A DNA stretch of 64,000 nucleotides from Mobula hypostoma (Eukaryota), in contig NC_086097.1 in NCBI RefSeq assembly GCF_963921235.1, positions 88,724,001-88,788,000 on the forward strand. Reading direction: 5' to 3'. This document shows, one piece after another, positions 1-64,000 of the stretch. A program made the position numbers and the translations under genes. The notes under the pieces were generated by a model that saw only the letters and a program-made list of their open reading frames with translations, made no database searches and was not told where the DNA came from. Within the stretch, counting starts at the first letter, position 1. Every line of letters begins with the position of its first letter.

Positions 1-50
1 AGATGAAAGTGGAGCTGTTTCTGAAGATGCAAGCAAAGGAGTCGCTGTTT

Positions 51-1000
51 AGAACATAGAACATAGAATAGTACAGCACAGTACAGGCCCTTCGGCCCAC
101 AATGTTGTGCCGACCCTCAAACCCTGCCTCCCATATAAGCCCCCACCTTAGATTCCTCCATATACCTGTCTAGTAGTCTCTTAAACTTCACCAGTGTATC
201 TGCCTCCACCACTGACTCAGGCAGTGCATTCCACGCACCAACCACTTTCTGAATAAAAAGCCTTCCTCTAATATCCCCCTTGAACTTCCCACCCCTTACC
301 TTAAAGCCATGTCCTCTTGTGTTGAGCAGTGGTGCCCTGGGGAAGAGGCGCTGGCTATCCACTCTATCTATTCCTCTAAATATCTTATACACCTCTATCA
401 TGTCTCCTCTCATCCTCCTTCTCTCCAGAGAGTAAAGCCCTAGCTCCCTTAATCTCTGATCATAATGCATACTTTCTAAACCAAGCAGCATCCTGGTAAA
501 TCTCCTCTGTACCCTTTCCAATGCTTCCACATCCTTCCTATACTGAGGCGACCAGAACTGGACACAGTACTCCAAGCGTGACCAAACCAGAGTTTTATAG
601 AGCTGCATCATTACATCGCAACTCTTAAACTCTATCCCTCGACTTATGAAAGCTAACACCCCATAAGCTTTCTTAACTACCCTATCCACCTGTGAGGCAA
701 CTTTCAGGGATCTGTGGACATGTACCCCGAGATCCCTCTGCACCTCCACACTACCAAGTATCCTACCATTTACTTTGTACTCTGCCTTGGAGTTTGTCCT
801 TCCAAAGTGTACCACCTCACACTTCTCCGGGTTGAACTCCATCTGCCACTTCTCAGCCCACTCCTGCATCCTATCAATGTCTCTCTGCAATCTTTCACAA
901 TCCTCTACACTATCTACAAACACCACCAACCTTTGTGTCGTCTGCAAACTTGCCAACCCACCCTTCTACCCCCACATCCAGGTTGTTAATAAAAATCACG
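51..1000 (-). mobile_element. 5'-truncated CR1 LINE (RT C-terminal half + 3' UTR)
   Basis: ORF 117-956 carries CR1 ORF2 motifs (WQMEFNPEKC, LEYCVQFWSP, LERRRMRGD). Tandem AGAACAT tail at 51-70. Confidence 0.93.
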
Positions 1001-1526
1001 ATTTTAGCACTATTATTATTCCACTCTAATTTACAAGATGGATTTTGGAATCAAAACTTCATTAGTAAGAAAGCAGTTGTTGAAAATGTGAAATTAAAAC
1101 TGCATTGAGAAGCAGAATAGACCTTGAGGACATGAATGCAAATGATTACGTTTTGCCTCCTTAAAACCTTAAAATAATAAGAAATAAAATGAGCTCTAGT
1201 ATATATATCTGAGTGAATAAAGTTGTAGAAGTGAAATGATCAACTTGAACTGAATCTTGCTTAGATAACATTTGAAAATTTTGTACAGGTCATTCCCACA
1301 TGAAAAATGCATTACAATATGAACCCCCATACATGACTATTATTATATTGTTAAATTCTGAAGTCTGTATTACTATACTTACATATGTTTATTCCTATGA
1401 TTAGCCGAACTAGTCTCCTCTTTCTACCTTTAATAATTGTCCTTCCAAACCAGTCTTATGAGATTTTGATACCACTTGTTACAATACTATGGTAGAATGG
1501 TTACCATATCAAGTGATTTTTGCGTA

Positions 1527-1710
1527 TTTTTTTTTATTTTATTTTTATTTGGATAAGGAATTCACAATTATCATGTACTTTTTTCACACATATAACCTTT
1601 TCCATTTTTTTATATGTATAAAACTACAATTATTTATACATTCTTAAGTACACATTGAGATGATATAAAAGGAAAATAAACATTTAAATAGATAATTATG
1701 TACTGTGGTA
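1527..1710 (-). mobile_element. Possible LINE 3' UTR/poly(A) remnant
   Basis: T-rich tract with TTTATT followed by AT-rich sequence. No coding motif seen. Confidence 0.3.
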
Positions 1711-2727
1711 CAGTCAATCTCTTTTCACCTAAAAAGGGAAGACCAAGGGGACCTGATCTGTAGAACTTTAATAAGTTTTATCCATGTAGATATAATGAGA
1801 GTATGCACTAAATGGAGGTCTTCAATTAAAGTAGTCAAGAGAAAATAAAGCACAGATTTCTGAAGAAAATTCCTTACCTAAGGAGCAAAGGAATGTGGAA
1901 CTCTGAAGTTTAGAGTGATTCAAGCAAGCAGCATAAATATGTTTAAGGTAGGAGGTAGAAGGGAATAATGGGTTATGGTAGTCAGGCTTCAGACAGCTTG
2001 ATTCGTTCCACATGATATCAAGAAATAACCGAGAGTAACTGACAATGAGACAAAGGTTGATAAGTGTTTAGTAACTTTTATGCCATAGAAGTGTCAAACA
2101 ATGAACCGTCTGCTGCAAGAAAATCTTACTTCTGGAATTGCCGTCTACCTCATGGTGGGCGCTATTGACTAGAAGCTCAACACCTTAATATTGTTGCTAC
2201 AAGAGTACCTCAAGGACTAGATATCCTCCAGCAAATCATTCATTTCCTGAAATCTCAATGTCTTTCCACTATAATTAAGATACATATTTGAGAGCATGAT
2301 GTCTAATCTCCTCTTACCTACCTGATTATCGCTACAAAACACGAAATAAGTTCAACATTACAGAGGGCAGAACAGCACATTTGGTTGGCAACCCATCTAT
2401 AGCCTAAACGTTATTTTCTTCCACCATGAGCTCAACAGTGGTCTATAGGTCTGCAGTTCCTCCCATATTCATAATTACTGCTACCAAGAAGTATAAGAAC
2501 CTCAAGCACTTGTGGGTTCCCCTCCAGTTGTACACCACCGTGACTTGGAAATACCTATACCAACATTCCTTCACTCTATATGGATCTAAATTTCTGAAAC
2601 CCTGTCTCCAACAGCAACAACTTCCCCAGAAAATAATACAGTGGTTCAAGAAGGCAACTCACCACCACCTTCTTTGGGTAATGCTCACAATGTCAGCCAT
2701 GCCACAATCCTATAAAAAGAGATATAC

Positions 2728-3908
2728 TGTAACCCAGGTTAATTAAACCCAAAGATGTGATGTTAGAAAGCTCTGCCTGTGGAGGGATAAAAACAAGGTT
2801 TACCAAATTTAAAAAAAAAGAACTGAGGGGGGGAGGGGAGAGAACGAGGCTTGGCTGACGCAGTGCGGGAAAGTGAGAGAAACGCAGCAAACTATTAGAA
2901 ACTAAAGATATAAACTGTTAAAAATGGAATTAGTAGTGAGTATCTCTACCTTATTTACTTGAAAACCTCAGGATGAAACCTCTGGAGGAGAGATGATAGC
3001 GATAAAAGACCTGTTGAAGCTACAGCTGTAACAAGACAATATCGGCAGAGACAAGTGTCCAAGATCTCTCCTGTGTAACTGGGAATTAGCTCTGTTAAAT
3101 CATACCAAGGGATTTGGTTAGTTTTTTTTGTGCAAGTATTGTGAAGCAACTTTCCTGGATGATCAACTATTTCATCCAATAAATCAAGATGGCAAGCCAC
3201 CCAAGATGAAGAAACAGTGCGGGAACAAAATGTTTGACTTAGGGGGTTTAATACGGTTGGATGTATAAGTTCATTTTCATTCAAAGGATCTGAATTTGAT
3301 TTTCTGCGGGAACTGATTGTTTTTTTGCAAAGACTTTGATAATAGTGAATGAGATTTACTTTGTTTAAAAGTTGTGATATTGGAGAATTGCTGTGAAAAG
3401 AGTTCAGCTGTATAGATGTATAATTTTTGAATTTGTAGACATACTGACTTGAACTGAAACTTAAGTTAACTGTAATACTTAAGAATAGGAATTCAATTAG
3501 CTTTCTAACTAACTAGGGATTAAAAAAAGAAAAGTTAACCTGTAAACCTTTAAATAAGGAGTAATAGTAGTGTTAGAGAAATTGGAGTAACGAATGTTAT
3601 TCCAGTAAATATCATTGACTCTAACTAAACAGGAATTTGATTTTTGTTTGAGATCTGAGATTTTGAACCTAAACGAAATGTTGTAATTTTCAATTGTTCT
3701 TACTCATGTAAATGTTTTGTATATCTAGTATTTTTATAGACAAAACTTACCTCCAGAAGTGTGTGTTTTCTATTCACTGCCTTCTTCCGATATCTAGAGT
3801 TTCTGATGGCCCACAAGCACCTAGTGTAGCTCAATGTAATTTGATCTTCTCATAAAGAATATGACGACCAGTCATATGAGATAAGACAAGCACTACACAG
3901 GTGTTACA
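2728..3908. mobile_element. Probable solo LTR (~1.18 kb)
   Basis: Inverted termini TGTAAC...GTTACA, flanked by ATAC/ATAT (near-match 4-bp TSD). Confidence 0.55.
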
Positions 3909-5017
3909 ATATTAATAGAAAATTTGGCTACTGCAGAGAGTGATTGAGGTGAATATTGTAGCAGTATTTAAAGAAAGCTGGTTAGGTATACAAGAGAAAA
4001 CAAAAGATTACATAGGGAAACAAATTTCCGTGCTGTTTAACCTATGTGAATTGTTATACAAGGGTAGTGCATTGCTCATGTATGCCATTGGAAAATGGAA
4101 GCAATGTTGTATTGTCTAAGACATATTTGCACTTCATTTTGCCTTTGTTGAGACGTAGCTCCCTGCCAAGCATGGACAGGAGAAGACACAGCGAACCCAG
4201 AGATAATTTTTCCACAATAAATATTATAGAATAAATTTTTGTGTAAGTACCAAAAGCTCATGAATCCAAGGTTGGTTATCAAAATTCTTTCAAAAACACT
4301 GATGTGACAGAGTAGATAGTACAGAGAGGATTAACACATTCTCCTCATAACTTGGAGATGTGTTTAAATCCATGCCAGATTTATGTATAGAATAAAATAG
4401 CCATTGTTCATCCAGCTGTGAAGGTTTGAAACACAAGAGCCAGCTTAAAACAATTAATCATGGACAACTGTCCATAGTGCATGGCATTAAACCAATAATC
4501 TCTGACATGCCATGAAGTCAACCTGTGTTTATTCTCATTCTCCTCTGAAATGCAAGAGATCATGAACCAAATTTTCCCAAGATAAGAGCAATATACAAGT
4601 TTGAGATGGACAGTTTTTGTGAGAGATGATTAGTCTTTGAGGTGTGAAGAAATGTAGGGCATTCCATTGGAAGTCAGATCTAAATCTATGGAATTGATTC
4701 TCTGTAATTTGGGAATGCAGATCCTCAGTAAATAAATATTATAGGTTTCATGACAAAATACGTATGTCTTTCCTATATATATAATTCTCTGGAATCTTAA
4801 TGCTGTGCAACAATTATGGATCTGATGTATCTGTAATGTTTGAACATGCTACATTTGAACAAATATTAATTCCAGCATTGAAAGTGTTTAATCATAACAG
4901 ATCATTGCCAACTAGCTTGTTGGAGCAATGACTATACTTGTCCATTAATGATTACTGCCTTAAATTTGTAATCTTTTGAGAGCATTTTAAGTTCCTATGC
5001 ATTTTTTCCATCTTCAG

Positions 5018-5204
5018 ATTTTGGTTAGCCGCAGAAGATTTGAAGAAGCAACCGCTCGTGGAAGTTCCAGACAAAGTTCAAGAAACCTGGCAAGAATTTC
5101 TTGCTCCTGGGGCACCCAGTGCTATTAATCTCGATTCCCATTCATATGAGATAACCAGTCAAAATGTCAAGGATCCAGGGAGGTATTCTTTTGAAGATGC
5201 ACAG
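5018..5204 (+). CDS. RGS6: RGS6 coding exon (RGS domain core)
   Basis: Acceptor ttttccatcttcAG and donor GTttgt. 187 nt = 1 nt + 62 codons: [63 protein letters not shown]7-family RGS box; [14 protein letters not shown] is the RGS6 rather than the RGS7 form. Confidence 0.95.
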
Positions 5205-5474
5205 GTTTGTTAGTTTTAAGTTTAATTGCATTAACATCAAATAAACTATGTTTTTAAAAGTCAAGCAGTATTAGATGATTATAAACTAATGGCTGAATAT
5301 GCCTGAATGTTGGGCATTAACCAATCAGCCACTCTTGTAGTGTAGCAATTAGGTAGGACCCCTAGGGTCAAAGCAGACTGTAAACCTTAGCTGCACACTG
5401 CACTGCTAATGCTGTCTCAGACCGTACGTAATAATTGTGTTGCAAGGTCCTAACAATGCGTCACCGATCACAGA

Positions 5475-6240
5475 AGAGTAAAGCACAGGGACAAGCCCTT
5501 CAGCCCACAATGTTTGTGCTGACCATGACACCCCAATTTCAGCTGTGAAGGTTTGAAACACTTGGTCAAACTTAAGCCAATCATTATAGAAGTGTTGAGC
5601 TTCTAGTCAATTGTACATCTGCTTGCACATTGTCTGTATCCCTCCATTTCCTGCCTGTTCAAATCTCATAACACATAGAACAGCATAGTACAGTAGGGGA
5701 CCTTCAGCCCATGATATTATGCCATGAACTTATCCACAATCCATCTAACCCTTACCTCATACATAGTGCATAACCCTCCATTTTTCTTACACCCATTTAA
5801 GATCCTCTTAAATGCCCCTGTTGCTTTATCCTCTATTATTACCTTAGTAGTACGTACCCATGATTGACTCCCTGTTTAAAAAAAAACTATTTCTAACATC
5901 TCCCCTAAACTTTCTATCACTCACCTTAAATGACTGTTCTCTGGTATTGGCCGATGCTGTCCTGGGAAAAAAATGGTGCTGGCTGTTCACTCTGTCTATG
6001 CCTCTCATAATCGTATCCACCTCTATCATCGTCTCTCATCCTCCATTGCTCCAAAAAGAAAACCCTAGCTCATTTATCCTCAACAACTTCCTCCATCTCC
6101 AAAGGGATCCTACCACTAAACAAGGTCCTTACCTTACCCTGCAATTCCCTACTCCATTTGTCCCTCTCAGTATTTATCCCTGCAAGAACTACAGCTGCCT
6201 ATACACCTCTACCCTCATCTCCATTCAGAGTTTCCGAAGT
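5475..6240. mobile_element. Degenerate CR1 3' fragments (minus strand) with an adjoining PLE fragment
   Basis: CR1 tail motifs (acagcatagtacag, cccttcagccc) and a decayed ...MRGIDRVNSQH... translation. PLE-like ccatctccaaagggatcctaccac at ~6090. Confidence 0.6.
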
Positions 6241-6743
6241 GTGGGTCAAGTGGCATTGACTTCTCAAGGGCAATTAGTGATAGGTAATAAATGCAAGCCG
6301 TGCTAGTGACACTGACTTCCTACCGTGAAGGGAGGAGAGGGGTAGGGAGCCACAGTGCATCTCAGTTCCATGTCTTCATAGCAATTTATTCATTGGGCAT
6401 AAAATTGACAGTTCAATTTATTTCCATAGGCACAAATGAAAGTATGCACAGGTAGAGTGAAAAGAATTACCTGCAACAGCATCACAGGCACATAGCTGCA
6501 AATACATAGCATTAACAAGGAAAACATAGATTAGACAAAATTATACAAGAAAGAGCACAATTAAAACAAAATAAATCATCCATTGGGGTGCAATGTGATT
6601 AACGCGGGCATAGTGTTGCTATACAAAGAGAGAGAGAGCCTGTGACTCATTGAACTCTTGGGGTGAACAGTGGTTTCTGATGGACTTTAGATCACGGTCT
6701 CTTTGGGGTCTTTGCTATTGCTTGCATGGTGGGTGGTGGAGGA

Positions 6744-7488
6744 GCCTGTGCTTTTGTTGAGGCAGATGGGAGAGGGAGGAGAGCTGATGCTTTTGCTGAG
6801 GCAGACAGGAGAGGGAGGAGAGCTGATGCTTTTGCTGAGGCAGATGGGAGAGGGAGGAGAGCTGATGCTTTTGCTGAGATGGACAGGAGAGGGAAGAGGG
6901 CTGATGCTTTTGCTGAGGCAGACGGGTAAGGGAGGAGGGCTGATGCTTTTGCTGAGGCAGACAGGAGAGGGAAGAGGGCTGATGCTTTTGCTGAGATGGA
7001 CAGGAGAGGGAGGAGGGCTGATGCTTTGCTGAGATGGACAGGAAAGGGAGGAGAGCTGATGCTTTGCTGAGGCAGACAGGAGAGGGAGGAGAGCTGATGC
7101 TTTTGCTGAGATGGACAGGAGAGGGAAGAGGGCTGATGCTTTTGCTGAGATGGACAGGAGAGGGAGGAGGGCTGATGCTTTGCTGAGATGGACAGGAAAG
7201 GGAGGAGAGCTGATGCTTTGCTGAGGCAGACAGGAGAGGGAGGAGAGCTGATGCTTTTGCTGAGATGGACAGGAGAGGGAAGAGGGCTGATGCTTTGCTG
7301 AGGCAGACGGGAGAGGGAAGAGGGCTGATGCTTTTGCTGAGGCAGACGGGTGAGGGAGGAGGGCTGATGCTTTTGCTGAGGCAGGCAGGAGAAGGCGGAG
7401 GGCTGATGCTTTGCTGAGATGGACAGGAGAGGGAGGAGAGCTGATGCTTTGCTGAGGCAGACGGGAGAGGGAGGAGGGCTGATGCTTT
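6744..7488. repeat. Minisatellite, ~19 copies of a 38-39-nt unit
   Basis: Unit GCTGATGCTTT(T)GCTGAG(GCA/ATG)GACAGGAGAGGGA(G/A)GAG(A/G), tandemly repeated and embedded in a dispersed repeat (~6625-7630). Confidence 0.95.
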
Positions 7489-8869
7489 AGCTTGTTGCTT
7501 TGAGGTTGTAACATTTTCCTGTCATTCATTCTTTGCGGGTTTTCTTCTTTTTCACGAATGCGGAGAGTAAGAATTTCAGGTTGTATACTATGTACGTTCT
7601 CTGATATCAAATTGAACCAGTGAACCATGATGTATCTGGGCTGAGTTCATTCCTCTTACATTTCCGTGCATTCGAAGTGCTGTATCGAACCACAATACAA
7701 CCAGCCAAGTTACTTTGAAAGGCATTACTTGCAAAGCCAGCCGGTATTGCCTTTCTGTCATTTCCCTTGAGGAGGCAGTTGTGAGCCACAGCCTTGTCGG
7801 ATATCCACAGTTTTATGCTTGAAGATGTAGCTTGTGATCACCTGTTTCTGAAGTCAATCTAGTCAGTGCTCCATCTGGTCCTACACCTGGGATACACTCC
7901 TGTTTTTATTGGCCTTAAAGAGACTACTGGCAGATGGCATTTCCCTGCTATTTGAGTCACTTGAGCCAAAAGTCCATCTGCTTAAAAACAAACAAAGGCA
8001 ATCAGAGCTGTAAGGCTTATATGGCTGTGCTACCACACGTTTGGATTACATGCTTTATTTCCACAGTAATCTCCCTTAATCCTTAGTGATAGATTTTGTG
8101 CAGTCAAGATGTAGAAATGGCCACTCCCTTGTTTAGTCAGTTATGTGAGGTCCCATTGTTGACTGTGCTGCTAAAAGTACAAGGAGCAAATAGGTCCCTT
8201 GTAACCTCTCTCCAAAGAAACAAGTTCAAATTATTATTCTTGCTTACACATAGTTTATATCTCTAACTTAATACTTGCTAAAACTGTATTTTAGCAAGAC
8301 ATTTGCTAATGAAGTCATTCCCGCTGAACACTTCTGCAAAATACACACAAGTTCAAGTTTATCACTGCCATGGGCATACAGACACAGTAAATGCCATGAA
8401 AATTAGAAATATATGGTACTAATAGGATACATTACAAGAAAAGGGCAAACACAAATTAACATAAGTTATACGTAACTTCAACATGTTCAAACCAAACAAT
8501 GACGACGACATAAACACGAGATTCTGCAGATGATGGAAGTCCAGAGACATCCTTACAAAATGCTGGAGGAACTCAGCAGGTCAGGCAGCATCTGTGAAGG
8601 AGAAATTGACATTTTGAGCCAAAAGCCTTATTAAAGACTAGAAAGGAAGGGGAAAGAAGCCAGAATAAGAAAGTTGGGGAGAGGCAAGAGTACGGGCTGA
8701 CAAATGAAGCGAAGTGAAGGGGACGGTGGGTGGGGGGAGAGGGATGAAGTGAGAAGCTGAGAGATGACAGGTGGAAAAGTTTAAGGAATCAAGAAGAAGG
8801 AATCTTCTTTAATGACAACAAAAGTGCGAGCTAGAGAGAAAAAAGAGAAAAATATAGTCCATAGTAGTG

Positions 8870-10330
8870 TCAAGGCTTTTCAAGTCAGTTCAAACACTTG
8901 ATTGCAGTGGGAAAGAAGCTGTAGTTAATCATTCAGGTGTAGCTCTTCATCCCCCTGTGCCTCCTGGCTGATGGCAGCAATGAAAAGAACACACAGCCTG
9001 AAGGGTGGGGGTCACTGATGATAGATGATGCTTTCCTGAGACATTAGGTGTCCTTGATGGTAGTGAGAGCTTTACCCATGATAGCGCTGGCTGAGGCGAC
9101 CACTTTGTGTAGTCTCTTGTGTTGCTGTGTATTGGAGTTTCCATACCAGACCATGATGCAACCAGTCAGAATGTCTTCCACTGTACATCTGTGGAAGCTT
9201 GTTAGAGTATTTGATGATATACCAAATCTCCTCATACTTCTGAATAAAAGTAGAGATGCTAGTGAGCCTTCTTTGTGGCTGTATCTACAGTATGTGCTGA
9301 ACGTACGATGAGTCTTTCGGAAGTTGACATTCAGGTACTTGAAGTTGCTCAACCTTTTCTACTGTAGACATTTCAGAGAGAGTTGGTGTGGGTTTGCCTG
9401 GCTTCCACTTCCTAACATCCACAATCACTTCCTCACTCTTGCTGACATTGGGTGTAAGGTTGTTGCTATGACACCATTTAACCGGCTTGCCTAACTCACT
9501 GCTGCATGCTTCCTTGTCACCATCCTCCATTGTGCCAACAACAGTTGCATAATTGAGACACTTGTAGATGGTATTGAACCTACTGTATGCCTAGCCACAA
9601 AATTGTAGGAGAGTATATGGAGAGCAGAGCAGAGGTTCAATCACCAAGTCTCCCGTGCACCAGTTTTGATGGGCATTGAGGTGGAGATGAGGTTTTTGAT
9701 CTGGACTGATTATGATCTCCCAATGAGAAAGTGAAGGATCCAATTGCAGAGGAAGGTATGGATGCCTAAGTCTTGGAGCTTGATGATAGTTTCTGAGGAG
9801 ATGATGGTGTTCAATGATGAGCTGTAGTCATTGAACAAAGCCCTGATGTACATTTTCCTGTTGTCCAGCCATCCAAAGCAGAGTGGAGAGCTAGCGACGT
9901 AGCATCTGCTGCAGACCAGTTGTGGTAATAGACAAATTGAAATGGGTCCACATCCTCACTGAGGCAAGGGTTGACTTAAGCCATAACCAACCACTTGAAG
10001 CACTTCATTATGGTAGGTATAAGCACTACTGGCTGGTAGTCATTGAGGCAGGTCACCCGACATTTTTTAGACATCAGTACAATCTGAAGCAGGTGGGAAT
10101 CTCAGACTGCAGAAGTGAGAGGTTAAGGATGTTACTGAGCACTCCAACCAGTTGGAGTGCAAGGTTTTCGTATCCGTTCAGGTACACCATCAGGGGTACA
10201 CCTGATGCCATGGAATTACTGTCCTGAGGATGCCTTGATGTCAGTCTCTGAGACTGAGATCACAGCATCATCCGTTGCTGTGTGGACTAATGCAGGCACG
10301 TCACAGTTCTCCCTCTCAAAGCATGAATTA
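8870..10330 (-). mobile_element. Degenerate Rex1/Babar-type LINE
   Basis: Decayed translations such as ...MRRFGISSNTLTSFHRCTVEDILTGCIMVWYGNS... and ...WCHSNNLTPNVSKSEEVIVDVRK..., with many stops. Confidence 0.75.
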
Positions 10331-11501
10331 AAAGCATTAAGTTCGTCAGAGAGTGATGTGTCATTAACGCTTATGCAATTCAATTCTGCAAAGATAATTG
10401 GTAAGCACTCGCAATCCAGTGATCATGGTGTGGCTAATTAAAAGTTAATCATTTTAACCGGCTGCCAGAAATCTGAAATAAAAATGGAAAATGTTAGAAC
10501 ACTCAGTTGATCATCTGATATCCTTAAGGTGGAACGAACTTTAATTTACACAGCAACTCAGGGTTTCCTTTATGTTGGAGCTGGCCTCACAATGTAAATA
10601 TGCCCAAAGGTGGCAGCTCTCTTGTTTCACCCGCAAAAGGCTGCCTGGATGAATGTTAACAAGCTTAATGAATTAAGATGGACATCGCACATAAGATGAG
10701 CTTGATAACCCCTGCTTCCCATACCTGCCTGAAGTTGGTAACTAGCTAAAGTGTGCACTATCTACTGAACTCAATCCAGTCAAGAATATCATAATGGACA
10801 TAAAGTATGTATGTACTTAAGTTAATATTTTTAATTTTCAAATTTCAAACTCTTATGCAGCAGTCAGACTACCAAAGATAAAACACAAAGGCTATAGCTC
10901 GTGGCAAATGTTCTTTTTACTTTCTGCAGAGAACTATAAATAGCAATTTGATATAGCTCTGTTAAAAGCTGGTACAATGTAAATCAGCTGCCCTTCCATT
11001 GACAAGAGCCTTTTATTACCGAGTTTATAGTCAGGACACCTGTTCAGTTTCAATTTTGGGAGTGAAGTTTCCATTTGGATTTAATTAGCAAACTGGGTGC
11101 AAATTGTGCTTTAAGTTCATGGCCTTTCCAAAGTGTTGGTTCAAGTTTCCACTCAATTGTACAGCCTGAGATAGGGAAAACCTGCAGAAGATCAAGAGTT
11201 TTTCCATGAACCAACGTATTTTAATTAATTATTCATTGTTATCACTGAGCCCACATTACTAATACAGTGAAATATATTTGTAAGATATTTTTTCACGAAA
11301 GTATATTTAACAACAATTACCACATTTAAGAGGCATTTGGACAGGTACTTCGATAGGCAAAGCATTGAGGGATATATTACAAATGGGATTAGTGTAGAGA
11401 GGCAAAATATCTGCTTGGATGTAATGGGCCAGATGATGCATTTCGAAGCTGTATGACTCTATAATGCCTTGTTCTTCACCTGTATGTTACCATATTTTAA
11501 G

Positions 11502-12093
11502 TGTAACTCTCACTTCAGCTAGCAGCTTAATTTAGGGAGTGATAGCCCCCAGCCAGGCCAAACTTAAGAAATCTCATTTGGGTGGATGCTGCATGATGTG
11601 TCCCCTGTTACAAATCAGTACCCTGAAATAACAAACAGTACACAATACGCGATTAAACGATTAAGCTTTATAATTCTGACTTTGACTATATGGTTAGTAA
11701 AGAAAACAAAAAAAAAGATAAGGGGCCCAATCTTATTAAACATTCTGTTGCGTAATGTTGGATCTCACTGACAAGCCGGTCGTCCACTATCAACCTCCTC
11801 CGATCATCGCTGCACTTTGGACCCTCGCTCCAAGTCCACCCCGTCCAGCGGTCTACCAACTCTCTCCATTCTTGTCTTCTCTCCTCATCTTTCTGCGGCA
11901 AAAGACCGTGAAAAGTCTCCTTCCAGATCCACAAGACAGAACAACAATCTCCTGATTGGCTAACATGCATAACCATAGTCCTGTTATCTCCAGCCATAAC
12001 CCAAACATTGCTGCTTCAGAGAAACAATTACCTCAGCAGTGAACATTACAGAGAAGCCATTACATTAGCAGTGAATCCTTACAGCATGTTACA
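11502..12093. mobile_element. Solo LTR (592 bp)
   Basis: Termini TGTAAC...GTTACA with flanks TAAG/TTAG (near-match 4-bp TSD). Confidence 0.65.
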
Positions 12094-12682
12094 TTAGTTA
12101 TCAAGGTAGATCAACAGGAAATCAACACAATACTTTGAGAATTTACTATGTGCAAATTAATGTTGTGACTGATTGAAGTCACTGGAGAGACACTGAAGCT
12201 GGTGATATAGAAATCTATTCAGCACAAGCAGGTATTCTTGTGGAAACACTCTCAGTAGAGGCTCACAAACTTAAAAGTACATCACATTTTATACCTTTGA
12301 GATCAATGGTAACTGTAGGTGATTCAGTACAGTTTCAGTAGTTACAATGACATTGTTCACTTTGCCTTGACTCTACTTTGCCTTGACAATGACATTGTTC
12401 ACTTTGCCTTGAAATGCCAGTGGGAAGTGGGAGACACTTCTGAATGATCAAATAGATTTGTTGGGACAATCTAATTGCTAGCTTCCTGAACTTATTTATA
12501 TTAACAATGGTGTAAGTTCCTTAAACCCATAGTTTGATATTGTGAAGGAGGATTTTGTTTTTATAAATAAAATTTTTGTCATAATTAAAAGTTTTAAATG
12601 TACCAAATGTAGCCTATAGACCAAAAATAAACAAACACAATGATAAGCACAAAGATAAAAATGTGTTAGAAATGAAATATGT

Positions 12683-12720
12683 TAGTCCTGAAGAAGGGTC
12701 TTGGCCCGAAACATCGACTG
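12683..12720 (+). ncRNA. Minimal type-I hammerhead ribozyme-like motif (PLE terminus)
   Basis: tagtc-CTGAAGA-A-GGGT-cttg-GCCC-GAAA-ca-TC-gactg. Confidence 0.65.
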
Positions 12721-13016
12721 TTTATTCATTTCCGTAGGTGCCGCCTGACCTGCTGAGTTCCTCCAGCATTTTCTGTCTGTTGCTTAGAAATGAAACTGCT
12801 GTATTTAGTTTTATATTGGAGGTAAATTTTAACATAAGCCATCTCCTGAAAATCTTGATCAACTCTCTGCCCTGACATATGCTCCCTAATTGGCACTAAG
12901 TCTTAAGGCGTCAGAAATGGGCAACTTCTTTGGATAGTTGGTTCATTTATTTCACACTGGGATCATGGCCAGTTTTCATCAATGGGAATCATATATTCTA
13001 TTTTTATTTTTATTTT

Positions 13017-13194
13017 TGAACTCCCACTGGTTTCCTTGGCTGTGTAAGTCTAGGGAATACACACTCAGGTCCTGCCAAACCCCTGATTGAGACAGCTCAC
13101 GTTCCAAAATACCCGCTACCTCTAACCATAATCCAACACTGCTTCTACAGAAAGACCATTATGTTAGCAGTGAAGCCTTTCCCAGGGTGTTACA
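13017..13194. mobile_element. Internally deleted relative of the 11502-12093 LTR
   Basis: Shares the right end (ccataa...ca(c)tgct...cagaaag.ccatta...ttagcagtgaa.cctt...tgttaca) and a similar left end. Confidence 0.5.
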
Positions 13195-13914
13195 TTTTTA
13201 TTTAGTGTTACAGCACGGGGTTCCTGCAGTTACATTATAAACCAGCATTAAAATTTAAAAATCCTGATCTGTGCTTCATATTACTTGTCAATCATTTAGA
13301 CTTCTCAGTCCACTCGTCGGTGGCAACAAGCTCGAATCCGGTAATATAATTAATGTAAGATGGAATCTCCTTTGTACAATAGTGGGATGATTTACTTCAA
13401 AGTCACCAGGTCAGGCAAGATCTATAATAAGTAGTTAATCTGTCCAAACAATTTCCACGAAGTGGCTGAGATTAAAGACATTAGTGAATGCAGAACATAT
13501 TCTTTCATCATATTTTCTCATCCTTCCATCGTGCTGAATAGTTCAGTCAGGTGTGGAGATGTCTGACAAAAAGCTTTGTTTTCCCAGTTTCAGGAGGAGA
13601 AAGCATAGGCTAGTTGGATCGTGCATTTAATTAGTAATTAGTATTGTCACAGTGAAAAACTTTGTTGTGCATGCTATCCAAGCAGATCATTCCAAACACA
13701 AGTACATCAAGGTAGAACTAAAGGACAAGCAACAACAGAATGCAGAATATAGTGTTACATCTACAGAGAAGGTAGTGCAGGGAGACAAATAAGGGGCATA
13801 GGCATGACAAGGTAGACTGAGAGATCGAGAGTTCATCTCTATTCTACAAGCGGTCCATTTAAGAGTGAGATAGAAGATGTCCTTGAGCCTGGTGGTAAGT
13901 ATTTTCAAGCTTCA

Positions 13915-14232
13915 AAAGGACAACGGTTATACTAGTGCCCATGAAGAGTAGTGTGAGCTGCATTAACGACTTTCATCCAGTAGCACTCAGATCTACAGTG
14001 ATGAATTGTTTTGAGAGGTTGGTCATGGCTAGAATCAACTCTTGCCTCAGCAAGGACCTGGACCCACCGCAATTTGCCTATCAGCACAATAGATCTATGG
14101 CAGATGCAATCTCAATGACTCTTCACTCGGCCTTAGATCATCTGGACAACACAAACACCTTTATCAGGATGCTGCTCATTGACTATAGCTCAGCGTTTAA
14201 CGTCATCATTCCCACAGCCCTGATCGATAAGC
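13915..14232 (+). mobile_element. Rex1/Babar LINE RT fragment
   Basis: VPMKSSVSCINDFHPVALRSTVMNCFERLV...LDPPQFAY...RMLLIDYSSAFNVIIP. Confidence 0.85.
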
Positions 14233-14812
14233 TAGGAAGGATGGAGCCAAGAGCTGGACAGTTGATTGGCAAAAGGGATATGAGAGGATCATGGGACAGA
14301 AGGATGGCCTGATGGCATGAACATTGACTTCTCAAACACCTCCAACCTGATGGCATGAACATTGACTTCTCAAACTTCCACTAATGCCCCACCTCCCCCT
14401 CGTACCCCATCCGTTATTTATTTATATACACACATTCTTTTTCTCTCTCTCCTTTTTCTCCCTCTGTCCCTCTGACTATACCCCTTGCCCATCCTCTGGG
14501 TTCCCCGCCCCTTGTCTTTCTCACTAGGCCTCCTGTCCCATGATCCTCTCATATCCCTTTTGCCAATCAACTGTCCAGATCTTGGCTCCATCCCTCCCCC
14601 TCCTGTCTTCTCCTATCATTTTGGATCTCCCCCTCCCCTTCCCACTTTCAAATCTCTTACTAGCTCTTCTTTCAGTTAGTCCTGACGAAGGGTCTTGGCC
14701 CGAAACATTGACTGTACCTCTTCCTAGAGATGCTGCCTGGCCTACTGTGTTCACCAGCAACTTTTATGTGTGTTGCTTGAAATTCCAGCATCTGCAGATT
14801 TCCTCGTGTTCG
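14233..14812 (+). mobile_element. Penelope-like element 3' terminus with a short inverted piece
   Basis: GIY-YIG C-terminal remnant (caacctgatggcatgaacattgacttctc) followed by a pyrimidine-rich tail and hammerhead motif. 14233-14310 is a reverse-complement copy of parts of 14530-14605. Confidence 0.8.
14677..14714 (+). ncRNA. Minimal hammerhead-like motif
   Basis: tagtc-CTGACGA-A-GGGT-cttg-GCCC-GAAA-ca-TT-gactg. Confidence 0.65.
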
Positions 14813-15789
14813 CATTTAACAATACATGTTTAAATTTAGACAAATAGTTCTTAACACACAGAGTATTTCTGATATACGAAAGATTTCCAAATTACAAATG
14901 ATTTATAAACTACAAAGGATTTCCAAGCACAGGTATGAAACTTACAAGCTAACAGAACATACCAATGAGTTGCAGGTAATCACAATGATGTAAATAACTT
15001 AGCTGTAGTTCTCTGGTTTGATGTAGGCCAACTAACATAACTCCATTGTCTTGCGTTTGACTAATGCAAAACAAGAAGTCTCATGGTCACTCTCCTTTGC
15101 AAACCATATCTCTTGGGCAGCCAGCCCCTTCTGTGGGCCAGCAGCCTGTGCTGTGTAAACAATGCTGTCGGCAAAGCTGTGCTTTTAATTTCAAACTGAT
15201 TGCTGGTTGCAACTTACATTAAGAACAGAAGACTGATTCTTGTTTGCAACAAGAAGCTGAACAAGGAATACCCGTTAGAAGTTTAACTTCGTCACAAGCA
15301 ACTCCGATCCTTCAGAAAGGCTATGCTGCTGTGCTCGAAAGCTGAGGTCAGCAATAAGCCTCTCAGGCTCTGGAAAGTGAATATCCATCACAGAGGTGTA
15401 GGTGGTTAATTTGGGGGGAACTAGTTTGCATGATGGAGTGAGCTGCATCCTCAACTCTCTGCAATTTCTTGCAGTCTTGGGCAGAGCAATGGCCATACCA
15501 AGCTGCAATGCATCTGGATGTGGTGTTCTCTATGGTGCATCTAGTTGGGGAGATGCCAAAATTCCATAGCCTCTAAGTAAATAAAGGTACAAATGCTAAG
15601 CACTGCAATTTGTAAGAAAGCATAACAGTCCTGTGGTTAGAAGGTTTGCCATTAGGAATGAACTAACCTTCAACATACCATGTTCATCACAAGTTCTTAT
15701 GTTGATATATTGGTTTCTTTTTCATAAATGGTTACATGTTTGTGGTGATAAATTGAAAGCAAACAGCCAGAAATCATCTTGTCTTTCAG

Positions 15790-15879
15790 GAACACATCTA
15801 TAAGCTGATGAAAAGTGACAGTTATGCTCGTTTTCTGCGTTCCAATGCCTATCAGGAACTCTTACAGGCAAAAAGGAAG
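15790..15879 (+). CDS. RGS6: RGS6 coding exon (end of RGS domain)
   Basis: Acceptor tcttgtctttcAG, donor GTactg. 90 nt, phase 0: [30 protein letters not shown], in frame with the previous exon. Confidence 0.95.
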
Positions 15880-16846
15880 GTACTGTCCAAGAAAGCTGTG
15901 TCTTCTTACATTGGGAAGTGATCATTCTATTCATCATCTGTTAAGCATTTATGTCCGTGCGGGTTGTTCCGAGTTTTAGGCAAAATATTCTGCTTCCATT
16001 TATTAGTAAAGACAAGTGGCAGCAGAATCCGACCACTGCTCACACAATATTGGCTGATGTCAACTTGCACACTCTTTGGATTGCTGTAGGTTAATCTTAG
16101 TGTCCCTGGGAAGCAAGGGAGTGGTCAGTCCAAGGATAACCAGAGAGATTTGTGAGAAAATGTGAACCAATGAAGGTGTCCCATCTGCCTGTCCTGGAAA
16201 AGCAACAAACTTTGAGTCTGTGGAACAGTGTACAGGTGGGATGCATTTCAAGTTGGCTTACAAATGAAGACACTAGGAATTATTAAGATGCTCTTTTCAT
16301 AAATTGTTCTCTCTCAAATCTGCGCCAATTTTTCCTCCCTTTGTATGGGTAGCTGTTTTCAGGAGTGTCAGATGCCTAGCCCAGCTGATTAGTATCCTGT
16401 GAGCTTCATAGTCAGTAATGGATTATTCAAAGGCAGAGATGCCCATACGTAGACAAGTAATGGGACAGCAATCAGGAGCAGAGACCTGGCTGATTTGACA
16501 ATTCTCAACTCACAAAATCTTTTTTTAGTCGTGGTAGTTTCTGGGAACAACAGTCTCTTTCTCAAGTCTTTGATAGATCCTTTCTGTATTGCATGGGGAA
16601 TCAGCTAAAATGACATATAACAATGAGCAAAGCACAAACTGCTGGAAGAACTCAATGGATCAGGCAGCATCAGTGGAGATGAGGGTATGGTCAATTTTTC
16701 AGGTCGAGGCCCTAAATCAAGACGCTGATGTGGATTCGGACATTGGCATTCTCTTGTGTATCTATATAGCAAGAAGCACCTAGTTGTCAGCAGCTTTTAA
16801 GTCAGCACACCACTCCCTTTCAACACAGGAACTAGAGTATACTCTG

Positions 16847-17128
16847 GGTGCCACGGTAGCAAAGTGGTTAGCATGACCCGATTACAGCTCAGGGAATCGG
16901 AGTTCAGAGTTCAGTTCTGGCACCATCAGTCAGGAGTATCTGTACGTCCTTCCTGTTGAATGCATGGGGTTTTCCCGGGTGATCTGGTTTCCTCCCACAG
17001 TCCAAAGACTTACTGTGTCATTGTAAATTTTCCCGTGATTAGGTTAGGGTTAAATCGTGGTTGCTGGGGCACCGTAGCTCAAAGGGCCAGAAGGGTTACT
17101 CTGTGCTGTGTCATTAAATAAATAAAAT
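16847..17128 (+). mobile_element. tRNA-derived SINE (V-SINE/HE1-like)
   Basis: A-box-like GGTAGCAAAGTGG and gagttca B-box-like motif, core ggtttcctcccacagtccaaagac, CR1-like tail ending (TAAA)n. Confidence 0.75.
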
Positions 17129-17339
17129 ATAGCAGAATTGTTGTCAGAGCAGTAGAGCTTTGCTCAATGTAAGCCATCCACTTCAGTGTATTTTTATCTC
17201 CATTCCACTGTTAAGCTGCCTGTTTAACAATAAGTTAATTTTCCCTCCCTCACTTTAACTCCCACTTGCTGCTAATAAATATGGAGTTTATGTTGTCATT
17301 CTCTCAGCTTTATTTTCTGATTGCTTCCTTCTGCTCTAG

Positions 17340-17393
17340 CCTGAGAATGAACAGGGCCGCAGAACCTCGCTGGAAAAGTTCACTCGCAGTGTG
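17340..17393 (+). CDS. RGS6: RGS6 54-nt cassette exon
   Basis: Acceptor cttccttctgctctAG, donor GTgagt. Encodes PENEQGRRTSLEKFTRSV, matching the mammalian RGS6 insert PESEQGRRTSLEKFTRSV. Confidence 0.92.
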
Positions 17394-17884
17394 GTGAGTT
17401 TCACAACCCTCTTGACATAAAGCTCGAGTTTGTAAAACCACATTCATCCTCTGGGACAGGAAAACTTAACGAAGGACAACTGCGAAGTACTTCTTTTGAT
17501 TATACAGTTTTTTAATGGCCTTAGACTAACTGCTTTACACATAAAGAAAAAATACTGTAAATGCTAGAATTATGAAATTATACTGAAAATGCTGAATATG
17601 CTAAGCACTTCAGGCAGCATCTGTGGAGATAAAAACAGTTAGCAACCTTTCGTCAGAATCTTTTGATGAAGTGCTAATTAGATCATAACTTGTGTCCTGC
17701 ATGAATTTCCAGACACTAAATTTTCCAGAGGATTTGATTGCAATGGAGAGAGTGCAAAAGAGATTTATGAGGATGTTGCGTGAACTGGAACCTGTTAGTT
17801 AAAATAGAAATAGAAACTGTTGGGAACGCACAGCTGGTCAGGCAGCATTAATAGAAAAAGAAACTAAGTTAGTATTTCATGTTG

Positions 17885-20627
17885 TCGTGGCCAATGCAGA
17901 GATTCGGTTGAGAGAGGGACAGGAATGGATGCTTAGTGTCCCAAGGTTTAGATGTTTTAGAGAGGAATATAAAAGATTCAGGGTACTTGCATGACTAATC
18001 AGAGCCAGTATCACAACTGGACTCAGAAGGGATATGATGCAGGGATATGATTCACTGAGTCTATATGGGTAGAATTCAAAAATAGGAAGAGTGCAATCAC
18101 TCTGATTAGATTGTACTGCAGACCCCGAATAGACACCAGGATATTCAGGTATAGATATGCAGGTAGATTAAGGAAGACTGTAAAAGCAATAGGGTTGTTG
18201 TTATGGGGAACTTTAACTTCTCTAATATAAATTGGGACCCTCAGTGCAAGATGCTTAGATGGGGCAGAATTTATTAGGTGATTCCAGGAGGGTTCCTTTT
18301 ATTCAATATGTAGGTAGACCATCAAGAGGAGGGGCTTTTTTGGGCCAGGTGTTGCATAATGAGCCTAGCCAGGTGACCAACCTTTCAGTGAGTGAACAGT
18401 TAGGGAACAGTCACCACAACTCCTTAAGTTTTAAGACAGATATAGATAAAGTTAAGTATGGATCTTGCGGGGGAGTTTTAAATTGGTGCAGGACAAATTA
18501 CAAGAGCATTAGGCAGGAACTAGGGAGAGTTAATTAGGAACAGCTGTTTTTGGGCAAGTCTACTTCTGACATGTGGAGGGTGTTTAAAGACCATCTGCAC
18601 AGAGTACAGGACAGGTATGTTCCAGTCAGAAGGAAGGACAAGGGTGGTAAGGTACGAGAACCTTGGTTGTCGAGGGAAGTGATGAACATTGTTAAGAAGA
18701 AAAAAGAAAAGTATGTAAAACTTAGGTATTCAAAATCAAACAGAGCCCTTGAGGATTACAAAGAAGCCAGAAAAGAACTCAGGAAGGGAATTAGGAAAGC
18801 CAGGAGCAGTCATGAAATATCCTTGACAAGTAGGATTAAAGAGAATCCCAAGACATTCTATACATTCTGTACATCAAGAGAAAGAGAATAACTATAGAGA
18901 GTGTAGGACCATTCAAGGATAAAGGAGGGGAACATTTGCTTGGATGCAAGGGATATGGGTGAGGTCCTTAATAAATACTTTACATCAGTATTTACTAAGG
19001 AGAAGGACATGGCGGAGAGGGAGATCAGAGCCGAGCAAGTAGTTTTGGATCATTAAGTTGGTAAGTCCCCAGGACCTGATGATATGTACCCCAAGTTATT
19101 GAAAGAGGCAAAGTAAAGGATTGCTGGGGTCTTGACTAATACCTTCATGTCCTCTCCAGCCATAGGCAAGGTCCTGGAAGACTGACAAATAGCTAATGTT
19201 GTTCTGTTACTCAAGAAGAGAACCAGGGATAATCCTGGAAGCTATAGACTGGTGAGTTTTATGCCAGGTGTAGGGAAGTTACTGGAGGTAATTCTTAAGG
19301 ATGAGATTCATGAGCATTTTGGAAAACCATGGTCTAGTTAGGGAGAACCAGCATGGTTTTGTGTGGGCAGGTCATGTTTTACTAACTCGATTCAGTTTTT
19401 TGACGAAGTGACAAAGATGATTGATGAAAAGAGAGCTGTGAATGTTGTCTACATGGATTTTAGTAAGGCGTTTGACAAGGTCCCTTATGGGAGGCTGATC
19501 TAGAAGAGTAAGATCCTTGGGATCCACGGTGATTTGGCTGTTTGTATTCAGAAATGGCTTGCCCACAGAAGACAGATGGTAGTGGTTGAAGAGATTTACT
19601 TTAGCTGGAGGTCTGTGGTCACTGGTGTTCCACGTTGATCTGTACTAGGACCTCTGCTGTTTGTGAGGTATATAAATGACCTGGATGAAAATATAGATGA
19701 GTGGGTCGGTAAGTTTGCTGATGATTGGTGTTGTGGATTGCACAGAAGACTGGCAAAGAATACAGCGGGATTATATAGTAGATCACATGCAGATATGGGC
19801 AGTGAACTCACAGATGGAGTTTAACCCAGCCAAATGTAAAGACACAGTACACAGTTAAGAACAAGACCCTTAACAGAGAGGTCATGGGGTCTACGTTCAT
19901 GGCTCCCTGCAAGTGACTACACAGGTTGATAGGGTGGTTAAGAAAGCACATGGCATACTTGTCTTTATTAGTGGAGGCATTGAGTTCAAAAGTCAGCAAG
20001 TTATATTGCAGCTTAATAAGACTGTAGTTAGGCCATATCTGGAGTATTGCAATCAATCCTGGTCACCTCTTTATAGGAAAGATGTTGAGGCTTTGGAGAG
20101 TGTGCAGAAGAGGATTACCAGGATGCTGCCTGGATTAGAGGGCATATTCTACAACGAGAGACTGAACAAACTTGGGTTGTTTTCTCTGGAGCGTCGAAGG
20201 CTAACGGAAGATCTGATAAAGGTTAATAAAATTATGAGAGGTATACTATAGATAGATTGTTCAGGCAATATATTTTCCCCAGGTGGTAATGTCTAATACC
20301 AGAGAGAATGCTTTTAAGATGGGAGGGGATAAGTCCAAAGATGTGAGGTGAAAATTTTTTACACAGAAAATGGTGGGTGCCTGGAACGCACTGCCTGGAG
20401 TGGTGGTAAAGGCAGACATACGGAGACAAATCTCAAGGTTGTATACAGTATACATGACATACTTTGATAATAAATGTACTTTGAACTTTGAGATAAGTGC
20501 ATGAAGGTAAGCAATATGGAAGGACATGGACATTGTGTAGGCAGAAGAGATTAGTTGGTCATTTGATTACTAATTTAGTTGGTTGAGCACAGCAACTATA
20601 GGTTGGTTGTGCGGTACTGTTCTATGA
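17885..20627 (+). mobile_element. Old, long CR1 LINE (endonuclease + RT, degenerate)
   Basis: EN motif V-M-G-N-F-N-F (gttatggggaactttaacttc), RT motifs YMDFSKAFDKVP and KFADD, and ORF 19913-20251. Many stops and frameshifts. Confidence 0.88.
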
Positions 20628-20789
20628 TGAAAACCTTGATCACAACTGTGAAAGGAAGAAGACAGTTAAGTGGCACAAAAGGTAGGAAGAGATGGAAAGA
20701 ACAAAGGAAATATTTCTGTTGCAGGAGGCCAGGGTTACTTTGGAGATATAGATCGGTAGTTGTCTGGTCAATTAGTTAAAATTCCAGCC

Positions 20790-21430
20790 AATATCAATTA
20801 TAAGCATTGATTCCCTTTGCTACTTTAGCAAAATGAGCATCTACTCCCTGCATTGTAAGGACTTTATTTCTTTTGTCCACCTGCACATCGTCAATTTTGA
20901 GGATGTTTCCTTCCCTTCAAGGACATCAGATATTTCTCCCTTTTTCCCTCCAGCACACTTCACTCAGATCACATTTCCCGCACTCCTGCACTCAACCCTT
21001 CATTCCTTCCATGAACCGTGATGGTCTTCAGTTTGCCTTCAGCCAGTCTCCCCCATTCATTCTTTTCCCATTTATGCCACATCCAAGACAACACCACCTT
21101 CAAACTTAGTTTCCACTGCCGTAGCATTCTTAACGAAATCATCCCTTCTGCAACATCAGCTTCAATCCACAATCATATCAACCACTCTCATTCTCTCCCC
21201 CCACCACGCCATCTTCTGTGCACCCAGAAGATATGGAGCCCTTGCTCTTTCCACTTCGGACAACTCAGACACTTTTTCCAAGAGTTTTAGTTGTTTAGTG
21301 TACATATCCACTACTCGGGATGTGCTGTTCCTTACACTGGGCAGACCAATTCCAGGAGGGTTGTTTCTATGAAGAAGATCTAGCTTCAAGGATGGCCCCA
21401 AGATTTGGTTTGCTTCGTGTGGTGCTGCTC
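20790..21430 (+). mobile_element. Very degenerate Penelope-like fragment
   Basis: Pyrimidine-rich sequence similar to the PLE RT/GIY-YIG linker seen at 28600-29000 and 62900-63500. Confidence 0.5.
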
Positions 21431-21565
21431 TGCTCTGTCCCTTTAGCGTAGAGTCACAGAGTAATACATGTTTTCCCTTATTCAAACATTGTCTGATAGT
21501 GGTGGGCATGGGCAATAGCTCAGGCAAAGGAACAAAGCAGATTTAGTGCCTCTACTTTACTGAGC

Positions 21566-21568
<3 letters not shown>

Positions 21569-21624
<56 letters not shown>
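21569..21624. repeat. (TG)n microsatellite
   Basis: About 28 perfect TG units. Confidence 0.98.
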
Positions 21625-21628
<4 letters not shown>

Positions 21629-22114
21629 TAATGAGTAACTTAAGTTTTCAAATTGCCATTTTAATTCTCCCACCTAATGTTGTTCAGAACTTTACATTGT
21701 TAGTCTCCAAAACTCAGTGCAGACTGAAAGGATAACACTTAATTTCTTCATTAGGCATCTTACATCCTTTCAGACTGAGTACTGAATTCAACACTTCTAG
21801 ATCTAACAATTCCTCCCATTTTAACTAGCAACAGCTTTTCTAATAATACTGTTATTTCCACTCATATTGCTCCCATTACTGTCCAGTCTTACTCTGCAGC
21901 ATCACTACATGTATCATATAACCCTCATCTCCTTCACCCTACCTTTGTTTCTGTAATTCGCCCACAAACCCCAATTCTCCTGTTCACATACCTACTGAAA
22001 ATGTGTTACATGAAATTATAATATTGTACAGCATAAATATGGGCCCTTTCATCCCAGCTTCTCCACACTGACAGTGGTTGGATCAATACCAATCTAATGT
22101 AGTGCCAGCTCAAC

Positions 22115-23270
22115 TGTGGCACAGTGGTTAGCATAATGATATTATATCGTCAGTGACTCAGCTTCAATTTCACTGCAATCTATAAGGAGTTTGTACATTC
22201 TCTTCTTCAATCTTTTATTAATTTCATAAAAATAAACATAACATGGTAGTAGTACGAAGTTATTGGGAATACATTGTTATAATTAACATAAGTGATTATA
22301 AAGCCAGATAACACTTAAATGATAAAACTCCCAATCATATAGGATACAAATGAATAATATAAAACAAAGAAAAATATCTAAAAAAATCATGAAAAAGGAA
22401 AAAAATAATAACCCCCCCAAAAAAAACTAAACTCTTTGTTTCTCTTTGTTTTGTAACATCGTAAACAAAGAGAAAAAAGAAAACCTTAGTGTCGACGACT
22501 CTGTTCCTCTCAACCAACATTACGAAGAAGTAAAATAAGTTTGGAAATGGTCAAATTACATCATATGAAAATGTTGAATAAATGGCCTCCAAGTCTTTCC
22601 CAATCAAAACTGATTGGGAAAGAGAACTCAAGATTACTGTACCGATAAAAAATGGGAAAAAAAATTCTTCAATTAGTTAACTCATCCTCCATATGTGCTA
22701 AATATGCATTGATAAGTTTAAAGTAGTGCATAGGGCTCATATGTCCAAAGATAAATTATCTCGTTATTACTCTTATATAAATCCTATATGTGATAGATGT
22801 CACTACAAGATAGCTTCTTTAACTCACATGTTTTGGTCATGTCCTTTGTTGAAAAAATATTGGAAAGATATTTTTGATATTATTTCAACCGTTTTGAATA
22901 TAGACTTACAACCTCACCCAATTACTGCTACTTTTGGGTTACCAATGATAGAATCAAATCATTTAACCTCTTCAGTTCGTCGGATGATTGCATTTCTTAC
23001 TTTAATGGCTAGAAGATCCATTTTGCTGAATTGGAAAGGGATTAATCCTCCTGCTACATTTCATTGGTTTTCTCAAACTATGCTGTGTTTAAATTTGGAG
23101 AAAATTAGAAGTGTTGTTTATGAGTTTGTACATTCTCATGGCTACTCCAGTTTCCTCCCACGTTCCAAAAATGTTCCTGTTAGTAAGGTAATTGGGTGTA
23201 ATGGGACAATACGGGCTCGTTACGATGGAAGGGCCTGTTACTGTTACTGTGCAGTATATCTAAATAAAGA
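22115..23270 (+). mobile_element. tRNA-derived SINE split by the L1 insertion
   Basis: Head gtggcacagtggttagc at ~22117. Core ctccagtttcctcccacgttccaaa resumes after 23137. Confidence 0.7.
22203..23121 (-). mobile_element. L1-clade LINE, 5'-truncated and 5'-inverted, inserted in a SINE
   Basis: 16-bp TSD GAGTTTGTACATTCTC at 22187-22202 and 23122-23137. The minus-strand part encodes the ORF2 end KTWRPFIQHFHMM* plus a 3' UTR with AATAAA. The plus-strand part encodes the CCHC region CDRC...HMFWSC...NLEKIRSVVY. Confidence 0.92.
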
Positions 23271-25024
23271 AAATATAATTTATCCACACTCGTAATGCTA
23301 CTGTGACAGTGTAATTTCCTTTGGGATCAATAAAGTATATATCTATCTATATCCCTCTACACCTTTCCTATCCAAGTACTAGTCCAAATGCATTTTAAAC
23401 TTTTGATTTGTATCTGCCTCCACCACAGCTTTGGCAGCTCATTCACAATATTCATTACCTTCCATGTGAAAACCTATTCCTCAAATCTCCTTTAAACTTC
23501 TTCCCTCTCACTTTAAACCCATGCCCTCCAGTTCTAAACTCATCTGACCTGGAGAAAAAGATTGATGCTAAGATTCATATCGACAGCATGGCCATATAAG
23601 TGACAATAGGGTTATCCCTCAGCTTAAAGACATAGAGTAATGCAGAATGCAAACAGGCCCTCCAGACCAATTTGGCCATGCTGACCATAGAGGCTACAAA
23701 TTAGCCCCATTTTCCCGTGTTGCCTCCTATGGTCCAATGAAAGGAAACCCAACCTGAAGTCTACTTAATCTCTCCTATTAGGACAATATTTTCCCTGAAT
23801 GAGTCAAATAAATTAAGATAAACTATTTTTCAGACTGAGCAGATAAAAGCAATCATGAATTTTATTTTAAAACTGCTGATTTCTACACGTCGTCTGTCAG
23901 TAAAACATTTACTTGTCACTGTGTGAGCAGTTACATTCACACAAGCTTCAGTTCGAATGTTTCAGTGCTTTAAGTCTTAGCTTCTCAGCCTTGCCTCCTT
24001 AATGCCTCCATTCCTTCCTTTTGCCTCCCAATTTCTGGCAATGAAATTCCACCTAGCGCGCTCTGGAATTGACTTTAGATTAAAGGAAACATTATCAGTG
24101 ATTTTCCTTGGAATAAATGAAAGAAAAGATAATATTTTATTCATGATGCATGTTGAATTCAAATTCCTATTCTAGTGACAGATTGTTGGGATGACGACCA
24201 CATTGTCATTGCTATATCTGCCATATGGCTGATGGGGTGACTAGTGGTGACTGGAAGGCAGGAGAATAGGGTTGAAAGAGAAAAGGGATCGGCCATGATA
24301 AAATGGCAGAGAATATGCAACTCTGCTCCTTTCTCTTATGGTCTTGTGGAATCTGATGTATTAGCTGCTAAATCACCATTTATAGTCAAAGCTGGGATTG
24401 AGTATATGAAAACTCTTCAATTGTTATGTTCAAGGATGGCAAACCTATGGCATGCCAGCTGGAGATGGAACACTGAAAAATTTTGTTGGCATGTGGCAAG
24501 TAGTGCTGACCCACAATTCTTTAAACGCCACCCATAGTAAAAAGATACATAATGTTTATCTTTACTGCCAAATGAAACAACAAATGAACTTTCAGAATTA
24601 GAGGACAGTGAGATGTTTTCACAGGAGTCTATAATTATTGTTGCTAATTTCTTAATCAATAATAACCTCTGCTCAAAATTACCATGGTACATGAGAGCAT
24701 GTTTTAGAAAATTTATGCCAATTTGGGCACACTCGCACAAAATCTGTCACCACCCTTGCATATGATTAAATACTAAACCATATACAGTATATATGTAGAA
24801 ATCATGTTTATAGGAATGGATGCCTATTTATAGTTATAAGTGTACTGACGGATTGAATGTATGCTGCAGCAGATTTTTAAGAGAACCAACAGCATATCAA
24901 ATATACTCCATATTATTTAATTACAGAGTTCATTGATGTGCATGTCATATTGATCATGCACCTCATATAAATAAGGATAATGCAGCACTGGAAAAACTTC
25001 AGCAAAGTTTGGGCTGTGATTTTC

Positions 25025-25590
25025 TGAGCCACTTTCCTACACCGGGACCATATCCCTCCACACCCGTCCCATCCATATACCTATCCAAATTTCTCTTAAA
25101 TGTTGAAACCGAACCCACATCCACCACTTCTACTGGCAGCTCGTTTCACCCTTTCACCATCCTCCAATTGAAGAAGTTCCCCTCATGTTCACTTTACCGT
25201 TACCTCTGGTTCTAGTCTCACCCAACCTCAGTGGAAAAAGCCTGCTGGCATTTACCCTATCTATACCCCTCATAATTTTGTATATCTCTATCAAATCTCC
25301 CTTCATTTTCATACACTCTAGTGAATAAACTCCTAACCTATTCAAACTTTCCCTATAATTTTCCTCAAGTCCTGGCAGTATCCTTGTTAATCTTCTCTGC
25401 AGTCTATCAAGCTTACTGATATCTTTCCTGTGTAGATATGTGACCAGAACTGCACACAACATTCCAAATTTGGCCTCTCCAACATTTTATGCAACTTCAA
25501 CATAACATCCTAACTCCAGTACTCAATAGTTTTATGTATGGAGACCAATGTGCCAAAAGCTCTCTTAACTACCCTATCTACATGTGATGC
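25025..25590 (-). mobile_element. CR1 3' fragment
   Basis: ORF 25154-25462 ...KGDLIEIYKIMRGIDRVNASRLFPLR... Confidence 0.85.
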
Positions 25591-25684
25591 CAGAAGGAAA
25601 AGGAAGGACAGAGGAACAAACAGGAGGTGTGGAGGAATGACTGGCAGGGGTAATTGGAAAGCAGAAAGAGAAAGTGACAGGGAC

Positions 25685-25820
25685 AGATGTTGAGTCTCAG
25701 ATCTAGGAGCCTGGAGATGAGTTTGCTGGCAATTATGGTATTGAAGGCAGAGCTGCAGTCAATAAACAATTGTCTAATATTGGTGTCCTTACTCTTCAGA
25801 TGCTCTTTACTGTCCATTGT
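25685..25820 (-). mobile_element. Rex1/Babar RT fragment
   Basis: EHLKSKDTNIRQLFIDCSSAFNTIIASKLISRLLDL. Confidence 0.7.
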
Positions 25821-26494
25821 CCTTTCTGCTTTGATTGGATTTTGTGGGTTAACACTAATAGTACCAGTGGAAAATTACTTAAGCCATTGCATCAGTACAT
25901 CCACCAACAGTAGCAGTTTGGGAGGTCAAGTCCAACCCCATATCAATATTCATGCTGTCATAATCAAGGTTGAAAATTTAACACAGGAGTGATATGCCGT
26001 GCCATCATTTTCATTCTTTGAGTGTGATGTTTAATTCTTTCTTCCCTCTCCAGTTGTCAGATGAATGTGAAGAACCCAGGTGTCAGGCCAAAGAATAATA
26101 GACAGCTTTTGGTGTACTGACCAACAGAATTAAACTAATAGTTTATTTTTTTGTGTATACCTGGGTTTGTTGAACCTGTGGTTCATGAAATTGTTTGTTT
26201 ATGCAGGAATGACTGCATTTTAAAAGAATTCATTGTATGAAAGGTGTGTTTTTAAGAGCCATGCATTTTTTTGTATAAACTCAGACTTTCCTCATTACAG
26301 GCCTTCAACTCATATTTGGAGAAAGCAACACTCCAAATGTTTTTGGGTGTGTTTGATTTGGAAATGTTATGAAAATTTCGAGCAGCCACAGTGAATTCCT
26401 GTGTAGCTTTATCAATAGTCTAATCAGTGTTTCAAGTAATGATAAGTGCCAGTGTTAGATGTACTGTATTTGAAAATGCCTTTATGTTTTGTAG

Positions 26495-26545
26495 GGCAAA
26501 TCTCTGACTGGCAAACGGCTTACCGGTCTCATGCAGTCGTCCTGA
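26495..26545 (+). CDS. RGS6: RGS6 terminal coding exon (alpha-type C-terminus) with stop
   Basis: Acceptor tttatgttttgtAG. Encodes GKSLTGKRLTGLMQSS*, compared with mammalian RGS6 alpha GKSLAGKRLTGLMQSS. Confidence 0.93.
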   Translation, partial: GKSLTGKRLTGLMQSS

Positions 26546-26740
26546 CAGCAACTCGGGCTTGCTGTTTGCAATGAGATGAGAAGAGACTTGTACCTATACT
26601 CCTGGGAGTCACCATGTAAAGGAGCACTGTGAGGAGTTCTATGGTACAACTCGACATCAGGACATTTTAATCCTTCCTCAGTGCAGAACGAATTACCACA
26701 ACTGTATCAAAGGAGATCACCTTTTTTTTTACTAAGAAAT

Positions 26741-26746
26741 AATAAA
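26741..26746 (+). promoter_or_regulatory. Candidate proximal polyadenylation signal of RGS6
   Basis: AATAAA about 200 nt after the stop codon. No transcript evidence; the 3' UTR may be longer. Confidence 0.3.
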
Positions 26747-28498
26747 ATTAGATTATCTTAGGCGCAGGGAAGCAGAGATAGAATTTCTGGCTGCCAGTGA
26801 AACTATGTGAATGTTCTGACCTTCTAGATATTGTAATGGGAATTGCTTGTGAATTCACAGAATCAATTTGTATAAAAGAACTTTTTAACCACATGTGACT
26901 GAGAACTATTAGGAGGAGGTTTATAAATTGCAAGCAAGGGAGCAGGTGCTTATATTGAAGGTCCTTTGCCAAGGATGAGGCAGATTGATGTATCTATAGG
27001 CAATAACCAGCTCAGTTTCCCTGAGCTTCACATTCACTTCAGCCAACCATGAGTCTTCCATCTTTCTCATTTTTGCACCTTAGAGTATTTAATGCACCTT
27101 GTGTAAACTATAAAGGTGTTCCAGCATAAGTGTAGTTATGAACTATTCTGACTGATCACAGTGAAACACAGGATGGAAAGTAACGCTATAACAATGCATA
27201 GGTTAGCTTTAAACTCAAGTTTAATTAAAGGAGCCTCATAAGTGTTTTTCAGCTTGGCATACAGAAGCCACATTTCAGTTTAGCTTTATTATCATTACCT
27301 TTTGGATATTTTGGTACAGTTATTGACAGATCGGGATCTAATAACGCCAAAGGAAAAGACACCATAGTACAGACTGTACAACACACTGTTAAGAAAGTAG
27401 CCAGCACCTTCGTAGCTATATCGCCGTACAGGTCAGAAATTTAGATTATGTTCAGACCTAAACTTTGCAAGTTCAGAGGAAAAGCGGCCCAGTGAAAATA
27501 TATGTTGGCCAATATTAGTTCTTCAATTGCCCTTACAGTAGCAGATTTAGCTTGACTAACAGCAAATAGGAGTCCTGCTCTGCAGAAGTTTGCTGTTATG
27601 CTTGCTGTCACCGTATTCCCTACAATTTAAAACAACTGTATTGTCTAAAAAATGCTTTAAGGCTTTCTGATGATGTGCAGGAAGCTAACCATCTCTTTGA
27701 CAGAGATTTCCCTTTGGAAGTCAGGAGCACTGTTCAGAGATTCTGAATTAAATTTACTTATAGTTTTCCCATTGAGGGTGAGTGGCAGGAATATACAGGG
27801 GAACTTGATGAGCATGGGGAGGGAAAAGGTTACAGGGAAATAGAGACAGAAGAGATTGTAACTTCTAATATCCAGAGTAAAAATCCGGAAGAAGTCAGCA
27901 AGTTAGACAGCGTCGGTGGAGACAAAAGGATGGCCAGTCTTTCAGTTCAAGACTGGGAAGTGAGATTGCTCTGAGACTTGGCACAGACCGATGTGCAGGG
28001 TGGCCTCCTTCTATGACATAGATGAACACATGAGAAAAGTAGAGAAAGAGGACTTAATTGGATTATGTTGCTGTTCTATATGCATAGCATCCCACCCCTC
28101 ATCACTTAGCCATCTGTTTCTCTTTTCTTCAACTGTTTATCTAACTTTGCTTTGAATTCTTCTCTGCTTTCATCATCAGACACTTCTTATAGGAACTCAT
28201 TCATATTCCTACCACGTTTTTCTTAGAATCCTGTATAGAATATGTTAGTCACAACTTTGTTCATTTAATCACAACGGGTATCTAAACATACTGCTTCCTG
28301 AAATGGAAAGCAACTGCAGCCATTTCTATCTTAAATATAACCACTCTGGAAGTCCTCCACCCTGAGTGTGGTGTCATCATGGCAAAAGAGGAGGCCATGG
28401 ATTGATATATTGGAATGGGAATGGGGATAGGAATTAAGACAGTTGGCCCCAGGAAATACCGCTTTTGGTGGATGGAGCAAAGGTGCTCGACAATTTTC

Positions 28499-28536
28499 CA
28501 GTCCTGAAGAAGGGTCTCGGCCCGAAACGTCAACTG
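28499..28536 (+). ncRNA. Minimal hammerhead-like motif (core intact)
   Basis: cagtc-CTGAAGA-A-GGGT-ctcg-GCCC-GAAA-cg-TC-aactg; one stem-I mismatch next to the core. Confidence 0.72.
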
Positions 28537-29382
28537 TTTATTCATTTCTATAGATGCTGCCTGACTTGCTGAGTTCCTCCTGCATTTTGTGACCTCCGCC
28601 TTAAAAGTGATAGTTCCTTTTGTCCTCACCTACCACTCCATGAACCTCTGCATCCACCTTCCGCCATTTTCAATGGGATCTTACCACCAAGAGCATCTTT
28701 ACCTTCTCCCTCCCCACCCCCCACTCTCTGTTTTCCCTTTGGGATTGCTCCCTTCATGATTCTCTTGTCCATGTCTCTCTCCCCACTAATCTCCCTCCTG
28801 GCACATACCCCTACAAGCAAAAGAAATGTTACACCTACCCATTCACCTTCTCCCTCACCTCTATTCAGGGTCCCAAGCAGCCCTTCCAGGTGAGGCAACA
28901 ACTTCACCTGTGGATTTGTTGCAATTGTCTGTTGTATCTGGTGCTGCCGATGCAGCAGACTCTACATTGGTGAGATCGCTAAATTGGGGAACTGTTTTGT
29001 TCCTATCCCCATTCCTATTCAGACATGTTGGTCCATGGCTATCTCCTTTGCCTGATGAGGCCCTGCTCAGGGTGGAGGAGCAGCACTTAATATTCCATCA
29101 AAGTAGCCTTCAACCTGATGGTGTGAAGACTGATTTCTCCTTCCAGTAATATTTTTCACTCCCACTTCACTCTTATTCTATTCCCTGCTCTGGCCTCTTA
29201 GCTCTTCTTCTCACCTGCCTATCATCTCCCTGTTCTGTGCTGGTACATTCTCCTCTTTTATTAGATTCCTCCTTCTCCAGCTCTTGACCTTTCTCACCAA
29301 CCTGGCTTCAGCTGTCACCTTCTAGCTAGTCCTCTTTCCCCTCGCCCCACCTTTTCATTCTGGCATCTTCCACCTTCCTTTC

Positions 29383-29420
29383 CAGTCCTGAAGAAGGGTC
29401 TCGGCCCAAAACGTCAACAG
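29383..29420 (+). ncRNA. Hammerhead-like motif, core mutated (GAAA>AAAA)
   Basis: cagtc-CTGAAGA-A-GGGT-ctcg-GCCC-AAAA-cg-TC-aacag. Confidence 0.55.
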
Positions 29421-29504
29421 TTGGTTCACTTTCATAGATGCTGCCTAACCTGCTGAGTTCCTCCAGCATATTGTGTATGTTGCTCTGGATTTCCAGCATC
29501 TGCA

Positions 29505-31560
29505 CAATAGAGTACAGCACAGAAACAGGCCCTTTGGCCTCTCTAGTCAATGCCAAACCATTTAAATAGCTTAGTCTCATCGACCTGCACTCTGATCATT
29601 GCTGTCCATACCCCTGCCATCCATGTACCTATCCAAATTTAAACGTTGAAGTCAAGAATGAATGCACCACTTGCATTGGCAGCTCATTCTGCACTCTCAG
29701 GACCCTCTGACTGAAGATTCCCCTCAAGTTCCCCTTACTGTTTTCACCTTTAACCCTTAAACCATGACCACTAGTTGTAGTAGCACACAACCTCAGTGGA
29801 AAAAGCCTACTTGCATTTACCCTACCTATACCCCTAATTTTGTATACCTCTATCAAAGCTCCCCTCAGTCTTCTGCATTTCAAGAAATAAAGTCCTAACC
29901 TATTCAATCTTTCCTTTTAACTCAAGTCCTCCAGTCCTGGCAACATCCTGTAAATTTTCTCTGTACTCTTTTAACATTATTGACATTTTTCCTGAAGGTA
30001 GGTGACCAAAACTGCACACAATACTCCAAATTAGGCCTCACCAATGTCTTATACAACTTCAACATAACATCCTCTCTCCTGTACTCAATTTTCTGATTTA
30101 TGAAGGTCAATGTGACAGAAGTTTTCTTTAATGACCCTGCCTATGTGTGATGTCACTTTCACTGAATTATGGACCTGTATTCCTAGATCCCTTTGTTCTA
30201 CTGCACTCTTCAGTGTCCTACAGTTCACTGTGTAAGACCTACCTTGGTTAGTCCTACTGAAGTGCAACACCTTGCACTTGTTTGCATTAAATTCCATCTG
30301 CCATTTTTCAGCCTGTTTTTCCAGCTGGTCCAGATCCCACTGCAAGCTGTGACAATCTTCTTCACTGCTCACTGCATTCCCAGTCTTAGTGTTATCTGCA
30401 AATTGGCTGATCCAGTTAATCATATTATCATCCAGATCACTGATATAGATGACAGACAACAATGGACCCAACACCGATCCCTGTGGCACTCCACTAGTCA
30501 CAGACCTCCAGACAGAGAGGTAACCATCTACTACCACTCTCTGGCATCTCCCACAAAGCCAATGTCTAATCCAATTTGCTACCTCATCTTGAATGCCAAG
30601 CACTGAACCTTCTTGACCAACCTCCCATGTGGGACCTTGTCAAATGCCTTGCTAAAGTCAACGTAGACAACGTCCTCTGTCTTGCTTCATCAGCTTTCCG
30701 GGAAACTTCCTTGAAAGCTCAATAAGATGGGTTAGACATGACCTACACACACAAAGACATGCTAACTATCCCAGATCAATCCCAGTCTATCCAAACATTC
30801 ATATATCCAGACCCTTAGAATACCCTCCAATAACTTTCCCACTACTGATGTCAGGATCACTGGCCTATAAATTCCTCGTTTATTTTTAGAACCTTTCTTA
30901 AACGGCGGAACAATATTAGCTATCTTCTACTCCTCCAGTAACTCACCTGTCGCTAAGGATGAGTTGAATATCTCTGCTAGGGCCCTTGCAATTTCTGCAT
31001 TTGCCTCCTACAGGGTTCAAGGGAACACCATGTCAGGTCCTGGGATTTATCCACCCCTATTTGCCTCAAGATAGCAAACATCTCCTCCTCTGTAATCTGT
31101 ATAGGGTCCATGCCCTCACTGCTGCTTTGCCTCACTCTGTGTCTGTCTCCTGAGTAGATACAGATGCAAAAAAAAATGATTTACAACCTCCACATCTCTT
31201 TTGGCTCCATGCATAGATTACCATTCTAATATTCCAGGGGACCAGTTTTGTCCCTTGCAATCCTTTCACTCTTACCATAGTTGTAGAATCCCTTAGGATT
31301 CTCTTTCATCTCATCTGCTAGGGAAAACTTCTTTTATCCTTCCTGATTTACTTCTTAAGTGTTCTCTTGCATTTCTTATACTCTATAAGTACCTCATTTA
31401 TTCCTGTCTGCCGAAACCTGCTATGCATCTCCTTTTTTCCCTTAACCATGGCATCAAAATCTCCTGAAAACCGATATTCCCAAACCTGTTAACTTTACCT
31501 TTTATTCTGACAGGCACATGCAAGCTTTGTACTCTCAAAATTTCGCTTTGAAGGCCTCAC
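29505..31560 (-). mobile_element. Degenerate CR1 LINE
   Basis: ORFs 30085-30603 (SGVPQGSVLGP...FADN), 29922-30110 and 29629-29907. 3' tail at ~29505. Confidence 0.9.
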
Positions 31561-33304
31561 ACATAAACAGAATTTATTCTGTTTATGTTTGCATGTTTAG
31601 GGCTTTATTATCGAGTAGCTGCTTGTTTTTATTTGTTAACACTTTTCTCTAAATGACTTTGTTATTCACATTTAAACACTTAACTCTAGGAAGCACGTGG
31701 AAGCCTATACTGCCCGTTCTTTGTGTTTATTAACAGCTCACCATAGTTTTATGTAATTTTCTTCTGTATTGACCTAACCTTTCAATTTTCTGCCATCTGC
31801 AAACTTTGAAATTTATTCTTCAAAGTCAAAACATTGTGATTGACTTCTTTAATCTGTTTATGGAATTTGCAGGGGTAAAAACACCATCGTTTATTGTCCA
31901 GTGATAAATGCCCTTGAGAAGCTGATGGTGAGGCTAAACTGCTGCACTTCTTCCAGTTAAAGAAGTCCCACGATGTTGCTGGGCAGGGAGTTTCAGGATT
32001 TACATAATGAAGAACTACAGAATCAAAATTCCGCAATCTTTACTGAACAGAAGGACGCCACTTGGCCAATTATCTGCATATCACATCTACATAAGAGCGA
32101 TCTATCTGATTCTCTGCCATATCTATAAAGACAATCTGCAGTGCTCAGGTTCCCCTATGCTCTTTGCCCCTGATGTTTTTCTTGGTGACAGCTGTAGATT
32201 TGGAAGGTTGGAGTCACCTAGGTGAAAATACTTGTTAGTGTATATACTGCAGCTATGAGTGCCATTGGTGGAGGGCATTAGCTTTTAGAGTGGTGGATCA
32301 AAGTAGCTGCTTTCTCCTGGATGCTGCACTGATCCAGGCAAGTGGGAAACGATTCCATCTCTCCGCACTTATGACTATAGATGGTGAAAAAGCTATGCTA
32401 TGTCATGAGGTGAATCATTCAGCAGAACATAGCCAGTGCCTAACCTGCAATATTTATTTGGTTTGTGCATTCCTTGGTGAGACCACTCTTTTCATAATTT
32501 TTCTTTATATATGCATGGATCTGTCAAATGTTCAATTTCCTTGATACTTCAATCATGTAGCTCACTTTTGCCTTTCTGACTCTTTTCTACCATCTTTGTA
32601 TTTCCATTTGTCTTTCTCTCCATTATTACTCATGCAGCTAGTGTGTGCTTAGTTTTTTTTTAGTTGAAAATTTGCTCAATCGCTCTGTGGAGGTTGCCTA
32701 TATAGACTTAACCTTTCAGTGAAATATATATCTTCTGTGTTCTATAATGAACAGTTTTTAAAATAGTATGTCTCTCATTACTTCTAAGTCATTTTTGCCA
32801 TTTTGCCTTTATTTTAAGTATCCTCAGTTTTAAGTCTTCTGTCATGACCATTATTAGCTAGATCTCTCTGCACCCTCTGATTCATTACTAGATCAAGCAG
32901 TGATTCGTCCAGCAAAGTAGTAAAGAATGCAATATTTTTTTATTTTACTGATTTTCACAGTGAATCTTTAAATTAAATGATTAATTATTTCATCTGGATT
33001 ATACTTTTACTTAAATAATACAGCAGGACATATTAAAGATTTGTTTGCATTTCTGCTGTTGCTACTTCAGAACATATTTACCACAATGCGTGCTTTATCA
33101 AAGACCTCTTTGCTCCCCATGACAGATATTTCCATTGGGTATGTAAAAAGCAGTTTAAAGAGAATAATTGTCTTTCCCGATACTGTTTACTCCTCCCATG
33201 AGCTGATGTACTCAAGACTGACTTTGGACTATACAATCCGGGCGAACAGTCCACTACTGAGACAAAGCTGCATTGTTTCAGATGAATTCCTGCACATGCA
33301 TCTT

Positions 33305-33650
33305 GAAACTGTAGTGACACACTGGCATAACACGTCAGGAGAGTGACCTGGGTTCAGTTCTGATCTCCAGTGCTCTCTCTGCAATTTGCACTTTCTCACC
33401 GTGAACCACATGTGTTTCCTCCAGTGCTCTCATTTCCTCCCACATCCCAAAGATTTTGCAGGTCAGTAGGTTAATTAATCATTGTAAATGCTCCTAGTCT
33501 GAGTTTGTGGCAGAATCCATGTGGAGTTTATGAGAATGAGGGGAGAATGGAACAGGATTAGTGTAAGTTTATTGTAATTGAGTGCCTGATGGCTGGCACA
33601 TAAATGGAGAGCCCAAGGAGCTGTTTCTGAGCTGAATGTCTCTATGGCTC
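33305..33650 (+). mobile_element. Degenerate tRNA-derived SINE
   Basis: B-box-like gggttcagttc, core tttcctcccacatcccaaaga, CR1-like tail. Confidence 0.6.
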
Positions 33651-35161
33651 CCCTGTTACCCTACCCATAATTCATCTAGTACTCTATACACCAAATAATT
33701 AATACTGAATTACAATGTGTTTTGCCTCTAGAAGTGTTTGCAATAGATAATATGGCAGCATGTCAAAGCAAACCTTTAATATTTGATGCATTTTAGTCCG
33801 AATAAAGCACTACTAAAATGAAGAAAACCAGTTGCTTTAAGTTTCACTGACAGCCTCAAAAGATTTATACCTGAAGGTGTCCTTGGAAACTAAATTGCAG
33901 CAATGTCGTCCTTTGCAGATACATGAAAATAATCCTCATGTAAAAAACATACTATAAGGTTAAGCATGTATATATTTACAACACTTAAATTGCTAGTTTT
34001 TGCGTGTTTATGTCAGTCATTGGGGCAGGAGACAGAATTGTACAGTTCACAACGTAATTAGTAATTATAATTAAAAACATATTAAAGGTTTATTTTATGG
34101 CCAATTGTTGTACCTAATTACGTCTTAGAGATGATGTATCACTGTTTCTTCCACATCTTTTATATTTATATTGTACCACACATCCTGCACCATAACTTGA
34201 AAATGGAAGCACAGGAGCCTGTGCCCTGCCATGAATCCATCTGCGTACCTGACAGCTCTGGCAGCAAGCTATAGACAGTGCTGTGTAACAGGGTCAGGAC
34301 ATTTTTCCACCATCAAAGAGCTTCCTCTGCAAACGCAGATGATCTCAAATCATAAAAACAGCAAGTGATTATATTCTCATGGTTATTTCTAATGGCTGCA
34401 GCAAAATAAATTATGAATGTAGAAAATGGCAAATAATTGGATTAAAGCAGCAAGCTGTTGCAATGTTATGATTGAGATCAGAGACAACGTTGCACTTAGT
34501 GTGATGGCACAGATAGCTACAGAAAATTCATTTTGAAATACTTCGTAAGGTAGCACTTCCAAAGGTAGTCCACTAGTTTTCTTTTTGTTTTGGTGATGCA
34601 ATTTTTCACTCCACACTCTTGCAATTATACTTGTGAAACTCGTAATCAATTAGTAACATGGCACAGTCTGCACACTTAGACAAGTGCTTTTATATCTCCT
34701 TTGCCTTGGTGTCAAATTTTGCCTGCCGATGCTCCTGCCAAGTGCTTTGGAATGTTTTCAAACGTGAATTAATTCTTGTTGTGGCGACTGGCATGCCAGT
34801 CAAGATGGCTTGCAGAGATCTGCACAGGGATCTTGGCAAATCTAGAGAGGGGCTTAAAAGGCTTAAGAAATGGAATGATGCTGATTCACACTCGCAAGTC
34901 AATGCAAATGTCTTGTCCTCAGTCAAAAATAAGCTCAACCTCACTATAGCAATGAATGCCATTTTCCAGATAATACCAGGATATGTTAGAGAAAGGACAT
35001 TAGCCTCATAGCGGACCATTCCAGGCCAGTTATATATACAGGGATAAGAGAAGGCTATTTAACCCTTTCAGCCTGTTTTCACTATAGTATTTGAAAAGTC
35101 CAGTGGTTGTTGGAAAAGAGCCTAACGCATAAGCACTGATATCGCAGAGTGCTCCCTATAA

Positions 35162-36576
35162 AAGGAGGGAGAGAGAAACCGGGGAATTATAGACCGGTTA
35201 GCCTAACGTCGGTGGTGGGGAAACTGCTGGAGTCAGTTATCAAGGATGTGATAACAGCACATTTGGAAAGCGGTGAAATGATCGGACAAAGTCAGCATGG
35301 ATTTGTGAAAGGAAAATCATGTCTGATGAATCTCATAGAATTTTTTGAGGATGTAACTGGTAGAGTGGATAGGGGAGAACCAGTGGATGTGGTATATTTG
35401 GATTTTCAAAAGGCTTTTGACAAGGTCCCACACAGGAGATTAGTGTGCAAACTTAAAGCACACGGTATTGGGGGTAAGGTATTGGTGTGGGTGGAGAATT
35501 GGTTAGCAGACAGGAAGCAAAGAGTGGGAATAAACGGGACCTTTTCAGAATGGCAGGCGGTGACTAGTGGGGTACCGCAAGGCTCAGTGCTGGGACCCCA
35601 GTTGTTTAAAATATATATTAATGACTTGGATGAGGGAATTAAATGCAGCATCTCCAAGTTTGCGGATGACACGAAGCTGGGTGGCAGTGTTAGCAGTGAG
35701 GAGGATGCTAAGAGGATGCAGGGTGACTTGGATAGGTTGGGTGAGTGGGCAAATTCATGGCAGATGCAATTTAATGTGGATAAATGTGAAGTTATCCACT
35801 TTGGTGGCAAAAATAGGAAAACAGATTATTATCTGAATGGTGGCCGATTAGGAAAAGGGGAGGTGCAACGAGACCTGGGTGTCATTATACACCAGTCATT
35901 GAAAGTGGGCATGCAGGTACAGCAGGCGGTGAAAAAGGCGAATGGTATGCTGGCATTTATAGCAAGAGGATTCGAGTACAGGAGCAGGGAGGTACTACTG
36001 CAGTTGTACAAGGCCTTGGTGAGACCACACCTGGAGTATTGTGTGCAGTTTTGGTCCCCTAATCTGAGGAAAGACATCTTTGCCATAGAGGGAGTACAAA
36101 GAAGGTTCACCAGATTGATTCCTGGGATGGCAGGACTTTCATATGAAGAAAGACTGGATGAACTGGGCTTGTACTCGTTGGAATTTAGAAGATTGAGGGG
36201 GGATCTGATTGAAACGTATAAGATCCTAAAGGGATTGGACAGGCTAGATGCAGGAAGATTGTTCCCGATGTTGGGGAAGTCCAGAACGAGGGGCCACAGT
36301 CTGAGGATAGAGGGGAAGCCTTTTAGGACCGAGATTAGGAAAAACTTCTTCACACAGAGAGTGGTGAATCTGTGGAATTCTCTGCCACAGGAAACAGTTG
36401 AGGCCAGTTCATTGGCTATATTTAAGAGGGAGTTAGATATGGCCCTTGTGGCTACGGGGGTCAGGGGGTATGGAGGGAAGGCTGGGGCGGGGTTCTGAGT
36501 TGGATGATCAACCATGATCATAATAAGTGGCGGTGCAGGCTCGAAGGGCCGAATGGCCTACTCCTGCACCTATTTT
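35162..36576 (+). mobile_element. Young 5'-truncated CR1 LINE with an uninterrupted RT ORF
   Basis: ORF to the stop at 36498 (NYRPVSLTS, YLDFQKAFDKVPH, GVPQGSVLGP, KFADD). 3' stem-loop at 36532-36570. CTATAA on both sides (35156-35161, 36577-36582) is a candidate TSD. Confidence 0.96.
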
Positions 36577-38749
36577 CTATAACAGTTCCAAAGGAAACTG
36601 CAGGCAGCCATTATGGAACTGAATGAGAAGGGGGTCAGCCACATTTAGTTAGCTGCTGCCAATGCAAGTGTCAGAGGGCCATTGTGTTCACTGTGACAGC
36701 TGGGCTTTGGAGGACCACAGGCTCCTTTCAGCGTGGAAGGTGCAAGCAGGCAGTGTCAGGTGAGGACCAGACTGAGTTTGGTTATTGTGGATCCCAGAGT
36801 AAAATCCGAATGGTCACCGTGGTTCAGCCCAGGATGACTACCACACTGTACAGTTCACAAGATGAGTATAATATCACTGTCCTTGAGATGAGAGTAGGAA
36901 GAGTTCAATGCAAAAAGGCAGTGCTTGGATAAGTTTTCAATATTTTCAAACAAACTTTAAATAAATTTACAGCTGAACTCTGAGCTAATGAGACCTATCT
37001 AGCTTCAGAACTAGCATGCATTCCTATTTGCAGAAGTGACTTACAAATTTCTGCCACCCTCTGTCTATTTTGTGACCATCCTAAGAGGCCTGGATGATTA
37101 TCTATGTTATACTCCAATGGAAATTGTCTCTTACAGCACTAATTTGCATAATTCCACTTCGTAATTTAATCCTTGAATCTAGGTTTCTATTCTAGTAAAT
37201 CTGTTCAGAAATCTTGTCAACTCTGATCCTAGTCTGTGCCTGAAACTGCTCACAAGACTGCATCAACAGTTTTAGCAAAGCTTTGTACAGTGTTAGCATA
37301 ACTTCTATTTGTATTCTTGACCTCCAGCATTCTATAAGCCTTTTTGTACTGGTCTATAATTTTTTAATAGTTTATGTACATGCACGAATATGTCTACTTA
37401 CAACTGCAAGTTCAGTTCATGAGCAGAAGATCAGCCTCTAGCTACAGAAAGAGGCTGAGTATGGCTACAACTTAAACTTTGAAAGCACTGACTTCTATTA
37501 CTTTAAGCACATTGCAACACATGTAACCTGTAATTCTCTTCCCTGAAAGCTTGCTTAAGGTTAATTGAAACTTTTAGTTGTTTGTGATAGATTTTTGTTC
37601 AGGTACCTGTAGCTGGGAATGCGTATAAAGCCAGCTGTAGTGGAACAGATTTGAGAGGATGAATGGCCGACTACTGGTCCTGACTGAAATCATGAAAACC
37701 CGTACAAATATGTAATGGTGTTCACCAACTAGGGGTCTTTAGAAATCAAGATGATTGTGGTGGCAAAGATGTCATCCTTGGAAGAAATCTCAATAATACT
37801 AAAGAGGACCCTATAAACCATTGAGCAACAACAAGCCCTAGCTGAGCCATGTACCTGAGGCTACAACCGGTCTATATTCCTGTCATATCTTGGGAACTTG
37901 TTAGGAGATGTAGTAAACACACAAAATTTTCACTTTGTCTGGAAGCACAATATTGCTAGCATAAAACTATGCATGTGGAGTATGTACAACTGCTGTTCTC
38001 TGGAGTGCTAGTTAATCACCAGGTGGAAAGAGGGAGGAAATGACAAGCATTCAAAGTTTACTGATTGTTTGCTATTTTAATGGAATGCACCAAAGCTTGA
38101 GCATTGCTGTATCACTCTGTGATCTTAAAAATAAAAACAAAGACCCTAAATGTCAATGGAAGGGGTGATTCTCTTTTTACTGTCCTCTGTGAGCCAGTGG
38201 AAGGTTTCTTCCTTGCCCCCTTTTCTATCGTGAGAGATCTAGAACTGATGGTACACACTGTTCATCACAACAGCTCTGCAGGTAAGTGTAGCCAGTAGAT
38301 TGTTATCTACATTGCACTGAATCAGATGGGATTCACCACACTGAGTTAGCTGCTTTCAACTTCAGGTAAACTGCTCTCTCGTTGTTTCCCATTATGATTT
38401 TCTCATCTATTTTCATTGAACGCAGACCCCCCCCCCATTAGTGTAAAGAGCGCTTGCTCCTTATCACCTGATCTGTCCTAACCAATCTCCATAAAGCCTT
38501 TTGTCTTACACCTCACTCTGTTTAGAAAACTCCATTCTTCCCCCATGTCTGTAGAATGGTCACAGACCTGAAACATTAACTGGTTTCTCTTTCCACAGAT
38601 GCTCCAGTGTGGTCTGTTTTTGTGTTTCCCCCACCCCCACCCCCGCCGCCCCCAGTAACCTCCTGCTATGATTGAACAGCCTCTTACACAGGACACCTCT
38701 GCTGCTGGTGATATCCTCTAATAAATTCTCAATGTTCCTATCAGTTGGC

Positions 38750-39045
38750 AGGATAGAGATACGTCTCTACCAAGTGAGGTGTAGGGTGCTCCTTCCCTCT
38801 GCTAGCCTGCAAGTCACCCTTGGGCAAGGCATAGCACCCGCTTAGTCCCCCAATCAGAGTCGCATGAAGCCATGGGATCAGGTGGTGCAATCACAACTCC
38901 CGGATATGTGACCACTGACTCCAGGCAGACAGTCTCTGAAGAGTATTGATAATGGCTGGGGTTACCCCCCCCCCACCCCTTGTAAAAACACTGCCCAGAA
39001 GAAGGCAATTGCAAACCACTTCTGTAGAAAATTTTGCCAAGAAGG
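38750..39045 (+). mobile_element. Short interspersed repeat, possibly with an RTE-related tail
   Basis: GC-richer island ending gaaggcaattgcaaaccacttctg...ttgccaagaa, resembling 3' ends of RTE-associated SINEs. Confidence 0.35.
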
Positions 39046-40414
39046 GGCGAAACTTCCCTCCCCTGTTTCAACCATCCTTTATGCAACATTGATTCTTGCA
39101 AGTTGCAAGGTTGTATCACTAGTGAGTGTGCCCTCATTCGGGCTGTCTCCCGGGGCTGTGGCTGTGTATTTCTGATGTAAGAGTTTTCTAGAGTGCTTGC
39201 TGAAACCATGAGAACCTAACCTCGAATTTTAATAGAGATTGCAAAAAAAAACCGTAATCACTGTGGCCAGTGGGGTTAGTATAGTTACATGATTTGAACG
39301 TTACCAAACTGCAACCAGAGAATTTTTTATTCCAGAGCGCACTGTGCTTTTTGAAAGTGTTGAGTAATAAAAAGGGGGATTCTGTTATTTAATTGTTATC
39401 TACATAAAGTGACTTCCATTGCCTAAAGATTATTATTGTCAAGCTCCCCCAGAGAATTAGAGACAAGATACTTACGGGGATAGTGCAATGATGTTCTGAA
39501 AAAAAATTGTTTTCATTCTGGGAACAACTTACTTACATCAGGAAGCATGATTTGCCTTGATTTCTATACCCACCATTTATGTGAATTTCCCCAATATGTC
39601 AAGTTCCATTCAAGAACTAGGGGTGTAGCACTGGGGGACAATGGGTTGGGATGGTGGGATGATCTCCAGTGGAGGCGATGTCAGTGACAGGCTTGATGTT
39701 CAATATTCAAAGTTCCAAGTACATTTATTATCAATGTATGTATACTTTATACAACCTTGAGAATCATCTCCTTACAGGCAGCCACAACACAAAGAAACCC
39801 AATGGAACAGATTTTTTTTTTTAAAAGGAGTCTAACAAACACCCAATGTGCAGGGAAGAAAATTCATACAATCAATAAAAATAACATCCAGAACATTCAA
39901 GCAACACACATATAATTGCTGGTCCAGAACATTCAGATTACTATAGGCAGAGGGCAGCCTAACATCAGAGTTGAACTCTCAGTTAAGCCAGATCATATTG
40001 CCTCTACAGGCCCAAATTCTGAAACAAATATTTTGAGTTTATCCCAGATAGTTTCCCTTTCTAGCAAGTGAAGAAAAGTTTATAAAATGTCTGTATTCAG
40101 CACAAATGTGACTAAATCAATTTAGTTACTTAAGATGATTCAGGACTGTTGCTTGTTTTCTCCTATGTATTTACTTAACTGTCTTTCTGTCCAAATTGTG
40201 ACAAAATTTTTAAGCCATGTAACACTACAACAGTATCTGAGTACCATATGTCTTTTTGTACAAACTGATGTTTAGTACACAGAGCTCTCATTCTGTAAGG
40301 CGCAGTCCACTGCATACTGTCCCTCCTCTGTAAAACACTGTTCACTGTGCACTGCAATCCCCCTCTAAGTAAACACCACCCTGTCTATTCTAACATGAAG
40401 TACCTATGTTTTTT

Positions 40415-41045
40415 CGGCACAAGAGGAAGCCGTGGACTGACATGTCAGAATGCGAATGGGAATTAAACTGTTTGACCACCGGGAAGTTCCACTTCTGGCA
40501 GATGGAGTGGAGGTGCTCAATGAAGCAATGGCCAGATTCGCGATGGGTCTCACCACCAATATAGAGGAGGCAGTATTGGGAATACCAGATGTAGTAGACA
40601 GCAAGGCAGCAAGGATGGAGGAGCAGCACCTTATATTCCATCTGGATAGCCTCCAACTTAATGACAGGAATATCGATTTCTTCCATTAAAAGAAATTTTC
40701 CCTCACCCTCCCCTCTTCCATTCCAAACTCTGGCCTCTTACCTCTTCTCACTTACCTATCAACACCCTTCCATGGGTCCCCTCCTCTTTCCCTTTCTCCT
40801 ATGGTCCACTCTCCTCTCCTATCAGATTCCTTCCTCTCCAGCCCTTTATCTTTCCTACCCTCCTGGCTTCACCTTTCTAGCTATCCTCCTTCCCCTGCCC
40901 CCACCATTTTATTTTGGCATCTCCCTCCCCTTCCTTCCCAGTCCTGAAGAAGGATCTCGGCCTGAAATGTCGACTGTTTATTCATTTCCAAAGCTGCTAA
41001 CTGACCTGCATTTTCTGCGTGTTGCTTTGGATCTCCAGCATCACA
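40415..41045 (+). mobile_element. Penelope-like 3' terminus with an inverted GIY-YIG segment
   Basis: Minus strand 40415-40610 encodes ...YYIWYSQYCLLYIGGETHRESG...FIEH. Plus strand from ~40610 encodes RMEEQHLIFHLDSLQL, then the tail and hammerhead motif. Confidence 0.82.
40939..40976 (+). ncRNA. Minimal hammerhead-like motif
   Basis: cagtc-CTGAAGA-AGGATCTCGGCCT-GAAA-tg-TC-gactg; stem I is perfect. Confidence 0.65.
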
Positions 41046-41054
41046 GTCTTTCTC

Positions 41055-41830
41055 ATGTTTATGTCATAACCTTAGTTTTTGCTTGGAGCTTTCTGAGTTT
41101 GGATAGTTTCCCATCAATGCAGGATCTGATGTCAATGCCTATGCCGCCATCTCTGAGGGCATCAGTCAACATGACAGAAAATACCAGACTGAATAGCACC
41201 AAGAACACAGCCTGGCTTCAAATAGGGATAGACCCAGATATCTCACCATTGTCCAGAACTCTAGCCATCATGGAATTGCTGCCCAATGTAATGAACTTCC
41301 TCGGGCATCCATACTTCACCATGATCTTCCACAGAATGTCTCCGCTAACAGTGTCAAAGGCCTTAGTCAGATTGACATAGCAGAACAGGTCAGCATTTGC
41401 TCCCGCCATTTCTCCTGCAGCTGCCTTGCAGCAAACATCATGTCAAGTGTCTGTCAATGAATCACTGGATATTCCACCGACCGTAGCTGAGACCCATAAA
41501 GTCAGCTCTTAGCAGCAAATCGCCTGGATCAGACATAATACCAGCTGAGGCCTACAAGGAAGGCAGTGCAATGCCAACAGAAAAGCTCCATTAGCTCTTC
41601 TAACACATGTGGCAGCAAGCGATGTTTCTACAGGAATTTAAAGACGTATCCATCATTCACCTGCATGAGTGAAGGGAAAGCTATAGTCCTGCGACAACTA
41701 TCAGGAAGTATCCTTGCTGTCTATCACAGGCAAGACCTTTGCCAGGCTTCTTCTCAATTGTCTCAGATGACACCTTGACTGGGGACTTCTACCAGAGAGC
41801 CAGTGTGGATTTGGGAAGAAGCGTGGGACT
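41055..41830. mobile_element. Old RTE-clade LINE fragment with internal inversion
   Basis: Plus strand ~41452-41830 encodes VNESLDIPPT...PGSDIIPAE...QEFKD...LPESQCGF...RGT. Minus strand 41450-41055 encodes TLDMMFAARQLQEK...LTKAFDTVS...LQAKTKV. Confidence 0.82.
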
Positions 41831-42090
41831 TCCTCTCTCAGTAAAATAAAATCACTCTAACATCTGCAGATTTTTCTTGTTTGTCTCAGTTTGCATCACA
41901 CAGCTCTTCCAAGGTAAATACTGTTCAGCATACATGCCATCCTTCTATATCACAACCTTCAAACGATGAACACTGATTACAAATTGTCATGATTCCAATT
42001 ATTTCTACTGCCTCTCCACAGCTTCTGTCTGATCAATCTGCTATGAAAATATTTCACTGGGTGTGCATATTGCATTTCTCCCTAGTCCAT

Positions 42091-44188
42091 TTTGAGTGCA
42101 ATATCAACTTTGCAGAGGCAGCTCAGAGCTATGAAAGACCAGTGGTGGGCCAACAAGGCCAAGGAGTTACAAGCCTTCGCTGACTGTGATGACTCAAGAA
42201 GCTTCTATGAAGCAATCAAGGTTGTGTATGGTCCATCAAAACAAGGCACCTCACAACTCCTGAGCAAGGACAGTACACCCATTTTCACTGAGAAGTCAGA
42301 GCGCATGAAAAGATGGCAAGAACACTTCTACAAGCTGCTGAACAGACCAGGAACCATCACCGATGAAGCACTGGGCAGAGTACACCCTCGACCCATACTG
42401 TTCGAGATAGATGCTCCCCCTACTCTTCATGAGATCATCAAAGCTATCAGACAGCTAAAACCCAACAAAGCACCAGGACCTGACCGGGTCGCAACCGAGA
42501 CCTACCAGTATGGTGGTCACACACTGACATCATGCCTGCACCAGCTGTTCACAAAGTTGTGGGGAGCTGCAGAACTACCACAAGACTTCAAAGACACATC
42601 AATCGTGACCATCTACAAGAACAAGGGAGAAAAGAGAAACTGCAACAATTACCATGGCATCTCTCTTCTGTCAGTTGCGGGAAAATGCCTCGCGAAGATC
42701 ATCCTTAGACGCTTGTTGTCCAATATCAGTGACAACATTCTTATAGAAAGCCAGTGTGGTTTTTGAACAGGTCGTAGTACAGTGGACATGATCTTTTCAC
42801 TGAGGCAGCTCCAAGAGAAATGTGTTGAACAGCAGAGAAGATTCTATGTCATATTTGTTGATCTAACTAAAGTGTTTGACACTGTTGGTAGTGATGGCCT
42901 GTGGAAGCTCCTACCAAAATTCGGTTGCCCCCCCCCCAAGCCTAACCAACATCATCTGTCAGTTCCACGAAGGCATGGAAAACCACATCAACATGTGTGG
43001 TGAGTGGTCAGACCCATTTTCCATCAGCAATGGCGTAAAACAGGGTTGTGTTCTGGCTTCTACTCTGTTTGGACTATTCTTCATTGCTGTTCTTCAGGAT
43101 GCCACATCAGACCTGAAGTCAGGGGTCTTCCCACAAATGAGAGCTGATGGCGGGCTCCTCAACCTCGCAAGACTGAGAGCAAAAACAGAAGTCAGGGACA
43201 TCGTGGTGCATGAGCTGCAGTTTGCTGATGACTGTGCACTGGTTGCCCACTCTCTCGAAGACTTACAGGCGATCACCAGTCGCTTTGCCAGTACAGCCAA
43301 AAGCTTCGGACTGACAATCAGCCTGAACAAGACGGAAGTTTTGTACCAACCGGCTCCTGGCTCAAGCTACGAAGAACCAACTGTCCTCATTGATGACACT
43401 CGTCTCAATGCTGTCAACAAGTTTTGCTACCTGGGCAGCACAATAACATCCTCAGCTTCTCTGGATGTAGAGACTGAGTCAAAAACCAGAAAAGCCTGCT
43501 TTGCCTCTGGTCAGCTGAAAGATCGAGTTTGGTCACAGAACGTCAGGTTGGCCACCAAGTGCAAGGTATACAGGGCCGTTGTCATATCAGCCTTGCTATA
43601 CAAATGTGAGACGTGGTGCTCATATCAGAGTCACTTACGCCAGCTTGAGCATCACCTACGTTCTCTGATGAAGATCACCTGATGAGACAAGGTCTCCAAT
43701 ACTGAGGTCCTCTCTCGAGCCGGAATGCCAGCAGTTTCAACCTTGGTGATGTCAGCCCAACTGCGCTGGGTAGGACATGTTGTCAGAATGCCTGACGGAA
43801 GACTGCCCAAGGACATCTTGTACAGCCAACTGTCCAGTGGTACCCAAAAACGAGGAGGCCAGCGACTACGGTACAAGGATGTTCTGTACAGGAGCCTCAA
43901 GAAAGCTGACATTGCCCCATCAACATGGGAGGATCTGGCTCAAGATCGCTCACGGTGGAGGGACGCCATCAGAAAAGGTGTGGACGCTGCTGAGAACAAG
44001 CTCAACGAGGCAACAGAGGAAAGGCACAGGAAGTGCCACAACAGAGCTTCTGCCCCTGCTGCCCGTCCAGGCCTCACCTGCCCAGTATGTGGCAAGCAGT
44101 CCTGTACAGCCACTCCAGGACACACATACCAAACCCCACTAACTGACTGAAAGGAACCATCATCATCCTATGGGATGGATAGCCAGAG
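42091..44188 (+). mobile_element. RTE-clade LINE, 5'-truncated, few disablements
   Basis: ORF pieces 42092-42766, 42782-43003, 42876-43682 and 43725-44150 (KAPGPD, ESQCGF, FVDLTKVFDTV, GVKQGCVLA, FADDCAL, QLRWVGHVVRM). Candidate TSD AGTCCAT at 42084-42090 and 44189-44195. Confidence 0.93.
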
Positions 44189-44196
44189 AGTCCATA

Positions 44197-44222
44197 TGTG
44201 TGTGTGTGTGTGTGTGTGTGTG
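44197..44222. repeat. (TG)n microsatellite
   Basis: About 13 TG units just 3' of the RTE. Confidence 0.95.
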
Positions 44223-44425
44223 ATTGATCCTGTGTTGTTTGTTCTTTAGCCATCTATGACTCACGCCACATTTGATGGTAACCATGGTATTGACATCATC
44301 CGGTGTAGTGATTTCGACTTAGCAAAGGAATGTGTTCTCTTTCTGACTACTCTAGTGTGCTCTCCTGGAACAATGGTTCTCTGAACAAAGCAGGTCAGCA
44401 ATGGTCCCCATACCCCCGGCAGTTC

Positions 44426-46117
44426 ATAGAAACATAGAAACATAGAAAATAGGTGCAGGAGTAGGCCATTCGGCCCTTCGAGCCTGCACCGCCATTTATT
44501 ATGATCATGGCTGATCATCCAACTCAGAACCCAGCCTTCCCTCCATACCCCCTGACCCCTGTAGCCACAAGGGCCATATCTAACTTCCTTTTAAACATAG
44601 CTAATGAACTGGCCTCAACAGTTTGCTGTGGCAGAGAATTCCACAGATTCACCACTCTCTGTGTGAAGAAGTTTTTCCTAACCTCGGTCCTAAAAGGCTT
44701 CCCCTCTATCCTCAAACTGTGACCCCTCGTTCTAGCCCTCCCCAACATCGGGAACAATCTTCCTGCATCTAGCCTGTCCAATCCCTTTAGGATCTTATAC
44801 GTTTCAATCAGATCCCCCCTCAATCTTCTAAATTCCAACGAGTACAAGCCCAGTTCATCCAGTCTTTCTTCATATGAAAGACCTGCCATCCCAGGAATCA
44901 ATCTGGTGAACCTTCTTTGTACTCCCTCTATGGCAAAGATGTCTTTCCTCAGATTAGGGGACCAAAACTGCACACAATACTCCAGGTGTGGTCTCACCAA
45001 GGCCTTGTACAACTGCAGTAGTACCTCCCTGCTCCTGTACTCGAATCCTCTCGCTATAAATGCCAGCATACCGTTCGCCTTTTTCACCCCCTGCTGTACC
45101 TGCATGCCCACTTTCAATGACTGGTGTATAATGACACCCAGGTCTCGTTGCACCTCCCCTTTTCCTAATCGGCCACCATTCAGATAATAATCTGTTTTCC
45201 TATTTTTGCCACCAAAGTGGATAACTTCAAATTTATCCACATTAAATTGCATCTGCCATGAGTTTGCCCACTCACCCAACCTATCCAAGTCACCCTGCAT
45301 CCTCTTAGCATCCTCCTCACTGCTAACACTGCCACCCAGCTTCGTGTCATCCGCAAACTTGGAGATGCTGCATTTAATTCCCTCATCCAAGTCATTAATA
45401 TATATTGTAAACAACTGGGGTCCCAGCACTGAGCCTTGCGGTACCCCACTAGTCACCGCCTGCCATTCTGAAAAGGTCCCGTTTATTCCCACTCTTTGCT
45501 TCCTGTCTGCTAACCAATTCTCCACCCACACCAATACCTTACCCCCAATACCGTGTGCTTTAAGTTTGCACACTAATCTCCTATGTGGGACCTTGTCAAA
45601 AGCCTTTTGAAAATCCAAATATACCACATCCACTGGTTCTCCCCTATCCACTCTACTAGTTACATCCTCAAAAAATTCTATGAGATTCGTCAGACATGAT
45701 TTTCCTTTCACAAATCCATGCTGACTTTGTCCGATCATTTCACCGCTTTCCAAATGTGCTGTTATCACATCCTTGATAACTGACTCCAGCAGTTTCCCCA
45801 CCACCGACGTTAGGCTAACCGGCCTATAATTCCCCGGTTTCTCTCTCCCTCCTTTTTTAAAAAGTGGGGTTACATTAGCCACCCTCCAATCCTCAGGAAC
45901 TAGTCCAGAATCTAACGAGTTTTGAAAAATTATCACTAATGCATCCACTATTTCTTGGGCCACTTCCTTAAGCACTCTGGGATGCAGACCATCTGGCCCT
46001 GGGGATTTATCTGCCTTCAATCCCTTCAATTTACCTAACACCACTTCCCTACTAACATGTATTTCGCTCAGTTCCTCCATCTCACTGGACCCTCTGTCCC
46101 TTACTATTTCTGGAAAT
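44426..46117 (-). mobile_element. Young 5'-truncated CR1 LINE with an uninterrupted RT ORF (same family as 35162-36576)
   Basis: Open frame from ~46115 to the stop at 44524. (CATAGAAA)n tail at 44425-44448. Candidate TSD AGTTC at 44421-44425 and 46118-46122. Confidence 0.96.
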
Positions 46118-46444
46118 AGTTCCCTTCTTTCCACAGCACTGAACACAGACCAGAGAACTGTACAGCACAGCAACAAACATTTTGGCCCACAATGTATGCC
46201 CCAAGCACGATGCTAAATTAAACTGAATCTTTTCTGCCTGCACATGATTCCTTTCCCTCTACTCCCTGCAAATGTTTGTATCTGTCTAAAAGCCCTTCCA
46301 CTCTGCTATTGTAGCTGCTTTCACTCTTCACCTTATGTACAACTACTCTGAAGTGTTCACTTCCAATACTCGGTAAAGTTGATAAGCTAACTGCACAGAA
46401 CCATATGTATATAAACAGCAACAAAGTCTCTTTGGGCTTGTCCT

Positions 46445-47580
46445 TTCAAAGGTCAAAGTAACTTTTATTATCAAAGTACATTTATGTCACCATATCCAAC
46501 CCTGAGATTCATTTTCTTGTGGGCATACTCAGCAAATCTATAGAACAGTAACTGTAAAAGGATCAATGAAACATCAACCAGAGTGCAGAGGACAGCAAGC
46601 TGTGCAAGTGTAAATATAAATAAATAGTGATAAATAAAGAGAACGGGGATAATGAGATAAAGAGTCCTTGAAAGTCAGATCATTGGTTGTGGGAACAGTT
46701 CAATAATGGGGCAAGTGAAGTTGAGTGTAGTTATCCCCTTTTGTTCACAGGCCTGATTGTTGAGGGGTAGCAGCTGTTCTTGAAACTGGTGGGACGAGTC
46801 CTGAGGAACTTGCACCTTCTACCTGATGGCAGCAGTGAGAAGCAAGCAAGTCCTGGGTGTTGGGGGTCCTTGATGATGGAAGCTGCTTTCCTACAACAGC
46901 ATTTCACGTAGATGTGCTCGATGATCGGGAGGGCTTTACCCATGACGTACTGGGCCAAACCCACCACTTTTTGTAGGATTTCCCATTCAGAGGCATTGGT
47001 GTTCCCATACCAGGCTGTGATGTAGCCAGTCAATATAATTTCCACTACACATCTATAGAAGTTTATCAAAGTTTTAGATGTTATGCAAAATCTCCGCAAA
47101 CTCCTAAGGAAGTACAGACGCTGCTGTGCTTTCTTCACAACTGCATTTGCATGCTGGGCCCAGGACAGGTCCACTGAAATAGTACAGCCAGGAATTTAAT
47201 GCTGCTGACCCTCTTCACCTTTGATCCTCCGATGAGGACTGGCTCATGGTCCTCTGGTTTCCCTCTCCTGTAGTCTATGATCAGTTCCATGATCTTGCTG
47301 ACATTGAGTGAAAAGTTGTTGCTATGACACCACTCAGCCAGATTTTCAACCTCCCTCCCGTATGCTGATTCATCACCACCTTTGATTCAGCCCCTGACAG
47401 TGGTGACACCAACAAACTTGAATATGGCATTGGAGCTGTTCTTAACCACACAGTCATAGGTTTAAAGCGAGTAGAGCAGGGGGCTGAACACACAGCCTTG
47501 TGGTACAACTTTGCAGATGGAGATCATGAAGGAAATGTTGTTACCAATCTGAACTGACTGAGGTAAACAAATGAGGAACC
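46445..47580 (-). mobile_element. Rex1/Babar LINE 3' fragment
   Basis: ORF 46731-47174 (KKAQQRLYFLRSLRRF...TAWYGN...LLPSGRR), upstream VPQG-like motif, and a 3' UTR with AATAAA. Confidence 0.88.
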
Positions 47581-48325
47581 AGCCAGAGTCATTACACAAT
47601 GTCAAACTCCATTAGAAGCAAAAAGTAAGCTTTGCCTAGAAAATGTATATGCCTTTTTTTTGGTGTACTGAGCTGTAAATCTCACCAAATCATTAGCACT
47701 CATTTAATTTCCCTATGAAAATGTAATGAAATTCACAAAAAAGAAATTAAGACGGGGTAGTGGTGCTTTACACAAAGGACATGTGGTAGAACAGAACTTG
47801 TGCAACTCCTGTAAAACACTTAGGTGAACAGCATTTCTGACAAACTGTGGTAAACCAGTCCGTAAAGTGTGTGGCCTTTAACAAAGCCTTACCCGTAGCA
47901 GTCACACAAACCAGAGAAGACAGAAAATTCCATAGTTTTCTGGGAGACTCTGAACATTCTCAACAGCAAAGTAATCTAAGGGAAGAGATGGGACAAAAGG
48001 ACCAAAAGACTGGCTAGACCCCATCAGCAGCTGTCTTCAGGATGAGATATAGGCATGGGGAAACTTTTATTTAGGAGAAAAAGTCCAGGTTGTTGAGACC
48101 AGCTCTAATGAGAACATGTATGCAGCCAATGCCTGCTCACATGTGTAGGAAGGAGCCCTGTTGGCAAATCCTGGCATCTGAGATGCTCTCTCTTCCATAC
48201 AGGCTGCTGGAGGAATTTAACTGGTCAGGCAGTATTTGTGGAGGGAAATGGGCAACCAACTTTTGGAAACATCAACTGTCCATTCCCTTCCACAGATGCT
48301 GCCTGGCTGCTGAGTTCCTTTAAGG

Positions 48326-48406
48326 CAGGGGTTCCCAGCCATTCTTATGTCATGGACCAATACCATTAAGCAAGGGGTTCATCGACCCCCAGGATGGGAA
48401 CCCCTG
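48326..48406. mobile_element. 81-bp hAT(Charlie)-type MITE
   Basis: TIRs CAGGGGTTCCCA...TGGGAACCCCTG (12-bp perfect), inserted in a PLE-type tail. The 8-bp TSD is not cleanly recoverable. Confidence 0.75.
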
Positions 48407-49714
48407 CTCCAGAAATTTGCTTTTTCTCCAGATTGCAGCATCTGCAGTCTATTGTATCTGCCACATGTTTCTCACAGAAATCTGAGTAAATGTGATCATC
48501 TTGCTACAAACACAATGTATGGGTGACTTCTTTGATGCAGTGGTGAGCAGCAAATGGGGAGGCATGGTGGACAATTGTGTGATCACTTGTACTGACCCAT
48601 GGAGAGAGTAGATGCAGCTAGGCATTGCCACATCAACACCACGGTACAAGTTGTATAGGTATTTCAATAGCTGTACAGGGGACAACATAGACCCTATAGT
48701 GGATTTTGGAAAAGTGTTTCTGCTGTGCATGTCAAAGGTACCCAGTTAAGTCACCCAATGTTAGTGAGTTCTTTTAAATAGTGGAAGCACCATCAAGTAG
48801 TCCAATGTGCTATTTTTGATGCCATGATCGTTTTCAAAAGTTACAGACTGTGCTCTGAAGAACTAATCAATGCTGGTAGGCAGTCAATCAATAGTGACAT
48901 CGTTAGGTGCACAACTGATGCCAGAATATCAAATGTGCTAACACAAGTTCCATATCGAAGTGCTGAACCCAGTTTTACACTAGGTGCTCTTTCACCTAGA
49001 AATTGTCATGAGTGCGCTGTAATCCAGTTTAATCTTTCATGTACAATTTACACATAAAGCTCTAATCATTCCAGATTTTTAAATGTTCTCCTCATCTCTG
49101 TCTGCATTGGTTGTGGCTCTGAGCATGAAAGTTCATTGCAGCATCCTTTTGCAATCAGTCGTGAGCCATTTTCACTTGTTGAGTAGAGACTTGGTACTTG
49201 TTAAGGCAATGAATCTTACCTACAAATTGCGCAACTTTGCATTGGCTAAAAAGATTCAAAGATTCAAAGAGGTGGGAATATAAGTCAGCAACAGCAATAA
49301 ACATTCCCCGACAGAGACACCCTAACAAATCTTTTAATCATCTTAATTCCCTCCTTTAATTCACCATTCCTTTTTCTATATCAAGGGGCAAGTCTAGTCA
49401 ATGCAATCAGACCTTGCAACATAATCAAACATTGTGATTTAATTCCTTACAGCTTAGTGAATCTTGAAATAAATGCATTGCTCTGTTGAATCTACTATGA
49501 GGCAGCTGCTGAAAACTGAACACAATGTAGCACCACAAAAATATACTGTCCATTTGGTCCACCTCTTTCATGTTTAGTGAAACTTTAGTCTAAACCCAAA
49601 GAAACCCATGAAGGTTATGTCTCTTCAAGTGTTCATGCAAGTAATTTTTTTAAGAATGATGAGATGGAATTCCTCCAACATCCTTTCCAGTCAGAACAAA
49701 CTCACCTTAAGACC

Positions 49715-51010
49715 TAAGATCGTAAGACAACGGAGAAGAATTAGGCCATTCTGGCCATCGAGTCTGTTCCACCATTTCATCATGGCTGATCCAATTCCCT
49801 CGCAATCTCATTCTCCTGCCCTCTCCCCGTAACCTTTCACACCCTGACTAATCAAAGAGCTATCAACCTCTGCCCCAAGTACTCCCAATGACCTTGCTTC
49901 CCCGGCTGCCTGTGGCAACAAACTCCACAGATTCACCACCCTCTGGCTACAGTGATTCTTCCTCATTTCCATTCTAAATGAATGGCCCTCTATTCTGAGG
50001 CTATGCCCTCTGGTCCTAGATCCCTTCACTATAGAAACATCTTCTCTACATCCATTCCATCTACTCCTTTCAACATTCAATAGGTTTCAGTGAGATCCTC
50101 GTTCATTCTTCTAAATCCAGTGAGTACAGCCTCAGGGCCATCAAACACTCCTCATATGTTAACTCTTTCATTTCCGGAATAATTCTCATAAACCTCCTCT
50201 GAACTCTTTCCAATGTCAGCACATCCTTTCTTAGATGAGGAGTTCAAAACTGGTCAGATTATTTCAAGGGACGCATCACCAGCACCAGCACCACATCCAT
50301 GTTTTTATATTCTAGTCCTCTCAAAATGAATGCTAACATAGCATTTGCCTTCCTCAACGCCAACCCAACCTGCAAGTTAATCTTTCGCAGATCCTGCAAT
50401 AGGACTCCCAAGTCCCTTTGCACCTCATATTTTTGAAATGTTTCCATATTTAGAGAATAGTCTATGCTATTGTTCCTTCTCCCAAAGAGAATGACCATGC
50501 ACTTCCCAACACTCTATTCCATCTGCCACTTCTTTGCCATTATCCTAATCTGTCAAAGTCCCTCCGCAGCCTCCCTGCTTCATCAGCACTACCTACACCT
50601 CCACCTAGCTTCTTGTCGTATGCAAACTTGGCCACAAAGCCATCAATTCTATCACCCAAATAATTGACGTACAACTTCAAAAGAAGTGGTCCCAACACTG
50701 ATCCCTGGGGAAACACCACTAGTTACAGGTAGGCAATCAGAAAAGGCTCACTTTATTGCCACCCTTTGCCTCCTGCTCATCAGCCAATGCTCTATGCATG
50801 TTAGTATCTTTCCTGTAATACCATGGGCTCCTAATCTTGCTAAACAGCCCCAGGTGCAGCACCTTGTCAAAGACCTTCAGAGAATCCAAGTATACAACAT
50901 CTACTGATTCTCCTTTGTCAATCCTGCATGTTATTTCCTCAAAGGATTCCAACAGGTCTGTCAAGCAAGATTTTCGCTTAAGGAAACCATGCTGGCTTAT
51001 CTCCTTAATC
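49715..51010 (-). mobile_element. Degenerate CR1 LINE
   Basis: ORFs 50737-51027 (SQHGFLKRKSCLT...VVYLDSLKVFDKV), 50259-50498 and 49808-50080. Confidence 0.88.
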
Positions 51011-54000
51011 CTTAAATCTGTTTCCACCAGTTATTGATCTTAATGCCTAGGATAAATAAGTCCTTTCTGCTTTCCCTCAATTTTATGTGCTAAATAGAGC
51101 AATCAAGAGTGTTGTGTCTGTACAACTACATATCAATTAAAATAAATGCTTGCATGTGAAATGGCTTTAACTGGTGTACTTACATTACAGCAAGAGAGAG
51201 AGAGAAAGCAATCCACATGTGTACACAACAGATCAGTGCACATACGTAGTGCTAAAGAGAGTCATTGATCTAAAAGAAACAGATCCATACATTACGTTTC
51301 CTCCCCTTTCAAATTAATGTGATAAAAAACTGTATATGTAACAAAACATTCAATTTCCCTTTAACAAGCATATTCAAATTTTCACGGAGTCCACAATTAG
51401 CTTCACTATACAAAAGGTTCAGTCTTTTGAGTGGCACTCTGTTTCTTTCAGGATAGAGCCTTTGGACCTGTGGAGTAGCATCAGGTTTGGCCGGTGTCTT
51501 GTCAAAGACAACGTTCTCAGTTGCTGATATCATATTGTTGTTAGTGACATGATCACCACGGAGAGGTAAGTCCAGTGGCTGTATTGTGTCCGTCTTGTTG
51601 GATGTAGTCAACTCAGGTGTGTTCCTCAGCTGAGCATCCAGCATCCAGTCCACATGTCTGATCTCCAACATCCACTGAGTACATCAGTGGTCCAGTACTT
51701 GTAGCTATCCTACCAGGTGTCCGCTTGTCTTCTCAGTAATCACACACTAGGACTTTCTGGCCAGTCTTGAAGCTCCTTGCTGTTTCACTCGGCAACTGGC
51801 TGAACTGCTTATTCTGCACTTCCCTCTGGAGATCTGGGTTCAAGAGATTTATACGAGATCTCAGATCTGCTCATGAGCAGCATGACAGGTGTTTGACTTG
51901 TTGTCGTATGAACAGAGTTCCAATGCACAAAAAGGAGGGGGTCCACTTTGTGCTGTAGAGAAATGTCTTCCTTGGCCATCACTTTACTGGATTTCTTGAA
52001 GTTTTGGGCAAACCTGTCAGCTAAGCCATTCATTGCTGGGTGGTGAGGAGCTGACTCGAAATGTTTGATGCCATTTTTCTTCATGAACACTGAATTATTC
52101 TGATGTGTATTGTGGTCCACATCACTCACAGTTTGTTCTGGTAAGCTATTTCTGGTGAAGATAGTCCTCAAAGCAGAGAAAGTCCTTACTGAAATGGTTG
52201 ACTTCATTGGTATAACCTCTGGCCACTTCAAATGAGCATCCACAGCAACCAGAAACATGGAATCCATGAATGGCCCAGCAAAGCTAATAGGCGTTCTTTG
52301 CCATGGTGAAGACGGACACTCCTACAGGTGTAGCAGTGCCTGTGGGGGTACATTTTGAACTTCTTGGCATCCTGAACAGTTTTTGTTTAAGTCTTCAATC
52401 TGTCTATCTATTCCCAGCCACCACACCTAACTCCAGGTGAGACTTCATCTTGACTGTGCCCAGGTGTCCTTCACACAGATTCTCTAACACTCTGGTGCAC
52501 AGTTTAGAGGGAACCACAACACAAGATCCCCACATCAAGGTTCTTTGATCTCACTGAGAACTGTGGAAACATAGGATTACCATGAGCTGGCCATCCGTGC
52601 ATGGCGATATCAAAGATTTTTGACAATGTTGGGTCATTCCTTGTTTCTTTTTGTATTTCAGAATTTTTTACTGGCAACTGGTCCACCAATGCAGTGTGGA
52701 ACATCTCTGCTGTGTCACAGAATGAAGACTTCTCTGCTTCAGTTGTTTTCAGTGGAAGACATGACAAGCTGTCAGTGTTGCTGTGTTGTTTGGTACCCTT
52801 GAACTCTATGACATAAGCGTGGGCTCCTAGGAAAAGTTTCTAACGTTACAACAGGGTAACAGACATCACTGGAGTTTCCTTCCTGGGACTGAAAATAGAC
52901 ACAAGGGGCTGGGGATCTGTCACTAGCATAAACTTTTGTCCCTAGTGGTAGTGGTGGAACTTCTTTATTCCCCATAGTAGACTAAAAGTGTCTTGGTCAA
53001 TCTGTGCATAGTTGCATTCTGCATTCATCAGTGATTTTGAAGCAAACGCAATCGGATGTTCAGATCCATCTTTTACAGTATGTGACAAGACAGATCCAAT
53101 GCCCTAAGGGGATGTATTGTATGCAGTCTGATGGGCAGGGATGGGTCATAATGGGTGAGCAGTTCGTCTGATGTTATTAGTCTCTATGTTTCCTTGAATG
53201 CTTTTTCACATCTTTCTGACCATTCCCACTTTGCTGCTGTCTGTAACAGTGCATTCAATGGGTGCAGCACTGCAGCAATATTTGGGAGAAACCAGTGGTA
53301 GTAGTTTACAAGGCCCAAGTATGACCTGAATTGTGACAAATTTTCAGGTTTGGGTGTCTGTAATATTGCTTCAATCTTCTTTTGTGACTTATGTAAGTCA
53401 TGCTTGTCAATGACATGTCCACAATATGAGATTTTATACTTGAAAAACTCACATTTCTCTCTCTTTGCACTCAGACCATACTCACTTAGCCTGGTAAGCA
53501 CTTTACCAAGGTTCTTCAGGGGCTCTTCATCATTTTTCCCAGTCACGATGACATCATCAAGGTAACATTGTGTTCCTGGGATATCTTGGAGCACTTGGTC
53601 GATTGTGCTTTGCCAGTCTCTAGTTAGTACTTCTTACTGCTGTGTTTGGCCTCCGTAAGTCACATTCACTTTCAGTTTTCCACTAGGAGACACTTTTTCA
53701 CCTGTGTAGGTCTTTAACATCACTGAGGTATTTTCTAATGGTATCTGAGAAAACAGTTTGTTGTAGTCGGCCTCTGGAATCATGCCCAAAACTGGCCCTG
53801 TATTCAGCTCCATTTTCAGTTTTACACTGGACACATCTATTGTGATCCAGATGATTTTGTGATCTGCTTCAGTTATACTATGCAGTTCTAGGCATGACAG
53901 CTCACCTTTGACAGACTCTGTATTGTCTAATTCCATTTCATATTTAGTCACTTTATGCATTTATTTAGTTTTGTGTTTGAAACATTTCACTCTGTGTGGC

Positions 54001-54310
54001 TTTTCTCCTTGGTTGTGCTTTTTGTTTAACTTTCACGCTCTATGACCTTGTCTGTGGCACTTTCTGCAAACTTCTTCTTTGAACCAACAGTCATTTGCAT
54101 CACGGGAGGATTTGCCCCACTGAAAACATTTTTGGATTTTTGCACCATTCAGGACATCTTGTGCATTTCACATTCTAAACTCTATTTCTGTAGTTCTGCT
54201 GTATCCTTTGCTGCAGTCTCTTATGATATTGCAATGGTCAATGCCCATTCTAAGGTTATGTCTCTTCTGACAGTAGTCTCTTCTGAGTGCTTTGACATTA
54301 ATGTCACATA

Positions 54311-54538
54311 CAGGGAGAACGTCAACTCAGACCATGAGAGGCCTGCGTCGAGCATTTTCATGCCTTACAAGGCGCAGATTGGAAGTCTGTGTGGGGCGCC
54401 ACTCCTCGCACAGACTAGAGCAATGTGTGATTAAGTGCCTTGCTCAAGGGCACAAACACGCTACCACGGCTGAGGCTCGAACTAGCAACCTTGAGGTAAC
54501 TAGATGAACACCTTAACCACTTGGCCGCGTGCCCAACA
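54311..54538 (-). mobile_element. tRNA-derived SINE inserted in Gypsy gag
   Basis: Minus strand: A-box CGGCCAAGTGG, B-box GTTCGAGCC, then gtgcccttgagcaaggcacttaa. It interrupts the gag-like DALRDSLV|C motif. Confidence 0.8.
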
Positions 54539-54865
54539 CAAGGCTGTCCCTTAATGCATCAGAAGGTCCACCTCCAAAGTCACAGTACTGGGAAAGTTTG
54601 TGCAGTTCTGCAGTAGATTCAGAAATGCTTTGACTGGTTCCTTTTGTAAAATCTAAATCTCTCAGCTATTACCAGCAGTTTAGGGCTCAAGTGATTTTTT
54701 AAAATTGTAACAATTTTGTCGGACGTCTTGCTTGCTCGCTTTTCAGGAGTTACTAGGTTACATAACAGCTTGTACATTTTAGCACCCATTAAGCTAAAAA
54801 GTATGGTGGCTTTCTTTACCCCATCCACATTGTTCGCATTACAATACAGTTCAACCCTCTCAATA

Positions 54866-56532
54866 CAGGTGTCCCCTGCTTTTCGAACGTTCACTTTACG
54901 AAACCTCGCTGTTACAAAAGACCTACATTAGTTACCTGTTTTCGCTAACAGAAGGTGTTTTCACTGTTATGAAAAAAGCAGCACGCGAAAAAAAGCGCGT
55001 TCCCCGGGCAGCCGCTCTCCCCCAGATTCGGAACTGCATTCTCGCCGGCATTGCTGAAACACGTGCCTGTGAGCATCCGTTAGCAAGATGAGTTCTAAGG
55101 TATCGGAAAAGCCTAAAAGAGCTCATAAGTGTGTTATACTTAGCGTAAAACTAGACATAATTAAGCGTTTCGATCGTGGTGAGCGAAATAAGGACAAAGT
55201 GAGTTTGGCTTGTGGAAGTTGACGAAGATGACGTTGCAGAGGTTTTGGCATCTCATGACCAAGAACTGATAGAAGAAGAGCTGATGCAATTGGAAGAGGA
55301 AAGGATAACAATCAAAACCAAATGCAGTAGTGAATGGACAGAAAGTGAAGTCGTCCAGGAACTGAACATGAAGCAACTGCGTGAGATTTTCGCTGCAATG
55401 ATAAAGTACGACTTTAAATTTGAACGGGTACGTCGGTTTAGGGCATATTTGCAGGATGGTTTGAGTGCTTACAAAGAACTGAATGATAGAAAAATGCATG
55501 AGGCTAGCAGTCAAGCATACTGTCATTTTTCAAGCCTTCCACATCAGCCACAGCAGACGACAAACCTCAACCTTCGCCATCGAGGCAGGCAGACATAGAA
55601 GAAGATGACCTGCCTGCCCTGATCGACGATGAGATGACACCACTTTGCCCCACCACCCCAGTGGTCCCAACCTCCGGGCCACGGACAGATACCGATTCGC
55701 AGAGAATGCAGCGGTAGCCGGGAGGCATCCAGCACATCTTTAAGAAAAAAGCCGAAATAAACAAGCTAATTAATTAGGTGCCGCACAGCACGTAATTGTC
55801 GGCCCAGATCAGAGGCAATTGCCAATTGCGTCGCCGCTGATCTGGGCCGACATTTATGTGCCGGGCGTAATTAACTTGTTTATTTCAGCTTTTTTCTTAA
55901 AGATGTGCTGGGTGCCTCCCGGCTACCGCTGGACCCCTGCACGCTTCGCGGATCGGTATCGGACAGCGGCCTGGAGGGTGGGGGCCACTGCACCACCCCA
56001 ACCTCCAATGACTCAGTCTAACACACCAGCATCAGTGTGCTCGGCACTGTCCCAATTCCGGTAAGTGATACTACACTGTACATACATGATTTCTACTTTA
56101 CATAGGCTATGTATTTTTATGTGTTATTTGGTATGATTCGGCAGCTTCATAGCTTAAAGGTTACTGGAGAGAATGTTCTGCCAAGAGCGCATGCGTGAGC
56201 TTTTCTGCCAAAAGCACTTGCGCTGTGTTTCTGCTGAGAGTGCTTGCGTGAGATTTTCGCTACCGAGAACAGTGCAGGGAATCGTTGTAGAGAAGTATTT
56301 CTAATTTATATAGGCTGTGTATTTATCATACCATTCCTGCTTTTACTATATGTTACTGTTATTTTAGGTTTTATGTGTTAATTGGCATGATTTGGTAGGT
56401 TATTTTTGGGTCTGCGGACGCTCACAAATTTTTGCCATATAAATAAATGGTAATTGCTTCTTCGCTTTATGACATTCCGGCTTACAAACCATTTCATAGG
56501 AACGCTCTACCTTCGGATGGCGGGGAAACCTG
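54866..56532 (+). mobile_element. Non-autonomous Tigger/pogo DNA transposon inserted in Gypsy gag
   Basis: TA TSD at 54864-65 and 56533-34. Imperfect TIRs CAGGTGTCCCC / GGGGAAACCTG. Transposase N-terminus from ATG 55088 (MSSKVSEKPKRAHKCVILSVKLDIIKRFDRGER) is joined to the acidic C-terminus (EVDEDDVAEVLASHDQEL); the DDE core is deleted. Confidence 0.9.
55659..55990. mobile_element. Palindromic hAT-type MITE nested in the Tigger element
   Basis: TIRs CAGTGGTCCC...GGGGCCACTG. Perfect 8-bp TSD CACCACCC at 55651-55658 and 55991-55998. The body is a long imperfect inverted repeat. Confidence 0.88.
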
Positions 56533-57443
56533 TATACGATTCCCGGTCCTCATTAGCTCTATCCAATTCGCCAACTTTCCCAACCGAGGCCACCATCGCA
56601 TTATTTTTACTTCAACTTTGCTAGTCGTGTGTCCTTCACTGTTACTCACGCATCCCTTTGTTAGCGTCCGTGATGATCTTCTCTGCACTGTTTAACTCTT
56701 TCCTCTTGCTGTCTCCCCATGACTGTTGGTGCAGTTGGTGATATTCACTAATTTTCAGGTTGGTACTCGTTGCCAATTTATTGTGGCTGTATAACTACAT
56801 ATCAAATAAAATAAAAGCGCATACTCAGGATGGCTTTAACTAGTGTATTCACATTGCAATGAGAGAAAGAGAGAGCAATATACATGCGTAGATAACAGAT
56901 CAGTGTGCATGCGTAGTGCTAAGGGGAATCATTGCTCTAAAGGAAATAGATCCATAAAGAGCACAAGAACATAAGAACTAGAAGTGGGAGTAGGTAACCT
57001 GACCCTGTACTGCCATACGATAACATCATATCCGATCACCTGTCTCAAACCATCTTCAATTATTATTTCTTTCCTTGTTATTTCTCTGGTACGCAGGGAT
57101 CTATCATTGTCTTTTTTAAGTGAACTGACTGATCAATTCTCTCAATGAAAAGATTTATCCTAACTTCATTTCAAAGTAGCCAACCCCTTATTAAAGTTAC
57201 GTTACTGTGCTACAAAGTTTTGATAGTTCCTGAAAGGATTATGGGAATTAAACTAAAAACAGAATATGATGGAAATATTCAGCAGGTCAGGCAGCGACTG
57301 TTAGAGAGCAACTTAGAATAGATTTGAAGTTAACATTATTTCAATGAAATTGGATTTTATCTAATTTATATTAAGAAACTACAAAGGAACTGCAGATGAC
57401 ATAAAGGTTGGTGGTATTGTGGACAGTTCTGAAGGTTGGCATA

Positions 57444-58007
57444 CACTCAGTGGCTACTTTATTATACATAAAATATGATGTATAATAATACTTTATACAT
57501 AATAAAGTGGCTTCTGAGCGTATTTTTGTGGACCTGCTGCTGTAGCCCATCCACTTCGCTTCAATGTCTGACGTGCTGTGCAAACCACTGTTGTAATGCG
57601 TGGTTATTTGAGATAATGTTGCCTTCCTGTCAGTTTCAACCAGTCTGCCATTCTCCTCTGACCTCTCTCATTAACAAGGCATTTTCACCCACAGAACTGC
57701 CACTCACTGGATTTGACTTTATGTTTTTCACGTCATTCTCTGTAAACTCTAGGGACTGTTGTACGTGAAGATGCCAGGAGGTGAACATTTTCTGAGATAA
57801 TCAAACCACCCTGTCTGGCACCAACAATCATTCCACAATCAAAGTCATTTAGATCACATTTCTTCCCCTTACTGATGTTTGGTGTGAAGAACAAATGAAC
57901 CTCTTGACCATGCCTGCATACTTTTAGGCATTGAGATACTGAGACATAATTGGTTAATTAGATATTTGCATTAACAAGCAGGTATACAGATGTGTATAAT
58001 AAAGTGG
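57444..58007. mobile_element. Tc1-like non-autonomous DNA transposon
   Basis: TA|CACTCAGTGGCTACTTTATTATACA at the left end and partial inverted TGTATAATAAAGTGG at the right end. Confidence 0.65.
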
Positions 58008-58340
58008 TGCGTAGTTTACAACAAAACATTGATAGGGTGCAGAGCTGCACTAGGAAGTTACAGATGGAGGCCAATCTGGAAAAGTGAGAACGTGATGCAC
58101 ATTGGAAGGTCAAACTTGAAGCCAGAATACAGGGTAAATGACAGGATTCATAGAAGTGGGGAGTAACATAGGGATCTTGAGGTCCAAGTCCATAGATTCC
58201 CTCAAAGTGGCCATAAAAGTTGATAGGGTGGTTTAGAAATCATATGGTGTTTGGCCTTCATTAGTCAGGGGACTAAGTTCAAGAGCTGTAAATCCAGATG
58301 CTAGAAATCCAAAGTTACACACTAAATTCTGGAGGAACTC

Positions 58341-58562
58341 AGGGCATCAGGCAGCATCTATTGTTGTTCCTCTCTGCACCTTGTGGTGCAGCAGGCTGCA
58401 GCCTTACCCTAGCTTTAGCATTTTGGCTGATTTTACGAGGCAGAGTTGCTAGCTCGATGCTCAACCGGCACGGATAGAAAGCGTGCAAGGAACCGGCCAG
58501 ATTCAGACCCAGGACCATTCGCCTCAAAGTCCGGTGCAGATGCCACAACATCACCAGCCATC
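58341..58562 (-). mobile_element. tRNA-derived SINE with (ACA)n tail
   Basis: Minus-strand tRNA-like head (ggtgatgttgtgg...gggtctgaatc) and AACAACAA tail. AGCATCTA at 58333-58340 and 58568-58575 is a candidate TSD. Confidence 0.65.
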
Positions 58563-58588
58563 TAGGAAGCATCTATAGAATTGACTAA

Positions 58589-58627
58589 CAGTCAATGTTT
58601 CGGGCCGAGACTCTTCCTTCAGGACTG
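58589..58627 (-). ncRNA. Degenerate hammerhead-like motif
   Basis: Minus strand: cagtc-CTGAAGG-AAGAGT-ctcg-GCCC-GAAA-ca-TT-gactg. Confidence 0.5.
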
Positions 58628-58805
58628 AGAAGGAAAGGAGAAAGGCGTCAGAATAAGAAGGTGGGGTGAGGAGAAGGAGGATAGCTGGGCGGGGGGGGGT
58701 GACAGGTGAAGCCAAGTGGGTGGGAAAGATAGAGAGTTGGAGAGGAAGGAATCTGATAGGAGAGGAAAGTGGATCACAGGAGAAAGGGAGGAGGGGATCC
58801 AGGGG

Positions 58806-59146
58806 ATGGCTCTTTACGTGAGTTGGCAACAGCACATAACGAACGTTGTGCTCTATGATGACCTACCGATGCTCACCACTAAAATCGAGGCAAGAAGACT
58901 GCAACTAGCTGGGCACTGTCTACGCCACTCCGAGCAACCTGCCAGCCTAGTCATCATATGGGAGCCCAAGCATGGGAGGATGAACCCTGGGCGCCCTCCC
59001 AAGACTATGGTCAACACGCTCCTAGAAGACAGCGGCGCGGCTAATGTAGATGAACTGAACACACCGATGAGGAAGAGGGAGAAGTGGAGAGTTCGTCATC
59101 ATGCCCGACGCCGGCCCCCTAGGCCTGAGTCGGTGTAGTAGTGGTA
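58806..59146 (+). mobile_element. Short RTE/RTE-X-type LINE 3' end
   Basis: Encodes SWQQHITNVVLY...RRLQLAGHCLRH...GRPPKT. (GTA)n tail and perfect 11-bp TSD GGATCCAGGGG at 58795-58805 and 59147-59157. Confidence 0.88.
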
Positions 59147-62100
59147 GGATCCAGGGGGAAGTGATAGGCAGGTGAGAAGAGGTAAAAGGCCAGAGAGAGG
59201 AATAGAGTAAGAGGGGATGGGGAGGAAAAAAAATAATTATCAGAAGGAGAAATCAATATTCATACTATCAGGTTGGAAGCTATCCAGACGGAATATAAGG
59301 TGTTGCTCCTCCATCCTGAGGGTGGCCTCATCTTGGCATTAGAGGAGGCCGTGGACTGATATGTCAGAACAGGAATGGGAATGGGAATTAAAATGTTTGA
59401 CCACCCGAAGTTCTGCTTTTGGCAGGTGGAGCAGAGGTGCTTGACGATGCGGCCCCCCAACTTACGACCGGTCTTACTAATGTAGAGGAGGCCACATCAG
59501 GAGCATTGGACACAACAGACGATCCCAGCAGATTCGCAGGTGAAGTGCAGGCTCACTTGGAAAGGCGGTTTGAAGCCCTGAATGGAGTTGTATGAGCTGG
59601 GGTATTACTTAGGTCGCTTGCCGGGTTAAATGCCAGGAGGGAGATTAGTTGGGAAGGACAAATGGACCGGGGAATCGCAGAGGGAGAGGTCCCTGTGGAA
59701 AGCGGAAGGTGGGTGGTAAAGATAAGTTTAGTGGTAGGATGCCTTTGGAGATAGCGGAAGTTGCGGAGGAACATGTGTCGATGTGGAGGCTCTTGGGGTG
59801 GTGGGTAAGGACAAGAGGAACTCCGTCACTGTTAAGGCAGCGGAAAAATGGGGTGAATGTGCACATTTGAAAAATGGAGGAGATGCGGGAGAGGGCAGCA
59901 TCAACAGTGGAGGGAGGGAAACCCCTTTCTTTGAAGGAGGAAGACACCTCTGATGTCCTGGTAAGGAAAACTCATCCTGAGGATAAATGCAACAGAAGCA
60001 AAGGAACTGAGAAAAGGGAATAACATTTTTTACAGGAGATACGGTGGGAAGAGGTACAGTCAAGATAACCATAGGAGTCAGTAGGTGACTCTGGTTAGAC
60101 CCATAGAGTATTGCTTTTAGTTCTGCTTGCCTCATATAGGAAGGATGTGGAAGTTTCAGAGGGGTGCGGAGGAGATTTTTGTTTTAGGTTTAATACCAGC
60201 ATTTGTTGTTCTGCAGCAGCAGTGCATTGCAATACATAATAAAAATCTATAAATTACAAAAAGAAATATGTATAAAAAAATAAATTAAATAAGCATGAGG
60301 GGCATTTACGAGTCCCTTAGATAGGCACATGGGTGAATGAAAAATGAAGGGTTATGTGGGAGGAAAGGGTTAGGTTGATCTTGTTGTATATTAAAAGATT
60401 TTGGGCTGAAAGGTGTGGTCTGTACAATGCTGTACTGTTTGATTTTCCATGTAGGGATTATCCTGCAGGTTGCCAACATGGGGACATTGAGAAGAAAATC
60501 TGCAGGAATATTGCCAAAACGGTGCAAAAAAAAGGAAGGAGCAATTAAATGGGAATTCGTGCTAAATAAGACAACAGAAATATTGTCCATGCCCACAAAG
60601 CGACAGCAGCATTTATCTATAGTTAGTTATGAGGAAATGGGGAATCCTTATTTAGTAGTTAATTAGACATTCTGCAGTAACAATTCTACAAGTTTGGCAA
60701 AAAGCTTGCTGGTGCATGACAAGTTAAGATACGCATAGATTTCTGTAAAATGACAGCAGATCTGTAGAACACCCTTTGCTAGAGGCACTCTCATCATATT
60801 GCAGAGAGGTGGCCAAGCCTATTGGCAGTGTATGGGGCCAGCTGAAGACCAGAGCCAGAGATAGCCCTGGAAGGCCTCCAGGAGTATTCTGAGGCCTAAT
60901 TAGAATAGCTAAGGATGGGACCCAGCTGTGAAACCACCAGAGTATGGAATTCTCACAATTGCTGAACATGTAGCGTTACTAATGTCAGAAAGGACCAATC
61001 ACAAGCTCAATGATTTCCTCCCATATTCCAAGGATATACCGGTTAGTATGTCAATAAATTGTCCAGTGATTAGGCTAGGGTTAAATAGTGGGGTTGCTGG
61101 GTAGTGTGGCTCATTGGGTTGGAAGGGCCTGTTCTGCCCTGTATCACTAAATAAGTAATAAATATAAATAAACAAACTTTCCCCCATATTGAATGGGTTA
61201 CTATACCTTATTCCGCAGAACGCTGTGCTTTGTAAAATGACAGAGTATGTGTGGACAAAACCTCATAAAATGAACCGCTCCCTCTCATTTGCAAGTGTAA
61301 AATCAACTGAAAGAAATGGTCTTTTGTTTGATCTCAGGAGCAGATAGTATGACTGATTATCCACACCACACCAGTCAGTGGTAAATATAGAGCGGATGGC
61401 AATAATATAAGGGATGGATAAGGTGAGAAGTTTGACAATCTTGTTCTGAGAACACCCTTGGTCAGTACATATCAAGACCAACAAGTAAGGCAAAATCCTC
61501 AGATCTGTTATGATAATTGAGCCAGATCATGTCGGGAAAGTATCAATCAAAGCACATTGAGGAAACAGAGATCATAATATTATTAAGGTTAAAATGGAAG
61601 ATGTATGCTGAAAATAATTGATTGGCGAAGAGTTCATTTCAATGAGAACAGATCTGATTTGGATAAACTGGAACCCAATTTTGGCAAGTAAACTGTAATT
61701 CAAGTAGATCTGCATCAGCTAGTGACTAGGTATATTCCCATGAAGGAAAGGGTGGGGCAATTAATGCCAGATTCCTTGGAGAACAAAGAGAAAGAGAAAA
61801 AAAAACCACAGAACTTCAAAAAAGAGCGTAGGACAGAAGCCAGAAGTTTAGGACAGAAGTTATTAACACAGAGGCTGAGAATAGACTGGCAACCAACATG
61901 AAAATATTCAATATGAATGTGAACAGGAAAAGGGACGGGGGGTGGAATCAAAGACCGAAAGTGTACTTACAGAGATGGAAGACATAATGGAGATCTGAAG
62001 TGAATCTTCACCAAGGAGGGAGGTGTTGCTGGAGTCACAGCAAAGGGTGGTGTACTGTCATTCTGCTAAGACTGAATAAGGCAAAAGTACATAAAGTCGT

Positions 62101-62324
62101 CCAAAGGGAATTCAAGAAACCCTGTCCATAATCTTCCTAACAGTTTCTAATTCAACTGTGGCACTTCATGACTGAAATCTGGCTTTTGTAATGTGGGATC
62201 TCTGCCATCAACTAGAAAGGTTAAGTTCCTAGACAAACATGGTAGCTCATGCTTCAGTCTTTACACTTATAAGCTGGGTCTAAGCTGCATTGGCAATAGG
62301 AAGGAATCTTTTTAAAGCTAAAGC

Positions 62325-64000
62325 AAGATGCTGGAAATCAAAGTAATGCTCACAAAATGCTGGAGGAACTTGGCAAGCCAGGCAGCATCTATGGAAAAGA
62401 TAAACATTTGACGTTTTGGTCTGAGACCCTTCATCAGGACTGAGAAAAAGAGATGAGGTCAGAGTAAGAAAGTGGGGGGAGGGGAGGAAGGTACTTCTTT
62501 AAGATGATAGGTGAAACCGGGAGGGGGGGTAGTGAAGTGAAGAGCTTGGAAGTTGATTGGTGAAAAAGGTAAAGGCTTGGAGGAGGGAGAATCTGATAGG
62601 AGAGGACAGAAGGCCATCCAAGAAAGGGAAAGGGGGAGGAGCACCGGAGGGAGGTGATGGGCAGACAAGGAGATAAGGTGAGAGAGGGCAAAGGGAATGG
62701 GGAATGGTGAAAGAAAAGGGAGGAGGGAAATTACTGGAAATTTGAGAAATCAGTTTTCATGCCATCAGGTTGGAGGCTACCCAGACAGAACATAAAGTGT
62801 TGCTTCTCCAGATTGAGTGTGGCCTTATCATGGCATAAAGAAGGCCATGGACTGACAAGTTTAACTGGTAATGGGAAGTAGAATTGAAATGGCTGACCCT
62901 GTTTTTTCTGGCTTGGAAAAGCAGTCTCCCCATCTATGTCGGGTCTCACCAATATACAGGAGGCCACACCAGGAGCACCAGATACCCCAAAATACACACA
63001 GCTGAAGTGTTGCCTCATCCGGAAGGACTGTTTGGAGCCCTGGACGGCAGTGAGGGAGGAGGTGTAGGGGCTGGCGTGGCACTTGCTCAGCTTGCAAGGA
63101 TAAGTACCAGGAGGGAAATCAGTGGGGAAGGACGTATGGACAAGGGAGTCACATAGGGATGGATCCTTGTAGAAAGCAGGAAGTGGAGGGAGGGAAAGAT
63201 GTGCGTGGTGGTGGGATCCCATTGGAGATGGTGGCTTACAGAAAATTATGTGCTGAACATTGAGGCTGGTGGGTGGACAAGAGGAACCCTATTCCTGGTG
63301 TGGCGGTGGGAGTATGGGATGAGGGCAGACATGCATGAAATAAAAGAGATGCGGGTGAAGGCATTGTTGAATGTGGAGGAAGGAAAGCCCCTTTCTTTGA
63401 AGAAGGAGGACATCTCCTTCGTTCTGGAATAAAAAGCCTCCTCCTGAGAGCAGATGTGGTGGAGGCAGAGGATCTGAGGGAAGGGACTGGCATTTTTACA
63501 AGAGACAGGGTGCGACAGGTAGCTGTGAGAATCAGTAGGTTTATAAAAGACATCAGTGGATTAACTGTCTCCAGAGATAGAGACACAGAACGAGAAAAGG
63601 GAGGGAGGTGTTAGAAATAGACCGGGTAAATTTGAGGGCAGGGTGGAAGTTGGAGGCAATGTGGATGAAATCGATGAGCTCAGCATGGGTGCAGGAAGCA
63701 GCACCAGTGTAGTCATTAGAGTAGCACAGGAAAAGTTGGGGAGTGACACCAGTGTAGGCTTAGAATATGGACTGTTCCACATAGCCGACAAAAAGGCAGG
63801 CAGAGCTGGGACCCATGCAAGTTCCCATGGCGACACCTTTTGTTTGAGGGAAGTGGGAGGAGCCAAAGGAGAAATTATTGAGAGCGAGGACAAGTTCCGC
63901 TTGATGGAGGAGAGTGATAGCAGAGGGGAACTGGTTGCATCAGGTGTCCAGAAAGAAGCGAAGACCTTTGAGGCTTCCTGATGGGGAATGGAGGTGTATA
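62325..64000 (-). mobile_element. Penelope-like element (RT + GIY-YIG, frameshifted), running off the window
   Basis: Minus strand KGVAMGTCMGPS.ACLFVGYVE (RT), SNFHPALKFT, WCSWCGLLYIGETRHRWGD (GIY-YIG), and C-terminus LGSLQPDGMKTDFSNFQ* at 62731. Confidence 0.92.
62405..62442 (-). ncRNA. Hammerhead-like motif, core mutated
   Basis: Minus strand: cagtc-CTGATGA-A-GGGT-ctca-GACC-AAAA-cg-TC-aaatg. Confidence 0.5.

Follow-up and report, generated by a model that had tools for sequence, protein, structure and literature searches.

Short motifs resembling hammerhead ribozymes (HHRs) recur on both strands of the window, that is, the whole 64,000-nt stretch of DNA analysed here, and they raise the question of which element brought them there and how they became so dense. 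We conclude that they are very probably minimal type-I hammerheads from the pLTR of an EN+ Penelope-like element (PLE) of rays, very abundant and probably of Neptune type, of which the window holds dead insertions only. Judged by its letters, the motif is the known minimal HHR of PLE ends in many mutated leftover copies, and its kind is ordinary.

All seven motifs of the preliminary description were recovered. On the forward strand, the copy at 12683-12720 has an intact core and stem I and a palindrome broken by 16.2 G>A; that at 14677-14714 has an intact core, a broken palindrome and U at position 17; that at 28499-28536, the best kept, has palindrome and core intact and carries 1.1 G>A, giving a C.A mismatch adjoining the cut site; that at 29383-29420 carries G12A and two mismatches in stem I, with a tail to ~29505; and that at 40939-40976 carries a mismatch in stem II and C>T at 11.1 and 15.2. 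On the reverse strand, the 39-nt copy at 58589-58627 has one extra base within the CUGANGA box and a broken palindrome, and the copy at 62405-62442 has G12A and mismatches in stems I and II. The three decayed copies reported near 8605, 16690 and 38550 are likewise real, at 8603-8640 (reverse strand; C3, G5, G8 and G12 changed, tail well kept), about 16688-16725 (reverse strand; an HHR-like relic, then a tail) and about 38544-38582 (forward strand; a variant with a different stem II and loop). Searching the window with a profile of the seven copies gave 16 pieces of the family, 7 forward and 9 reverse, several of which consist only of the part 3' of the motif. Stem II variation was hinted at by the decayed 38544 variant and by a change from U.G to U-A in one run's loose-end consensus, too little to count.

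The consensus proposed earlier is the column majority of the seven copies and, as had been claimed, none of them (0/7) equals it. In the majority sequence, CUGANGA and GAAA boxes enclose a stem II that has G10.1-C11.1, and the boxes are exact in four of the seven copies; a 5-bp stem I closes the type I fold, and the cut site is of the UH type. Helix III is absent, and the palindromic 15.2-16.2 is CG in the majority and kept in three copies, the other four differing by CpG transitions. Core and palindrome are both kept by the 28499 copy only. Position N7 is A in five copies, C in one and T in one. The unpaired A between positions 9 and 10.1, for which a viroid precedent had been invoked, is present in 7/7 copies; that precedent is not needed, as the extra base is a conserved feature of PLE minimal HHRs in the portions of Cervera and De la Pena (2014; PMC4209133) drawn on here.

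The surroundings of the motifs bear out the proposed PLE origin. Five of the seven sit behind a PLE ORF end and 3' UTR, and the remaining two are short pieces of ~100 nt; RT and GIY-YIG relics lie upstream of five of the seven; and the family matches the published consensus of minimal HHRs (U-rich flank, CUGANGAH, G...C stem II, GAAA, palindrome and UH, as given in the part of PMC4209133 used). The order of the element is an RT/GIY-YIG ORF, stop, a pyrimidine-rich 3' UTR, the HHR and a tail of 60-110 nt. ORF end, 3' UTR, HHR and tail are found together at 14331-14815 (forward), with a 96% inverted copy of 14529-14597 at 14235-14303. A frameshifted ORF relic with RT end, zinc linker and GIY-YIG lies at 28592-29149 (forward), another relic at 59252-60085 (reverse) upstream of the 58627 motif, and the longest, from RT core to GIY-YIG end, at 62734-63972 (reverse), which has stops and frameshifts, reaches the window edge and keeps the RT-then-C-terminal-GIY-YIG order of a single ORF. 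Two further pieces are inverted, namely a GIY-YIG C-terminal piece found by tblastn at 28352-28497 (reverse), back to back with the 28499 unit, and an endonuclease piece at 40411-40599 (reverse), a 5' inversion of the 40939 copy. Inversions at 14235, 28352, 40411 and about 48210, together with the two groups of 3' ends described below, agree with the partial tandems, inverted 5' pieces and optional tail of EN+ PLEs. In their main pieces the ORF relics are 44-80% identical to ray PLE proteins, and the best protein matches come from rays and have a Neptune-type zinc linker. The ray homologue P0001 has YIDD, a C-x4-C-x2-C linker and a GIY-YIG match just below the Pfam cut-off, while the window fragments alone gave 0/9 relevant Pfam matches; a search with P0001 against viral contigs found no relative. 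By published definition, Neptune/Nematis elements carry a CX2-5CxxC zinc linker separating RT from EN; it is intact in ray homologues such as P0001-P0004 and decayed in the window relics; on this sequence evidence the element is probably of Neptune type. The window is without a full-length or young element. The 28499 and 29383 copies, 884 nt apart, 89% alike and with an ORF relic between them, hint at a two-pLTR arrangement but could be two insertions.

The changes among copies had been attributed to CpG-type decay, and the counts agree, with 15 of the 22 substitutions in the seven copies falling in the four CpGs; leaving out N7, CpG cells changed in 15/56 cases and non-CpG cells in 7/203 (Fisher p = 1e-6). 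The preliminary description had also asked whether the core is more conserved than its flanks. For the six copies recognisable from the upstream UTR, non-CpG core positions changed in 3/66 cases and the upstream and linker flanks in 59/217 (p = 3e-5), whereas against the tail block (13/96 changes) the difference is not significant (p = 0.07). In family-wide contigs N7 is C in 22-44% and T in 37-41%, the remainder being mainly A, the reference letter, and in run X16 A/T changes above 8% occurred on 0 of eight core A/U positions. Because the four CpGs (loop 2, 11.1-G12, 15.2-16.2 and 17-1.1) would touch core, palindrome and cut site, a lone inserted monomer would be quickly disabled by methylation-driven decay.

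According to the literature, two minimal HHRs without a helix III of their own pair via the ACGU palindrome, swapping stem I strands, and the core of the paired copy cuts after GUC in its partner; on their own such ribozymes act slowly, and for one of them a requirement for the element's protein has been shown. The missing helix III of the ray family thus points to a dimer-only design. Folding predicts the type I structure as the minimum for the majority sequence and for two of the six copies folded (all but 58627). A nearest-neighbour model of the majority sequence gives the predicted active dimer -19.9 kcal/mol, which is no gain over two monomers (2 x -10.5) and falls short of a competing duplex (-29.3). 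Within one transcript of an active tandem element, the two pLTR copies would dimerise and trim the RNA to unit length, and reverse transcription would begin at an internal position shortly 3' of the motif (60-110 nt past it), copying the motif among the first parts. With such an internal start, nearly every insertion, however short, would carry the motif, which is likely the reason for the high motif density.

A rather unlikely alternative gives the cut no role, active elements retaining the motif as a folded protein-binding or priming signal. In its favour, in the sections consulted of a study of the Anolis element PAc (PMC11167929), mutating the catalytic positions of the HHR left insertion in vitro normal and most template RNA was uncut; Naiad PLEs thrive without HHRs, as a cited paper reports; and, by eye, 0/16 window pieces start at the cut site. 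The PAc study also found no RNA-seq ends at the cut site, which, like the mutant result, weighs against the main reading. However, it is the catalytic positions of the motif that stay fixed and N7 that varies, as expected if the chemistry is selected, and site-spanning copies could derive from cut and re-ligated circles under a model in the part of PMC4209133 seen.

The ends of some insertions invite a different reading of the copies. The 106-nt insertion at 12678-12783 (forward) consists of HHR and tail only, starts 5 nt before stem I and 38 nt before the cut site, ends 68 nt past it, and is flanked by a 12-bp target-site duplication (left 12666-12677, right 12784-12795), the one convincing case in a search around 9 copies. 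The HHR-plus-tail unit at 28495-28591 (forward), which holds the 28499 motif, similarly begins ~4 nt before stem I. Summed contig depth rises >20-fold between 29342 and 29393, and PLE-derived retrozymes are reported in one chondrichthyan in the part used of a preprint (bioRxiv 10.64898/2026.07.22.740005). We consider it quite unlikely that such short units, instead of being mere truncated PLEs, form a non-autonomous family of their own, SINE- or retrozyme-like, that the PLE protein mobilises. Six of eight clear copies have upstream UTR or ORF; none of the 11 tandem-repeat rows in the window is an HHR-bearing array of the unit, as a retrozyme would have; the depth step could equally arise from subfamilies with other UTRs; and short copies are also expected when a normal PLE transcript is primed internally close to its 5' end. 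Truncation and inversion at the 5' end are both seen among window copies, and 3' ends fall into two groups, 61-69 nt and about 90-110 nt past the cut site. The loose ends 29504/29508 were rejected as 3' ends, as the family sequence continues another 15-20 nt, which places the far end beyond them.

In each of three large sequencing runs (all runs were used as contigs), 80,000-100,000 contigs align to the family, a figure that is not a copy number. The large genomic reservoir of ribozyme sequence suggested earlier is real as sequence, but in the window it consists of damaged, dispersed monomers, and thousands of dispersed copies had already been reported in coelacanth and Xenopus.

The locus also holds a host exon at 15790-15879 (forward), encoding the end of an RGS domain with RGS6 as best match, and the two forward copies upstream of it, at 12683 and 14677, are probably intronic and sense. 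Very improbably in our view, element RNA would begin a few bases before stem I, so that internal priming at the first pLTR makes ~100-nt ribozyme-plus-tail inserts the standard product; ray genomes would then hold ~10^5 near-complete ribozyme halves, some of which, when intronic, might cut host pre-mRNA, paired with each other or with PLE transcripts and helped by the PLE protein. Still harder to credit is domestication of one or more copies of this locus for cutting the RGS6-like pre-mRNA: the 12683 and 14677 copies lie sense to the exon, 2 kb apart, with catalytic boxes kept, but both are without the palindrome and their heterodimer would have two broken helix III pairs, the 16 pieces show no strand bias (7 vs 9), and the decay is CpG-type and has hit G12 too.

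A relaxed minimal-HHR descriptor with exact GAAA gave 4 matches in the window against a mean of 0.09 and a maximum of 1 in 200 dinucleotide shuffles; with one mismatch allowed in GAAA it gave 6 against a mean of 1.24 and a maximum of 4, the 58627 copy failing both versions. A hammerhead likeness by mere chance, which the shortness of the motif and an Rfam search at E <= 5 (10 matches, 0 hammerheads) might suggest, is practically negligible given this shuffle test, the published consensus match and the PLE context. The motif patterns had 0 matches in prokaryote genomes and 0 in viral contigs; matches to tail-only patterns at 1 locus in viral and 6 loci in metagenome contigs were set aside as short chance matches, their flanks being without similarity.

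With these copies, a class known since 2014 gains a ray family, whose copy number seems to be unusually high. A set of tens of thousands of dated copies could be used statistically, to locate the starts of PLE transcripts and of reverse transcription and to reveal any insertions beginning at the cut site, which would bear on in vivo cutting by PLE hammerheads.

Among known systems, the PLE minimal HHRs of Cervera and De la Pena are the closest in the sections of PMC4209133 available to us. They share with the ray family the type I topology, CUGANGA plus one unpaired base, G10.1-C11.1, GAAA, the palindromic 15.2-16.2, the lack of helix III, a U-rich 5' flank and an occurrence mostly as single dispersed copies of truncated PLEs, and they are known there from fish Xena, Poseidon and Neptune elements. 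Stem II has 4 bp in the ray family and 5-7 bp in the vertebrate rows of that alignment; cartilaginous fish are absent from the alignment rows examined, and two supplement files do not mention shark, skate, Callorhinchus or Leucoraja. At the level of titles and abstracts, we found no paper on this PLE hammerhead family in sharks or rays; a whale shark preprint, in the part seen, describes an intronic expansion of Penelope-like elements. The PLE-associated small hammerheads cleaving as dimers of Lunse, Weinberg and Breaker (RNA Biol) are, judging by the title, of the same class and mechanism. Non-LTR retrozymes, in the preprint portion cited above, have in common a type I HHR from PLE pLTRs and the chondrichthyan genome already mentioned, but by definition they form tandem repeats whose units each bear an HHR, whereas the ray copies are dispersed and non-tandem. 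PAc, the Anolis Poseidon element (Frangieh et al., 2024), shares in the sections consulted an HHR near the pLTR/ORF junction, an internal start of reverse transcription shortly past the cut, and two 3' end points defining a tail; its cut at +26 and start at +111-118 give a computed 85-92 nt, close in scale to the ray 3' ends. PAc is of the Poseidon clade and its active protein has been purified, while the ray element has a Neptune/Nematis-type zinc linker and is represented in the window by fragments only. Finally, coelacanth and Xenopus hold 4,000-9,000 dispersed minimal HHRs in the part of PMC4209133 used, and the density in the ray, extrapolated from one window, seems at least several times higher.

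We found seven minimal hammerhead ribozyme motifs (min-HHRs) at the coordinates and on the strands given in the preliminary description (12683, 14677, 28499, 29383 and 40939 on the plus strand; 58589..58627 and 62405..62442 on the minus strand), and its consensus was the column majority of these copies, in which N7 was A five times, C once and T once. Three further decayed copies that it had noted were also real, those near 8605 and 16690 lying on the minus strand, and a profile built from the seven copies detected 7 plus-strand and 9 minus-strand family pieces, 16 in all, across the 64 kb. A relaxed minimal-hammerhead descriptor matched four sites with exact boxes and six when one GAAA mismatch was allowed, compared with means of 0.09 (maximum 1) and 1.24 (maximum 4) in 200 dinucleotide shuffles. 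Rfam returned ten weak matches in the window, none of them a hammerhead.

The proposed origin of the motifs from Penelope-like elements (PLEs) was borne out: the published PLE min-HHR consensus fits, and five of the seven motifs were preceded by the disrupted terminal part of an ORF encoding reverse transcriptase (RT) and GIY-YIG endonuclease and by a pyrimidine-rich UTR. Searching with a 104-aa piece of the longest ORF relic identified 21 of 34 candidates as relatives; the seven best were ray proteins from Mobula and Hypanus (65–76% identity), with bamboo shark next. Nine window ORF fragments alone matched no relevant Pfam family; among homologous PLE proteins, P0008, P0009 and P0014 matched RVT_1, and P0001 had a YIDD motif and a C-x4-C-x2-C linker, together with a match to GIY-YIG slightly under the Pfam cut-off. 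The zinc linker, described as a mark of the Neptune and Nematis clades (10.1101/2021.04.23.441226), points to these clades for the window PLE, as judged from protein sequence. PLE-type insertion scars comprised inverted PLE pieces at 14235-14303, 28352-28497, 40411-40599 and directly before 48266, as well as a 12-bp target-site duplication on both sides of a 106-nt insert at 12678-12783. At 48208-48319, two tail pieces (family sequence 3' of the motif) lay back to back and inverted. The 3' UTR of the 58627 copy contained a foreign piece of ~350 nt (about 58810-59160), which seems to be the 3' terminus of a different retroelement and has a short direct repeat at its borders.

Element anatomy, truncation and decay of the window copies were directly established. 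With N7 set aside, 22 substitutions and one insertion separated the seven copies from the majority sequence, and the CpG-type decay noted previously was confirmed, with 15 of the 22 substitutions in four CpGs (15/56 cells versus 7/203 non-CpG cells, p = 1e-6). G12A occurred in the 29383 and 62442 copies, an insertion interrupted the CUGANGA box of 58627, the palindrome was lost via 16.2 G>A in 12683, 14677 and 58627, and 40939 had C>U at 15.2 plus a stem II mismatch. Core, stem II and palindrome were all intact only in 28499, which had a C.A mismatch at the pair beside the cut. The copies in the window are probably inert relics.

The seven copies had no non-CpG core changes (0/77), but they had been selected for an intact box. 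In six copies identified by the upstream UTR, 3/66 such positions had changed, all in the decayed copy at 8640, compared with 59/217 in upstream and linker flanks (p = 3e-5) and 13/96 in the tail block (p = 0.07); the core was therefore kept better than the loose flanks, its advantage over the tail was not clear, and individual copies do decay. Contigs from four public runs were aligned to 29160-29540 at 80% likeness, yielding letter shares that are biased toward the reference and weighted by depth. Among 40 of the 78 variant rows, N7 occurred as three letters (C 22–44%, T 37–41%, remainder mainly reference A), G was the majority at position 12 (57–79%), and CpG changes at 11.1, 15.2 and 16.2 reached 8–53%. 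In run X16, for which all A and T changes above 8% were covered, none fell on the eight core A/U positions. Such variation suggests that the ribozyme is under selection in active source elements and not in inserted copies.

Min-HHRs, which lack helix III, are described as cleaving weakly as dimers via a palindrome (PMC4209133; review PMC6765202). Predicted active-dimer energies for six folded copies ranged from -13.3 (28499) to +12.9 kcal/mol, and that of the majority sequence was -19.9 kcal/mol, no better than two monomers in an energy model that leaves out tertiary contacts. Because stem II with its loop and the six cut-site bases are also near-palindromic, an inactive stem-II-swapped duplex (-29.3 kcal/mol for the majority) was predicted to outcompete the active dimer. 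These predictions fit the low activity reported for the class.

In the Anolis PLE, cleavage is reported only with the element's protein, the ribozyme is dispensable for in vitro insertion, and reverse transcription begins at an internal RNA position, +111-118, compared with +26 for the cut (PMC11167929). Family 3' ends lay about 61–69 nt and 90–110 nt beyond the cut site, suggesting that copying begins just past the ribozyme, which would leave the motif in nearly every insertion. Two short units, the only clear cases, began 4–5 nt upstream of stem I and fit run-off at the RNA 5' end, which may follow priming in the first pseudo-LTR (pLTR). By eye, none of the 16 family pieces started at the cut site, and copies spanning it may derive from uncut RNA or re-ligated circles. 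At 29360-29385 (+), a pyrimidine tract with CAG at its end overlapped the stem I 5' strand, and a second tract, terminated by AG, lay ~20 nt past the cut site (29420-29437, +). Other copies had both tracts in the same places, and in sequence the two resemble splice acceptors. The intron of D. virilis Penelope is described as terminating at the 5' boundary of helix I (PMC4209133).

The surrounding sequence was CpG-depleted animal DNA (CpG observed/expected = 0.27) with numerous LINE relics and one clear host exon, the end of an RGS domain (15790-15879, +; AG/GT borders; best match RGS6, then RGS7). A young RT-coding LINE piece, presumably CR1-like, was present twice in opposite orientation (35157-36580, +; 44442-45859, -); the two copies were 97.7% identical, and their open frames spanned 452 and 562 aa. 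We also observed a minisatellite with several open frames (6738-7492; 39-nt unit, ~20 copies), decayed gag/pol fragments that appeared LTR-retrotransposon-like by eye from translations (51300-54930, -), and two short, perfect-looking hairpins (55771-55873 and 57439-57525), probably MITE-like inverted repeats, with weak Rfam miRNA matches far under cut-offs.

Aligned contigs numbered 99,538, 91,175 and 80,158 in three large runs, which carried three organism labels, and a small run contributed 4,905; these totals do not equal copy number. Extrapolating the four descriptor hits per 64 kb of this one window to run X1, with its 2.69 Gb of contigs, gave ~170,000 (Poisson 46,000–430,000). Counts published with another descriptor were ~4,000 in coelacanth and ~9,000 in Xenopus (PMC4209133). 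An expansion of Penelope-like elements has been reported in whale shark introns.

A literature search found no paper on this hammerhead family in sharks or rays, though the dimer-cleavage paper (Lunse) and supplements may include it. Retrozymes, reported for one chondrichthyan (10.64898/2026.07.22.740005), are defined by tandem units, an arrangement that the window copies did not have. As precedent for the extra A, the preliminary description had cited the CChMVd hammerhead; a figure legend does record an "extra A" in the plus hammerhead (PMC3705267) but gives no position. Being among the four listed min-HHR hallmarks (PMC4209133), the unpaired base after A9 is not special in the window motif, which is fully covered by the consensus in that source (U-rich flank, CUGANGAH, G...C stem II, GAAA, palindrome, UH). 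The original interpretation was correct in kind, and the window motifs are a new lineage example of an already known hammerhead class.
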